The position numbers and the translations under genes were made by a program. From Octopus sinensis (lineage: Eukaryota): a stretch of 64,000 nt of DNA. Below are positions 1-64,000 of the stretch, piece by piece (within the stretch, counting starts at the first letter, position 1; each line of letters starts with the position of its first letter). The stretch spans positions 7,874,001 to 7,938,000 of the forward strand of contig NC_043004.1 in the NCBI RefSeq assembly GCF_006345805.1, in the 5' to 3' direction. The notes beneath the pieces were generated by a model. That model made no database searches, was not told the origin of the DNA, and saw only the letters and a program-made list of their open reading frames with translations.

Positions 1-362
1 ATTGGAACAGTTGTTTTTCAACTGAACTCTAATCCCACCATTAACAACTCCTCTGATCAGGACCTCCTTTATTTTGCTTGTCATGGGAAATGGTCCAAGC
101 AGTTAAGTGCCTTGCTCAAGGGTGCAAAATACAATGGTTCTACTAAGATTTGAACCTGTCATCATATGGTCAGAACTTCTTGCTATTGTTCTATTTTTTC
201 ATATTAAAAGAAAAAAAATTCTTTGTTTATTTTTAGAAGTATTTAATTTCTTTTCTGAGCATTGAAGTAACTTCTTCATAAAATATGCCAAGTTCCTGCC
301 AGGAACCCTTTTTAAAATTTTTTTTTGCATTTTTACGTCTTTTTTTTTTTTTTTTGCAATAG

Positions 363-433
363 GAATTCTCACAATGATTATGGTTCGTTCATTGCGCCGA
401 GACATTGCAAGATATAACAAAGATGAAGACATC
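363..433 (+). CDS. TM9SF4: TM9SF4 (nonaspanin) internal coding exon, 71 bp: (G)ILTMIMVRSLRRDIARYNKDEDI
   Basis: Acceptor tttttgcaatag at 361-362 and donor gtaag at 434. Peptide matches the TM9SF4 segment [23 protein letters not shown] (recalled human sequence). Upstream exons lie outside the window. Confidence 0.93.
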
Positions 434-1258
434 GTAAGATATTCCTCATTATTTAAATTGCTTAGTGACATTTCTTTCAGTTTTATTCCAGTAACTCTGA
501 GGTCAACTTTATCTTTTATCCTTTTTGGGGGTGGGTCTCAATGTAATAAAATACCAGTCAAATACTGGGGTTGATGTAATCAACTTGCCCTCTCTCCTCA
601 AAATTACTGGTCTTCTGCCAAAATTACGATTAAGGCAGCCAGCTGGCAGGGTCATTAACACACTGAATAAAATGCTAAGCGGCATTCTGAGTTCAAATCC
701 TGTCAAAGTTGACTTTGCTTTTCGTCCTTCCAGGGTTGATGAAATAAGTATCACTTGAGCCCTAGGATCAATGAAATTAACTGTCCCCTTCCCCACTAAA
801 TTGCTGGCCTTATCTATATAGTAGAAAGGGTTATTATTATTATCATTATTAATATTGTTGTTGTCGGTGATAAAGGTGCTGATAGCCAAAAATGGTTCAA
901 GTGTCAGCTCTCTTTACATTCTGAGTTCAAATCCTGCTGGCCTCAGCTTAGTCTTTCAACCCTTCAAGTCAAATACTGGTGTTGATATTTTGGTATCGTA
1001 CCTCCTTAGCAATTGAATTAAATAATTAAAAATGACTTTCGAACAATTTAATTATGATTGAAATCATAACCTTTTAAAACACCCTTTTATTTATTATATT
1101 CACTTTTGTTTTATTTTGGAGAGAATTTTGTAATATAAAGTGTTAAAAGAACTTCATCAAACATCTATGACAAGATCACAGGCACAATTCTACTGTATGC
1201 ATAACTCTTTCAACCCATGCTAGCATGGAAAGCGGACGTTAAACGATGATGATGATGA

Positions 1259-1562
1259 TATCACCGTGACCGACCAGGCTATCAGATGTTGCTACACATC
1301 GCTGATCACAATGCGCTTCACATTGTTTTAGTCTTCAGATGACGCCACCCCACTGGCTAAGCGAGCAGGCCAACAGAAGAAAGAGTGAGAGAAAGTTGTG
1401 GCGAAAGAGTACAGCAGGGGTCGCCACCCCCTCTGCCGGAGCCGTGTGGGGCTTTAGGTTTTTTCGCTCAATAAACACTCACAACGCCTGGTCTGGGAAT
1501 CAAAATCGCGATCCTACGACCATGAGTCCGCTGCCCTAACCACTGGGCCATTGCGCCTCCAC
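1259..1562 (-). mobile_element. tRNA-derived SINE (family 1)
   Basis: Reverse complement begins GGAGGCGCAATGGCCCAGTGGTTAGGGCAGCGGAC, with an A-box and a degenerate B-box (tttgattccc). Inserted at the gat tail of an RTE end. Confidence 0.75.
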
Positions 1563-2068
1563 ACACTCACACACACACACACACACACACACATAAAGCA
1601 TAACAATTGAGGAGATATGAAAGGTGAATGTATTTATTAACGACATACCATTCTTAGGACTAGGGCTGTTTTGCACCCTTCTTCATGTAATGATGATTTC
1701 AGTGTACAATAAATGTGTCTCCTTGTTTTGTCATTGTGTGTTTGTTGGAAACGAGTCATACATGCAGTGTTGTTCATTTTCATTATTTTGTTGGAAACAC
1801 ATCTGATGGTTTCTGTTCATGTTTCAAGTTCAAATATCACCCTGTTCAACTTTGTTTTTCATTCTCCTGGGGGTCATTAAAATATGTACCAGTTATGCAT
1901 TGAGGTTTATTCAGTCAGCGATAACAGCGATACTGATTAGTATGAAGTCATTCTAATTATCATCAATGTTGTGGTTTTTCACAATTAGGATTAATTGTAA
2001 AAGTCTTCTCTTGAAATACTTTGATATGTTGTAGTTTTAAAATTTTGTTAAAATTAATTTTATTTTAG

Positions 2069-2201
2069 GAAGAGACACTTGAAGAAACAGGCTGGAAATT
2101 GGTTCACGGTGATATATTTCGTCCTCCCCGCCATCCTAAGTTGTTGGCTTCTTTAATTGGTGCAGGAAACCAAATATTTTGTATGTCACTGATCATCATA
2201 T
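2069..2201 (+). CDS. TM9SF4: TM9SF4 exon, 133 bp: [44 protein letters not shown]
   Basis: Flanked by ttttag and gtgagt. Contains the nonaspanin hallmark [13 protein letters not shown]. Frame is continuous with the previous exon. Confidence 0.96.
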
Positions 2202-2371
2202 GTGAGTAGTATTTTGCATCAGCTGTCTGTTATGCTAAAACGATGGAATGTTTCAAGAGGTCTCTCTCTCTCTTACTTTAATTGAACTTTGAGCAGACTG
2301 ACAGTTGTAATTAATCTGAGGGAGAAAATTACTATTTTTAAATCTCACATCGATTGTTTGCCGACATAAAA

Positions 2372-2527
2372 TGGTAGTCCTGGTTTAGGACGAATGTTGC
2401 TGTAATTTAGCCCCAGCTGGCTATACGACACAAATTGTAAGGACACTGATCATGTTGTATAGCCAGCTGGAGATGATGTCTCCTGGGGCTAGATTACAGC
2501 AGCATTTGTCCTAAAACAGGACTGCCA
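2372..2527. mobile_element. Palindromic MITE-like fold-back element
   Basis: ~45-bp imperfect terminal inverted repeats (tggtagtcctggtttaggacgaatg... / ...catttgtcctaaaacaggactgcca) plus an inner inverted pair ccagctggctatac/gtatagccagctgg. Half copies at ~27106 and ~42413. Confidence 0.7.
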
Positions 2528-2709
2528 CGTTATGTTGGCAAACAATCTTTAATCTGAGGGAATTAAGAAAACAAATGTCTTGTGTCATAACTGGTAACCT
2601 TGCAGCCTGACAAATGATAGATTGGTGGTTCAAGTTCTATCTGTCAATATGTTTCTTTTTTTTTTTTATGCAAAATTGAGAATTTTATATAGTGTTTACT
2701 ATCATTCAA

Positions 2710-2867
2710 TAATTTCTTTTCTGAGCATTGAAGTAACTTCTCCATAAAATATGCCAAGTTCCTGCCAGAAACCTTTTTCTTTGCCTTTTTACATCTTTTT
2801 TTTGCAGTAAGAATTCTCACAATGAATATGGTTCTTTCATTGCTCTGAGACATTGCAAGATATAACA
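2710..2867 (+). pseudogene. Degenerate duplicated copy of the TM9SF4 intron end plus the 71-bp exon (source ~244-418)
   Basis: Direct similarity to 244-418. The acceptor is altered (gcaatag to gcagtaa), CGA is changed to an in-frame TGA, and the copy is cut before the donor. Confidence 0.88.
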
Positions 2868-2924
2868 TAGATATATATAATTATTAAAATATATATAGAT
2901 ATATATATAATTATTATACTCTTT

Positions 2925-4885
2925 TATGGGCTAACTCAAAGATAAGTGGCAATGACCTCATCTTTGTTCCTGGAGATTTTAACAGGAATGTTGGGCGGGA
3001 ATCTGGTATCTTCACTGGTGTACACGGGCCATGGTATTGGTTCCCGGAACGATGAGGGAACTAGGCTACTGGAGTTCTGTGATGCATGTAACCTTTTAAT
3101 CTGCAACACTAACTTCAGGAAGCCAGACAGCCACCTGATAACCTATCAATCAGGGGACTCTGCAAGCCAGATTGATTTCATCCTCACCAGACAGCGGGGT
3201 GCAGGGTTGCTCTTAAATACAAAGCCCCTCCCAGGTGAGGAAGGCATGCCCCAGCATAGACTAGTCATTAGTGACTTTCGACTTGAGGCCAGAAGGATGC
3301 CTAGAAGCAGACCAATCCTGAAGAGAAGGATTTGGAAGCTAAAGAACCCTTCACATGGTCAGAGATTTAGGGACATCCTTACCAAGAAATTTGATGAGAG
3401 GGAGGAGGAACTACAGTCCTTGGGCATAGAAGGTAACTGAAAATTCTTATGAGACAGCTTACTGAGTGCCTCAGATCAAGTCTGTGGATGGTGCAAAGTC
3501 CCTTCCAGACCTAGAGTAATGTGGTGGTGGAATGATACGGTAGACAAAGCCATCAGAGCAAAGAAACAGGCCTGGGAAGCCTGGAAGGGTGGGGATAGCA
3601 GGGAACCATACCAGATAGCGAAAAGGGAGGTTGGGCGACAGGTATACATAGCCAAGGGCAAAGCAGAAAAGAAGAAGTTTGCCAATGTCCAGCGACATGA
3701 GGACCAAAGAACTGAAGTATTCTGGATTGCAAGATAGTGTGTGAGAGAAAATTGTGATGTCACAGGAGAGAAATGTGTCCAGATGGATGATGGTGCACTT
3801 GCTTTTAATGATTCTGAAAAGAAAGAGGCTTGGAGAAGCCATTATGAAAGACTGTTGAACGTGTAGAATGAGTTGGAGGAGGAGAGCCTGACAAATGTTG
3901 ATCCAGTAGAGCGACCAGCTATCCGAATAGGCAGCACCCTGGAAGATAAAGCAATTAAGGATATGAAGTCAGGAAAAGTCTCTGGCCCATCATGAATCAC
4001 TGCTGAGATGCTTAAAACATTTGGTGGTGTGGGCTTTGGCCTAGTCACCCGCATTGTAAACCAGGTAGTTCATAAAGGAGTCATACTCAATGACTGGTGT
4101 AGCAGCACCATAGTCAATTACTACAAAGGTAAAGGTGATGCTTTAGATAGAAATAACTACAGGGGTTATCAAATTGCTGGATCAGGTGATGAAGGTCACG
4201 GAGAAGGTCATAGCCCAACTAATTACATAGAGAGACTGCTTAGATGAGATGCAGTTTGGTTTTGTGCCAGGTAGAAGCACCACGTATGCTATATTTCTGG
4301 TACGACAACTACAGGAGAAATACCTAGCTAAAGATAAACCCCTATATTCGACTTTTGAGGACTTGAAGAAAGCCTTTGACAGGGTCCCCTGATCCCTTAT
4401 CTGGTGGGCGATGCGGAAACTAAGGATTGACGAATGGTTAATAAGGGCTGTACAGGCCCTATGCAGAGATGCTGTCAGTAGGGTTAGGATTGGAAATGAG
4501 TATAGTGAAGAAATCCGGGTAGAAGTAGGGGTCCACCAAGGATCAGCCCTCAGCCTCCTCTTATTCATCATAGTCCTCCTCTATGCTTATAATCTGGCCT
4601 TCATAGCAGAATCACTACCAGAACTAGAGAAGAAACTTCAAGTCTGGAAGCAAGGTTTAGAATTGACAGGCCTTAGAGTCAATGTAGCAAAGACCAATGT
4701 TCTAGTAAGTAGGAAGGTGAACACATCACACACACCTTCAGGTAGGTGGCCCTGCTCAATCTGTAGAAAAGGTGTAGATAGAAATTACATAAGATGTACC
4801 CAGTGTAAGCTATGGACACATAAGAGGTCCAGCAACATGAAGGGAAGATTAACTGGGAAGATAGCTTTTACGTGCAGCAGATGTT
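2925..4885 (+). mobile_element. Decayed RTE-clade non-LTR retrotransposon (APE endonuclease C-terminus, RT, Cys-rich region)
   Basis: Broken frames give GDFN, RNDEGTRLLEFC..NTNFRK, SQIDFIL, QFGFVPGRST, DLKKAFDRVP, GVHQGSALS, and CSICRKGV..CTQCKLWTH. The catalytic YADD is degraded to YAYN. Multiple stops and frameshifts. Confidence 0.9.
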
Positions 4886-4889
4886 TTCA

Positions 4890-5174
4890 CTTGGGCACTG
4901 GTGCCTAAGGGGGCAGCAGGTGGGAGAGGTAGAGAAAAAGGAGGCATTAGGAGGAAGGCAGTGGATTGATTGGGGGACGCTATGAATTTATTATATTATT
5001 ATAGTATAGTATACAAATTATATAGTATTATATTAAATATCAAATGATTCATAGTATATATAAATTAGTAAAATATAAAATATTTATTTATACATAAAAA
5101 TAGGGGTGGGGGCGCTGAGGGTATTATGTGGCCATGAGGTGGGGGCGGTGGCCCAGAAAGTTTGAGAACCTCTG
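4890..5174. mobile_element. hAT-type DNA transposon end (one TIR visible)
   Basis: 5159-5174 reverse-complements to CAGAGGTTCTCAAACT, a Buster/Charlie-like TIR, followed by tcgTAaac, which fits the NNNTANNN target pattern. The other end was not found. Confidence 0.5.
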
Positions 5175-5245
5175 TCGTAAACGAATACAAGTAGAAGTAT
5201 AATCCATAACTAATGTCTCATTTTGTTTTTTCTTTTTTCTTGTAG

Positions 5246-5327
5246 TTTTTGCAATGCTTGGTATGTTATCTCCAGCCTCACGAGGAGCTCTGATGACAGC
5301 TGCCATTTTCCTTTTTGTCTTCCTTGG
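5246..5327 (+). CDS. TM9SF4: TM9SF4 exon, 82 bp: [28 protein letters not shown]
   Basis: Flanked by ttcttgtag and gtaagt. Motif [16 protein letters not shown]. Phases are compatible with neighbouring exons. Confidence 0.95.
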
Positions 5328-5411
5328 GTAAGTTTCTTGTTTTGCCGTTGCTTTTGCTATTTCCTTTGCAAAAACTCTTTTTGTTATCGTTGATGAATTA
5401 ATATTTCTTGG

Positions 5412-5812
5412 AAGGTGGTGAGCTGGCTGGAATGTTAGCACGCTGGGAAAAATACTTAGCGGTATTTCATCTGCCACTACGTTCTGAGTTCAAATTCCGC
5501 CGAGGTCGACTTTGCCTTTCATCCTTTCGAGGTCGATTAAATAAGTACCAGTTACGCACTGGGATCGATATAATTGACTTAATCTGTTTATCTGTCCTTG
5601 TTTGTCCCCTCTATGTTTAGCCTCTTGTGGGTAGTAAAGAAATAAGTATTTCGTCTACCTTTATGTTCTGAGTTCAAATTCCGCCAAGGATGACTTTGTT
5701 TTTCATCCTTTTGGGGTTCGATAAATTAAGTACCAGTTGAGTACTAGGGTCGATTTAATCGACTGGCCCCCTCCCCCAAAATTTCGGGCCTTGTGCCTAG
5801 AGTAGAAAAGAA
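5412..5812 (+). mobile_element. tRNA-derived SINE (family 2), dimer; one of the most abundant repeats in the window
   Basis: aaggtggtgagctggc...ttctgagttcaaattccgccgaggtcgactttgcctttcatcc with a B-box-like GAGTTCAAATTCC. Further copies at ~630-830, 8900-9090, 18230-18740, 20178-20410 and 21225-21680. Confidence 0.82.
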
Positions 5813-7245
5813 TATTTCATGGTATATTTTGATGTTTCTAATTACTGGAAGTTAAATGATGATGATGATGATGACCCTCAGAAGCCCTTCAATTCTTAGA
5901 TGGTTCCATTGCTTGTAATACTTGTTTGGTTTTCATCTCCAGCCTTGTATACCATTGTGATGGCCAAGTTATTTTTTTATTCTTTTACTTGTTTCTGTCA
6001 TTTGACTGCGGCCATGCTGGAGCATTGCCTTCAGTCGAACAAATCAGCTCCTGGACTTATCCTTTGTAAGCCTAGTACTTATTCTATCTGTCTCTTTTGC
6101 CAAACCGCTAAATTACGGGGACGTAAATACACCAACATTGGTTGTCAAGTGATGGTGGTGAGGACAAACACACACACAGCAAATTTTCTATGGCTTCAGA
6201 CTTTTAGGCCACTCAGCTTGTCTCTCTCCCTCTCGTTGTTCTTTTGGAGGAACATTCTACTGTTAATGAAACTGGTTACAGTTCATTCCTCTATTGATAA
6301 TTAGTCCATTAATTAGCTTGTTTGCCATAAATATTTTCATCACATATACTTGTGATCTCAGTTGACTTCCATTCCACAAATGATTTTTCTCCCCCCTCCT
6401 CCTCTCTCACATCATCTTGTCTCTCTCTTTTCCCTCTTTCTTCTGCCCACCTCTCTTATACCTCCATCATACTCCTTTCAGCCTGGTTCTCTCCTTAATC
6501 TTTCTCCTCCTCCTCTCATTCTCACCATTCCTGTCATTCTCTCTTGCCTCTTTTTATATTCTCTTGCGCTCTTATCCATTACTTTCTCCTCTCTCGCCAC
6601 CTCACCCCTCTCACACTCTGGATGTCTTCTATCACCCACTGTTTCTTCCCTGACACCACCTCTTATAGCAATGCATGATGATGTGATAGGGAATATCTCT
6701 TTCTATTCACTCAAATCATCATCATCATCGTTTAACGTTCGTTTACCATGCTAGCATGGGTTGGACGGTTCAACTGGGGTCTGGGAAGCCAGGAAGTTGC
6801 ACCAGGCACCAGTCTGATCTGGCAGTGTTTCTAAAGCTGGATGCCCTTCCTAACGCCAACCACTCTGTGAGTGTAGTCGGTGCTTTTTACATGCCACCAG
6901 CACAGGTGCCAGGCGAGGCTGGTGATGGCCACGATCGGTTGATGCTTTTTATGTGCCACCGGCACGGAGGGCAGAGAAAGGAACAAATGAACAAAGAGAA
7001 GAGCTGTTGTTCTTCCAGGGAATGGTGAATGGTCGAAAGGAGACAAATGACGATAGAAAGGTCCGTTAGACAACTTGTCTGCAGCTGGTGCCATGACAAA
7101 ATGCACCCAGTTCACTCTGTAAAATAGTTTTGTGATAGGGAGAGCTTCCAGCTGGCCCATTTCATAGGGTAGAAGGGTAGACTTGAATGGACTTCGAAGA
7201 ACTGTCCAGCATGGTAAAGCGTGGTAAAGTGGATGTAAAATGATG

Positions 7246-7249
<4 letters not shown>

Positions 7250-7333
<84 letters not shown>
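7250..7333. repeat. (TA)n microsatellite
   Basis: Perfect dinucleotide run of about 42 units. Confidence 0.97.
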
Positions 7334-7338
<5 letters not shown>

Positions 7339-7539
7339 TAATGTGTGACAATTATTCGGTAGCCATGATAAAACTCTGAGTTTCGGATGTCGGGGTAGAA
7401 ATCCACACTGACATCTCTTCAGTTATCCGGCCAAATATTACATTTACAAATAAATTCCTCTATTTACATATCGAGGTCTCTTTCATTCTTTTGTTATATT
7501 ACCATTTCTATCATATATATATATATATATATATATATG

Positions 7540-8400
7540 CTGGATGGGTAATGTCAGTGTGCATACATGAGAGAGTGTAAGTGCCCTGAGAGAAAAGTTG
7601 GGCATAAGAAGCTTTAAATGTGGTGTGCGAGAGAGGCAACTGTGCTGGTATGGTCATGTGTTATGTATGAATGCAGACAGCTGTGAGAGGAAGATATAGA
7701 CCCAGGAAGACATGGGATGAGGTGGTTAAGCATGACCTTCAAACATTGTGCCTCACAGAGGCAATGACAGGAGACCGGGACATTTGGAGATATGTTGTGA
7801 TTGAGAAGACCTGGCAACTAAAGTGAGATCGCAGCCATGCATGCCCAGCCTTGTTAAGAGTACCCCTGATGTGTCAGGCGATATGATATGCTTGAGAAGA
7901 CCTGTTGAGTTAAGTAAAACTAATATCAAAGCTGGGGCCAGTGCCCCCTCACTGGCTCCTGTGCTGGTAGGATGTATACTGCACCATCCGTCCATGTTTC
8001 GATGCCAGGTCTGTCTGACTGGTCCCCATACTGGTGACACGTAAAAAGTACCAAATGAACGCGGCCGATGCCAGTACTCCCAGACTGGCTCCCGTGCCAG
8101 TGGCATGTAAAAAGCACTATCCAAATATGGTTAATGCCAGGTCTGCCTGACTGGCTCCCGTGCTGGTGGCACATAAAAGGCACCATCAGAATGTGATTGA
8201 TGCCAGGCCCACCTGACTGGCTTCCGTGCTGGTGGCACGTAAAAAGCACCCACTACACTCTCAGAGTGGTTGGCATTATGAAGGGCATCCAGCTGTAGAA
8301 ACCTTGCCAGATCAGATTGGAGCCTGGTGCAGCTGCTGGCTCTCCAGATATGTCAAACTGTCCAACCCATACCATCATGGAAAATGGACGATGATGATAT
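7540..8400 (+). mobile_element. RTE LINE 3-prime end and UTR with gatgat tail
   Basis: Contains RLCWYGHV-like and GRPRKTWDEVVK-like coding remnants, then the shared UTR gtaaaaagcacc...ggaagggcatccagctgtagaaac...aacccat...gatgatgat. Confidence 0.8.
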
Positions 8401-8407
8401 ACATATA

Positions 8408-8634
8408 CAGGGGGTGCAAAAGTAGGTATACACTTAAGAAAATATACTCATTTGTTTTTATCTAAAACTTTATAAGTTACAATAAAATTATCATTATAGT
8501 TATAATAAATATATTATTATAATTAATGACACTGAAAATATCAAAAAATGAGGCTAACCAATTTAATGTGTTAATAATTTTAATGAATTAAGTATTATAA
8601 CATTGGTGTGATACTTACTGTATACCTACTTTTG
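8408..8634. mobile_element. Tc1/mariner-like MITE
   Basis: ta|CAGGGGGTGCAAAAGTAGGTATACA on the left and tgtatacctacttttg (16-bp inverted match) on the right. AT-rich interior; right tip eroded. Confidence 0.6.
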
Positions 8635-8670
<36 letters not shown>

Positions 8671-8743
8671 GAAGCTATAGATGTCGTTATATTCGGGATT
8701 AATGCATTCTCAGTTTCACTATCATAAACATGTTCTTCTTCAG

Positions 8744-8819
8744 GTTAATTGCTGGCTATTTTTCGGCTCGGCTCTATAAAACCATGAAAGGTAACCAGTG
8801 GAAAAAAGCAGCATTTCAG
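8744..8819 (+). CDS. TM9SF4: TM9SF4 exon, 76 bp: LIAGYFSARLYKTMKGNQWKKAAFQ
   Basis: Flanked by cttcttcag and gtattg. Motif ARLYKTMKGxxWKK. Confidence 0.94.
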
Positions 8820-9444
8820 GTATTGTTGTTTTTTTCTTCTTTATCTAAAAACTTGTGCGTAAAAGGTTAAGTGTTTTTAATATTAATTAATGATAAGATT
8901 GCAGGCTCGTTAGCATAGTAGTATTTTGTTTGTCCTTAGTGTTCTGAGTTCAAATTTCACTGATGTCGGCTTTGCCTTTCATCTTTTCTGGATCAATAAA
9001 ATCAGCATCAATCAAATACTTGGCTTGATGCAGTTGACTCCCGCCATCCTGCTAAAAAGTTGCTGGCCTTGTGCCAAAATTTGGAACCAAAATTAACTGG
9101 TGCATTGGCAGAATTATTTTGGCTGTGGTGCCTTGCAGTTTTTATGTTCTCACTTTCAAGCCCTACCAAAGCAAGCTTCACCTTTCTAGTGTTGATCAAA
9201 TAAGTACCAGTCATATACTGGGATTGTGCCTATTGATTGGTCCTTTCTCAAAACTTTGTGGTCTCTGGCCTATGCTTGAAACCTGTATGAAGCTGATGTA
9301 AATTCCAAACCTTACACCTAGGTTATAAATCAATATTGAGGTTATGGCTCCTACATTTTGTTCAGTGCTGGTACATATACACACACATGCATGCACACAC
9401 AGACACACACACACACAATACATATAAAATATACACACCACAAA

Positions 9445-9745
9445 GTTATCAACCACCTCACCAACAACAACACTGAACACCTTTTTGATCTCCATGTGTC
9501 TAACACACGTGGACATGCCTACAAAGTCAGAAAACAACACAGCTCCCATGACTTTCAGAAACATTTTTTCACGCTCAGAGTTGCTGAAGCATGGAATAAA
9601 CTGCCTGCGTCAGTTGTTGACTGCCATGACACTGCATCCTTTAAGGCCCTCATGCTTTCCGAAATCCGCCGAAACTACACCTGATTATATATACACTTTA
9701 GATGAGTTGTAGTGCACCTGAGCACTGTACACAATTATTATTATT
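9445..9745 (+). mobile_element. CR1/L2-type LINE 3-prime end
   Basis: Encodes TRGHAYKVRK..KHFFTLRVAEAWNKLPASVV, a CR1-like C-terminus, followed by an (ATT)n tail. A near-identical tail occurs at ~51651-51770. Confidence 0.82.
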
Positions 9746-10719
9746 TTTATAAATACATATAATTACATAATGATGTATATACATATAAACACACATACAT
9801 ATGCATACAAATATATTCACATACAAAAACATACACATATATGTCATGTATAAATATACATACATGTTTTTATCCAAAATGGAGATGGACACCATTCTTC
9901 TGTGTGATTGGCTTGAAAAATTGTTAAGGTATTAAGATATCTTCCTGTTTTTCTTAACATGAAGCCAATGGTAGCCTTAATACAAAAATAAATTCTATCC
10001 ACCAATGTGCTGTTGAGCACTCATTTTCACCATTCAACATTTATGTGTATGTATATATATATATATACATATACATATTCACAGGTGTGTGTGTGTGTAT
10101 AATACATATATGTACTTACCTGTATACACACATACATGTGTATATATATATGTGTGTGTGTATGTATAATACAAATATGTACTTACCTGTATACACACAT
10201 ACATATACTTACCTATAAATAAACAAACATATACACACAATGTATGTGTGTGTGTATGTACACACACACCTATACAGGTGTCATCTCCAAGAACTGAATT
10301 AGAATTCCGATCATCACAATATACTTCCTCTGTCTCCTCCCCCTACTCCTTTGAAAATATCAGCTGAATTCAAGATTAACTTCTTGAATTGCAATTTAAT
10401 GTCAATGAGTTCACCAGATTTTTTTCACTTTTCCCAATCCCAAAATGTAGATTTGCAAATATGCTAATAATGTATATAATAATAAGAGAAAAGGAGAGAG
10501 AGAGAGAGATGTTTTTGAAAACAAGCTTCATTATTCTTGATTAAATCAATGGGTTGACCTCATTCATACAATTGGAAAGAAACCGCTCTCTCTCTCTCTC
10601 TCTTTCTTTCTCTCTCTCTTTCTCTTCCCTCTCTCTCTCTCTTTCCCTCTCTCTCTCTTTCTCTCTCTCTTTCTCCCCCCCCTCTCATGATATTTATATA
10701 TTATCATCATCATCATTTA

Positions 10720-11712
10720 ATGCCTGCTACTATGGCTAAGGTGGTTTGACTGCATCATGTTCCAGTCTGTTTTGGCTTGGTTTCTACAGCTGGGATGCCC
10801 TTCCTAATGCCAGCTACTCTTGAGAGTGTAGTGGGTGCCTCCATGTGTCACTGGAGTCAGTGCTTTTATGTGGCACTGGCATGGAAGCTGTTATATGTCA
10901 CCTGTACCAGCCCCAACTATTTTCAAACGATTTCACTTGGCTTGACGAGTCTTCTCAAGCACAGCATATCGCTAAGGTCTCGGTCACTAGTCATCCCCTC
11001 CATAAGGCTTCACCACCTCATCCCACATCTTCCGGGATCTATGTCTTCACTTCCTCATCCTACATCTTCCTGGGTCTATGTCTTCCACAGGTTCCCTCCA
11101 TGGTTAGAGATTGACACTTCTTTACACAGCTGTCCTCAACCATACACATCACTTGACCATACCAGCACATTCGTCTCTTTCACACCCCATCTGATGCCTC
11201 TTATGTCCAGTTTTATACTCTCAAGACACTTACACTGTTGTACATGCTCACTGACATTGCACATCCAGCGAAATATATTAGATTCATTTCTTTCAATCCT
11301 ACGCATGGCCTTAGTGATCACAGCCCATGTTTCACTGCTGTGTAGCATAGCTGTTTGCACACAGGCATCATACAATCTACCTTTCACTCTGTGGGAGAGG
11401 CTCTTAGTTGCCAACAAAGGTAGAAGCTCTCTGAACTTTGCCCAGCTCATTCTTATTCTAACAGCTACACTCTCAGAGCACCCAACTCCACTGCTGACTT
11501 GGTCACCTAAATAACGTATGCTATCAACTACTTCTACATATCCCCACTGGCATTTGAGGGGTCTATTTTCTGTACATTTTGTAGTGTTTATTGTACATGT
11601 GTATCTGCCACACACAAAGACTATTTTCCCTGTTAACCTTCCTCCCATATTGCTGCACCTTTCATGTGTCCATAGCTTGCACCAGGTACACCATATGGAG
11701 TTTCTACCTAAT
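10720..11712 (-). mobile_element. RTE LINE 3-prime fragment with (GAT)n tail
   Basis: ORF 11136-11786 contains CKLWTHERCS, RYLGDQVSSG, FRELLPLL and KGRLYDACV..MLHSSETWA. The 3-prime UTR and tail point toward 10720. Confidence 0.88.
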
Positions 11713-11926
11713 GCCTTTTCTACATATTGAGCAGGGCCATCTGCCTGAATGGATTTATAATTTGTCAGTTTTCCTTCTAAGTACACATTTATTTATTTAA
11801 TTATTGCTATGTTTTTACTTTTTATCCTGTTATCTTTTTCAGTCTTTTCTTTTTTTTTTTCCTTTTTATCTCTTCATCACTTGCTTTTTAATTGGAACAT
11901 ACAATGTACGATTTTCATTTTTACAG

Positions 11927-12010
11927 ACAGGAACATTTTATCCTGGAATCCTTTTTGGAACTTGTTTTATTTTAAATTTCTTCATTTGGGGAAAACATTC
12001 ATCAGGAGCA
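11927..12010 (+). CDS. TM9SF4: TM9SF4 exon, 84 bp: [28 protein letters not shown]
   Basis: Flanked by ttttacag and gtaagt. Motif [10 protein letters not shown] is typical of TM9SF4. Confidence 0.95.
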
Positions 12011-13325
12011 GTAAGTAATGGAAAATATTTCTATTTTCTTTGTTATTTGAGTCCATCAAACATTAGCATTATCAAAATTCTGTTGAGAATGTTTTAGCCC
12101 GTTACATACACCATACAAGTTAATAGAATTTTGATTGTACCTTTATATTAATTTGTGTTTTTTTTTTTGTCTTGCAAGGTACTTGGTGACCCTGTCAGTG
12201 CAGGTACCATTTAAAAAGCATCCAGTTCTCACTGTAAAGTGGTTGGCATTTGGAAGGGCATCCAGCTGTATAAACCTTGCCAAAACTGACCTCACTTGTG
12301 CTTGTGCCATGTAATAAGCACTCATTCCACTTTGCTGAGGGGAGTGGGGTTAGGAAGGGCATCCAGCTTTAAGAACTCTGCTGAAGCAGTCACAGAAGTC
12401 TGGTGCAGGCTTCAGCCTGGCCAGCTCCTGTCAGACTGTCCCACCCATGCCAGCATTGAAGGAGGACATTAAACGATGATGATGTATGGTTGTTAGTGTT
12501 AGGAAAGGTATTCGGTTAAGAAAACATTATTTGCTCAAACAATTCAAAATAAATATTTTACAGACATAGATCGGTTTATAAGAGGCCAGTGCACCTGTTT
12601 GCTCATTACTGCATGCATGCACACAATACTGAGGTATAACATGAACCAAATATGGTACTAAACATAAGAGTTTGAAGTGAATTTAGGGAATTTTAGAGGA
12701 GAGTATAGAACGTGTAATAATAGGAGTGTTGGATAAAATATCTTGTGCTATTTAGTTCTAACACTTGTTTTCACTTCAAATCTTACTGAGTTCAACTTCA
12801 CCTTTCATGGACATAAACAATTGTTCTTTGTCTGTTAGAGAATGTGGCATACAACCAAGTGAGAGGTTAGGGGTTCATATCCTCCCAACGACACTTTAAA
12901 ATAAGAGACTCTACTTTCAAAGAGTTGAGTCCTTTCAGCTGTAAAGAAACACTACAGGTTAAGCACAAGTTACATTTGTAGACAGCTTTTGGTCCTTAGA
13001 GTTTGATCTCTCTTACATTAACTTGCAGTGTTGAGTTTGGTTTTACATCCAGACAGACTGGAGGAATCTTATACAAGAGAAGATCTTGCATCGGTTTGTT
13101 TTAGAAACTCAAGATAAACTCGTCTGATGACCAAAAAGGTCTGTCGAAAGACATTCACACCAAATATTAAGGCTTAAGCCATCTTGTGCATGATCCCAGC
13201 ATACATTTTCCATTCTAGAGAATTTACCTTCTATCTCAAAATGTTTGTTCTGTTTTCTTGTTTTATTACTTTTTTTTTATTATAAGATGTTCCATATTAA
13301 TTTGACCATTGTTTAATTCTTACAG

Positions 13326-13421
13326 GTTCCATTCAGCACAATGGTTGCACTATTATGTATGTGGTTTGGGATCTCACTTCCATTAGTCTTTTTGGGTTAC
13401 TATTTTGGTTACAGAAAACAG
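13326..13421 (+). CDS. TM9SF4: TM9SF4 exon, 96 bp: [32 protein letters not shown]
   Basis: Flanked by tcttacag and gtgagt. Near-identical to TM9SF4 [28 protein letters not shown]. Confidence 0.96.
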
Positions 13422-13544
13422 GTGAGTGGGGAATATTTTGTCTCCAACAAATTTCTATCATTTCTCAAATTTTTCACTTTGGTTTATGATTCGTTTGCCT
13501 CAGTTTCATTATTTACAGTGAACTGTTTTTGTTTATTTTTCCAG

Positions 13545-13624
13545 CCATACCAACATCCTGTACGAACTAACCAAATTCCAAGACAAGTTCCTGAACAGAT
13601 GTGGTATATGAACCCTATATTAGG
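13545..13624 (+). CDS. TM9SF4: TM9SF4 exon, 80 bp: [27 protein letters not shown]
   Basis: Acceptor ttttccag. Motif [10 protein letters not shown]. Donor gtctgt at 13625 is needed to keep frame with the next exon. Confidence 0.92.
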
Positions 13625-14902
13625 GTCTGTATGATTTATTAATATTATGAATTAGAAAATTGATAGCCTTTTTAATTAATACAGAATAACAGTCACTGAA
13701 TCTAAAGTACTATATTTGACAGCGATTAAGAAAATGTCTAAAAAAAAACATCCCCTCAGTCATATATGTGAAGTTGGGCTTTCCATAAGCTGCATTGCAC
13801 TAAGATCTCTTTCCCTTAAACACATGCTGTTGAAATTGGGGTGCATTGAAAATACCTGTGTGTCTTTTTTGCTATCAAATACAGTAACTGTTTAAAAAAA
13901 AATTATTTATTTCAGTTTTGTCTTTGAATTTCCAGTTTTTTTAAGCAAAGGAAAAAAATGGAAATGAAATTCAGAACAGTTGGTGCTCTTGTCTTGACAT
14001 TTTTCTCATTCTTTATTTGGTTCCCAGTTCTTCAATCAATCGATCAGTTCTCTCTCTCTCTCTCTGTCTCTCTTTTGCCAATGTTTAAAATCTCTAACTT
14101 TCGCATTCACTGTTTTTTTTTTGTTTGTTTCTTTGTAGTTGGTCCTATGTTGAAATGTTCTTTAGTTTTATACATAATATATATTCTTGCACCAGACAGC
14201 TAAATGGCTGGAATTCCTAATTTCAACATCTCTTGTGCTGTTTTTTTAAGGAAGAAACCACTATTTTCGTAGTTAGTGGGTCTCCCACAATTAATTGCTT
14301 AATGAGGGAGTTGGCATGGAACCTGTTTTTATTTTTGCAGTCAAGCAAACCGGAACAAGAATATTTAAAAAAAATACATTAATTGAAGAAATAACTCATG
14401 AATTAACAATAGTTACGCTAATATATGCAGTGCAGAGAGTATAAACTCATCATTTAACATCTGTTTTCCATGCTGGCATGGGTTGGACAGTTAGACAGGA
14501 GCTGTACCAGGCTCCATTGTCTATTTTGGTATGGTTTCTACAGCTGGATGTTTTTCCTGATGCTATCTAGGATGCCTAATCCAAAATAATTATGTGGTAT
14601 GGAAAAGACATTTGCTCAGTATCTAATAACAGGCATTCAGCTAACATTGTCTTCCTTATCACATAATTATTTTATATTAGCTTTATCTATGATTATCACA
14701 TAGGCATAGGCGTGGACGACATGGTTCTAGGTTCAGTCACACTGCATGGCACCTTGGGCAAGTGTCTTCTGCTATAACCCTGTGAGTGTATGTGGTAGAC
14801 AGAAACTGAAAAAAGCCTGTTGCTATATATCGCCATGTTGATTCGCTAGCCTCTGCATGCATATTTTTTTTCTCTCCTTCTTTCTGTGTTTTTTCTCTGT
14901 GT

Positions 14903-14942
14903 ATCTTTCTGCTGAAGAGCGTAGGCTCGAAACGTTAAAGAC
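14903..14942 (+). ncRNA. Degenerate minimal hammerhead-ribozyme-like motif of the Penelope type
   Basis: TCTTT-CTGCTGA-A-GAGC(GTAG)GCTC-GAA-ACGT-T-AAAGA: stem I, core, stem II, palindromic stem III. Core A6 is replaced by C. Confidence 0.45.
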
Positions 14943-15069
14943 TTGTTTTATTTATATTTCCTGAGCGCCATACTAATACAATTGTTTGTTTGTATTCCAC
15001 CTGCCTTCGTCTTTTGTTTATTTCCATAAACCTGCCTTCGTCTTTTGTCTATTTTCATAAAGCTTCCCG

Positions 15070-15107
<38 letters not shown>

Positions 15108-15811
15108 ATTCGAGCGAGGTTGTTGCCAGTGTTGCTGGATTGGCTCCAGTGCTGTTGACATGTAAAAAACATCATTTGAGCATGGTTGTTGCCAGTACCG
15201 CCTGACTGGCCTTCATGCCGGTGGCGCGTAAAAGCACCCACTACACTCTCAGAGTGGTTGGCGTTAGGAAGGGCATCCAGCTGTAAAAACTCTGACAGAT
15301 CAGATTGCTAGCCTAGTGCAGCCGTCTGGTTCGCCAGTCCTCAGTCAAATCGTCCACCCCATGCCAGCATGGAAAGCGGATGTTAGATGATGATGATGAT
15401 GATATATGATATATTATATATATATATATTTATATGTAGGTATGTGTTTATGTATAGCCTTGTCTTGACATCACAAGATGGTTGTGAAATTAACATCAGC
15501 GTCATACCAGCAAGGTTGTTGGTTTCTACTTTTCTGAGCAAAATGTGTTTGGCCATGGGAGAAAAATTAACTTGCTTGGAAACAGGTGAGGATTGGTGAC
15601 GAGAAGGGCACCTGGCTGTAGAAAACATGAGTTGGTAATGGTGATGATGGATATAAAGAATTAAAAAAACAAAGTAAAACAAGAGATTATCATTTTATAT
15701 TCCTATAAAGCCCTATTATATACTTAATGCTTGTCCTTAATTTGTTAATGCTTGTGTCTGGATTTATGTGTAACTTGACCGTTTCTTTATTTTCTTTCTC
15801 TTCTGCTGCAG

Positions 15812-15875
15812 GACACTAATGGCCGGCATTCTGCCATTTGGAGCTGTATTCATTGAGTTATTCTTCATTTTCACT
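15812..15875 (+). CDS. TM9SF4: TM9SF4 exon, 64 bp: TLMAGILPFGAVFIELFFIFT
   Basis: Flanked by ctgctgcag and gtaagt. Motif GILPFGAxFIELFFI. Confidence 0.96.
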
Positions 15876-16430
15876 GTAAGTATAATAAACGATCCTCTTA
15901 ACACTTCCAATTACCATCTCACACTGGATAAAAGTTTCTGCATTTAAACAGTTCAAGAATTTTTCTCTCAGTAATGAGCAAACAAACTTGGGAACCTGTG
16001 CAGTTGCTTGACCCACTAGAAATAGCAGCCAAATCTCCATCAGGTCTCTCCCCCCCCACTCGTACGCCTGAACAAAAAAGGTGGGCTTGTCATCTAGGTT
16101 TGCTTGATCAGGACTGATCTTGGGCGAATCAATGACATCAATCTCTCGAGAGAGTCAACACCAACAGGTACCAGTAATATATTGAGGCTTATTGGTATCA
16201 GCTATAATCTTTCTGCCTAAGAAACCATTATATTTAGAGGAATGTTGAGTTAGCAGAAACATTGGCTGCCATTAACTGCCCTATTTTCATTAATTGCCCT
16301 ATTTTCTGAGTTCAGTGATAGTGCTCTAATTTTTTGTGGTTGACAGAATAACATGAATGGTGTTTCATGAAACTCCTCTTCACCATCCCTTCCCTTCTCT
16401 TCGCCCTCCCTCCCCTTCTCTTTGCCCTCT

Positions 16431-16701
16431 CTTCACTCCTCATCGCCCTCCCTTCACTCCTCATTGCCCTACCTTCACTCCTCATTGCCCTCCATCACTC
16501 CTCATCGCCCCCCTTCACTCCTCATCGCCCCCCTTCACTCCTCATTGCCCTCCCTTCACTCCTCATCGTCCTCCCTTCACTCCTCATCGCCCTCCCTTCA
16601 CTCCTCATCACCCTCCTATCACTCCTCATCGCCCTCCTATCACTCCTCATCGCCCTCCTATCACTCCTCATCGCCCTCCCTTCACTTCTCATCGCCCTCC
16701 C
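16431..16701. repeat. ~21-bp pyrimidine-rich minisatellite (cttcactcctcatcgccctcc), about 13 copies, inside a ~500-bp C/T tract
   Basis: Direct reading. Explains the spurious PPFTPHR and LLIALPS ORFs. Confidence 0.93.
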
Positions 16702-17106
16702 TTAACCCCTCTTCACCTCCCCTTCTCTTCACCTTCCTTCTCTTTGCCTTCCTTCCATCCTCTCTCCATTCGCCCTCCCTCCCCATCTCCCTCCTTTCCC
16801 CTCTCTTCACCCTCCACTTCTCTTTGCCACCCCTCCCCTTATCTCCACCTCCTTCCCTTCCCTCCTTTCCTAGAAATGTTTTTTTTAAAAAATGTATTCA
16901 ATATGAATCCCAAATTGAAAACGGTTTCACCAGTTCTTTTATTTATAATGTTTTACACATTTTCATTTCAATTGCTCCTAATATCCCCTGATGGGGTTGT
17001 TTATTAGTTATACGAATATTTCAATTAGAATATTAATAAAAAAATAATTTCAATATAAACCAATCGTTTTCTTTCAAATATTCTTTTCCTTTTTCTTCTT
17101 TTGTAG

Positions 17107-17226
17107 GCAATTTGGGAGAATCAGTTTTATTATTTGTTTGGATTCTTGTTCTTGGTCTTCATCATTTTAGTAATTTCAGTGTCCCAAATTTCCATTGTGA
17201 TGGTATATTTCCAATTATGTGGTGAG
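17107..17226 (+). CDS. TM9SF4: TM9SF4 exon, 120 bp: [40 protein letters not shown]
   Basis: Flanked by ttttgtag and gtgagt. Near-identical to the TM9SF4 TM7-8 region. Confidence 0.96.
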
Positions 17227-17736
17227 GTGAGTCATTCAAAAGTTCATGTTTGTGTATCTGATTGTGCTTAAATGTTTTACGTAAACCTTGTCCTAACAAA
17301 TGTCCAACTTAGACACCACCAGCACCTTGTCTTTCCGGCGGTTTCTCTGTTGTAAGCATTCAAATCGGACTTTGAGGTTGAGCCTAACTGTACATGTCTT
17401 TGAATCTGGTGCTTTTTACCTGCATTCCTTTGTGTGATGGCATTGTTTGTGAGAAGTTATTTGATGAGGAAGGGTTCGCTGCAGCACCCTGCCACCACAA
17501 GTTTGATTGCACCTTTCAAAGGTACCTGGCCATATACCTTTATTAATAACCAGCAGAATCGGTAGAGCAACCAACAAATTACCTTGTTGTATTTAGTTAC
17601 ATTTGAAGTCCAAATCTTGTTGGAATTAATAAAATAATGGAGCTGTAAAAATGAGTGTTAGAGATCATTATTACGATTTTTGTTATAGCTATAATTATAC
17701 TAATTATACTAATTATTGTACGTGATTTACTTTCAG

Positions 17737-17826
17737 GATTACCATTGGTGGTGGCATTCTTTTGTTGTGTCTGGTGGTTCTGCTGTCTACATGTTTGCAT
17801 ATTCTATCTTCTATTTTGTTACAAAG
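17737..17826 (+). CDS. TM9SF4: TM9SF4 exon, 90 bp: [30 protein letters not shown]
   Basis: Flanked by tactttcag and gtaaaa. Nonaspanin motif DYxWWW..F..SGGSA. Confidence 0.96.
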
Positions 17827-20177
17827 GTAAAATGAATATCTTATATTTTTTATGTGTTTGTTTTCTGTGTGTCAATCTTGCTTTCGTTCTCTGGATGCTG
17901 TTTCATATCACGATGGTTCCCTGCTGTATCCTACATCCCTGCAATGATCTGCTGGTTGGGTTCAGTCGACACTTGACACATTTTCAGTAGAATGTCAGTC
18001 TTAGATTTACAGCTGTTTTATTTTTAAAAAAAACAAACAAACAACTTTACATCTGATGAAGATGATTGGCTGATGCAGCAGAACATCAGGCACATGCCGC
18101 CTTTCAGTGTTTGTTCTGCTCCAAGGCCAACTTTCATTCTTTCTGGGTTGGATAAAAACAAAGAACCATACAAGTCCTCCTCTGCCCTAAATCTCTGGTT
18201 TTGTGCTTAGGTTAGAAACTATTATTGGACCTGGCAGAATCGTTAGCAGCGTTTCTTTTGACTTTACAATCTGGGTTCAAATTTTGCTGACTTTGCCTTT
18301 TGTCCTTTATGAGATAAATACCAATCATGTACTGGGGTGGCTGTAATCAATTAGCTCCCCCTCACCCTGCCATTTCAGGCCTTGTGCCTTTAGCAGAAAG
18401 GATTCTTATTATTATTATTAAGGTGGTGAGTCTGGTACATCCTTCCAGCTTACCAACCTTGGTCAAACCATCCAACCCATGCCAGCATGGACAATGGGCA
18501 TTAAATGATGATGATGATGATGATGATGACGAGCTGGCAGAACCAGTAGCATGTTGGATGGAAGGTTTGGTAGGATTTTCATCGGAGTTCAAATTCTGCT
18601 GAGGTCAACTTTGCTTTTCATTCTTTTTGGGGTTGATGAAATAAGTACCAGTCAGGTATTGGGGTCGATGATATAATCAACTAGTCCCTTCCCCTAAAAT
18701 TTCAGGCCTTGTGCCTCTTGTGGAAATGATTATTATTATTACTGCATTGGATAGCAGAAATAGTGGAGCCCCAGTTTCAATCTCTAATAGCATTCATTAC
18801 CATCACATCATCATTCGATGTCTGTTTTCCATGATGGGATGGGTTGGATTATGGCAAGCTGGAGAGCCATTCCAGGTTTCAGCTTGGTTTGGCCTGGTCT
18901 CTACGACTGGAAGCTCTTCCTAATGCCAACCACTTCACAGAATGAGCTGAATTCTTTTCACATGGCATCAGCATGGGTGCTTTTTATGTGGGCTGGTGTT
19001 GAGTGTTCTTTACATGGATCGGTATGAGGGCAAATTTTGGCACAAGGCCAGCAAATTTGGGGTGGGGGTGGGGGCCTAAGTCAGTTACATTAATCTCAGT
19101 TCTCTGATGGTAGTTATTTTATTAACCCTGAAAAGGACGAAGGGCAAATTCAACCATGGCTGATACTGGTGTCATGCAAAAGGCACCTGTGCCGGTGGCA
19201 TGTAAAAGCACTCATTACGCTCTGTAAAGTGGTTAGTGTTAGGAAGGGCATCCAGCCGTAGAAACCATGCCAAATCAGACGAGTTTGGTGCAGCCTTCCA
19301 GCTTTCCAGTCCTGGTCAAACCATCCAACCCATGTCAGCATGGACATCATCATCATCGTTTAATGTCCGCTTTCCATGCTGGCATGGGTTGGATGGTTTG
19401 ACTGAGGACTGGTGAGCCAGAAGGCTGCACTAGGCTCCAATCTTATCTGGCAGAGTTTCTACAGCTGGATGCCCATCCTAACACCAACCACTCTGAGAGT
19501 GTAGTGGGTGCTTTTACGTGTCACTGGCATGAGGGTCAGTCAGGCAGTACTGGCAACGACCATGCTCAAAAGATGTTTTTTACGTGCTACTTGTATGGAA
19601 GCCAGTCCAGCAGCACTGGCAATGACCACGCTCAAATGTTGTTTCTCACAAGCTACCGGCACATGTGCCAGTAAGGCAATGCTGGCAATGATCCTGCTTG
19701 AATGGTGCTTTTTATGTGCCACCGGCACGGGAGCCAATCTGTGGCCCTGGCAATGATCACACTCTGATGGTGCTTTTAACGTTCCACTGTCACGAGTGCC
19801 AATCAGGCCACATCAGCCATTTTGATTTCACTTGCCTCAACAGGTCTTTGCAAGCAAAGTTTATTTGTCCAATGAATAAAGGGTACTCATAAGTGGGGCT
19901 GGTTATGCACGCGGACATTAAATGATGATGATGATGAAGCGGGATGAAATATCACTAAGCATTTTGCCCCAATGTGCAAATGTCTCTGCCATTTATTTTT
20001 CAGATTGAAATCTCAGTATTGACATTTACCTGTCATTGCTCAGGAATTGTTAAAAATGAATACCAGCAAAGTCCTGTGTCAATTACATTGACTAACCCCA
20101 CCCTCCCAACTCCTGAAACTGTGTGAAATTATCTGATTATGAGTCATCGTTATTAGTTTAATTATATTCTTTATCCT

Positions 20178-20410
20178 TAAGGTGGCGAGCTGGCAGAAAT
20201 GTTAACTGGCTGGGCGAAATGCTTAGCGGTATTTCGTCTGTCTTTATGTTCTGAGTTCAAATTCCTCCGAGGTCGACTTTGCCTTTCATCCTTCCGAGGT
20301 CGATAAATAAAGTACCAGTTTCGCACTGGGGTCGATATAATCCACTTAATCCCTTTGTCTGTCCTTGTTTGTCCCCTCTATATTTAGCCCCTTGTGGGCA
20401 ATAAAGAAAT
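20178..20410 (+). mobile_element. tRNA-derived SINE (family 2) about 70 bp upstream of the last TM9SF4 exon
   Basis: Near-consensus copy: aaggtggcgagctggcagaaatg...gggcaataaagaaat. Confidence 0.85.
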
Positions 20411-20480
20411 ATATATTCTTTATCCTTTGCTGTGCCTGGATAATCTCTATTAATTCTGTCCTTTTTTTTGTTGTTTCCAG

Positions 20481-20630
20481 CTTGAAATCACAGAATTCAT
20501 CCCAACTCTTCTCTACTTTGGTTACACATTGCTCATGTCTTTCACGTTTTGGATCCTGACTGGCACCATTGGCTTCTACGCAGCATACTTTTTTATTCGA
20601 CGAATTTATGCAGCAATCAAAATTGACTGA
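20481..20630 (+). CDS. TM9SF4: TM9SF4 terminal coding exon, 150 bp: [49 protein letters not shown]
   Basis: Acceptor gtttccag and stop TGA at 20628-20630. Ends in the KxD/E COPI-binding Golgi-retention motif (IKID) typical of EMP70/TM9SF proteins. Confidence 0.97.
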
Positions 20631-23600
20631 TGGATTCCTCTCTACTTAGCTTACTTCTCTTAGGATCTACTTCGACATTTACTTTTAACAACCACACTAC
20701 TACTACTACTACTATAACTACTACTAACAACAACATCAACAGCAACAACAATAATAATAATAAAAATATAAACAACAAAGACTTGACAGATTGGTTTTAT
20801 CAGTATTTAATGAAAACTGGAAAGTGGACTGAGAGATAAGAACCGCAACCATTGTCAAGAATCATAATGTTTTACCATCATCATGCTCTCTTCTTATGTT
20901 TTTTTATTATTCTTATTCTTCTTCATATTATTATTTAAATTGTTATTTTGCCAAAAGAGTTGTTCCACACAAATATTGGGAGATCCAGGGTTGAGTAATT
21001 CGGAGAAAGAAAACTGGGGAAGTTTTAACTAAATTAAAAGAGGAAAAGGGAAAACAATTATATCCTTGCAGATGAGGGTGGAATCTAAATTATGAAAAAA
21101 AAAAAAAAAAAAAAAAAAATAAGAATCATAAAAACAAAAAAAACAACTTTACGGAACTGTTTTTGGTGAATTACATTTAAAGAAATTTTTCTTGTTATTT
21201 TTATTATTATTCTCCTCTTCTTGTTTAGGCAGCAAGCTGGCAGATTTGTTACCATGCTGGGTAAAATGCTTAGTGGCATTTTGTCTGTCTTTACGTTCTG
21301 AGTTCAAATTTCACCAGAGTTAACTTTGCCTTTCATTGTTTTGGGGTCAATGAATTAAGGACCAGTGAAACACTGGGGTCAATGTAATTGACTAGCCCCC
21401 CCCCCTCCCAATTTCAGGCCTTGTGCCTTTAGAAGAAAGGATTATTATTATTATTCTCCTCCTTGTTTAGGCAGCAAGCTGGCAGAATCGTTTCCATGCC
21501 GGACATCATGCTTGGCAGTGTTTCTTCAAACTCGCTGTTCTGAGTTCAAATGCTGCCAGGGTTGACTTTGCCCTTCATCCATTCAGGGTCAATAAAATAA
21601 GTACCAGTTGAACACCAGGGGTCGATGTAATTGACTTAGCCCCTCCCATCAAACTACTGGCCTTCTGCTAAAACTTAGTACCATTATTATTGATGGCAGA
21701 ATCAGAGTACTTCACAAGATTCCTGGTGGCTAGCTAAATCTCTGAATTGAAACCTTGCCAAAGACTTCCTTACCATCCATCTGTCTGGAATCAATAAAAT
21801 AGGGACCAGTGAAGCACTGGAGGATCTGTTAAATTCGTTGGACCCTCTTGCAAATTGTTGGTCCTTGTGGTAAAGTTAGGGATCTTCTTCTTCTTCTTAA
21901 CTGGTTGATTATCAGAATTGTTGGACAATTGCTTTGCAGTATTCGTTCTGGCTCTGATTCGGAGTTCAAGTGTTGCTATGGTAAGCTTTGTGTTATTCTT
22001 CTGGAGCTGATAAACTAACATACCAGTCATACGCTGGTTAGATGATATAAATGACAGTTTGCTCCTACCAAATTTCTGGTGGCAGATTGGTAGATTCAGC
22101 AGAGCAATGGGCCAAATGTCTTGCAGTTGTTGTTCTGACCTCTTACTTTTCTCCAAGTGTTAACTTTGCCTTTCACCATTCCAGGCTTTTATAATATTAT
22201 GAAACGGTCGAGTACTGAGGGCAAGGATTTAATCAATGAACTCCCTTTTCATAAATCTCTAGCCTTGTGCCTGTCTTAGGAACCATTAATAAGGTGGTGA
22301 GCTGTCAGAATCGTTATTGGACAAAATGCTTAGTGGCATTCAAATTCTGTCAAGTTTGATTTTACTTTTAATCCTTTCAGAATTGATGAAATAAGTACCA
22401 GTCATGCACTGGGGTCGATGTAATTGACTATCCCCCTTCCTGCAAATTTTCAGGCCTTGTACTTATTATAGAAAGGATTATTATGATGGATGCCTTGTGG
22501 TATTTAGTTTATATTTTGTGTCTCCTCCCCAAGGGTCATCTTTCACTTTTGTCTCTCTCGAGTCAATAGGAATAAAAATACCAGTTATGTTTTGGGATCA
22601 ATCTAATTGACCCTGCCTCTCCCCCCAAACTTTTTGGCTTTCTGCCAATATTAGTTGTTTTTTTTTTTTTTTCTTAGGTTGCTTTTTTTGCTGTTATAGA
22701 AACATTGATTTTCTCCTTCACTATAAGACAATTGTGGTTTTTTTAATAATTTATTTCTGTGTGGGATCTAGATTTCAACAATCTCATTTTTATATGTTAA
22801 AGCTATTATAATTATTATTATTATTACACTTTGTTAATAGACTTTTCAATTTTCTTGAAAAGTTATGTCATCTCAATGTTTCCATGTATATATGTGTGGC
22901 TATGTATGCGCGTATGTGTGTGTATGTAATCACATATGTACATATCTATATATATATGTGTGTATGTATGCATTTACAGAGTGTGTGTGTGTGTGAACTT
23001 AAGCTAAATTTCTTTCCATGTTTTTTTTTCTTCCATAACAATGTGTTTCTTTTTGTTATGTTATAATAAAATATTTTTATTTCATTCCATGAAAAGCTAA
23101 CAGTCCCTTTTATTGTGTGCAAAACTGAATTTCTTCCTTGAAAGGCTAAAAGTTGCCATAAATAAAAAAAAAAATAACTAGAGAAAGTATTAAAAAAATT
23201 AGACAAAAGACTAACAAGAAAAAGAAATCCTGAACGTTTTACTAAAACTATTGATATTCATTGGAATATAGGTTTTATTTTCTTATCTTTGCTCCTAAAT
23301 CTGGTCAGCTTTTGAAAGATTAGAAGTTGATTGCAAGAAATGTGAAAATCCATCAAGTGAAACTGAGTGGTTCTAATCAGACATGGCAGATTGAAAGAAA
23401 AAAATTGAAGAAATTTTTGCATTACTCCTTCAACCTGTTTAATTAAAGAATTATTAAAAAGCATAGAAGCATTCTCTAGTTGTTTGTCACCAATATGTTG
23501 AGGGAAAACTCGGCACTCGTGCACTAAGGTGAGTGAGCATTGATGTTAGACTGCTCTAACGAATGTCTGTTAACGATGTAATACTGACCAAATCTCTTTT

Positions 23601-23720
23601 CTCATTGTCACAAGTATTGTTTATTCCTAATTATTTATTTACTCTTTCTCTCTCAAATGTGTCTGAAACGGTACCAATCTATGAACCCTAAAGAAATCTC
23701 TGTTCACTAAATTTATGATA

Positions 23721-23937
23721 AACCCTTTAGCATTTCAGATTCCGCTGTCAAATGTAATGTTTATCAGTTCATATTGTTTTGAATTAATCCTGCATTATCT
23801 CTTAGCTTTTAGATTTCGATGATGTGAGTGTTTATTTTTAGAACGGCATTGTAGGATAGACGTGAGAGGCTGGATCTGGCCAATTTGAACAGGAAAACAA
23901 GTGGAATATTTGAGCCTGGTATGGTCTGTCTAAATGC
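23721..23937. mobile_element. Non-autonomous DNA element with a piggyBac-like aaccctttagcatt end (also in units B and D)
   Basis: Left end aaccctttagcatt. Right end only partly matched (taaatgc). Family assignment is inference. Confidence 0.4.
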
Positions 23938-26900
23938 GAGCATTGTATTGTGTGAGCATGCACCCATTTACATGTGTGTGTGTGTGCTGAAAGTGAACTG
24001 GGCTTTGCTCTACTTTCTCAATCTTTAAAGTCTAGGGAGGCCATTTTACCATTGTTCCATCTTTGAGAATACTTGTGAGATATAGCTTGGATAAATTGAA
24101 ATTATTTCAAAGCCTTGGTTGACAACAGTTTCTCTTCTTTTAAAAAGAAAATTCATTCTGTTGAAGCATCTCTGTTTGTATATTGAAGCAAGAATCCCGT
24201 TATTCTATAAATTATAAGGGGTGGCGTGAACTGACAGAATGGTTGGAATGCTGGAAACAATAGAGCTTAGCAGCATTCTCTCTGGCTTTGAAACTCTGTG
24301 TTCAAATGTTACTGAGCTCAACTTTACCTTTCATCTCTACCTGCAGTCACTAAAATATGTACCAGTTGAGCATGGGGTGGTGATGTAAACAACTACCCCC
24401 CCTCCCCAGTCCACCCTAATTTCAGGCCTTGTGCCTCTAGCAGACAATTATTACTATAACTTATAATGGTAGAAGCTTCATTATCAAATATTGGTAACAA
24501 TGGTAGTCTGTTTAAATGATAATTTGAATATTTAACGAGAACAAGTTTTATAGTCACACCTGTGATAGGTAAATACAGAAAATGAAATAGCAACAGCATT
24601 AGATATTGATTGTTATATGATGAGGCCAGGCATGTTCCTCTTCAGAATATTGGCTTGAATCCAGCTTGGAGGACAACTTCCATTTTTATGTCTTTGAATT
24701 TTATTTTGAGAGAAGAACCAATTCATTGTGTCCAATATTTCACTATCTTTCTGTCATCTTTCAGCTCATTTTCCATCTTTTTACCTGTCTGTATGATATT
24801 TAAAAAAAAAATTAAATTAAAAAGGCCAAAAAAAAATGACAGAAGGCAGCTTTTGTTTTGAAAGAAAGCTGTAATTTCTATAACTGGAAGTGGAACAAAC
24901 TTGGATGTGAAGAGGAGGTGGAGGTGGGGAAATGAAAATGTGATAAAAAATGTTTTCTATGGAATCAGTTTTAATGTGAATTATACCAAGAGATATTTCG
25001 GAATATTTCAGAAGGATTGGATTATTTTCTTGGAACCTTAAAAAAAGATCTTCATTTGGAGGTCTTTGATTTGCCATTCTTTGTCAGAATTTATCACAAC
25101 TGAATTATAAAACAAGGATAATGAAAAATCATTTTGATTTTATGTTGAAAAGCGACAAACTTTTGGAGACTGTAAAACCATTTAACCATTCTCGTTTGTG
25201 AATTATATTTTGTCAGTTGATGACGTTTGTTATTCCTGTCTAATATCAAATCATGTCTGCATTTTTTTGCCATTTTCTGTGTGAAAAGAATCTGTCTATA
25301 ATTGTTTGTTGATGTAGGTTGGATAGGTCTGCAATGATTAGGATACACTTTAGCAGCTGGGTATCAGGATTTGTGTCATTAACTATATTATGATGTGAGT
25401 TTATTTATTTTATTTCTAAAATTTTCATTAATTTCGTGATGAATAACACTTTCTACTCAAGCACACAATGCCAGAACTGTGAGAGGGTTTTAGAGAGAAA
25501 GAGTCTCTACCCCCTTAATTGCTAATGAAAGGACACCCCTAAAATATCTGCTCCATAACATAGCGACCAATTCCACTTCAATCAGCATGGAACTATTAAC
25601 CATTCTTTCTTGTTTTGTTAAGTTTTTATTAATTATGGTTTTTACTTTTCAATCGGAAGAAGACACAGAAAAAAAAAATGTAGGTTTTGAGGTATTCAAT
25701 GTGAAATATTGTCTCGTAGTGGTTTTGTTTAACATGTTTAGTTGTACATTTTGTTTGCCTGACTTGAGGGACCACCTTGGTAGAACAACACTTTATTTTG
25801 CGACCACAGATTAATAAAATTAAACAAAATCCTCAAAAATTCTGAATATCTCTTGAATAAGCAAAAAATAAACAAGTACTTTGGTGTTCACTGCTGCACT
25901 TTTGGGACGGATTTATGATGGCTCAGAATTTATGATTTTTATGAAAAAGGAGTGGAGGAAGTCAGCCACACATCATTTTGGGGGATTGAAGGTTTTCATT
26001 TGATTTCATTAATTTCTTTCTTTTATAAATACAAAAAAATTTTTTTTTTGAAATTAGTAAAGCTGAAATGACTTGAACAAATTTAAAAGAAAAATGTTTT
26101 TTTCTAAAAATTATGGAAATATTTATTTCTTTTTTATTTGTGTGAATGGAATAAAGAAAAATAAATATTTTTCTTCAAAATGACCTCCTCATTCATCTTG
26201 GGATGTCTGAGGTTTATGTAATATTTTGTTTTGATGAATCTGCTATTTGTTCTAATTTAACCACTTCAATAATCTGTAATAAAATACCAAAAAAAAAAAA
26301 ATGGGCAATATGTTAAAATGACATAAAGACAAACAAAATTCTGTTTTCATTTTTTAAATTTTATTTTCAATTTGGAAATATTGAGCATCTTCTTGGCACA
26401 TATAATTTTGGTTGAGTGAATAACCGTTCATTTCAGTTGGATGTTTCCTTCCATTGAACAAAAGTCAAGCACGTACACACACACACACACACAACAGGAA
26501 TTTCTGCCTACCAAATTCAATCAAGGCTTCAGTCAGCCTAAGGCTATACCAGAAGACACTTGTCCAAGGTCTACTCAGCCACACTGTGGCACTTTGAGCA
26601 ATTGGTGTATGGTATTTAATTGTTGCTGCTCAGTCCAGCCTTCTTCTCCATAGCTCTGTCATATTTTCTGCCTTTAGCACGAAGCTTCACATTTTAGGAA
26701 TGGTCAAATTCATTCCAGAGTTTTTCACTAATAATTCTGGTCACTAGAATATTCACCATAGAGAGACGAAAAGCAAAAATCAACTTTGTGTTTGAATTCT
26801 AAATGTAAAGACAGGACATGTCTAAAATATTTCCAGGCAGTCTTTAATGCACCATTCTCTCATTTCGCTGCCCTTAAAGGCTAGACTAATAAACCAAATG

Positions 26901-29217
26901 AAATGCCGGCATTGTTTTGAAGTGCTCTCACTGATGGATGCACCATAAATTTCAGTTTTGACTTCTCATAACTTCATTAATTACGGCAGTTTGAGCTTTC
27001 TTGTTTCAAAATTTATTATTTAGTAGCTTTTGAACAGAAGTATTTTCATGTAGTAAAGAGTGTTTACCAACATAACAATTCTGTCAAATAATAATAATAA
27101 TTATGGAGTCCTGGTTTAGGATGAATGTTACTCTAATTTAGCCCCAGGAGACATCGTCTCCAGCTGGCTATACGACACAATCTGTGTCCTTATATTTTCG
27201 AACAAGGGAATCTAGCACCCCAACTCAGCTAAAAACAATATCTGTGTATCATGATTTCTCTTCATCAGCACAGAATAATTGTTCGGCTAGAGGTGGTGCT
27301 GCCAAATTCCTGTTTGGAATATATAGTTTTCAAAGGGACAACTAGTCACTGATCTATAAATTGCTACAAAGTACTGTTGCTGAATATCTCTTGTTGTGAT
27401 ATTAAAAAAAAAAAAAAAAAAAGAATTATTCCTGTTAAAATATTCCTTAGAAAGTTAAAGCTTTCTTTGCAAAATATTACCGTTGTTAGTGTTGTTACTG
27501 TTTGTCTTTGGATGGTGGGGTGGGGTGGTCAGGGGGCCTTTTTTCATGTCAGATACTCTGCCCGATATGCCCACCTTTATATTTACCTCTTACAACATAA
27601 CTGGGTGTATCTTTTTAAAAATAAAATTATAAAACCACACAACAAAAAGCAACTTGTTCCTTGCCCATCTTTTGCATCACACCGACACCCTGTGATGCTG
27701 AGAACAATTTTGATAACACAGAAATCAAATCTTGGTTAGTACAATGTATAGCCAACAGAACTATAGTCCATGGCATCAATGGAATGGAAAATCAAGTTGA
27801 CATCAGTTAAAACACAATTTTAAGACTTGTTATGTTATAGCTTTTAACGAAGAAGAGTAGCATCATTGATCCCTTTTCAGGGCTTTGAAGAATCCTGGGG
27901 TGAAAGTCACGATGTATAGTTTGACCTCAGACTAATTCAACAGTGTGCACTCAACTCTGGCAATAATATTTGAAGGTCAGGGGTCAAGGATTGGGGTTAA
28001 ATCTGAGAGAAGAGTTTAGTGTTCCATCCAATCACAAATACAGTCCGTTCGAAGGATTTCCGCTCCATCTCTGGGAATTTCATTTGAAATCAAGTTGATC
28101 TTAAAGCACTACATTGAACTCCATCGAGACTTGGTAAGGAAGTCGGGCTACTCAACAGAATCCTTCCAAAACTTATTTCATCAACTCTGAGCTGTTATGG
28201 TACAGTGCAAAACTTCTTAACACTCGCCATTTTGTTTCAGTGCAGTCCAGGCTTCAAACTAAAAGTCAAAAGAAATAGATAAAGAAAGCAACAAATAAAT
28301 AAAAACAGTCAACTGTTTCTAGTCGTGTTTTTAGTATTGGTGATGGGGAGGGTGGCGTTGGATTTGAAATGCAGACCAATGTAAATGAATTCGCTGCCAG
28401 GCGAGATACTGGTGGGTTATGTCCCTTCATAGGAAACACATACTTTCAGAGTTGTTACCCTTACACTCACCATTTAGTCTATTATTACCCATAACCTATT
28501 TCTTTACTACCCCTTGTTATTATTTTTGGCCTCGTCTACTATTCCTACACATATACACAAGCATACACATCTAGTACTGCAGATGTTTAAATTATAAATG
28601 TCACAATTTCTTGGGGGTTTATAAGTCATTTCTGATATAGCTCTTGTATCAGAAGAATTTGGGAAAGCATGAGACAGACAGAAAACGTTTGGAGAGTAAA
28701 GCGAAGACACCTGTATCACAGTCTATAAGAATTGGTCAGTAATTAATCTGACCAAATCTTGTGAAATGTTATTGGCCACGTGGCGAAATATTTTGATACC
28801 TGATAACATAAACTATTAGAAATATATATAAAAGTGAATACAGCAATGATAACGAGATTTTAACAGCTACAAATATTCTGCAGCAGAAAAAAAGTTACAT
28901 ATGTTTAAACAGATTTTTATCTGATTACAAATCTTTAATTCATATCTGAGTTAAGACAGCACGCGGCACAATTTTGAATCAACAAAATTCATTTTACGTG
29001 TACTTTAAATTTCCGAAAGTAGAGACAACATCAACTGTACTATATCGATTACTCTAAACATTCACTTGTTTATATTTCTATTTACTTAAAAATAACTGAA
29101 AATTAATTCGCGCTTATCACCTTGATACTTGTATAATAACGAAGACTTATGAATAAAGAATAGAAATTAATGAAATAAATAAGGAGAAAAAAGATTTTGA
29201 AATTTAAAAAAAAATTA

Positions 29218-29223
29218 TTTATT
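29218..29223 (-). terminator. Putative polyadenylation signal AATAAA of cyclin T-like copy A
   Basis: First canonical hexamer after the stop (~500 nt), followed on the minus strand by a U-rich tract. Equivalent sites at 44707-44712 and 53310-53315. Confidence 0.55.
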
Positions 29224-29716
29224 CTATAATACAAAAGTTTATGACAAATTAAAAGTAATGAAATGTTAGTTGTAAATCTGAATGGTTAAAAATAAAAGTA
29301 AAAAACTCACGATTTATATGGAAATAATTAGCAAATTAAGAGTCGTATAAAAATTGATGAAATATAATAAAAATGAATGAGACGTCGATTGAGATGATAT
29401 AGTGTTTGTATGTAGAGGAATGTGAGTGTAGAACATTGAGAATTAAAGAGAAATGTTTCCATGTTCAACTGTGTAAAGTTAATATGAATAAAATACATGT
29501 GAACTGTCGCAATAAAGAACGGTGAGAAATTGATGTCTATTTACATTTTATATACATTAAAACACACCTGAATGTAGCAGCAGGTTGTGTTACATATGCA
29601 CAGCCATAGAGAAAAAGTTCAATTCTTACTTTACTATGTAGGAAACAGTATGGACTTCGCTCACTATTATCATTTGTTAGGTTTTCTGTGTAATTTCTAT
29701 AGAGTGTAGAAATATG

Positions 29717-30634
29717 TTAGTCAGTTTTCAGCGCGTTGTCCGTGTTACTTGGCGACACGGATTTGTTTAAAAAGGGAAACTGTTTCTTGAAATCTGTGTC
29801 TGTGTTGTGAAGTACCTCAAGGAAATCAACCACTAATTCATCCAATAATTGTTCATTGAGAGAAGTGTCCATATAAAAATGCCATGGATTTTGTTGGGAA
29901 GACAACGGAATCTTCCAGTTACCCCATTCAATAAACAAATGTATACAGATAGATGCGATAGTTTTTGCCGTATATTTGAGAGAGAACTTCGTTAAAATCA
30001 GACAGCATGTAGCAAACTGGTTAATTATTTTCACTAATTTACCTTCGAGTTTGATTATGTTACATACTTTGATAATATGAGATTGGGGTAGTGTAATGCG
30101 AAAATCGAAGTTTAAACAAACTAAAAGGGCTTCTTCATAAAGGAAAAAGTCTTTGGCTATCCGATTAATGGTAGTTTTGTTTTTTTCTAAATGTAGATAT
30201 TGTTGGAAATATGTTTGACTTTCGACAATCACTTGCTCAACAGCAAGCAATTTATCATCGAATTTAGCAGCGAAAAACAAACACACGGGTCCCATGAGTT
30301 TATAACTAAACTGGTGGAAGGAGTTATACATATAGAATCGGTGCATATAAACTACGGCAATGTTTAGTATATATTCGCTTAACATCAATCGTTGGTTAAT
30401 GTATAACATAAACATACCTGTTTTCTGACGATAAAGTAATTCGTTTTCATAGGTAAAGTTATCAGGTTGATATTTTCGCTTGAAAATCTCAACAATTTGT
30501 TCTTCGCTGAAAATCCAGTCTGTTTTTCGTGGCGCATTTCCATTGGAGCTTTCAGGTAAATCATTCATCGGAGTTTCATTAGTTTGTTGATTATCAGCAA
30601 TTTCCACCTGTAAGGAATTCTCAGTATTCGCCAT
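29717..30634 (-). CDS. CCNT: Cyclin T-like protein, copy A: intronless, 305 aa, cyclin boxes only
   Basis: ATG at 30632-30634 (MANTENS...) and TAA at 29717. Colinear with the cyclin T N-terminal domain: WIFSEEQI, ELLYRQ, AVVYMHRFY, CLFFAAKFDD, YEEALLVCLNFDF, FSLKYT, WGNWKIP, LLDELVVDFLEVL. The track start at 30796 is a TTG and is not used. Confidence 0.93.
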   Translation of the reverse strand: MANTENSLQVEIADNQQTNETPMNDLPESSNGNAPRKTDWIFSEEQIVEIFKRKYQPDNFTYENELLYRQKTGMFMLYINQRLMLSEYILNIAVVYMHRFYMYNSFHQFSYKLMGPVCLFFAAKFDDKLLAVEQVIVESQTYFQQYLHLEKNKTTINRIAKDFFLYEEALLVCLNFDFRITLPQSHIIKVCNIIKLEGKLVKIINQFATCCLILTKFSLKYTAKTIASICIHLFIEWGNWKIPLSSQQNPWHFYMDTSLNEQLLDELVVDFLEVLHNTDTDFKKQFPFLNKSVSPSNTDNALKTD

Positions 30635-30802
30635 TTGATCTATGTAAAAATAAATCTCGTTCTTTATGTCTTTTTGAGTTAATCGATAAAGTTTCGGCTG
30701 TTTGGCGTCTGAAATCAGTATTTTCTTGGAGAGTTCGGTTGGAAAAATTGCTTTCGTGGTCAGTGGGTATTGGCGAAGCGGAAGCAGCGGGAGCAAAAAC
30801 TT

Positions 30803-30837
30803 GACTGTCCCCTGTCACGGACCCTCTTTCTTATATA
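30803..30837 (-). promoter_or_regulatory. Core promoter of cyclin T-like copy A: TATA box (TATATAAG, 30830-30837) and Inr-like ACAGTC with A at 30806
   Basis: Minus strand reads gTATATATAAGaaagagggtccgtgacaggggACAGTC. The candidate +1 A lies 31 nt from the TATA T. Same TATA at 46295-46302 and 54999-55006. Confidence 0.62.
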
Positions 30838-31835
30838 TACCCCAACAGGTGTCGCCTGCCGAAAGGGGTGAGCGGAAGTGGATCCCGGGAATCTAGCCTA
30901 ATTAAAGGTGCGTCATAAACGCCGATGGAGTGTAAACTCACCTTTAAGTAAAATAGCCTTTTAATTGAATTCATAGAAGATAGAAATTTATAAATTGAAG
31001 TTCACCACATCTGTATTAGCAAAAGTAGAACAGATTTATAAAATATTTAAAAATTATACTTTCATTAATTTTGTTATATTTGTATTTTAACATGTATATT
31101 AAACCTTTTTCTGAATATCGACAATTAACTGCTAAAATTTTTTATTTTATCTGCTTCGTATTTTGCTTCATACAAACAAAAATACATATCGTTGAAATCT
31201 GTTTGCTTTTCCAACATAAATAAACAACAATAAAAAAGATGTTTATGTAAACGACTTAACCACGACGTTGCACACAAACACACAGAGAAATACCCACAGC
31301 TACGCATGTGATGAATCGCTTTTAATGAAAACCACTTTTATTGTGAAAAAGAACCAGGAGAACTTATAAAAATGCATCTTTTCTGTGTGGTTCACAGTTA
31401 CTGATATTTTAAAATTGTCTGAAAATTTTCAAACTTGGTATATTAATGAAATTTCTCACACTGAATTTGGTGTTGTTATTCAATTGTTGCAGAAAAATTT
31501 GAGAAGCATGTTATAGAGGCTTAAAGGTTGATTATTTTCATCGAATAATGAAGTAGGATTTGAAAAGCCGATAGCAACACGACAACGTTAGACAAAACAT
31601 TACGACGACGTCGACAGAAGTTTTAATAAGTTTTACTTTTGAATATAATCTCTACAGATTTATGTGAGACCGTCTCCCTCCGTGTCATTAATAAATTTTA
31701 ATGAATGAAATCATGCGAAATGTTGTAAGAGGCATGTAAAGAATATAAAAAGGCCAAATGGTGAGTGAGGTGGCGACAGGACAACAACACAAGTGTAAAG
31801 TAGATCTGCTTGGAAAGCAGACACTACCTCGACTT

Positions 31836-31880
31836 GTTACCATGGAAACTGGCACCGATGTGTTTGTGGTTTTCGATTGG
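31836..31880. promoter_or_regulatory. RFX X-box (GTTACCATGGAAAC, 31836-31849) with adjacent CCAAT/Y box (ATTGG, 31876-31880)
   Basis: Exact fit to the GTHNYY-AT-RRNAAC X-box consensus. Retained at 47379-47392 and 56080-56093. Confidence 0.55.
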
Positions 31881-32789
31881 CTAAAATTACTCAAAATTTA
31901 CAAATTTTAAATGCTATTAACATTATATTTATTTTTTTTATGGCGAAAAGGAATTTCGTTTCTATAATTGGCATAGAAAACGTACATCAATACTCAGAAA
32001 TTGCAATGAATTGGACGAAAATTAAACGAAATGAAATTTGTGAGTGAAAAGATCCATAAAAAGTATGTTGCAAATGGAAACTGTATTATCGAACGTGTCG
32101 TTGCGAAGCGTCAGGATACTCTGATGTAGTTGTTGAATGGCCAAAGGCTTTCCAGGTACGACGACCTAGCAGAATGCAGCCGGGAGTGGACTATACAATG
32201 TCTGGTTTTATTTGTAAGACGGGAGGCTTTGAGCTGCTGAGGGACGATTGGCTATTGCCTATTTAGATGACAATGGAAATTTAGAGGAAATATTGTGTGA
32301 TGTCTGGTGTCTGACTGGTCTTGTTTGGTTTTCTATTTCTTATGTGTAGAAAATAGCACATAAGGCCCAATCGAGGGCGATTGTCTTCTGATGTCCACGA
32401 AGGGCTATTATTGCATTCTGTTGCTCTAATTAATATTAATGATAATTTCTAGTAAAACAGTCTACTATTTATGCTTCTCAGCATTACAAGGATGAACGGC
32501 AAATATGGGCCTTGACGTTTTTGAACGCAGAACATAACTATATGGCAGCGTCCATTTCGCTTGATACTCTTTCGATTGTTCATTGGAGTAGAAAGCCCTG
32601 TAGTGCTCTTACGAAAGTTTGTCTCTTATGGACAGGAAGGATTGTCATGAGGGTTCTAAGCACTTGGAAGATTGGTGAAAACTTGTGTATCCCTAAGGTT
32701 AGAGGTAGTAACCCGCTAACCACATAATTCCTGTCAGGAATATGACCGAACGTGAGCCAAAACCAAAATGATAATTACAATAATAATCT

Positions 32790-33150
32790 TTTCCTCAATA
32801 GGTACTAGGCCAGAAATTATTGGAGAGGGGGGGCATTCGATTACATCGACCCCAGTGTGTAACTAGTACTTCATCGACTCCGAAAGGATGAACGGCAAAG
32901 TCGACCTCAGGGGAATTTGAACTGAGAACGTAGCGGCAGACGAAATACCTATTTCTTTACTACCCACAAAGGACTAAACACCGAGGGGACAAACAAAGAC
33001 AGACAAACGGATTAAGTCGATTACATCGACCCCAGTGCGTAACTGGTCCTTAATTTATCGACGCCGCAAGGATGAAAGGCAAAGTCGACCTCGGCGGAAT
33101 TTGAACTTCCAACGTAACGGCAGACGAAATACCGCTATGCACTTAGTCCG
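32790..33150 (-). mobile_element. SINE family 2 dimer (equivalent copies at ~48330-48690 and ~57040-57400)
   Basis: Reverse-complement match to the family 2 body, including gaatttgaact(g/c)agaacgt. Confidence 0.82.
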
Positions 33151-33166
33151 GCATATTAAAGATTCT

Positions 33167-33215
<49 letters not shown>

Positions 33216-34206
33216 GGAAAAACTTGGTCAATCGCATTGTACTTACGTAAGGCGACGTGCTGGAAGCATCGTTAGCATGTCGGACAAAATGTTGAATGGC
33301 CTTATATTCCGGCACATTATCTTCTGAGCTGAATGTCCCGTCGGGTCAGCTTTGGTTTTTACCATTTTGTGATGAATAAAATACCAGAGAATTGCTTTCC
33401 AATGGTGTAGTCGCTTTGTCCCCTGTCTCCTCAAAATCGCTGCTGGCCCTCAACCCTGTCACGAACCGGTGACTCGTTAAGGGCAAATGTTGTGATCTTA
33501 TTTGCCAAGCTAAACGACTTGATGGCTTCTAGGTCTGAATCAGAAAATATAAATTACATTCAGCACATTTTTATATCACCATGTGTTTTCAAACTCACCA
33601 ACTCTCGTTACTTTTAGTATTAATAATAATATGTAACTTTTAGTAATGTTTCCATTGTAAACACGCGTCACGTTGTGAAGAAATTCGGGGGAAAAGGATT
33701 ATTTTTCTGTAATGCTGAAGCATGAACTTTAAAATGAAATTCAGTTATAATTGAAATTATCCAGGAAAATTACACATCTTAAAGTCATCCTGCATCAGTG
33801 ACATACAGGCACACACACACACACGAACACACACACACAAACACACACACCACACACACACAGATACAGAAGCAGAGGTACTTGATGCGATTCTGTGAGC
33901 TTACACACGTCTGTGAGCGGGCAGCGATTCAAGGGAAATAACTCATGCAGAGGGTAATTATCGTTCATTCGTTACCTGCCCTTTGCTGTTTATTTGGTCG
34001 TATTTTACCTTATTTTAAGAAAAAAAGTAATTAAAATAAAGGTTTCAAAATATATCTAAAGATATGTAGACTTTCTTTTAAAATGTGTGTTTTGGAATAA
34101 AGAAATCGCGTCATGTAATTCCACACCATTTTACGCCATTCTATAAAATGCTTATTTGTGTCCCATGCAATGTTGTCTAGAGTGATCTGTTTTGGATGCT
34201 CAAAGG

Positions 34207-34366
34207 CATCTATGTGTGTATGTATGTGTGTGTATGTATGCGTGTATATGTATGTATGTATGTGTGTGTTGGTGTATGTATGTGTGTATGTATGTGTGTG
34301 CGTGCGTGTGTATGTATGTATGGGTGTATGCGCGTGTGCTTGTATGTATGTATGTATGTATGTATG

Positions 34367-34397
<31 letters not shown>

Positions 34398-35107
34398 GTG
34401 TGTATGTGTGCGTGTGTTTGTATGTATGTGTGTGCGTGCGTATGTATGTATGTGAGTGTGTGCGTGTGCTTGTATGTATTTATGTATGTGTGTGTGTGCG
34501 TTTGTTTGTATCTATGTATGTATGTATGTGTGTGTATGTATGTATGTATGTATGTATGTATGTATGTGAGTGTGTGTGTATGTATGTATGTGTGTGTGTT
34601 TATGTATGTATGTATATGTGTGTGTGCGTGTGTATGTATGTATATATATATGTGTGTGCGCGTGTTTGTATGTATGTATGTATGTGGGAGCGTGTGTTTG
34701 TATGTATGTATGTGTGTGTATGTATGTGAGTGTGTATGTATGTGTGTGTATATGTATGTATGTATGTGTGCGTGTGTATGTATGTATGTACGTGTGTGTG
34801 TGTGTGTGTGCGTGTGTTTGTATGTATGTACGTTTGTATGTATGTGTGCATGTGTGCGTGTGTTTGTATGTATGTATGTATGTATGTGTGTGTATGTATT
34901 TGTGTGTATGTATGTATATGTGTGTGTATGTGTGGTGTATGTGCATGTCAGTCTGTCTGTATGTATGTATGTGTGTGTGTATGTGTGTATTTGTGTATGT
35001 ATGTATTGTATGTATGTGTGCGTATGCGTGGTGTATGTATGTATGTGTGTGTGTGTGTGTATGTATGTATGTGTGTATGTATGTATGCATGTATGTGTGT
35101 ATGTATG

Positions 35108-35150
<43 letters not shown>

Positions 35151-35172
35151 GTATGTGTGTATGTATGTATGT
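34207..35172. repeat. Compound TG/TATG microsatellite, unit A
   Basis: About 1 kb of mixed tgtg, tatg and cgtg units. Confidence 0.96.
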
Positions 35173-35260
35173 CTCGTGTGGTCGGCGACTAAACTGGCAA
35201 TCCCATCGTTCTTGCTTGGTGGGGAGGGTGATTGTTGGACACACTGCAGAACAGGTCAAA

Positions 35261-35290
35261 TCATCATCATCATCATCATCATTATCATCA

Positions 35291-35348
<58 letters not shown>
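35261..35348. repeat. (CAT)n-(ATT)n trinucleotide microsatellite
   Basis: Direct reading. Confidence 0.93.
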
Positions 35349-35349
<1 letters not shown>

Positions 35350-35721
35350 GGTTTATATCTTTTATGCTGTTTGGTGTTTCTCTTCTCGGGTCAACCGTGA
35401 TTGAATACCTATATTCGAAGGCAATCTATCCGTGAACTTACCTTATATTTGCCCTTGTGGAGGTCCAACATGTCCGTTTCTATTATTAGAATCCGTGTTT
35501 TGAGAGGATTTTGGATCCTAGTTTACGGGATCCAGCGACGTAAAATCCCTCTCGTTGACATCGTCTCTCGTTCCGTTTATTAACCAATATACTGAAAAAA
35601 GTTCCCAGCTTTTCATAATTTCTGTAGTTTCGACAAGCGGCTTCTTATGTGTTCCAATAAACTGATGACAGAAACACCCTAAATATTACAATACAGGTTT
35701 GAAAATATCCTTTTCCACTCT

Positions 35722-36105
35722 AGGCACAAGGCCCGATATTTTTAGGGAGGCGGGGGCAGTCGATTAGATCGACTCCTGTACGCAACTGGTACTTAATTTA
35801 TTGACTCCGAAAGGATGAAAGGCAAAGTCGACTTCGTAATTTGAACTCAGAACGTAAAGACAAATGAAATACTTATTTCTTTACTACCCACAAGGGGCTA
35901 AACAAAGAGAGGACAAACAAGGACAGACAAACGGATTAAGTCGATTATATCGACCCCAGTGCATAACTGGTACTTCATTTATCGACCCCGAAAGGATGAA
36001 CGGCAAATTCGACCTCGGCGGAATTTGAACTCAGAACGTAACCGCAGACGAAATACCACTAAGCATTTCTCCCGGTGTGCTAACGGTTCTGTCGGCTCGC
36101 CGCCT
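35722..36105 (-). mobile_element. SINE family 2 dimer in the A-specific tail
   Basis: Ends ...gtcggctcgccgcctt, the reverse of the SINE 5-prime end. Confidence 0.82.
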
Positions 36106-38181
36106 TCAGGTTTGAAAATACTGAAATTGTAAACTATTTGTAGTAAATTGATAGGTAAGATCAGGAAAATAAAAGACAAAAAGAAAGAGACTAAGAGAAA
36201 AGTAATAGTTCAAGGGAAACAACTCATGCAGCAAAAATAAATAATTACATAGTTGTTAACTAAGGGAAGTAACTATTGTATTTACGAATCACACGTGATG
36301 AAACTTGTCGATTTCGATTGATATTCGATTGTCGGTTGAAACAATGATTAAATTGGGAACAAGGAAGCCGTTACGCGGTTCTTCCTCTGCTCGAAATAAC
36401 AGCCAAAATACGGCAATTCAAAACGCATCCCCTTTCTTGCAGATGAGGGAGGAATCTAAATTAAAAAAGAAATTAAAAAATGAAAAAAAAAATTATCATA
36501 AAAACAAAAAAAACAACTTTACGGAAACTGTTTTTGGTGAATTACATTTGAAGAAATTTTTCTTGTTATTTTTATTATTATTCTCCTCTTCTTCTTGTTT
36601 AGGCAGCAAGCTGGCAGATTTGTTACCATGCAGGGTAAAATGCTTAGTGGCATTTTGTCTGTCTTTACGTTCTGAGTTCAAATTTCACCAGGGTTGACTT
36701 TGCCTTTCATTGTTTTGGGGTCAATGAATTAAGGACCAGTGAAACACTGGGGTCAATGTAATTGACTAGCCCCCCCTCCCAATTTCAGGCCTTGTGCCTT
36801 TAGAAGAAAGGATTATTATTATTATTATTCCCCTTGTTTAGGCAGCAAGCTGGCAGAATCGTTTCCATGCCGGACATCACGCTTGGCAGTGTTTCTTCAA
36901 ACTCTCTGTTCGGAGTTTAAATGCTGCCAGGGCTGACTTTGCCCTTCATCCATTCGGGGTCAATAAAATAAGTACCAGTTGAACACCAGGGGTCGATGTA
37001 ATTGACTTAGCCCCTCCCATCAAACTACTGGCCTTCTGCTAAAACTTAGTACTATTATTATTATTATTGATGGCAGAATCGGAGTACTTCACAAGATTCC
37101 TGGTGGCTAGCTAAATCTCTGAATTGAAACCTTGCCAAAGACTTCCTTACCATCCATCTGTCTGGAATCAATAAAATAGGGACCAGTGAAGCACTGGAGG
37201 ATCTGTTAAATTCGTTGGACCCTCTTGCAAATTGTTGGTCCTTGTGGTAAAGTTAGGGATCTTCTTCTTCTTCTTCTTAACTGGTTGATTATCAGAATTG
37301 TTGGACAATTGCTTTGCAGTATTCGTTCTGGCTCTGATTTGGAGTTCAAGTGTTGCTTTGGTAAGCTTTGTGTTATTCTTCTGGAGCTGATAAACTAACA
37401 TACCAGTCATACGCTGGGTTAGATGATATAAATGACAGTTTGCTCCTACCAAATTTCTGGTGGCAGATTGGTAGAATCAACAGAGCAATGGGCCAAATGT
37501 CTTGCAGTTGTTGTTCTGACCTCTTACTTTTCTCCAAGTGTTAACTTTGCCTTTCACCATTCCAGGCTTTTATAATATTATGAAACGGTCGAGTACTGAG
37601 GGCAAGGATTTAATCAATGAACTCCCTTTTCATAAATCTCTAGCCTTGTGCCTGTCTTAGGAACCATTAATAAGGTGGTGAGCTGTCAGAATTGTTATTG
37701 GACAAAATGCTTAGTGGCATTCAAATTCTGTCAAGTTTGATTTTACTTTTAATCCTTTCAGAATTGATGAAATAAGTACCAGTCATGCACTGGGGTCGAT
37801 GTAATTGACTATCCCCCTTCCTGCAAATTTTCAGGCCTTGTACTTATTATAGAAAGGATTATTATGATGGATGCCTTGTGGTATTTAGTTTATATTTTGT
37901 GTCCCCTCCCCAAGGGTCATCTATCACTTTTGTCTCTCTCGAGTCAATAGAAATAAAAATACCAGTTATGTTTTGGGATCAATCTAATTGACCCTGCCCC
38001 CCCAAAACTTTTTGGCTTTCTGCCAATATTAGTTGTTTTATTTTTCTTTTCTTAGGTTGCTTTTTTTGCTGTTACAGAAACATTGATTTTCTCCTTCACT
38101 ATAAGACAATTGTGGTTTTTTTAATAATTTATTTCTGTGTGGGATCTAGATTTCAACAATCTCATTTTTATATGTTAAAGC

Positions 38182-38214
<33 letters not shown>

Positions 38215-41200
38215 ACTTTGTTAATAGCCTTTTCAATTTTCTTGAAAAGTTATGTCATCTCAATGTTTCAATGTATATATGTGTGGCTATGTATGCGCGT
38301 GTGTGTGTGTATGTAATCACATATGTACATATCTATATATATATGTGTGTATGTATGCATTTACAGAGTGTGTGTGTGTGTGTGAACTTAAGCTAAATTT
38401 CTTTCCATGTTTTTTTTCTTCCATAACAATGTGTTTCTTTTTTTTTCTTTTTGTTATGTTATAATAAAATATTTTTATTTCATTCCATGAAAAGCTAACA
38501 GTCCCTTTTATTGTGTGCAAAACTGAATTTCTTCCTTGAAAGGCTAAAAGTTGCCATAAATAAATAAGAAAAATAACTAGAGAAAGTATAAAAAAAATTA
38601 GACAAAAGACTAACAAGAAAAAAGAAATCATTAACGTTTTACTAAAACTATTGATATTCATTGGAATATAGGTTTTATTTTCTTATCTGGTCAGCTTTTG
38701 AAAGATCAGAAGTTGATTGCAAGAAATGTGAAAATCCATCAAGTGAAACTGAGTGGTTCTAATCAGACATGGCAGATTGAAAGAAAAAAATTGAAGAAAT
38801 TTTTGCATTACTCCTTCAACCTGTTTAATTAAAGAATTATTAAAAAGCATAGAAGCATTCTCTAGTTGTTTGTCACCAATATGTTGAGGGAAAACTCGGC
38901 ACTCGTGCACTAAGGTGAGTGAGCATTGATGTTAGACTGCTCTAACGAATGTCTGTTAACGATGTAATACTGACCAAATCTCTTTTCTCATTGTCACAAG
39001 TATTGTTTATTCCTAATTATTTATTTACTCTTTCTCTCTCAAATGTGTCTGAAACGGTACCAATCTATGAACCCTAAAGAAATCTCTGTTCACTAAATTT
39101 ATGATAAACCCTTTAGCATTTCAGATTCCGCTGTCAAATGTAATGTTTATCAGTTCATATTGTTTTGAATTAATCCTGCATTATCTCTTAGCTTTTAGAT
39201 TTCGATGATGTGAGTGTTTATTTTTAGAACGGCATTGTAGGATAGACGTGAGAGGCTGGATCTGGCCAATTTGAACAGGAAAACAAGTGGAATATTTGAG
39301 CCTGGTATGGTCTGTCTAAATGCTGAGCATTGTATTGTGTGAGCATGCACCCATTTACATGTGTGTGTGTGTGCTGAAAGTGAACTGGGCTTTGCTCTAC
39401 TTTCTCAATCTTTAAAGTCTAGGGAGGCCATTTTACCATTGTTCCATCTTTGAGAATACTTGTGAGATATAGCTTGGATAAATTGAAATTATTTCAAAGT
39501 CTTGGTTGACAACAGTTTCTCTTCTTTTAAAAAGAAAAATTCATTCTGTTGAAGCATCTCTGTTTGTATATTGAAGCAAGAATCCCGTTATTCTATAAAT
39601 TATAAGGGGTGGCGTGAACTGAGAGAATGGTTGGAATGCTGGAAACAATAGAGCTTAGCAGCATTCTCTCTGGCTTTCAAACTCTGTGTTCAAATGTTAC
39701 CTTTCATCCCTACCTGCAGTCACTAAAATATGTACCAGTTGAGCATGGGGTGGTGATGTAATCAGATACCCCCTCCCCAGTCCACCCTAATTTCAGGCCT
39801 TGTGCCTCTAGCAGACAATTATTACTATAAATTATAATGGTAGAAGCTTCATTATCAAATATTGTATTGGTAACAATGAGAGTCTGTTTAAATGATAACT
39901 TGAATATTTAACGAGAACAAGTTTTCTAGTCACACCTGTGATAGGTAAATACAGAAAATGAAATAGCAACAGCATTAGATATTGATTGTTATATGATGAG
40001 GCCGGGCATGTTCCTCTTCAGAATATTGGCTTCCATTTTTATGTCTTTGAATTTTATTTTGAGAGAAGAACCAATTCATTGTGTCCAACATTTCACTATC
40101 TTTCTGTCATCTTTCAGCTCATTTTCCATCTTTTTACCTGTCTGTATGATATTTAAAAAAAAAATTAAATTAAAAAGGCCAAAAAAAAAAATGACAGAAG
40201 GCAGCTTTGTTTTGAAAGAAAGCTGTAATTTCTATAACTGGAAGTGGAACAAACATGGATGTGAAGAGGAGGTGGAGGTGGGGAAATGAAAATGTGATAA
40301 AAAATGTTTTCTATGGAATCAGTTTTAATGTGAATTATACCAAGAGATATTTCGGAATATTTCAGAAGGATTGGATTATTTTCTTGGAACCTTAAAAAAA
40401 GATCTTCATTTGGAGGTCTTTGATTTGCCATTCTTTGTCAGAATTTATCACAACTGAATTATAAAACAAGGATAATGAAAAATCATTTTGATTTTATGTT
40501 GAAAAGCGACAAACTTTTGGAGACTGTAAAACCATTTAACCATTCTCGTTTGTGAATTATATTTTGTCAGTTGATGACGTTTGTTATTCCTGTCTAATAT
40601 CAAATCATGTCTGCATTTTTTTGCCATTTTCTGTGTGAAAAGAATCTGTCTATAATTGTTTGTTGATGTAGGTTGGATAGGTCTGCAATGATTAGGATAC
40701 ACTTTAGCAGCTGGGTATCAGGATTTGTGTCATTAACTATATTATGATGTGAGTTTATTTATTTTATTTCTAAAATTTTCATTAATTTCGTGATGAATAA
40801 CACTTTCTACTCAAGCACACAATGCCAGAACTGTGAGAGGGTTTTAGAGAGAAAGAGTCTCCACCCCCTTAATTGCTAATGAAAGGACACCCCTAAAATA
40901 TCTGCTCCATAACATAACAACCAATTCCACTTCAATCAGCATGGAACTATTAACCATTCTTTCTTGTTTCGTTAAGTTCTTATTAATTATGGTTTTTACT
41001 TTTCAATCGGAAGAAGACAAAGAAAAAAAAATGTAGGTTTTGTGGTATTCAATGTGAAATATTGTCTCGTAGTGGTTTTGTTTAACATGTTTAGTTGTAC
41101 ATTTTGTTTGCCTGACTTGAGGGACCACCTTGGCAGAACGACACTTTATTTTGTGACCACAGATTGATAAAATTAAACAAAATCCTCAAGAATTCTGAAT

Positions 41201-43780
41201 ATCTCTGTTCACTGCTGCACTTTTGGGACGGATTTATGATGGCTCAGAATTTATGATTTTTATGAAAATGGAGTGGAGGAAGTCAGCCACACATCATTTT
41301 GGGGGATTGAAGGTTTTCATTTGATTTCATTAATTTCTTTCTTTTATAAATACAAAAAAATTTTTTTTTTGAAATTAGTAAAGCTGAAATGACTTGAACA
41401 AATTTAAAAGAAAAATGTTTTTTTCTAAAAATTATGGAAATATTTATTTCTTTTTTATTTGTGTGAATGGAATAAAGAAAAATAAATATTTTTCTTCAAA
41501 ATGACCTCCTCATTCATCTTGGGATGTCTGAGGTTTATGTAATATTTTGTTTTGATGAATCTGCTATTTGTTCTAATTTAACCACTTCAATAATCTGTAA
41601 TAAAATACCAAAAAAAAAAAAATGGGCAATATGTTAAAATGACATAAAGACAAACAAAATTCTGTTTTCATTTTTTAAATTTTATTTTCAATTTGGAAAT
41701 ATTGAGCATCTTCTTGGCACATATAATTTTGGTTGAGTGAATAACTGTTCTTTTCAGTTGGATGTTTCCTTCCATTGAACAAAAGTCAAGCACGTACACA
41801 CACACACAACAGGAATTTCTGCCTACCAATTTCAATCAAGGCTTCAGTCAGCCTAAGGCTATACCAGAAGACACTTGTCCAAGGTCTACTCAGCCACACT
41901 GTGACACTTTGAGCAATTGGTGTATGGTATTTAATTGTTGCTGCTCAGTCCAGCCTTCTTCTCCATAGCTCTGTCATATTTTCTGCCTTTAGCACGAAGC
42001 TTCACATTTTAGGAATGGTCAAATTCATTCCAGAGTTTTTCACTAATAATTCTGGTCACTAGAATATTCACCATAGAGAGACGAAAAGCAACTTTGTGTT
42101 TGAATTCTAAATGTAAAGACAGGACATGACTAAAATATTTCCAGGCAGTCTTTAATGCACCATTCTCTCATTTCGCTGCCCTTAAAGGCTAGACTAATAA
42201 ACCAAATGAAATGCCAGCATGTTTTGAAGTTCTCTCACTGATGGATGCACCATAAATTTCAGTTTTGACTTCTCATAACTTCATTAATTACGGCAGTTTG
42301 AGCTTTCTTGTTTCAAAATTTATTTAGTAGCTTTTGAACAGAAGTATTTTCATGTAGTAAAGAGTGTTTACCAACATAACAATTCTGTCAAATAATAATA
42401 ATAATAATTATGGAGTCCTGGTTTAGGATGAATTTTGCTGCAATTGTCTCCAGCTGGCTATACGACACAATCTGTGTCCTTATATTTTCGAACAAGGGAA
42501 TCTAGCACCCCAACTCAGCTAAAAATAATATCTGTGTATCATGATTTCTCGGTTATTTCTCTTCATCAGCACAGAATAATTGTTTGGCTAGAGGTGGTGC
42601 TGCCAAATTCCTGTTTGGAATATATAGTTTTCAAAGGGACAACTAGTCACTGATCTATAAATTGCTACAAAGCACTGTTGCTGAATATCTCTTGTTGTGA
42701 TATTAAAAAAAAAAAAAAGAATTATTCCTGTTAAAGTATTCCTTAGAAAGTTAAAGCTTTCTTTGCAAAATATTACCGTTGTTAGTGTTGTTACTGTTTG
42801 TCTTTGGATGGTGGGGTGGGGTGGTCAGGGGCCTTTTTTCATGTCAGATACTCTGCCCGATATGCCCACCTTTATATTTACCTCTTACAACATAACTGGG
42901 TGTATCTTTTTAAAAATAAAATTATAAAACCACACAACAAAAAGCAACTTGTTCCTTGCCCATCTTTTGCATCACACCGACACCCCGTGATGCTGAAAAC
43001 AATTTTGATAACACAGAAATCAGGTCTTGGTTAGGACAATGTATAACCAACAGAACTATAGTCCATGGCACCAATGGAATGGAAAATCAAGTTGACATCA
43101 GTTAAAACACAATTGTTATGTTATAGCTTTTAACGAAGAAGAGTAGCATCATTGATCCCTTTTCAGGGCTTTGGAGAGTCCTGGGGTGAAAGTCACGATG
43201 TATAGTTTGACCTCAGACTAATTCAACAGTGTGCACTCAACTCTGGCAATAATATTTGAAGGTCAGGGGTCAAGGATTGGGGTTAAATCTGAGAGAAGAG
43301 TTTAGTGTTCCATCCAATCACAAATATAGTCCGTTCGAAAGATTTCCGCTCCATCTCTGGGAATTTCATTTGAAATCAAGTTGATCTTAAAGCACTACAT
43401 TGAACTCCATCGAGAATTGGTAAGGAAGTCGGGCTACTCAACAGAATCATTCTAAAACTTATTTCATCAACTCTGAGCCGTTATGGTACAGTGCAAAACT
43501 TCTTAACACTCGCCATTTTGTTCCAGTGCAGTCCAGGCTTCAAACTAAAAGTCAAAAGAAATAGATAAAGAAAGCAACAAATAAATAAAAACAGTCAACT
43601 GTTTCTAGTCGTGTTTTTAGTATTGGTGATGTGGAGGGTGGCGTTGGATTTGAAATGGAGACCAATGTAAATGAATTCGCTGCCAGGCGAGATACTGGTG
43701 GGTTATGTCCCTTCAGAGGAAACATGTACTTTCAGAGTTGTTACCCTTACACTCACCATTTAGTCTATTATTACCCATAA

Positions 43781-44004
43781 CCTATTTCTTTACTACCCAA
43801 AGGGGCTGAACATAGAGAGGACAGACAAACGGATTAAGTCGATTATATCGACCCTAGTGCGTAACTGGTCCTTAATTTATCGACCCCCCAAAGGATGAAA
43901 GGCAAAGTCGACCGCGGCGGAATTTGAACCCGGAACGTAACGGCAGACGAAATACCGCTGAGCATTTCGCCCGGCGTGCTAACGTTTCTGCCAGCTCGCC
44001 GCCT
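43781..44004 (-). mobile_element. Full-length SINE family 2 copy in unit B
   Basis: Complete element from ccttg (5-prime end) to cctatttctttactacc (3-prime end). Only the two termini remain in unit A (28495-28516). Confidence 0.85.
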
Positions 44005-45205
44005 TGTTATTATTTTTGGCCTCGTCTACTATTCCTACACATATACACAAGCATACACATCTAGTACTGCAGATGTTTAAATTATAAATGTCACAATTTC
44101 TTGGGGGTTTATAAGTCATTTCTGATTTAGCTCTTGTATCAGAAGAATTTGGGAAAGCATGAGACAGACAGAAAACGTTTGGAGAGTAAAGCGAAGACAC
44201 CTGTATCACAGTCTATAAGAATTGGTCAGTAATTAATCTGACCAAATCTTGTGAAATGTTATTGGCCACGTGGCGAAATATTTTGATACCTGATAACATA
44301 AACTATTAGAAATATATATAAAAGTGAATACAGCAATGATAGCGAGATTTTAACAGCTACAAATATTCTGCAGCAGAAAAAAAAGTTACATATGTTTAAA
44401 CAGATTTTTATCTGATTACAAATCTTTAATTCATATCTGAGTTAAGACAGCACGCGGCACAATTTTGAATCAACAAAATTCATTTTACGTGTACTTTAAA
44501 TTTCCGAAAGTAGAGACAACATCAACTGTACTATATCGATTACTCTAAACATTCACTTGTTTATATTTCTATTTACTTAAAAATAACTGAAAATTAATTC
44601 GCGCTTATCACCTTGATACTTGTATAATAACGAAGACTTATGAATAAAGAATAGAAATTAATGAAATAAATAAGGGAAAAAAGATTTTGAAATTTAAAAA
44701 AAATTATTTATTCTATAATACAAAAGTTTATGACAAATTAAAAGTAATGAAATGTTAGTTGTAAATCTGAATGGTTAAAAATAAAAGTAAAAAACTCACG
44801 ATTTATATGGAAATAATTAGCAAATTAAGAGTCGTATAAAAATTGATGAAATATAATAAAAATGAATGAGACGTCGATTGAGATGATATAGTGTTTGTAT
44901 GTAGAGGAATGTGAGTGTAGAACATTGAGAATTAAAGAGAAATGTTTCCATGTTCAACTGTGTAAAGTTAATATGAATAAAATACATGTGAACTGTCGCA
45001 ATAAAGAACGGTGAGAAATTGATGTCTATTTACATTTTATATACATTAAAACACACCTGAATGTAGCAGCAGGTTGTGTTACATATGCACAGCCATAGAG
45101 AATAAGTTCAATTCTTACTTTACTATGTAGGAAAGAGTATGGACTTCGCTCACTATTATCATTTGTTAGGTTTTCTGTGTAATTTCTATAGAGTGTAGAA
45201 ATATG

Positions 45206-46123
45206 TTAGTCAGTTTTCAGCGCGTTGTCCGTGTTACTTGGCGACACGGATTTGTTTAAAAAGGGAAACTGTTTCTTGAAATTTGTGTCTGTGTTGTGAA
45301 GTACCTCAAGGAAATCAACCACTAATTCATCCAATAATTGTTCATTGAGAGAAGTGTCCATATAAAAATGCCATGGATTTTGTTGGGAAGACAACGGAAT
45401 CTTCCAGTTACCCCATTCAATAAACAAATGTATACATATAGATGCGATAGTTTTTGCTGTATATTTGAGAGAGAACTTCGTTAAAATCAGACAGCATGTA
45501 GCAAACTGGTTAATTATTTTCACTAATTTATCTTCGAGTTTGATTATGTTACATACTTTGATAATATGAGATTGGGGTAGAGTAATACGAAAATCGAAGT
45601 TTAAACAAACTAAAAGGGCTTCTTCATAAAGGAAAAAGTCATTGGCTATCCGATTAATGGTAGTTTTGTTTTTTTCTAAATGTAGATATTGTTGGAAATA
45701 TGTTTGACTTTCGACAATCACTTGCTCAACAGCAAGCAATTTATCATCGAATTTAGCAGCGAAAAACAAACACACGGGTCCCATGAGTTTATAACTAAAC
45801 TGGTGGAAGGAGTTATACATATAGAATCGGTGCATATAAACTACGGCAATGTTTAGTATATATTCGCTTAACATCAATCGTCGGTTAATGTATAACATAA
45901 ACATACCTGTTTTCTGACGATAAAGTAATTCGTTTTCATAGGTAAAGTTATCATGTTGATATTTTCGCTTGAAAATCTCAACAATTTGTTCTTCGCTGAA
46001 AATCCAGTCTGTTTTTCGTGGCGCATTTCCATTGGAGCTTTCAGGTAAATCATTCATCGGAGTTTCATTAGTTTGTTGATTATCAACAATTTCCACCTGT
46101 AAGGAATTCTCAGTATTCGCCAT
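45206..46123 (-). CDS. CCNT: Cyclin T-like protein, copy B: intronless, 305 aa
   Basis: 918-bp open frame. Differs from copy A at 10 sites by my count (6 nonsynonymous: A13V, P57H, Q81R, K161N, G198D, D281N; 4 synonymous). Confidence 0.93.
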   Translation of the reverse strand: MANTENSLQVEIVDNQQTNETPMNDLPESSNGNAPRKTDWIFSEEQIVEIFKRKYQHDNFTYENELLYRQKTGMFMLYINRRLMLSEYILNIAVVYMHRFYMYNSFHQFSYKLMGPVCLFFAAKFDDKLLAVEQVIVESQTYFQQYLHLEKNKTTINRIANDFFLYEEALLVCLNFDFRITLPQSHIIKVCNIIKLEDKLVKIINQFATCCLILTKFSLKYTAKTIASICIHLFIEWGNWKIPLSSQQNPWHFYMDTSLNEQLLDELVVDFLEVLHNTDTNFKKQFPFLNKSVSPSNTDNALKTD

Positions 46124-48706
46124 TTGATCTATGTAAAAATAAATCTCGTTCTTTATCTCTTTTTCAGTTAATCGATAAAGTTTCGGCTGTTTGGAGAGTT
46201 CGGTTGGAAAAATTGCTTTCGTGGTCAGTGGGTATTGGCGAAGCGGAAGCAGCGGGAGCAAAAACTTGACTGTCCCCTGTCACGGACCCTCTTTCTTATA
46301 TATACCCCAACAGGTGTCGCCTGCCGAAAGGGGTGAGCGGAAGTGGATCCCGGGAATCTAGCCTAATTAAAGGTGCGTCATAAACGCCGATGGAGTGTAA
46401 ACTCACCTTTAAGTAAAATAGCCTTTTAATTGAATTCATAGAAGATAGAAATTTATAAATTGAAGTTCACCACATCTGTATTAGCAAAAGTAGAACAGAT
46501 TTATAAAATATTTAAAAATTATACTTTCATTAATTTGTTATATTTGTATTTTAACATGTATATTAAACCTTTTTCTGAATATCGACAATTAACTGCTAAA
46601 ATTTTTTATTTAAACGTTTAACATTACTTTGTCACGCATAACATATGGGGATTTGCCGTTTAAGTATAAAAATAAAAATAACTTAAAATATATCTGCTTC
46701 GTATTTTGCTTCATACAAACAAAAATACATATCGTTGAAATCTGTTTGCTTTTCCAACATAAATAAACAACAATAAAAAAGATGTTTATGTAAACGACTT
46801 AACCACGACGTTGCACACAAACACACAGAGAAATACCCACAGCTACGCATGTGATGAATCGTTTTTAATGAAAACCACTTTTATTGTGAAAAAGAACCAG
46901 GAGAACTTATAAAAATGCATCTTTTCTGTGTGATTCACAGTTACTGATATTTTTAAATTGTCTGAAAATTTTCAAACTTGGTATATTAATGAATTTTCTC
47001 ACACTGAATTTGGTGTTGTTATTCAATTGTTGCAGAAAAATTTGAGAAGCATGTTATAGAGGCTTAAAGGTTGATTATTTTCATCGAATAATGAAGTAGG
47101 ATTTGAAAAGCCGATAGCAACACGACAACGTTAGACAAAACATTACGACGACGTCGACAGAAGTTTTAATAAGTTTTACTTTTGAATATAATCTCTACAG
47201 ATTTATGTGAGACCGTCTCCCTACGTGTCATTAATAAATTTTAATGAATGAAATCATGCGAAATGTTGTAAGAGGCATGTAAAGAATATAAAAAGGCCAA
47301 ATGGTGAGTGAGGTGGCGACAGGACAACAACACACGTGTAAAGTAGATCTGCTTGGAAAGCAGACACTACCTCGACTTGTTACCATGGAAACTGGCACCG
47401 ATGTGTTTGTGGTTTTCGATTGGCTAAAATTACTCAAAATTTACAAATTTTAAATGCTATTAACATTATATTTATTTTTTTTATGGCGAAAAGGAATTTC
47501 GTTTCTATAATTAGCATAGAAAACGTACATCAATACTCAGAAATTGCAATGAATTGGACGAAAATTAAACGAAATGAAATTTGTGAGTGAAAAGATCCAT
47601 AAAAAGTATGTTGCAAATGGAAACTGCATTATCGAATGTGTCGTTGCGAAGCGTCAGGATACTCTGATGTAGTTGTTGAATGGCCAAAGGCTTTCCAGGT
47701 ACGACGACCTAGCAGAATGCAGCCGGGAGTGGACTATACAATGTCTGGTTTTATTTGTAAGACGGGAGGCTTTGAGCTGCTGAGGGACGATTGGCTATTG
47801 CCTATTTAGATGACAATGGAAATTTAGACGAAATATTGTGTGATGTCTGACTGGTCTTGTTTGGTTTTCTATTTCTTATGTGTAGAAAATAGCACATAAG
47901 GCTCAATCGAGGGCGATTGTCTTGTGATGTCCACGAAGGGCTATTATTGCATTCTGTTGCTCTAATTAATATTAATGATAATTTCTAGTAAAACAGTCTA
48001 CTATTTATGCTTCTCAGCATTACAAGGATGAACGGCAAATATGGGCCTTGACGTATTTGAACGCAGAACATAACTATATGGCAGCGTCAGTTTCGCTTGA
48101 TACTCTTTCGATTGTTCATTTGGAGTAGAAAGCCCTGTAGTGCTCTTACGAAAGTTTGTCTCTTATGGACAGTAAAGATTGTTATGAGGGTTCTAAGCAC
48201 TTGGAAGATTGGTGAAAACTTGTGTATCCCTAAGGTTAGAGGTAGTAACCCGCTAACCACATAATTCCTGTCAGGAATATGACCGAACGTGAGCCAAAAC
48301 CAAAATGATAATTACAATAATAATCCTTTCCTCAATAGGTACTAGGCCAGAAATTATTGGAGAGGGGGGGGGGCATTCGATTACATCGACCCCAGTGTGT
48401 AACTAGTACTTCATCGACTCCGAAAGGATGAACGGCAAAGTCGACCTCAGGGGAATTTGAACTGAGAACGTAGCGGCAGACGAAATACCTATTTCTTTAC
48501 TACCCACAAGAGACTAAACACAGAGGGGACAAACAAGGACAGACAAACGGATTAAGTCGATTACATCGACCCCAGTGCGTAACTGGTCCTTAATTTATCG
48601 ACGCCGAAAGGATGAAAGGTAAAGTCGACCTCGGCGGAATTTGAACTCAGAACGTAACGGCAGACGAAATACCGCTATGCACTTAGTCCGGCATATTAAA
48701 GATTCT

Positions 48707-48749
<43 letters not shown>

Positions 48750-49687
48750 GGAAAAACTTGGTTAATCGCATTGTACTTACGTAAGCCGTCGTGCTGGAAG
48801 CATCGTTAGCACGTCGGACAAAATGTTGAATGGCCTTATATTCCGGCACATTATCTTCTGAGCTGAATGTCCCGTCGGGTCAGCTTTGGTTTTTACCTTT
48901 TTGTGATGAATAAAATACCAGAGAATTGCTTTCCAATGGTGTAGTCGCTTTGTCCCTGTCTCCTCAAAATCGCTGCTGGCCCTCAACCCTGTCATGAACC
49001 GGTGACTCGTTAAGGGCAAATGTTGTGATCTTATTTGCCAAGGTAAACGACTTGGTGGCTTCTAGGTCTGAATCAGAAAATATGAATTACATTCAGCACA
49101 TTTTTCTATCATCATGTGTTTTCAACTCACCAACTCTCGTTACTTTTAGTATTAATAATAACATGTAACTTTTAGTCATGTTTCCATTGTAAACACGCCT
49201 CAAGTTGTAAAGAAATTTGGGAAAAAAGTATTATTTTTCTGTAATCCTGAAGCATAAAATTTAAAATGAAATTCAGTGATAATTGAAATTATCGAGGAAA
49301 ATTACACAACTTGAAGTCATCCTCCATCTGTGACACACAGACACACACACACAAGCAGAGGTACACGATGCGATTCTGTGAGTTAACGTGCGTGTGTAAC
49401 CAGGGAGTGACGAAAGGGAAATAACTCATGCAGATGGTGACGTATCTTTCATTCGTTACCTGCCCTTCGCTGTTTATTTGGTCGTATTTTATCTTATTTT
49501 AAGAAAAAAAGTAATTAAAATAAAGGTTTCAAAACATACTTTAGAATTGTAGACTTTCTTTAAAAATGTGTTTTTTGAAATAAAGAAATCGCGTCACGTA
49601 ATTCCACACCATTTTACGCCAATCTATAAAATGCTTATTTGTGTACCATGCAATGTTGTTTAGAGTGATCTGTCTTGGATGCTCCTC

Positions 49688-50091
49688 GGTGTGTATGTAT
49701 GTATGTGTGTGTATATATGTATGCATGTGTGTGTGTGTATGTGTGGTGTATGTGCATGTCTGTAGGTATGTATGTATATGTGTGTGTATGTGTGGTGTAT
49801 GTGCATGTCTGTATGTATGTGTGTATTTATGTATGTGTTTATGTATGTGTGTATGTATGTGTGTATGTATTTATGTATGTATGTACGTATGTATGTGTGT
49901 TTGTATGTATGTATGTGTGTGTTCGTGTGTTTGTATTTATGTATGTGTGTGTGTATGAATGTATGTATGTATGTATGATTGTATGTATGTGTGTATGCGT
50001 GTGTTTCTATGTATGTATGTGTGTGCGTGTGTTTGTATGTATATATATATATATGTGTGCGTGTGTTTGTATGTATGTACGCATGTATGTA

Positions 50092-50124
<33 letters not shown>

Positions 50125-50648
50125 GTGTGCAGGTGCGGTGTATGTGCATGTCTGTATGTATGTGTATGTATGTATGTGTGTGTGCGTGTGTTTGTATGCA
50201 TGTATGTATGTATGTGTGTGCGTGTGTTTTTTATGTATATATATATGTGTGTGTGTGCTTGTATGTACGCAGGTATGTATGTATGTGTGTGTATGTGCAT
50301 GTCTGTATGTATGTGTGTGTATGTATGCATATATGTGTGTATGTGTAGATATGTATTTATATGTATGTGTGTATTTATGTATTTGTACGTGCGTGTGTTT
50401 GTATGTATGTATGTGTGTGTGTGTGTGCGTGTGTTTGTATGTAAGTATATATGTGTGTGTGCGTGTGTTTGTATGTAGGTATGCATGTATGTGTGTGTGT
50501 ATGTATGTTTATGTGTGTGTATGTGCATGTCTGTATATATGTGTGTATGTATGTATGTGTGTGTGTATGTATGTATATATATATATGTATGTATATATGT
50601 GTGGGTATGTATGTATGTATGTATATGTGTATGTATGTATATGTATGT
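49688..50648. repeat. Compound TG/TATG microsatellite, unit B (a second block at ~51016-51520)
   Basis: Direct reading. Confidence 0.96.
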
Positions 50649-51650
50649 CAGGTCACTTTCGAGTGCTACTGGTAACATGTAACCCAGTACAACCTGATAT
50701 ATGGTCGGGTCGTCGGCGACTAAACCGGTAACCCCACCAAGTTTGCTTGGTGAGGAGGGTGTTTATTGGACACCCTGCGGGATGAAAAACAAAACTCGTC
50801 AAAGGGTGGAGAAACTCTTGAGAGTTAACGGCCATCCAATAAATGTGTAATTTGTTTTTCTTAAGGCTTAAGGCTGAATCATGCGCGGGGAAATAATCGG
50901 ACTGAATACCCGATCGCGTGTTTAAACCATTGGAAGTGAAGGACTCCTAGCCCTTGTTAGGCATCCTTCTAGGAGAAGGTAACTGGGATAACTCCGACAT
51001 AAAACCTGCGCCTCATGTATGTGTGTGTATGTATGTATTGTATGGATGTATGTGTGTGTGCAGGTGCGGTGTATGTGCATGTCTGTATTATGTGTGTGTG
51101 TATGTATGCATATATATGTGTGTGTATGTATGTATGTGTGTATGTATGTATGAGTGTGTGTGTATGTATGTATGTATGTATGTATATATGTGTATGTGTG
51201 TATGCATGCATACATGTATGTGTTTGTGCATGCGTAAAGATATGTATATACGTATGTATATGCATGTATGTATGTGTGTCTATGAGTGTGTGTATGTATG
51301 TGTATGAATGTATATGTGTGTATGTATGTATGTGTTTATGTGTGTGTGTGCATATATGCGTTTATGTGTATGTATGTGTACATGTATGCATGCATTTATG
51401 TATGTCTTGATGTATGTATGCATGTGTTTATACGTGTGTGCATGTATACATGTATGGGTTTATGTGTATATGCAAGTATGCCTCAATGTATGAGTGTGTA
51501 TGTTTTGATGTATGTAACTTAGACATATTTCCATCTGAGATTGGCCCAAGTCATGTTTAACTTAAAAGCTACACCTGATAGGATGTGTTAAGGGATTACG
51601 AAGGGACCCATGTCGGTGGCGCATAAAGGGCACCTTCAGAACACTGGATG

Positions 51651-51770
51651 CTTTAAGGCCCTCATGCTTTCCGAAATCCGCCGAAACTACACCTGATTAT
51701 ATATACACTTTTGATGAGTTGTAGTGCACCTGAGCACTGTACACAATTATTATTATTATTATTATTATTG
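51651..51770 (+). mobile_element. CR1/L2-type LINE 3-prime tail fragment
   Basis: ctttaaggccctcatgctttccgaaatccgccgaaactacacctg...acacaattattatt is nearly identical to ~9640-9745. Confidence 0.8.
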
Positions 51771-52353
51771 TTAGGCCCCATCGAGCAATGTGGCTGAGTT
51801 CCTTTCGGGCCCTGGACCTCACCGAGGCGGGTTCGTCTCGAGTGCTGGGCTACTCACTCGGATGCAATAACCGAGACCTTTCGCATTATGTTGTGCTTGA
51901 GCGGAAGATGAGAATGATGATGATGTTTTATATATAAATGTACAAACGTATACGTGTGTATGTGTGTGTATTGAGTTTGTCCCTCACAGGAGACCGAAAA
52001 CCGGTGTTTGTTTGTTTAGGAAAATACTTAACATCAGAAGATTAAAGAAGAGACCCCCTACTGAAATCGGAAGAGGATTGCCAGGTTTGGCAGTTAAACA
52101 CACTCCACGAAATAAAAAAAAAAAAGACGAAAGACAGAAAATTGTAACACGTGGTGAATAAAGAAAGGCCTAACGGTCAAAATTTAACCGCCAAAAACAA
52201 AAGAATACGTGACAGCTGATGGTCAAGAGTATCCAAGTGGGACCACTGCATCGATAGCAACGGAAACGCATTAGAATCGATGCATATAAGAATAGAAGCT
52301 CCGTATACACACACACACATTTATATACATATATACACACACTCATATATATA

Positions 52354-52421
<68 letters not shown>

Positions 52422-53393
52422 GATAGATATGTGGGTGGGTGTGTCTATGAATATACGTGTTTATGGATGTATACATAGATGTATGTTCAAATACGCCCGC
52501 ATATATACGTCTATGTTATGGGGTTTGTTAGATGGAAGTGTAGCTGGACGTCGGGCTTCGAGGAAACTGTGAGGAGATGAAGAGAAATGAAACAGCAGAA
52601 TTATCCATTGCCCTCCTATGATATCTGTCCGGGAATAGGAAGATAGACAACCGCAGTATGGAGGACAGGGAATTTGAATAGAGAAAAAAGACCAGTCGAC
52701 ATGTTGGAGTAAGAAAACATTAAGTAAAAGAAAGAATTTAAGAAAAATAACTGAAAATATAACGAAATAAACGAAATAAAGATCTAGTTTAAAGAGTTTA
52801 TTATTACAATATTTATAAACGCCTGTGTTGATATAAATCGCTTCTGCACAGGTGAATTCAATATTTTAAAAATCATTTCTGGATAAGGTTTTAAGGATGT
52901 AGGCAGTCGATCTTCAACCTAACCAAGAAAGCCGTTTCTATTGCTTTTTCAACCTGTTGACAGTCTCAACGTCTGTAATGAGGGCAGGATTTGAAATGAA
53001 AATACACTGAGACGGAATAGCTGCCGTAAGTCATCTTCTTTAGAATCACTCAAGCTATTGAGATGGTCAGCTGCTCGGAGATGAATCGTTATTTATGGAC
53101 TGTGAAAGAATGAAAAGCAAAGTTGATCTCGGCGGAGATTCAAATCAAAACGCAGACAGTCGGTATAAATTCTGCGAGACATTGTAAGGGGTTTATTAAT
53201 TCGAGCTTAACACCTTGATACTTGTATAATAACGAAGACTTATGAATAAAGAATAGAAATTAATGAAATAAATGAGGAGAAAAAAGATTTTGAAATTTAA
53301 AAAAAATCATTTATTCTATAATACAAAAGTTTATGACGAATTAAATGTAAAGAAATGTTAGTTGTAAATCTGAATGGTTAAAAATAAAAGTAA

Positions 53394-53492
53394 AAAACTC
53401 ACGTTAATTTCAAATATAGAAAAAATAAAACTCACGTTAATTACAAATATAGAAAAAATAAAACTCACGTTAATTACAAATATAGAAAAAAA
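53394..53492. repeat. 33-bp tandem repeat x3 in the 3-prime UTR of copy C only
   Basis: aaaactcacgttaatt(t/a)caaatatagaaaaaat three times. A and B have a single shorter, different segment here. Confidence 0.9.
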
Positions 53493-53885
53493 CAGGAGTA
53501 AAAATTAAGAGTCGTATAAAAATAGATGAAATATAATAAAAATGAATGAGACGTCGATTGAGATGATATAGTGTTTGTATGTAGAGGAATGTGAGTGTAG
53601 AACATTGAGAATTAAAGAGAAATGTTTCCATGTTCAACTGTGTAAAGTTAATATGAATAAAATACATGTGAACTGTTGCAATAAAGAACAGTGAGAAATT
53701 GATGTCTATTTACATTTTATATACATTAAAACACACCTGAATGTAGCAGCAGGTTGTGTTACATATGCCCAGCCATAGAGAATAAGTTCAATTCTTACTT
53801 TACTATGTAGGAAAGAGTATGGACTTCGCTCACTATTATCATTTGTTAGGTTTTCTGTGTAATTTCTATAGAGTGTAGAAATATG

Positions 53886-54803
53886 TTAGTCAGTTTTCAG
53901 CGCGTTGTCCGTGTTACTTGGCGACACGGATTTGTTTAAAAAGGGAAACTGTTTCTTGAAATTTGTGTCTGTGTTGTGAAGTACCTCAAGGAAATCAACC
54001 ACTAATTCATCCAATAATTGTTCATTGAGAGAAGTGTCCATATAAAAATGCCATGGATTTTGTTGGGAAGACAACGGAATCTTCCAGTTACCCCATTCAA
54101 TAAACAAATATATACAGATAGATGCGATAGTTTTTGCTGTATATTTGAGAGAGAACTTCGTTAAAATCAGACAGCATGTAGCAAACTGGTTAATTATTTT
54201 CACTAATTTATCTTCAAGTTTGATTATGTTACATACTTTGATAATATGAGATTGGGGTAGTGTAATGCGAAAATCGAAGTTTAAACAAACTAAAAGGGCT
54301 TCTTCATAAAGGAAAAAGTCTTTGGCTATCCGATTAATGGTAGTTTTGTTTTTTTCTAAATGTAGATATTGTTGGAAATATGTTTGACTTTCGACAATCA
54401 CTTGCTCAACAGCAAGCAATTTATCATCGAATTTAGCAGCGAAAAACAAACACACGGGTCCCATGAGTTTATAACTAAACTGGTGGAAGGAGTTATACAT
54501 ATAGAATCGGTGCATATAAACTACGGCAATGTTTAGTATATATTCGCTTAACATCAATCGTCGGTTAATGTATAACATAAACATACCTGTTTTCTGACGA
54601 TAAAGTAATTCGTTTTCATAGGTAAAGTTATCAGGTTGATATTTTCGCTTGAAAATCTCAACAATTTGTTCTTCGCTGAAAATCCAGTCTGTTTTTCGTG
54701 GCGCATTTCCATTGGAGCTTTCAGGTAAATCATTCATCGGAGTTTCATTAGTTTGTTGATTATCAGCAATTTCCACCTGTAAGGAATTCTCAGTATTCGC
54801 CAT
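53886..54803 (-). CDS. CCNT: Cyclin T-like protein, copy C: intronless, 305 aa (308 aa if the upstream ATG at 54812 is used)
   Basis: Open frame. Differs from copy A at 6 sites (Q81R, G198D, H232Y, D281N, plus 2 synonymous). Has an extra in-frame ATG giving an MDQ extension. Confidence 0.93.
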   Translation of the reverse strand: MANTENSLQVEIADNQQTNETPMNDLPESSNGNAPRKTDWIFSEEQIVEIFKRKYQPDNFTYENELLYRQKTGMFMLYINRRLMLSEYILNIAVVYMHRFYMYNSFHQFSYKLMGPVCLFFAAKFDDKLLAVEQVIVESQTYFQQYLHLEKNKTTINRIAKDFFLYEEALLVCLNFDFRITLPQSHIIKVCNIIKLEDKLVKIINQFATCCLILTKFSLKYTAKTIASICIYLFIEWGNWKIPLSSQQNPWHFYMDTSLNEQLLDELVVDFLEVLHNTDTNFKKQFPFLNKSVSPSNTDNALKTD

Positions 54804-57414
54804 TTGATCCATTTAAAAATAAATCTCGTTCTTTATCTCTTTTTCAGTTAATCGATAAAGTTTCGGCTGTTTGGTGTCTGAAATCAGTATTTTCTTGGAG
54901 AATTCGGTTGGAAAAATTGTTTTCGTGGTCAGTGTGTGTTGGCGAAGCGGTAGCAGCGGGAGGAAAAACTTCACTGTCCCCTGTCACGGACCCTCTTTCT
55001 TATATATACCCCAACAGGTGTCGCCTGCCGAAAGGGGCGAGCGGAAGTGGATCCCGGGAATCTAGCCTAATTAAAGATGCGTCATAAACGCCGATGGAGT
55101 GTAAACTTACCTCCAAGTAAAATAGTCTTTTAATTGAATTCATAGAAGATAGAAATTTATAAATTGAAGCTCACCACATCTATATTAGCAAAAGCAGAAC
55201 AGATTTATAAAATATTTTAAAATTATACTTTCATTAATTTTGTTATATTTGTATTTTAACATGTATATTAAACCTTTTTCTGAATATCGACAATTAACTG
55301 CTAATTTTTTTTATTTAAATGTTTAACATTACTTTGTCACGCATAACATATGGGGATTTGCCGTTTAAGTATAAAAATAAAAATAACTTAAAATATATCT
55401 GCTTCGTATTTTGCTTCATACAAACAAAAATACATATCGTTGAAATCTGTTTGCTTTTCCAACATAAATAAACAACTATAAAAAAGTTGTTTATGTAAAC
55501 GACTTAACCACGACTTTGTACACAAACACACAGAGAAAGACTAACAGCTACGCATGTGACGAATCGCTTTTAATGAAAATCACTTTTATTGTGAAAAAGA
55601 ACCAGGAGAACTTATAAAAATGCATATTTTTAAATTGTCTGAAAATTTTCAAACTTGGTATATTAATGAATTTTCTCACACTGAATTTGGTGTTGTTATT
55701 CAATTGTTGCAGAAAAATTTGAGAAGCATGTTATAGAGGCTTAAAGGTTGATTATTTTCATCGAATAATGAAGTAGGATTTGAAAAGCCGGCATTTTCTG
55801 CGTGATAGCTGTGCATAGCAACATGACAATGTTAGACAAAACATTACGACGACGTCGACAGAAGTTTTAATAAGTTTTACTTTTGAATATAATCTCTACA
55901 GATTTATGAGAGACCGTCTCCCTACGTGTCATTAATAAATTTTAATGAATGAAATCATGCGAAATGTTGTAAGAGGCATATAAAGAATATAAAAAGGCCA
56001 AATGGTGAGTGAGGTGGTGACAGGACAACAACAGACGTGTAAAGTAGACGTGTTTGGAAAGCAGACACTACCTCGACTTGTTACCATGGAAACTAGCACC
56101 GATGTGTTTGTGGTTTTCGATTGGCTAAAATTACTCAAAAATTTACAAATTTTAAATGCTATTAACATTATATTTATTTTTTTATGGCGAAAAGGAATTT
56201 CGTTTCTATAATTAGCATAGAAAACGTACATCAATACACAGAAATTGCAATGAATTGGACGAAAATTAAACGAAATGAAAATTGTGAGTGAAAAGATCCA
56301 TAAAAAGTATGTTGCAAATGGAAACTGTATTATCGAATGTGTCGTTGCGAAGCGTCAGGATACTCTGATGTAGTTGTTGAATGGCCAAAGGCTTTCCAGG
56401 TACGACGACCTAGCAGAATGCAGCTGGGAGTGGACTATACAATGTCTGGTTTTATTTGTAAGACGGGAGGTTTTGAGCTGCTGAGGGACGATTGGCTATT
56501 GCCTGTTTAGATGACAATGGAAATTTAGACGAAATATTGTGTGATGTCTGGTGTCTGACTGGTCTTGTTTGGTTTTCTATTTCTTATGTGTAGAAAATAG
56601 CACATAAGGCTCAATCGAGGGCGATTGTCTTGTGATGTCCACGAAGGGCTATTATTGTATTCTGTTGCTCTAATTAATATTAATGATAATTTCTAGTAAA
56701 ACAGTCTACTATTTATGCTTCTCAGCATTACAAGGATGAACGGCAAATATGGGCCTTGACGTATTTGAACGCAGAACATAACTATATGCCAGCGTCCATT
56801 TCGCTTGATACTCTTTCGATTGTTCATCTGGAGGGGAAAGCCCTGTAGTGCTCTTACGAAAGTTTGTCTCTTATGGACAGGAAGGATTGTCATGAGGTTT
56901 CTAAGCACTTGGAAGATTGATGAAAACTTGTGTATCCCTAAGGTTAGAGGTAGTAACCCGCTAACCACATAATTCCTGTCAGGAATATGACCGAACGTGA
57001 GCCAAAACCAAAATAATAATTACAATAATAATCCTTTCCTCAATAGGCACAAGGCCAGAAATTATTGGGGAGGGGGGAGGCATTCGATCACATCGACCCC
57101 AGTATGTAACTAGTACTTCATCGACTCCGAAAGGATGAACGGCAAAGTCGACCTCGGGGGCATTTGAACTGAGAACGTAGCGGCAGACGAAATACCTATT
57201 TCTTTACTACCCACAAGGGAATAAACACAGAGGGGACAAACAAGGACAGACAAACGGATTAAGTCGATTACATCGACCCCAGTGCGTAACTGGTCCTTAA
57301 TTTATCGACGCTGAGAGGATGAAAGGAAAAATCGACCTCGGCGGAATTTGAACTCAGAACGTAACGTCAGACGAAATACCGCTAAGCACTTAGTCCGGCA
57401 TATTAAAGATTCTA

Positions 57415-57465
<51 letters not shown>

Positions 57466-58397
57466 GGAAAAACTTGGTAAATCGCATTGTACTTACGTGA
57501 GGCGACGTGCTAGAAGCATCGTTAGCACGTCGGAGAAAATGCTGAATGGCCTTATATTCCGGCACATTATCTTCTCAGCTGAATGTCCCGTCCGGTCAGG
57601 TTTGATTTTTACCATTTTGTGATGAATAAAATACCAGAGAATTACTTTCCAATGGTGTAGTCGCTTTGTCTCTTGTCTCCTCAAAATCGCTGCTGGCCCT
57701 TAACCCTGCCACAAACCGGTGACTCGTTCAGGGCAAATGTTGTGATCTTATTTGCCAAGATAAAGGACTTGATGGCTTCTAGGTCTGAATCAGAAAATAT
57801 AAATTACATTCAGCACATTTTTCTATCATCATGTGTTTTCAAACTCACCAACTCTCGTTACTTTTAGTATTAACAATAATATGTGACTTTTAGTAATGTT
57901 TCCATTGTAAACACGCGTCACGTTGTGAAGAAATTCGGGGGAAAAGGATTATTTTTCTGTAATGCTGAAGCATGAAATTTAAAATGAAATTATTTAGGAA
58001 AATTACACATCTTAAAGTCATCCTGCATCAGTGAGACACAAGCACACACACACACACACACATGCAGAGGTACACGATGCGATTCTGTGAGCTTACACAC
58101 GTTTGTGAGCGGGTAGCGATTCAAGGGAAATAACTAATGCAGATGGTAATTATCGGTTATTTGTTACCTGCCCTTCGCTGTTTATTTGGTCGTATTTTAC
58201 CTTATTTTAAGAAAAAAAGTAATTAAAATAAAGGTTTTAGAATATATCTAAAGATATGTAAACTTTCTTTAAAAATGTGTTTTTTGGAATAAAGAAATCG
58301 CGTCATGTAATTCCACACCATTTTACGCCATTCTATAAAATGCTTATTTGTGTTCCATGCAATGTTGTTTAGAGTGATCTGTCTTGGATGCTCAAAG

Positions 58398-58920
58398 GTA
58401 TCTATATGTGTATGTGTATGTGTGTATGTACGTATGTGTGTGTATGTATGCGTGTGTATGTATGTATGTATGTGTGTGTTGGTGTATGTATGTATGTGTG
58501 CTTGTATGTATGTATGTATGTATGTGTGTGTGCGTGTGTGTTTGTATGTATGTATCTGTGTGCGTACGTGCGTATGTATGTATGTATGTGAGTGTGTGCG
58601 TATGTATGTATGTGAGTGTGTGCGTGTGCTTGTATGTATTTATGTATGTATGTATGTGTGTGCGCGTTTGTTTGTATGTATGTATGTATGTACATATGTG
58701 TGTGTGTATGTATGTATGTATGTATGTATGTATGTGTTTATGTATGTATGTATGTGAGTGTGTGTGTATGTATGTGAGTGTGTGTGTATGTATGTATGTA
58801 TATGAGTGTGTGCGTGTGTATGTATGTGCGCGTGTTTGTATGTATGTATGTATGTATGTAAGTATGTGTGTGTATATATTTGTGTGTATGTATGTGTGTG
58901 TGTATGTGCATGTCTGTCTG
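58398..58920. repeat. Compound TG/TATG microsatellite, unit C, ending at the C/D junction
   Basis: Direct reading. About half the length of the A block. Confidence 0.95.
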
Positions 58921-59887
58921 TCTTGCAAATTGTTGGTCCTTGTGGTAAAGTTAGGGATCTTCTTCTTCTTCTTCTTAACTGGTTGATTATCAGAATTGTT
59001 GGACAATTGCTTTGCAGTATTCGTTCTGGCTCTGATTCGGAGTTCAAGTGTTGCTATGGTAAGCTTTGTGTTATTCTTCTGGAGCTGATAAACTAACATA
59101 CCAGTCATACGCTGGTTTAGATGATATAAATGACAGTTTGCTCCTACCAAATTCCTGGTGGCAGATTGGTAGAATCAGCAGAGCAATGGGCCAAATGTCT
59201 TGCAGTTGTTGTTCTGACCTCTTACTTTTCTCCAAGTGTTAACTTTGCCTTTCACCATTCCAGGCTTTTATAATATTATGAAACGGTCGAGTACTGAGGG
59301 CAAGGATTTAATCAATGAACTCCCTTTTCATAAATCTCTAGCCTTGTGCCTGTCTTAGGAACCATTAATAAGGTGGTGAGCTGTCAGAATCGTTATTGGA
59401 CAAAATGCTTAGCGGCATTCAGATTCTGTCAAGTTTGATTTTACTTTTAATCCTTTCAGAATTGATCAAATAAGTACCAGTCATGCACTGGGGTCGATGT
59501 AATTGACTATCCCCCTTCCTGCAAATTTTCAGGCCTTGTACCTATTATAGAAAGGATTATTATCATGGGATGCCTTGTGGTATTTAGTTTATATTTTGTG
59601 TCCCCTCCCCAAGGGTCATCTTTCACTTTTGTCTCTCTCGAGTCAATAGGAATAAAAATACCAGTTATGTTTTGGGATCAATCTAATTGACCCTGCCTCT
59701 CCCCCCCAAAAAAACTTTTTGGCTTTCTGCCAATATTAGTTGTTTTATTTTTTTTTCTTAGGCTGCTTTTTTTGCTGTTACAGAAACATTGATTTTCTCC
59801 TTCACTATAAGACAATTGTGGTTTTTTTAATAATTTATTTCTGTGTGGGATCTAGATTTCAACAATCTCATTTTTATATGTTAAAGC

Positions 59888-59923
<36 letters not shown>

Positions 59924-62900
59924 ACTTTGTTAATAGCCTTTTCAATTTTCTTGAAAAGTTATGTCATCTCAATGTTTCCATGTATATATGTGTGGCTATG
60001 TATGCGCGTGTGTGTGTGTATGTAATCACATATGTACATATCTATATATATATGTGTGTATGTATGCATTTACAGAATGTGTGTGTGTGAACTTAAGCTA
60101 AATTTCTTTCCATGTTTTTTTTTCTTCCATAACAATGTGTTTCTTTTTTTTCTTTTTGTTATGTTATAATAAAATATTTTTATTTCATTCCATGAAAAGC
60201 TAACAGTCCCTTTTATTGTGTGCAAAACTGAATTTCTTCCTTGAAAGGCTAAAAGTTGCCATAAATAAAAAAAAAAAAATAACTAGAGAAAGTATAAAAA
60301 AAATTAGACAAAAGACTAACAAGAAAAAAGAAATCCTGAACGTTTTACTAAAACTATTGATATTCATTGGAATATAGGTTTTATTTTCTTATCTTTGCTC
60401 CTAAATCTGGTCAGCTTTTGAAAGATTAGAAGTTGATTGCAAGAAATGTGAAAATCCATCAAGTGAAACTGACATGGCAGATTGAAAGAAAAAAAATTGA
60501 AGAAATTTTTGCATTACTCCTTCAACCTGTTTAATTAAAGAATTATTAAAAAGCATAGAAGCATTCTCTAGTTGTTTGTCACCAATATGTTGAGGGAAAA
60601 CTCGGCACTCGTGCACTAAGGTGAGTGAGCATTGATGTTAGACTGCTCTAACGAATGTCTGTTAATGATGTAACACTGACCAAATCTCTTTTCTCATTGT
60701 CAGAAGTATTGTCTATTCCTAATTATTTATTTACTCTTTCTCTCTCAAATGTGTCTGAAACGGTACCAATCTATGAACCCTAAAGAAATCTCTGTTCACT
60801 GAATTTATGATAAACCCTTTAGCATTTCAGATTCCGCTGTCAAATGTAATGTTTATCAGTTCATATTGTTTTGAATTAATCCTGCATTATCTCTTAGCTT
60901 TTAGATTTCGATGATGTGATTGTTTATTTTTAGAACGGCATTGTAGGATAGATGTGAGAGGCTGGATCTGGCCAATTTGAACAGGAAAACAAGTGGAATA
61001 TTTGAGCCTGGTATGGCCTGTTTAAATGCTGAGCATTGTATTGTGTGAGCGTGCACCCATTTACATGTGTGTGTGTGTGTGTGTGCTGAAAGTGAACTGG
61101 GCTTTGCTCTACTTTCTCAATCTTTAAAGTCTAGGGAGGCCATCTTACCATCGTTCCATCATTGAGAATACTTGTGAGATATAGCTTGGATAAATTGAAA
61201 TTACTTCAAAGCCTTGGTTGACAACAGTTTCTCTTCTTTTAAAAAGAAAATTCATTCTGTTGAAGCATCTCTGTTTGTATATTGTAGCAAGAATCCCATT
61301 ATTCTATAAATTATAAGGGGTGGCGTGAACTGACAGAATGGTTGGAATGCTGGAAACAATAGAGCTTAGCAGCATTCTCTCTGGCTTTCAAACTCTGTGT
61401 TCAAATGTTACTGAGCTCAACTTTACCTTTCATCCCTACCTGCAGTCACTAAAATATGTACCAGTTGAGCATGGGGTGGTGATGTAAACAACTACCCCCC
61501 CTCCCCAGTCCACCCTAATTTCAGGCCTTGTGCCTCTAGCAGACAATTATTACTATAACTTATAATGGTAGAAGCTTCATTATCAAATATTGTATTGGTA
61601 ACAATGAGAGTCTGTTTAAATGATAATTTGAATATTTAACGAGAACAAGTTTTATAGTCACACCTGTGATAGGTAAATACAGAAAATGAAATAGCAACAG
61701 CATTAGATATTGATTGTTATATGATGAGGCCGGGCATGTTCCTCTTCAGAATATTGGCTTGAATCCAGCTTGGAGGACAACTTCCATTTTTATGTCTTTG
61801 AATTTTATTTTGAGAGAAGAACCAATTCATTGTGTCCAATATTTCACTATCTTTCTGTCATCTTTCAGCTCATTTTCCATCTTTTTACCTGTCTGTATGA
61901 TATTTAAAAAAAAAATTAAATTAAAAAGGCCAAAAAAAAATGACAGAAGGCAGCTTTTGTTTTGAAAGAAAGCTGTAATTTCTATAACTGGAAGTGGAAC
62001 AAACTTTGATGTGAAGAGGAGGTGGAGGTGGGGAAATGAAAATGTGATAAAAAATGTTTTCTATGGAATCAGTTTTAATGTGAATTATACCAAGAGATAT
62101 TTCGGAATATTTCAGAAGGATTGGATTATTTTCTTGGAACCTTAAAAAAAGATCTTCATTTGGAGGTCTTTGATTTGCCATTCTTTGTCAGAATTTATCA
62201 CAACTGAATTATAAAACAAGGATAATGAAAAATCATTTTGATTTTTGATTTGATGTTGAAAAGCGATGAACTTTTGGAGACTGTAAAACCATTTAACCAT
62301 TCTCGTTTGTGAATTATATTTTGTCAGTTGATGACGTTTGTTATTCCTGTCTAATATCAAATCATGTCTGCATTTTTTTACCATTTTCTGTGTGAAAAGA
62401 ATCTGTCTATAATTTTTTGTTGATGTAGGTTGGATAGGTCTGCAATGATTAGGATACACTTTAGCAGCTGGGTATCAGAATTTGTGTCATTAACTATATT
62501 ATGATGTGAGTTTATTTATTTTATTTCTAAAATTTTCATTAATTTTGTGATGAATAACACTTTCTACTCAAGCACACAATGCCAGAACTGTGAGAGGGTT
62601 TTAGAGAGAAAGAGTCTCCACCCCCTTAATTGCTAATGAAAGGACACCCCTAAAATATCTGCTCCATAACATAACGACCAATTCCACTTCAATCAGCATG
62701 GAACTATTAACCATTCTTTCTTGTTTCGTTAAGTTCTTATTAATTATGGTTTTTACTTTTCAATCGGAAGAAGACAAAGAAAAAAAAATGTAGGTTTTGT
62801 GGTATTCAATGTGAAATATTGTCTCGTAGTGGTTTTGTTTAACATGTTTAGTTGTACATTTTGTTTGCCTGACTTGAGGGACCACCTTGGTAGAACGACA

Positions 62901-64000
62901 CTTTATTTTGCGACCACAGATTAATAAAATTAAACAAAATCCTCAAAAATTCTGAATATCTCTTGAATAAGCAAAAAATAAACAAGTACTTTGGTGTTCA
63001 CTGCTGCACTTTTGGGACGGATTTATGATGGCTCAGAATTTATGATTTTTATGAAAAAGGAGTGGAGGAAGTCAGCCACACATCATTTTGGGGGATTGAA
63101 GGTTTTCATTTGATTTCATTAATTTCTTTTTTTTATAAATACAAAAAAATCTTTTTTTTGAAATTAGTAAAGCTGAAATGACTTGAACAAATTTAAAAGA
63201 AAAATGTTTTTTTCTAAAAATTATGGAAATATTTATTTCTTTTTTATTTGTGTGAATGGAATAAAGAAAAATAAATGTTTTTCTTCAAAATGACCTCTTC
63301 ATTCATCTTGGGATGTCTGAGGTTTATGTAATATTTTGTTTTGATGAATCTGCTATTTGTTCTAATTTAACCACTTCAATAATCTGTAATAAAATACCAA
63401 AAAAAAAAAAAAAATGGGCAATATGTTAAAATGACATAAAGACAAACAAAATTCTGTTTTCATTTTTAAAATTTTATTTTCAATTTGGAAATATTGAGCA
63501 TCTTCTTGGCACATATAATTTTGGTTGAGTGAATAACTGTTCTTTTCAGTTGGATGTTTCCTTCCATTGAACAAAAGTCAAGCACGTACACACACACACA
63601 CACACAACAGGAATTTCTGCCTACCAAATTCAATCGAGGCTTCAGTCAGCCTAAGGCTATTCCAGAAGACACTTGTCCAAGGTCTACTCAGCCACACTGT
63701 GGCACTTTGAGCAATTGGTGTATGGTATTTAATTGTTGCTGCTCAGTCCAGCCTTCTTCTCCATAGCTCTGTCATATTTTCTGTCTTTAGCACGAAGCTT
63801 CACATTTTAGGAATGGTCAAATTCATTCCAGAGTTTTTCACTAATAATTCTGGTCACTAGAATATTCACCATAGAGAGACGAAAAGCAAAAATCAACTTT
63901 GTGTTTGAATTCTAAATGTAAAGACAGGACATGACTAAAATATTTCCAGGCAGTCTTTAATGCACCATTCTCTCATTTCGCTGCCCTTAAAGGCTAGACT
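58921..64000 (+). repeat. Segmental duplication unit D (partial, continues past the window end)
   Basis: tcttgcaaattgttgg at 58921 matches A 21846. The window end matches A 26887. Confidence 0.93.

What the first reader, a model, noticed from the sequence alone, without database searches (positions are those of the whole stretch)
21065..64000. Tandem amplicon of an intronless, truncated cyclin T gene: candidate lineage-specific P-TEFb variant system
Three intact copies of a 305-aa cyclin T-like ORF lie in a recent tandem array, convergent with TM9SF4 (seen). Canonical metazoan cyclin T genes are multi-exon, low-copy and much longer (established). An intronless, cyclin-box-only, dosage-amplified paralog with its own TATA/Inr and poly(A) signal points to a retrogene that gained a specialised role, such as an alternative CDK9 partner (inference). 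The left part occurs in A, B and D and the right part in A, B and C, so two haplotypes of one locus cannot explain it. I am not aware of a description of such an array but cannot search.
Basis: partly seen in the sequence, partly recalled or inferred. Interest (0 to 1): 0.92.

Follow-up and report, generated by a model that had tools for sequence, protein, structure and literature searches.

The report
Amplified intronless short cyclin T, octopus
Octopus sinensis carries six tandem copies of an old, fast-evolving, single-exon cyclin T gene reduced to the cyclin box; it looks functional, but its regulator-binding groove is rebuilt, so it is probably not an ordinary partner of the elongation kinase CDK9.

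Summary
The window (Octopus sinensis, C8:7,874,001-7,938,000) holds three intact 305/308-aa cyclin ORFs on the minus strand. They sit in a tandem array that extends beyond the window to six intact copies over about 68 kb, convergent with a TM9SF (EMP70) gene.

The protein is a genuine cyclin T-type double cyclin fold by Pfam, PDB sequence search and a structure model. A canonical multi-exon cyclin T spanning at least 60 kb lies on another chromosome (C17).

- **Age.** The gene is old, not recent. A single-exon 257-aa relative in Argonauta hians shares 20 identical derived residues with it. Only the amplification is recent: one copy in O. bimaculoides, at least two subtypes shared by O. sinensis and O. 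vulgaris.
- **CDK9 partner role.** This is untested, and the sequence casts doubt on it. The paralog keeps only 40-44% of near-invariant cyclin T positions, against 89% for its parent. All five HEXIM1/Tat-groove residues are replaced, and two positions needed for CDK9 binding in human cyclin T1 are changed.

The cyclin box is under purifying selection (dN/dS 0.41-0.47) and a TATA promoter is conserved. NCBI already labels the genes "cyclin-T1-like", but I found no paper on them. Expression was not shown.

The parts
13317..13631 (+). Exon of the neighbouring TM9SF (EMP70-family) gene, convergent with the cyclin array
   Evidence: Pfam EMP70 E 2.4e-19, profile positions 361-419 of 517. O. bimaculoides has an EMP70 gene in the same relative position and orientation. 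By projection from L015 that gene ends near window 20640.
21065..36435 (-). Long repeat unit A (about 15.4 kb), holding cyclin copy 1
   Evidence: Self-BLAST at 96-98% to unit B. It aligns collinearly over its whole length with the single-copy O. bimaculoides locus L015.
36436..53194 (-). Long repeat unit B, holding cyclin copy 2
53195..58920 (-). Short repeat unit C (gene, promoter and microsatellite; the roughly 8-kb 3' part is missing), holding cyclin copy 3
58921..64000 (-). Start of long unit D; it continues beyond the window, where copies 4-6 lie at window-frame 67314-68231, 75986-76903 and 84411-85328
29717..30634 (-). Cyclin T-like CDS copy 1 (305 aa; the upstream ATG is mutated to ATA)
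45206..46123 (-). Cyclin T-like CDS copy 2 (305 aa; upstream ATG mutated; 24-nt deletion in the 5' leader)
53886..54812 (-). Cyclin T-like CDS copy 3 (308 aa, starting at the conserved MDQ ATG)
30822..30849 (-). Conserved core promoter element CCTGTTGGGGTATATATAAGAAAGAGGG of copy 1 (TATA box about 200 nt upstream of the ATG). An ETS-like ACTTCCGC motif lies just upstream and GGGGACAGTSAA about 30 nt downstream.
   Evidence: Exact match in all three window copies, none expected by chance. Conserved in O. bimaculoides, O. vulgaris and the Logan species.
46287..46314 (-). The same promoter element, copy 2
54991..55018 (-). The same promoter element, copy 3
29218..29223 (-). First AATAAA downstream of copy 1 (493 nt after the stop codon); a candidate poly(A) signal, use not verified
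34211..35172 (.). About 1 kb (TATG)n microsatellite at the promoter-distal end of the unit. Unit junctions fall in or next to it, so it is a likely substrate for unequal crossing-over.
   Evidence: Tandem Repeats Finder, 242 copies. The junction at 58921 follows the equivalent microsatellite at 58036-58921.
21197..21673 (.). Two copies of a 242-bp dispersed (SINE-like) repeat at the left edge of the unit
   Evidence: The same element matches many other places in the window.

Best explanation
This is a functional, octopod-specific subfamily of cyclin T. I call it the short cyclin T.

**Shown.**
- It is a single-exon gene encoding only the double cyclin fold plus short disordered tails.
- It sits beside the octopus's own canonical, multi-exon cyclin T in a protein tree.
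- It was already intronless and box-only in the common ancestor of Octopus and Argonauta.
- It has since evolved far faster than its parent, while the cyclin box stayed under purifying selection.
- It has its own conserved TATA promoter.
- It is single-copy in O. bimaculoides. It was amplified to six copies in O. sinensis after that species split off and before O. sinensis and O. vulgaris separated. The array is still being remodelled: it mixes long and short units, and the unit order differs in O. vulgaris.

**Inferred.**
- It arose by retroposition of a cyclin T mRNA.
- Unequal crossing-over at the flanking (TATG)n microsatellite and SINE-like repeats produced the array.
- The protein still acts as a cyclin-fold partner in the transcription-elongation machinery, but it has left the canonical P-TEFb control circuit. 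The groove that binds HEXIM1 (and HIV Tat) in human cyclin T1 is completely rebuilt, and three replacements in or beside it (Q50R, Q56E, F176Q) are then held identical across octopods. That suggests a new conserved ligand rather than decay. The His-rich C-terminal region that targets the polymerase tail is absent.
- In Octopus, Glu at position 107 and Cys at position 143 suggest weakened or altered CDK9 binding.

The most likely mode of action is therefore one of two: a HEXIM-insensitive minimal cyclin for CDK9 or a related kinase, or a competitor that titrates cyclin T partners. Copy number would set the dose.
For: **Real and cyclin T-type**
- Pfam Cyclin_N plus CycT2-like_C.
- Best PDB sequence hits are human cyclin T1/T2 at E 2e-44 to 9e-38, against 1e-12 for cyclin K.
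- AlphaFold model: mean pLDDT 78.6, confident over residues 38-290. The top 17 Foldseek hits are CycT1/T2 with target TM-score 0.83-0.92.

**Copies**
- Six intact copies in the genome, all on C8.

**Parent gene**
- Canonical exons run from C17:17,609,051 to about 17,673,000, with at least six separate exons covering residues 117-253 alone.
- The parent keeps 89% of near-invariant cyclin T positions; the paralog keeps 40%.

**Origin and age**
- In the tree, the short clade (100/99) sits beside the O. sinensis canonical gene (86/80).
- The Argonauta gene is a single exon of 774 nt.
- Octopus and Argonauta share 20 identical derived residues at positions at least 90% conserved in canonical cyclin T. 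Sixteen of those states never occur among 115 canonical sequences.
- The family was found only in Octopus and Argonauta.

**Selection**
- Eight intact ORFs across three Octopus lineages.
- Cyclin-box dN/dS is 0.41-0.47, Fisher p 0.001-0.017; the tails are at 1 or above.

**Promoter**
- Conserved TATA block.

**Timing of the amplification**
- O. bimaculoides has one unit between flanks orthologous to both flanks of the O. sinensis array.
- O. vulgaris copy a groups with O. sinensis copies 1 and 2 (99/99) and copy b with copies 3-6. Copies differ by 2.4% or less, against 8% from O. bimaculoides.

**Rebuilt groove**
- Q46, Q50, Q56 and Y175 are invariant in 115 of 115 canonical sequences and F176 in 111. 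All five are replaced in every paralog.
- In human CycT1, Y175S/E lose HEXIM1 binding, V107E loses CDK9 and HEXIM1 binding but keeps AFF4, and Q56R and Q97K weaken binding (PMC4226998).
- T143A lowers CDK9 binding about five-fold (PMC8648303).
Against: - No expression data could be reached. The Logan contigs are collinear with the genome, so they cannot separate RNA from DNA. The spliced O. vulgaris models are only a hint, because that annotation pipeline mixes transcript, protein and ab initio evidence.
- dN/dS of 0.4-0.8 is high for a cyclin and only moderately significant.
- Functional inferences rest on mapping human point mutations onto a protein that is 33% identical. Compensating changes are likely. 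Several residues needed for CDK9 binding are kept (R68, P85, K93, V104, E137, L203). Argonauta keeps a hydrophobic residue at 107 and a serine at 143.
- There are no retroposition hallmarks. A copy retaining the 5' part of the parent is atypical of LINE-mediated retrocopies.
- The Octopus-Argonauta grouping joins two very long branches, although the shared derived residues argue against an artefact.
- Support for the position beside the octopus canonical gene is moderate (86/80), and the canonical sequence in the tree is partial (142 aa).
Confidence: 0.6

Rival explanations
1. It is an alternative, fully competent CDK9 activator: a minimal P-TEFb cyclin used in one tissue such as the germline, with amplification serving only to raise the dose.
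For: Human cyclin T1 residues 1-280 suffice to bind CDK9 (PMC8648303). The fold is cyclin T-like at about 2 A rmsd. Several CDK9-relevant residues are kept: R68, P85, K93, V104, E137 and L203. The box is under purifying selection.
Against: V107 is hydrophobic in all 115 canonical sequences and is Glu in the Octopus paralog. T143 is conserved in 97% of canonical sequences and is Cys in Octopus. The invariant stretch 94-101 (VEEQPRKL) reads FDDKLL(A/E)V in O. sinensis and O. bimaculoides. The human equivalents V107E and T143A impair CDK9 binding. No binding data exist.
Confidence: 0.25
2. The array consists of decaying or non-functional retrocopies whose open frames persist by chance or because the duplication is recent.
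For: dN/dS is relatively high at 0.5-0.8 over the whole ORF. Copies 1 and 2 have lost the upstream ATG, and copy 2 has a 24-nt deletion in the leader. No expression evidence was obtained.
Against: Frames of 298-308 codons are open in eight Octopus copies from three lineages, and a 257-codon frame is open in Argonauta, in a genome of about 33% G+C. Box dN/dS is significantly below 1. The promoter is conserved across species. Identical derived residues persist across a 33%-identity divergence.
Confidence: 0.07
3. The tandem array is an assembly artefact: haplotigs or a mis-expanded repeat.
For: Read depth could not be examined. The O. sinensis assembly is a single source.
Against: Units differ from each other by 2-8% and come in two architectures. 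An independent O. vulgaris assembly holds at least two full copies 15.8 kb apart, with four consecutive gene models. The subtypes are shared between the two species.
Confidence: 0.03
4. The gene was captured by, or acquired from, a virus or mobile element that carried a host-derived cyclin, and the array marks its insertion.
For: The gene is intronless and truncated and has a compact TATA promoter. Other single-exon cyclin ORFs exist in this genome, one of them next to an integrase-like ORF.
Against: The unit holds no transposase, reverse transcriptase, integrase or viral domain and no Rfam match. The locus is syntenic and single-copy in O. bimaculoides. The tree places the clade next to the host's own cyclin T.
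Confidence: 0.05

Closest known systems
Canonical metazoan cyclin T (human CCNT1/CCNT2, Drosophila CycT), the cyclin subunit of P-TEFb
   Same: Both have two cyclin folds of the T type. The best sequence and structure matches are CycT1/T2. Core residues are kept: the MHRFY motif, K93, E137, W207, W210, W221 and Y224.
   Different: Identity is only about 33%, whereas canonical boxes are 70-76% identical between phyla. The gene is single-exon. The TAR-recognition motif, coiled-coil, His-rich and PEST regions are absent. The HEXIM1/Tat groove is replaced. The gene is tandemly amplified.
Human cyclin T1 V107E, an engineered dominant-negative (PMC4226998)
   Same: The Octopus paralog naturally carries Glu at the aligned position (E138 in copy 1). 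In all 115 canonical sequences that position is hydrophobic.
   Different: The human mutant differs from wild type at one residue, whereas the octopus protein differs at about two thirds of positions. Argonauta has Ile there. No binding data exist for the octopus protein.
Cyclin K (partner of CDK12/13)
   Same: It matches the same Pfam C-terminal domain family and has a short cyclin-box-centred architecture.
   Different: The match is much weaker: E 1e-12 against 2e-44 by sequence, and 1e-8 against 1e-14 by structure at 20% identity.
Lineage-specific, tandemly amplified retrogene families (general class)
   Same: It shows intron loss relative to a multi-exon parent, fast protein evolution, and copy number that varies between close species.
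   Different: Expression pattern and any conflict or germline role are unknown here. The retroposition hallmarks are eroded.

Membership tests
Cyclin T subfamily (P-TEFb cyclins) | Two tandem cyclin folds matching Cyclin_N and the CycT2-like C-terminal domain | tested here: met
   Pfam PF00134 at 41 bits (cut-off 23) and PF21797 at 119 bits (cut-off 27). The AlphaFold core is all-helical with pLDDT mostly above 84 over residues 40-290.
Cyclin T subfamily (P-TEFb cyclins) | Closer to cyclin T than to cyclins K, L, C or H | tested here: met
   By sequence, T1 scores 2e-44 against 1e-12 for K. By Foldseek, ranks 1-17 are T1/T2, followed by K, L, C and H. The tree places it inside lophotrochozoan cyclin T, next to the octopus canonical gene. 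No K or L outgroup was in the tree.
Cyclin T subfamily (P-TEFb cyclins) | Conservation of the near-invariant cyclin T residues | tested here: not met
   It keeps 40-44% of positions that are at least 95% conserved in 115 canonical sequences. The lowest value for any canonical sequence is 84-91%, and the octopus parent keeps 89%.
Cyclin T subfamily (P-TEFb cyclins) | HEXIM1/7SK (and Tat) binding groove: Q46, Q50, Q56, Y175, F176 | tested here: not met
   All five are replaced in Octopus (L, R, E, N, Q) and in Argonauta (R, R, E, K, Q). The functional meaning comes from human mutants.
Cyclin T subfamily (P-TEFb cyclins) | Binds and activates CDK9 | not testable with these tools
   Sequence indicators only, and they are mixed. 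R68, P85, K93, V104, E137 and L203 are kept. V107 is Glu, T143 is Cys and Q97 is Lys in Octopus.
Cyclin T subfamily (P-TEFb cyclins) | Long C-terminal region (TRM, coiled coil, His-rich, PEST) | tested here: not met
   The ORF ends about 20 residues after the box. Canonical proteins are 700-1500 aa long.
Processed retrogene | Lacks the introns of a multi-exon parent gene elsewhere in the genome | tested here: met
   The CDS is a single exon covering CycT1 residues 10-254. The parent on C17 has at least six exons for residues 117-253 and spans at least 60 kb.
Processed retrogene | Poly(A) tract and target-site duplications at the insertion | tested here: inconclusive
   None was seen in the 3' flank. 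These are expected to be eroded in a gene older than the Octopus/Argonauta split. No dedicated search for target-site duplications was made.
Tandem gene array formed by unequal crossing-over | Head-to-tail units in one orientation, with junctions at repeats and copy number varying between relatives | tested here: met
   Six same-strand copies in long and short units. Junctions fall at the (TATG)n microsatellite and SINE-like repeats. There is one copy in O. bimaculoides and at least two in O. vulgaris in a different unit order.

The most novel reading that the evidence does not exclude
The short cyclin T is an octopod innovation in the control of transcription elongation. It would be a HEXIM/7SK-insensitive, box-only cyclin whose rebuilt groove binds a new, conserved ligand. 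Its rapid evolution and species-specific amplification would reflect an ongoing conflict or specialisation, for example germline-specific elongation control or a decoy against a virus or mobile element that hijacks P-TEFb.
Probability: 0.2. Interest if true: 0.7.

Novelty: new variant of a known kind. Interest (0 to 1): 0.47.

Why it matters
The cyclin T box is among the most conserved regulatory folds in animals. Here it is 70-76% identical between molluscs and arthropods, and its HEXIM1-binding groove is invariant in 115 of 115 sequences.

A natural paralog has rebuilt that groove, dropped the polymerase-targeting tail, kept evolving quickly under constraint for the whole history of incirrate octopods, and recently multiplied six-fold in one species pair. 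That makes it a ready-made natural experiment on which surfaces of cyclin T are needed for what. It is also a candidate lineage-specific regulator in animals known for unusual gene regulation.

It also gives a clean, datable example of array birth by unequal crossing-over, running from one copy to six between close Octopus species.

Tried and rejected
- **Fold asymmetry.** I hypothesised that the CDK-binding N-terminal fold had decayed while the AFF4-binding C-terminal fold was retained, because Pfam scored them 41 and 119 bits. This was rejected: both folds keep the same share of conserved positions (44% and 40%) and the same identity to the consensus (33% and 32%).
- **T149.** I first counted T149 to Arg as a loss of a CDK9 contact. 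This was rejected: T149 is Ala in 77% of canonical sequences, so it is not informative outside vertebrates.
- **Logan contigs as transcript evidence.** They are collinear with the genome, so they are inconclusive. The SRA run numbers appear in no paper, so the third species stays unidentified.
- **Synteny in Argonauta.** No EMP70 exon lies within 10 kb on either side of the gene. The only matches are a repeat shared with the window.
- **Other content of the unit.** No Pfam domain in nine further open frames, no Rfam family, and no ORF of 150 aa or more apart from microsatellite frames.
- **Full canonical gene.** One whole-genome search failed.
- **Literature.** Searches for the gene name with octopus, for cyclin T retrogenes, and for the accession numbers found nothing relevant.
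Full report
**Where the window comes from.** The whole-genome search places the window at G000:C8:7,874,001-7,938,000 of a 2.72-Gb assembly. The exact protein of the first ORF is on record on a 107,269,306-bp contig. The three other 305-aa members of its 90% cluster on that same contig are named 'cyclin-T1-like [Octopus sinensis]' (XP_029640159, XP_029640160, XP_029640162). The window is 31-45% G+C and has no Ns.

**Checking the observation.** Three intact ORFs lie on the minus strand at 29717-30634 (305 aa), 45206-46123 (305 aa) and 53886-54812 (308 aa). All three hit Pfam Cyclin_N and CycT2-like_C above the curated cut-offs.
- Unit A 21065-36435 and unit B 36436-53194 are full-length.
- Unit C 53195-58920 has only the gene-proximal 'right' part.
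- Unit D starts at 58921 with the 'left' part and runs off the window.

After fetching the flanks I found that the array runs to about window-frame 89,400 (about 68 kb). It holds six intact same-strand copies in three long and three short units. An EMP70/TM9SF exon on the plus strand at 13317-13631 confirms the convergent neighbour. I did not test whether it is TM9SF4 specifically.

**Not an assembly artefact.** Units differ by 2-8% and have two architectures. The independent O. vulgaris assembly (OX597821.1) holds two full-length copies 15.8 kb apart. Four consecutive O. vulgaris gene models fall in the same 90% cluster. In a tree of the 1.8-kb gene cores, O. vulgaris copy a groups with O. 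sinensis copies 1 and 2 (99/99) and copy b with copies 3-6. So at least two unit subtypes predate the split of those two species.

**Timing of the amplification.** O. bimaculoides has exactly one unit. Its locus L015 aligns collinearly with the whole of unit A. On one side it continues past 21065 into the TM9SF gene. On the other side it continues into sequence orthologous to the far flank of the O. sinensis array, at window-frame 90,081-107,882. Copies are 2.4% or less apart, while O. bimaculoides is about 8% away. The amplification therefore followed the O. bimaculoides split and preceded the O. sinensis/O. vulgaris split. The unit order next to the flank differs in O. vulgaris, so the array is still being remodelled. 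Junctions fall at a roughly 1-kb (TATG)n microsatellite and at SINE-like repeats. That fits unequal crossing-over, which is my inference.

**What the protein is.**
- By sequence, the best solved relatives are human cyclin T1 (E 2e-44, residues 38-284 against 10-254) and T2. Cyclin K reaches only 1e-12.
- An AlphaFold model built on a 30-sequence alignment is confident over residues 38-290 (mean pLDDT 78.6). It is all-helical, and both tails (1-37 and 292-305) are disordered.
- Its 17 best Foldseek matches in the PDB are cyclin T1/T2 (target TM-score 0.83-0.92), followed by cyclin K.

So it is a cyclin T-type double cyclin fold with nothing after it. Canonical cyclin T proteins are 700-1500 aa long.

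**The parent gene.** The CycT2-like_C profile hits, besides the six copies, one partial match at C17:17,669,394. tBLASTn with canonical mollusc cyclin T finds collinear small exons there for residues 117-253. A whole-genome search adds N-terminal exons back to C17:17,609,051. The canonical gene therefore has many exons and spans at least 60 kb, and the array is not the genome's only cyclin T. The C17 exons are 73% identical to Haliotis and keep 89% of near-invariant cyclin T positions.

**Origin and age.**
- A scan of 1.84 billion representative proteins finds nothing closer than 33-34% identity outside Octopus, and those hits are long canonical cyclin T proteins.
- One hit is different: a 257-aa protein of Argonauta hians (GAB1600563.1). 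Its gene is a single exon of 774 nt.
- In a maximum-likelihood tree, the Octopus proteins and the Argonauta protein form a clade (100/99). That clade sits next to the O. sinensis canonical gene (86/80), inside the lophotrochozoan sequences.
- Both branches are very long, so I looked for independent evidence. At positions at least 90% conserved in 115 canonical sequences, Octopus and Argonauta share 20 identical derived residues, and 16 of those states never occur in any canonical sequence. That supports a single origin.
- A profile of the short proteins finds the family only in Octopus (three 90% clusters) and Argonauta.

The gene is thus old, predating the Octopus/Argonauta split, and was intronless and box-only from early on. 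Retroposition from the canonical cyclin T is the simplest origin, but it is an inference. No poly(A) tract or target-site duplications remain, and keeping the 5' rather than the 3' part of the parent is unusual for LINE-mediated copies.

**Is it functional?**
- All eight Octopus ORFs are open: six O. sinensis copies, O. bimaculoides, and a third species known only from Logan assemblies of SRR118693xx.
- Between species, dN/dS over the cyclin box is 0.41-0.47 (Fisher p 0.001-0.017). The two tails are at 1 or above.
- About 420 nt upstream of the ATG are strongly conserved in all three lineages. They include an ETS-like ACTTCCGC, CCTGTTGGGGTATATAWAAGA, and GGGGACAGTSAA about 30 nt further on. 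The 28-nt core occurs exactly three times in the window, with none expected by chance.
- AATAAA motifs lie 493-592 nt after the stop codons.
- Expression itself could not be shown. The Logan contigs are collinear with the genome.
- The four O. vulgaris models join the first 72 codons, through an internal AG|GTATGT donor conserved in every copy and species, to a small exon about 9.5 kb downstream. The annotation pipeline behind them mixes Iso-Seq, RNA-seq, protein and ab initio evidence (PMC10700109), so this is only a hint of transcription.

**How it may work.** I aligned the paralogs with 115 canonical cyclin T boxes and numbered the columns after human cyclin T1.
- The paralogs keep only 40-44% of positions that are at least 95% conserved, and this is the same in both folds. 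No canonical sequence keeps less than 84%.
- Q46, Q50, Q56 and Y175 are invariant in 115 of 115 canonical sequences and F176 in 111. The mutational study treats these residues as the HEXIM1/Tat binding pocket of human cyclin T1. All five are replaced in every paralog.
- Q50R, Q56E and F176Q are identical in Octopus and Argonauta although the two proteins are only 33% identical overall. I read that as a rebuilt, then conserved, surface.
- In human cells Y175S/E abolish HEXIM1 binding but not CDK9 binding. V107E abolishes CDK9 and HEXIM1 binding but not AFF4 binding. Q56R and Q97K weaken binding (PMC4226998). T143A lowers CDK9 binding about five-fold (PMC8648303).
- The Octopus paralog has N at 175, E at 107 (always hydrophobic in canonical sequences), E at 56, K at 97 and C at 143. 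Argonauta has I at 107 and S at 143.
- Residues kept include N60 (Octopus only), R68, P85, K93, V104, E137, L203, W207, W210, W221 and Y224.

My reading, all inference, is that control by HEXIM/7SK has been lost and that CDK9 binding in Octopus is altered or weakened. The protein would then act either as a minimal, HEXIM-insensitive cyclin for CDK9 or a related kinase, or as a competitor for cyclin T partners. Copy number would set the dose.

**Two ideas of mine failed.** The C-terminal fold is not better conserved than the N-terminal fold. T149 is not conserved outside vertebrates, so its replacement says nothing.

**Comparison with what is known.** The protein passes the structural and phylogenetic tests for cyclin T. 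It fails the tests of residue conservation, of the HEXIM groove and of the C-terminal region. CDK9 binding cannot be tested here. I therefore file it as a divergent variant within the cyclin T family, not as an ordinary P-TEFb cyclin.

NCBI's automatic annotation already calls the genes 'cyclin-T1-like' in O. sinensis and O. bimaculoides. I found no paper that mentions them, the array, or cyclin T retrogenes.

**Verdict.** It is a new variant of a known kind and of moderate interest.

Noticed in passing
G000:C4:67756225-67787423 and C4:67894279-67894653 (loci L042, L050, L051, L059, L061): A second cluster of apparently single-exon short cyclin ORFs: four hits with 277-282-aa open frames, one of them interrupted by a stop, plus a 298-aa frame 107 kb away. 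They carry an A/B-type Cyclin_N fold and are unrelated to cyclin T. Tandemly amplified box-only cyclins may be a recurring theme in this genome.
   Followed up: partly
G000 unplaced scaffolds C10954, C12468, C12461 (two sites) and C12597 (loci L033, L034, L036-L038): Five near-identical Cyclin_N hits (E about 1e-27), four in open frames of 201-229 aa (the fifth, L037, 188 aa by the search table). At L037 the longest ORF is instead integrase-like.
   Followed up: no
window 30416, 45905 and 54585 (minus strand; the G of GT), CDS nt 216-223: A consensus 5' splice donor AG|GTATGT sits inside the cyclin ORF at codons 72/73. It is conserved in all six copies, in O. bimaculoides and in the Logan species. 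The O. vulgaris gene models splice from it to an exon about 9.5 kb downstream near the unit boundary, giving 77-87-aa products. It may be a real alternative isoform or an annotation artefact.
   Followed up: partly
window 30643-30645 (copy 1) and the equivalent position in copy 2: The upstream start codon (MDQ-M...) is conserved in copies 3-6, O. bimaculoides and the Logan species. It is ATA in copies 1 and 2 and in O. vulgaris copy a. This subtype marker is shared between the two species. Copy 2 also has a 24-nt deletion in the 5' leader that removes a TTTCAG acceptor-like site.
   Followed up: yes
window 3672-4579 and window-frame 108689-109579; also L063:17476-17836: A dispersed repeat with coding potential (about 53% amino-acid identity over 113 residues between the Octopus window and the Argonauta locus). 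It is probably a transposable element and was not identified.
   Followed up: no
G000:C8695:3573-3779: A 98-aa open frame on an unplaced scaffold matches residues 4-72 of canonical cyclin T at 41% identity. It may be an unplaced first exon, an allelic copy of the canonical gene, or another fragment.
   Followed up: no

What the first reader, a model, noticed from the sequence alone, without database searches (positions are those of the whole stretch)
29717..30634. Mini-cyclin T keeps CDK contacts but loses the HEXIM-binding tyrosine and the whole C-terminal tail
Manual alignment to the recalled human CycT1 sequence: K93 = K124 kept, E96 = D127 conservative, E137 = E167 kept, so CDK9 binding is plausible. 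Y175, reported as needed for HEXIM1 binding, aligns to N205 (codon 30020-30022), and F176 to Q206. The protein stops about 35 aa after the second cyclin box, so it has no coiled-coil, His-rich CTD-binding or PEST region, and the Tat/TAR motif is replaced. Inference: a P-TEFb that escapes 7SK/HEXIM inhibition, or a dominant-negative CDK9 sponge.
Basis: partly seen in the sequence, partly recalled or inferred. Interest (0 to 1): 0.82.

Follow-up and report, generated by a model that had tools for sequence, protein, structure and literature searches.

The report
Octopus tail-less cyclin T gene family
Octopuses carry an extra, intron-free, shortened copy of the transcription-elongation cyclin T (six tandem copies in this genome) that keeps the residues used to grip its kinase CDK9 but has rebuilt the groove through which the brake protein HEXIM normally holds it, so it may give an unbraked or decoy form of the elongation factor P-TEFb; whether it is expressed and what it binds is still untested.

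Summary
Window 29717-30634 (-) is an intact 305-aa, intronless ORF with both cyclin T boxes. Aligned to human CycT1, K93, E96 and E137 match K124, D127 and E167, and Y175/F176 match N205/Q206. It ends about 20 aa after the boxes.

The genome is Octopus sinensis, and RefSeq already names the gene "cyclin-T1-like". New points:
- It is one of six 98-100% identical tandem copies. O. bimaculoides has one unit between the same flanks.
- The canonical cyclin T (another contig, at least 9 exons) keeps Y175, F176, K168, D169, H154, Q46 and V107. HEXIM and 7SK are present.
- The loss goes beyond one tyrosine. Five of seven named residues of the Y175 network changed, plus K168 and D169, while the CDK-contact and AFF4-pocket residues stay.
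- A 32%-identical intronless relative in Argonauta shares the derived motifs, so the family is old and fast-evolving. dN/dS is about 0.5-0.65 and the ORFs stay open.
- A fold of the complex with octopod CDK9 passes (0.74 against 0.02), possibly from memory.
- Octopus copies carry Glu where human V107E abolishes CDK9 binding.

The scan already noted the amplicon on this window, and cyclin-A-derived clusters elsewhere in this genome.

The parts
29717..30634 (-). Copy 1 of the mini cyclin T gene: intronless CDS, 305 aa plus stop. N205/Q206 (codons 30022-30017) sit at human Y175/F176. E138 sits at human V107. K124 and E167 sit at K93 and E137.
30831..30839 (-). TATA-like box (TATATATAA) about 205 nt upstream of the ATG. 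It lies inside a roughly 390-nt upstream block conserved in three Octopus species. Putative promoter (inferred).
45206..46123 (-). Copy 2 of the mini cyclin T CDS (98% aa identity, intact).
53886..54803 (-). Copy 3 of the mini cyclin T CDS (99% aa identity, intact). An in-frame ATG three codons upstream (to 54812) gives the MDQM start also seen in O. bimaculoides.
29311..33820 (.). Core repeat unit shared by all six copies at 94-99% nucleotide identity: CDS, about 400 nt downstream and about 3.2 kb upstream.
20412..64000 (.). Part of the roughly 70-kb tandem array that lies in the window. The array runs on to about G000:C8:7964570, with three further copies at C8:7941317, 7949989 and 7958414. 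It mixes long units of about 15 kb with short units of about 8.5 kb. O. bimaculoides has one unit between the same flanks.
34211..35172 (+). (TATG)n microsatellite, about 242 repeats, at the upstream end of each unit. It causes the GC-skew spikes and the spurious long ORFs there.

Best explanation
This is a real, selectively maintained, octopod-specific paralogue of cyclin T. It is intronless, most likely because it arose from a processed copy of the multi-exon cyclin T gene. It encodes only the two cyclin boxes plus short disordered ends. In the O. sinensis/O. vulgaris lineage it has been amplified into a tandem array, with six copies in this genome.

The most likely mechanism (inferred, not shown) has three steps. 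The protein still docks on CDK9 through the conserved cyclin-CDK interface. It cannot be captured by HEXIM/7SK, because the groove between the two cyclin folds (the Y175 hydrogen-bond network plus K168/D169) has been rebuilt. It lacks the C-terminal half that targets canonical P-TEFb to the Pol II CTD. The result would be a HEXIM-insensitive, tail-less P-TEFb. It would either supply unbraked kinase, possibly recruited through the conserved AFF4 pocket, or draw CDK9 out of the regulated pool.

My sub-odds are: real functional gene 0.85; HEXIM binding lost 0.7; CDK9 binding kept 0.55.
For: Shown:
- The ORF carries both cyclin T domains. The AF2 model matches CycT1 with TM 0.88-0.90 by the target's length (0.73-0.75 by the model's) and rmsd 2.0-2.6 A.
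- Six intact copies at 98-100% identity. There are intact orthologues in O. bimaculoides, O. vulgaris and a third species known from a Logan contig.
- dN/dS is 0.47-0.80 between species (binomial p 0.02 for one pair). A neutral sequence would be expected to gain 4-8 stop codons over the same tree.
- The upstream 390 nt with a TATA box is conserved.
- The canonical gene on C17 has at least 9 exons over 63 kb and keeps Q46, Q50, N60, K93, E96, V107, H154, K168, D169, Y175 and F176.
- The mini cyclin keeps K93 and E137, each present in 122 of 123 cyclin T representatives. It also keeps W207, W210, W221 and Y224 of the AFF4 pocket.
- It changes Y175 (Y in 115/123), H154 (H in 113/123), Q46 (Q in 109/123), Q56, K168 (K/R in 117/123), D169 and F176.
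- In human CycT1, Y175E/S and K168E lose Hexim1 but keep Cdk9 (PMC4227133).
- Octopus HEXIM keeps the basic 7SK-binding stretch, PYNT, and the F, F and H residues needed for cyclin T binding. Two full-length 7SK hits lie over Rfam's cut-off.
- Complex prediction with octopod CDK9: ipSAE 0.74/0.72/0.74, best control 0.02, partner pLDDT at least 81, runs agreeing in at least 60% of contacts. The mark was reached by 51 of 78 solved and 2 of 108 mismatched pairs. The interface is the PITALRE helix against K124, D127 and E167.
- Argonauta hians has an intronless 257-aa relative sharing the derived LPQSH, YEE, K168-to-acid and F176-to-Q states and the FP[FI]L end.
Against: - No binding or activity was measured.
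- The complex pass is for a family with many solved complexes, so it may show likeness only. It cannot see the effect of a single residue.
- Octopus copies have E138 at the position of human V107, and V107E alone abolishes Cdk9, Hexim1 and Brd4 binding while keeping AFF4 (PMC4226998). No E or D is among the six commonest residues there in 123 representatives.
- 22 of 62 highly conserved cyclin T columns are changed. The protein is broadly derived, so the changes are not confined to the HEXIM groove.
- The Argonauta relative has lost E96.
- Expression is not shown. Three presumed RNA runs gave only short contigs of depth 2-8, one inside the CDS and the others in non-coding parts of the unit.
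- dN/dS near 0.5-0.65 is weak constraint.
Confidence: 0.45

Rival explanations
1. CDK9-free decoy. The mini cyclin no longer binds CDK9 and acts as a natural analogue of the human V107E mutant. It still binds other cyclin T partners through the conserved second cyclin fold (the AFF4/SEC pocket) and titrates them, dampening elongation. This would be a dominant negative that acts on partners, not on CDK9.
For: - E138 aligns to V107 in all Octopus copies and species.
- Human V107E loses Cdk9, Hexim1, Brd4 and RNA binding, binds AFF4 strongly and represses transcription (PMC4226998).
- The AFF4-pocket residues named in PMC3589825 (L163-V164-R165, W207, W210, W221, Y224) are kept or conservatively changed to I-I-K, W, W, W and Y.
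Against: - K93 and E137 are kept over a long, fast divergence, Argonauta included. That is hard to explain if CDK binding were lost.
- Argonauta has Ile at V107 and Glu at K106, so the Glu is not a family trait.
- The neighbouring K106 is Val in Octopus, which may compensate locally.
- The predicted complex passes.
- The AF2 model keeps helix H4 at pLDDT about 88.
- No AF4-family hit was obtained in this genome, although that search was uninformative.
Confidence: 0.17
2. A neofunctionalised, fast-evolving cyclin-fold gene whose job lies outside P-TEFb control. Possibilities are a germline-restricted partner of another transcriptional CDK or of a non-kinase protein, or a gene driven by sexual or genetic conflict. 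The rebuilt groove would then be a new binding site and not merely a lost one.
For: - Only 32% identity between Octopus and Argonauta members, while CDK9 is 99% identical over its last 275 residues.
- Lineage-specific sixfold amplification.
- The rebuilt groove is itself conserved: LPQSH is shared with Argonauta, and KIINQFATCCL is invariant in three Octopus species.
- The same genome holds other intronless, fast-evolving cyclin-A-derived clusters (earlier scan notes, not tested here).
Against: The closest sequence and fold relatives are cyclin T1/T2, well ahead of cyclin K, L or C. The predicted interface with CDK9 is canonical. No alternative partner is indicated by any result.
Confidence: 0.23
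3. Non-functional processed copies, young pseudogenes that merely happen to be open. The automatic 'cyclin-T1-like' annotation would then be an artefact of ORF calling.
For: - The gene is intronless.
- dN/dS is as high as 0.8 in some pairs.
- There is no clear RNA support.
- The O. vulgaris annotation calls only 77-87-aa fragments.
Against: - Every copy examined is open: six in O. sinensis, two in O. vulgaris, one each in O. bimaculoides and a fourth species, plus the Argonauta relative.
- P(no stop) under neutrality is 2e-4 to 1.5e-2 for the Octopus tree alone.
- The CDS is about twice as conserved as its flanks (94% against 87-88% between O. sinensis and O. bimaculoides).
- The promoter block is conserved.
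- The invariant cyclin residues are retained.
Confidence: 0.1

Closest known systems
Canonical metazoan cyclin T (human CycT1/CycT2, Drosophila CycT, and the octopus gene at G000:C17:17609048-17672119)
   Same: It has two cyclin folds with the CycT2-like C-terminal box. It is 32-34% identical to human CycT1, with TM 0.88-0.90 by the target's length. The K93/E137 CDK contacts and the W207, W210, W221 and Y224 AFF4 pocket are kept. The predicted docking on the CDK9 PITALRE helix is canonical.
   Different: It is 305 aa against about 700-1000 aa, with no coiled-coil, His-rich or PEST region. It is intronless against at least 9 exons. The Y175 network, K168 and D169 are replaced. It has Glu at V107. 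In all, 22 of 62 highly conserved columns are changed. It is tandemly amplified and evolves fast.
Engineered human CycT1 mutants Y175E/Y175S/K168E (Verstraete et al. 2014, PMC4227133)
   Same: The same positions are altered (Y175 to N; K168 to D, or G in copy 1). In human cells these changes remove Hexim1 and 7SK binding and leave Cdk9 binding intact.
   Different: Those are single laboratory substitutions in a full-length protein. Here the changes are natural, multiple, fixed across species and combined with loss of the C-terminal half.
Engineered human CycT1-V107E dominant negative (Kuzmina et al. 2014, PMC4226998)
   Same: Glu sits at the aligned position in all Octopus copies, and the AFF4-binding surface is preserved.
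   Different: The neighbouring residue is also changed (K106 to V). The Argonauta relative has Ile there. Loss of CDK9 binding is untested here, and the complex model argues against it.
Other intronless, tandem, fast-evolving cyclin-like clusters in octopus
   Same: Same genome, and the same style of gene: single exon, short, tandem, octopod-restricted and fast-evolving.
   Different: Those are reported to have lost the CDK-contact Lys/Glu. The cyclin T-derived family keeps them. I did not re-test those reports.

Membership tests
Cyclin T subfamily (P-TEFb cyclin) | Two cyclin folds, with the cyclin T/K-type second box | tested here: met
   Pfam Cyclin_N E 1.4e-10 and CycT2-like_C E 6.7e-35. 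CycT1 is the best PDB sequence hit at E 2e-44, against cyclin K at 1.8e-12. The AF2 model has pTM 0.77, and Foldseek's top 17 hits are all CycT1/T2, with TM 0.85-0.90 by the target's length.
Cyclin T subfamily (P-TEFb cyclin) | Conserved CDK-contact Lys and Glu (human K93, E137) | tested here: met
   K124 and E167 are present in all copies, all Octopus species and Argonauta. Each is conserved in 122 of 123 cyclin T representatives.
Cyclin T subfamily (P-TEFb cyclin) | Binds and activates CDK9 | tested here: inconclusive
   Complex prediction gave ipSAE 0.74 against a best control of 0.02, with partner pLDDT at least 81 and at least 60% contact agreement. The mark was reached by 51/78 solved and 2/108 mismatched pairs. 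The pass may come from memory of solved P-TEFb. E138 at the V107 position argues the other way (PMC4226998). A binding assay is needed.
Cyclin T subfamily (P-TEFb cyclin) | HEXIM/Tat groove: Y175 network (Y175, H154, T179, N60, Q56, Q46, Q50) plus K168/D169 | tested here: not met
   Y175N, H154Q, Q56E, Q46L, Q50R (Q in copy 1), K168D (G in copy 1), D169K and F176Q. Only N60 and T179 are kept. The canonical octopus gene keeps all of them.
Cyclin T subfamily (P-TEFb cyclin) | Long C-terminal region (coiled-coil, His-rich CTD-binding stretch, PEST) | tested here: not met
   The protein ends at residue 305, 21 aa after the CycT1-alignable part. Residues 293-305 are predicted disordered.
Processed retrogene | Lacks all introns of the parental gene and lies at a different locus | tested here: met
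   One continuous ORF on contig C8. The parental cyclin-box region on C17 is split into at least 9 exons over 63 kb.
Processed retrogene | Poly(A) remnant and target-site duplications | tested here: inconclusive
   No A-run or flanking direct repeat was seen in the 570 nt downstream of the stop. This is expected for an insertion older than the Octopus-Argonauta split.
Natural V107E-type cyclin T decoy | Acidic residue at V107 as a family trait, with loss of CDK9 binding | tested here: inconclusive
   Glu is present in all Octopus copies, but Argonauta has Ile. Loss of binding cannot be tested with these tools.

The most novel reading that the evidence does not exclude
Octopods have evolved, and O. 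sinensis/vulgaris has recently amplified sixfold, a dedicated 'brake-proof' cyclin T. It would be a minimal CDK9 activator that HEXIM/7SK cannot sequester, whose rebuilt and itself conserved inter-fold groove now binds a new, fast-co-evolving partner. That partner could be a germline factor, or a viral or transposon protein that targets the same groove as lentiviral Tat. This would be the first natural animal P-TEFb isoform outside 7SK control, and a case of genetic conflict acting on the elongation machinery.
Probability: 0.15. Interest if true: 0.85.

Novelty: new variant of a known kind. Interest (0 to 1): 0.62.

Why it matters
P-TEFb is held in check in animals by HEXIM/7SK through one groove on cyclin T. 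That groove is conserved from nematodes to humans, with Y175 present in 115 of 123 representatives here. A naturally fixed cyclin T paralogue that keeps the kinase-contact residues but has lost this groove and the whole C-terminal half would be a natural experiment. It would show what P-TEFb does without 7SK control and without CTD targeting. It mirrors laboratory mutants (Y175E, K168E, V107E) that were made to dissect HIV Tat and HEXIM binding.

Its fast evolution and recent sixfold amplification hint at conflict or germline specialisation. Together with the cyclin-A-derived clusters noted elsewhere in this genome, it suggests that octopods repeatedly recruit retro-copied cyclin folds. If the gene proves silent or fails to bind CDK9, the finding reduces to a lineage-specific gene family of unknown role.

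Tried and rejected
- **RNA support.** One runs search and one read-laying run found no run on record as RNA that holds the stretch. Three presumed RNA runs gave only short contigs of depth 2-8. One lies inside the CDS (29894-30163) and the others in non-coding parts of the unit (30730-31008, 32267-32788). Expression is therefore neither shown nor excluded. The third-species Logan contig (L027) reaches upstream of the TATA box, so it is probably DNA and is not evidence of a transcript.
- **AFF4.** A search for the AF-4 family (PF05110) in the genome found nothing. The controls did not ring either, so this is uninformative.
- **CDK9 motif.** A first DNA pattern for the CDK9 PITALRE motif found nothing, because an intron splits it. 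A second pattern found the gene.
- **Tree.** An IQ-TREE run timed out, and FastTree was used instead. The grouping of two further short proteins (P0244, P0219, both from metagenome assemblies) with the mini cyclins is probably long-branch attraction. They are 40-44% identical to canonical cyclin T and P0219 keeps the Y175 motif, so I rejected them as family members.
- **Mobile or viral origin.** Rejected. The units hold no other long ORF apart from frames opened by the (TATG)n microsatellite, and the locus is syntenic with O. bimaculoides.
- **Tat/TAR motif.** I dropped its replacement as evidence, because that motif is vertebrate-specific.

Full report
**1. What is at the coordinates**

Window 29717-30634 (minus strand) is an uninterrupted ATG-to-TAA ORF of 305 aa. 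Pfam finds Cyclin_N (E 1.4e-10) and the cyclin T/K-type second box CycT2-like_C (E 6.7e-35, residues 182-274). The best solved relatives are human cyclin T1 chains (E 2e-44, query 38-284 on CycT1 10-254). Cyclin T2 follows at 9e-38 and cyclin K at 1.8e-12.

An AlphaFold2 model has pTM 0.77. Its core, residues about 40-290, is mostly above pLDDT 85, and residues 1-36 and 293-305 are disordered. It superposes on CycT1 with TM 0.88-0.90 by the target's length (0.73-0.75 by the model's) and rmsd 2.0-2.6 A.

Read residue by residue, the HMMER alignment gives K93=K124, E96=D127, E137=E167, Y175=N205 and F176=Q206. A MAFFT alignment with 123 cyclin T representatives gives the same pairs.

**2. Organism, annotation and copy number**

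The exact protein is on record as "cyclin-T1-like [Octopus sinensis]" (XP_029640159/60/62), on a contig whose length matches the window's contig. The gene model is therefore already in RefSeq under an automatic name. I found no paper that mentions it.

The genome holds six copies at 98-100% amino-acid identity within 55 kb of one contig. Three lie in the window, at 29717-30634, 45206-46123 and 53886-54803. All six are intact.

A core unit (window 29311-33820) is shared by all copies at 94-99% nucleotide identity. Three units carry about 7.5 kb more. Each unit ends in a (TATG)n microsatellite.

O. bimaculoides has a single unit between the same two flanks, 89% identical in protein. The amplification is therefore younger than that split. 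dS is 0.006-0.034 among copies against about 0.10 between the two species. O. vulgaris has at least two full-length, stop-free tandem copies in the 30 kb I read. Its annotation calls four short fragments there.

**3. The parental gene and the 7SK system**

A pattern for the cyclin T signature VYMHRFYM hits seven places in the genome, the six copies and one site on contig C17. That locus, C17:17609048-17672119, is the canonical cyclin T. Its cyclin-box region is split into at least nine exons over 63 kb.

It is 67-71% identical to other lophotrochozoan and arthropod cyclin T sequences. It keeps Q46, Q50, N60, K93, E96, V107, H154, K168, D169, Y175 and F176. One exon reads ASKDLAQTSYFLATN.

- **HEXIM.** The genome encodes a 260-aa HEXIM (Pfam E 8e-38). 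It has the basic 7SK-binding stretch, the PYNT motif and the F, F and H residues that PMC4227133 found necessary for cyclin T binding.
- **7SK.** Two full-length 7SK matches lie above Rfam's gathering score, at 55.5 and 46.2 bits.
- **CDK9.** CDK9 lies on contig C4.

The brake that the mini cyclin would escape is therefore present.

**4. The change is a rebuilt groove, not one lost tyrosine**

Verstraete et al. [quoted passage not shown] They show that Y175E/S and K168E lose Hexim1 and 7SK in human cells while keeping Cdk9. In their two-hybrid assay, targeted K168 and D169 mutants behaved the same way.

The mini cyclin has these states:

| Human CycT1 position | Mini cyclin |
|---|---|
| Y175 | N |
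| F176 | Q |
| H154 | Q |
| H152 | L |
| Q56 | E |
| Q46 | L |
| Q50 | R (Q in copy 1 only) |
| K168 | D (G in copy 1) |
| D169 | K |
| N60, T179 | kept |

Across 123 representatives these positions are strongly conserved: Y175 in 115, H154 in 113, Q46 in 109, and K168 as K or R in 117.

By contrast, K93 and E137 (each in 122 of 123) are kept. So is the AFF4 pocket named in PMC3589825: L163-V164-R165 becomes I-I-K, and W207, W210, W221 and Y224 are unchanged.

The protein is nevertheless broadly derived. 22 of 62 columns that are at least 85% conserved are changed. The groove is therefore not the only thing that moved.

**5. Age and tempo**

An exhaustive search of 1.84 billion representatives finds the family's own cluster at 690 bits. 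The next hit scores 154 bits, a canonical cyclin T at 33-34% identity. There is nothing in between.

In a FastTree of 128 sequences, the mini clade (support 0.999, stem 0.84 substitutions per site against a median branch of 0.10) is sister, at support 0.95, to a 257-aa protein of Argonauta hians. That gene is also intronless. It is only 32% identical but shares several derived states:
- LPQSH in place of DHPHTH
- YEE in place of NEN
- an acidic residue at K168
- Q at F176
- the TC pair after T179
- the FP[FI]L motif just before a similarly early stop

It has K at Y175.

I take it as a true, very diverged member. The family therefore predates the Octopus-Argonauta split, while CDK9 stayed 99% identical over its last 275 residues.

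Within Octopus, dN/dS is 0.47-0.80 between species. One pair has 37 non-synonymous and 17 synonymous differences, binomial p 0.02. 4.6% of random substitutions would create a stop. Neutral evolution over the three-species tree would thus give 4-8 stops, with P(none) between 2e-4 and 1.5e-2. The 390 nt upstream, including a TATA box about 205 nt before the ATG, are conserved in three species.

This is a maintained but weakly constrained, fast-evolving gene.

**6. Does it still bind CDK9?**

I obtained a full-length octopod CDK9 (P0004, 366 aa) by searching with the large last exon of the O. sinensis gene. A fold of CDK9(1-330) with mini cyclin(30-305) scored ipSAE 0.74, 0.72 and 0.74, against a best control of 0.02. 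The partner's pLDDT was at least 81, and the runs agreed in at least 60% of contacts. The mark is reached by 51 of 78 solved and 2 of 108 mismatched pairs.

The interface is canonical. CDK9 residues 55-68 (the PITALRE helix) sit against K124, D127, E167 and their neighbours. As the tool warns, a family with many solved complexes can pass from memory. This shows likeness, not binding.

Against binding, all Octopus copies have E138 at the position of human V107. Kuzmina et al. (PMC4226998) showed that V107E alone abolishes Cdk9, Hexim1, Brd4 and RNA binding while keeping AFF4, giving a dominant negative. No acidic residue is among the six commonest at this position in the 123 representatives.

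Three points mitigate this:
- The neighbour K106 is Val here.
- Argonauta has Glu-Ile at these two positions.
- Helix H4 is modelled at pLDDT about 88.

I rate retained CDK9 binding at about 0.55.

**7. Expression**

No run on record as RNA holds the stretch. Three presumed RNA runs of the same species label gave only short, shallow contigs. One lies in the CDS and the rest in non-coding parts of the unit, which fits background as well as a rare transcript.

The O. vulgaris gene models start at the same ATG. They splice out of the ORF at a consensus donor (ACAG|GTATGT, codon 73, window about 30418) to a distant exon. Whether RNA evidence supports them is unknown.

**8. Verdict**

The interpretation, a HEXIM-escaping P-TEFb or a CDK9 sponge, is the best-supported mechanism but remains inference, at 0.45 overall. 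The rivals are:
- an AFF4/SEC-titrating decoy that does not bind CDK9 (0.17)
- a neofunctionalised, conflict-driven cyclin fold with a new partner in the rebuilt groove (0.23)
- dead retrocopies (0.10)

It is a new variant of a known kind. It is a member of the cyclin T subfamily by fold and sequence, but it fails two defining features, the HEXIM groove and the C-terminal half.

Noticed in passing
window 30416-30421 (minus strand, codon 73 of copy 1): A consensus splice donor, ACAG|GTATGT, lies inside the ORF. The four O. vulgaris gene models (77-87 aa) use the same position to splice out of the cyclin ORF to an exon several kb away. This could be an annotation artefact or a real short isoform.
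   Followed up: partly
window 34211-35172, and the equivalent places near 49700-50700 and 58350-59150: A (TATG)n microsatellite of about 240 repeats lies at the upstream end of each array unit. It explains the GC-skew spikes and the clusters of overlapping 'ORFs' of 110-280 aa there.
   Followed up: yes
window 32814-33187: A very high-copy interspersed repeat, SINE-like, with depth 1e5-1e7 in every run laid. It sits inside each unit upstream of the gene.
   Followed up: no
window about 18660-20400: This stretch aligns to the end of the O. bimaculoides locus that carries an EMP70 (TM9SF-type) gene on the opposite strand. It is probably the conserved neighbour gene that marks the proximal edge of the array.
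   Followed up: partly
window 10001-12000 and 16001-18000: There are strong negative GC and AT skews (GC skew -0.26 and -0.30) with overlapping long ORFs. These are probably further low-complexity repeats. I did not examine them.
   Followed up: no
It has Q81 (human Q50, the canonical residue) where the other five copies and the other species have R. It has G198 (human K168) where the others have D.
   Followed up: partly
L042 (ENA metagenome contig ERZ21867824:ctg122904l, 465 kb), gene 6001-6819: A 272-aa intronless cyclin T-like protein (P0244) lies on a large metagenomic contig with dense short genes. It has lost the Y175 motif (ASSLARC) but is closer to canonical cyclin T (40%) than to the octopus family. 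Its origin is unknown.
   Followed up: no
G000:C4:64236778-64237605 (L028:873-1697, minus strand): Octopus CDK9 has an unusually large last exon covering residues about 92-366, three quarters of the protein. The PITALRE motif is split from its preceding residues by an intron.
   Followed up: partly
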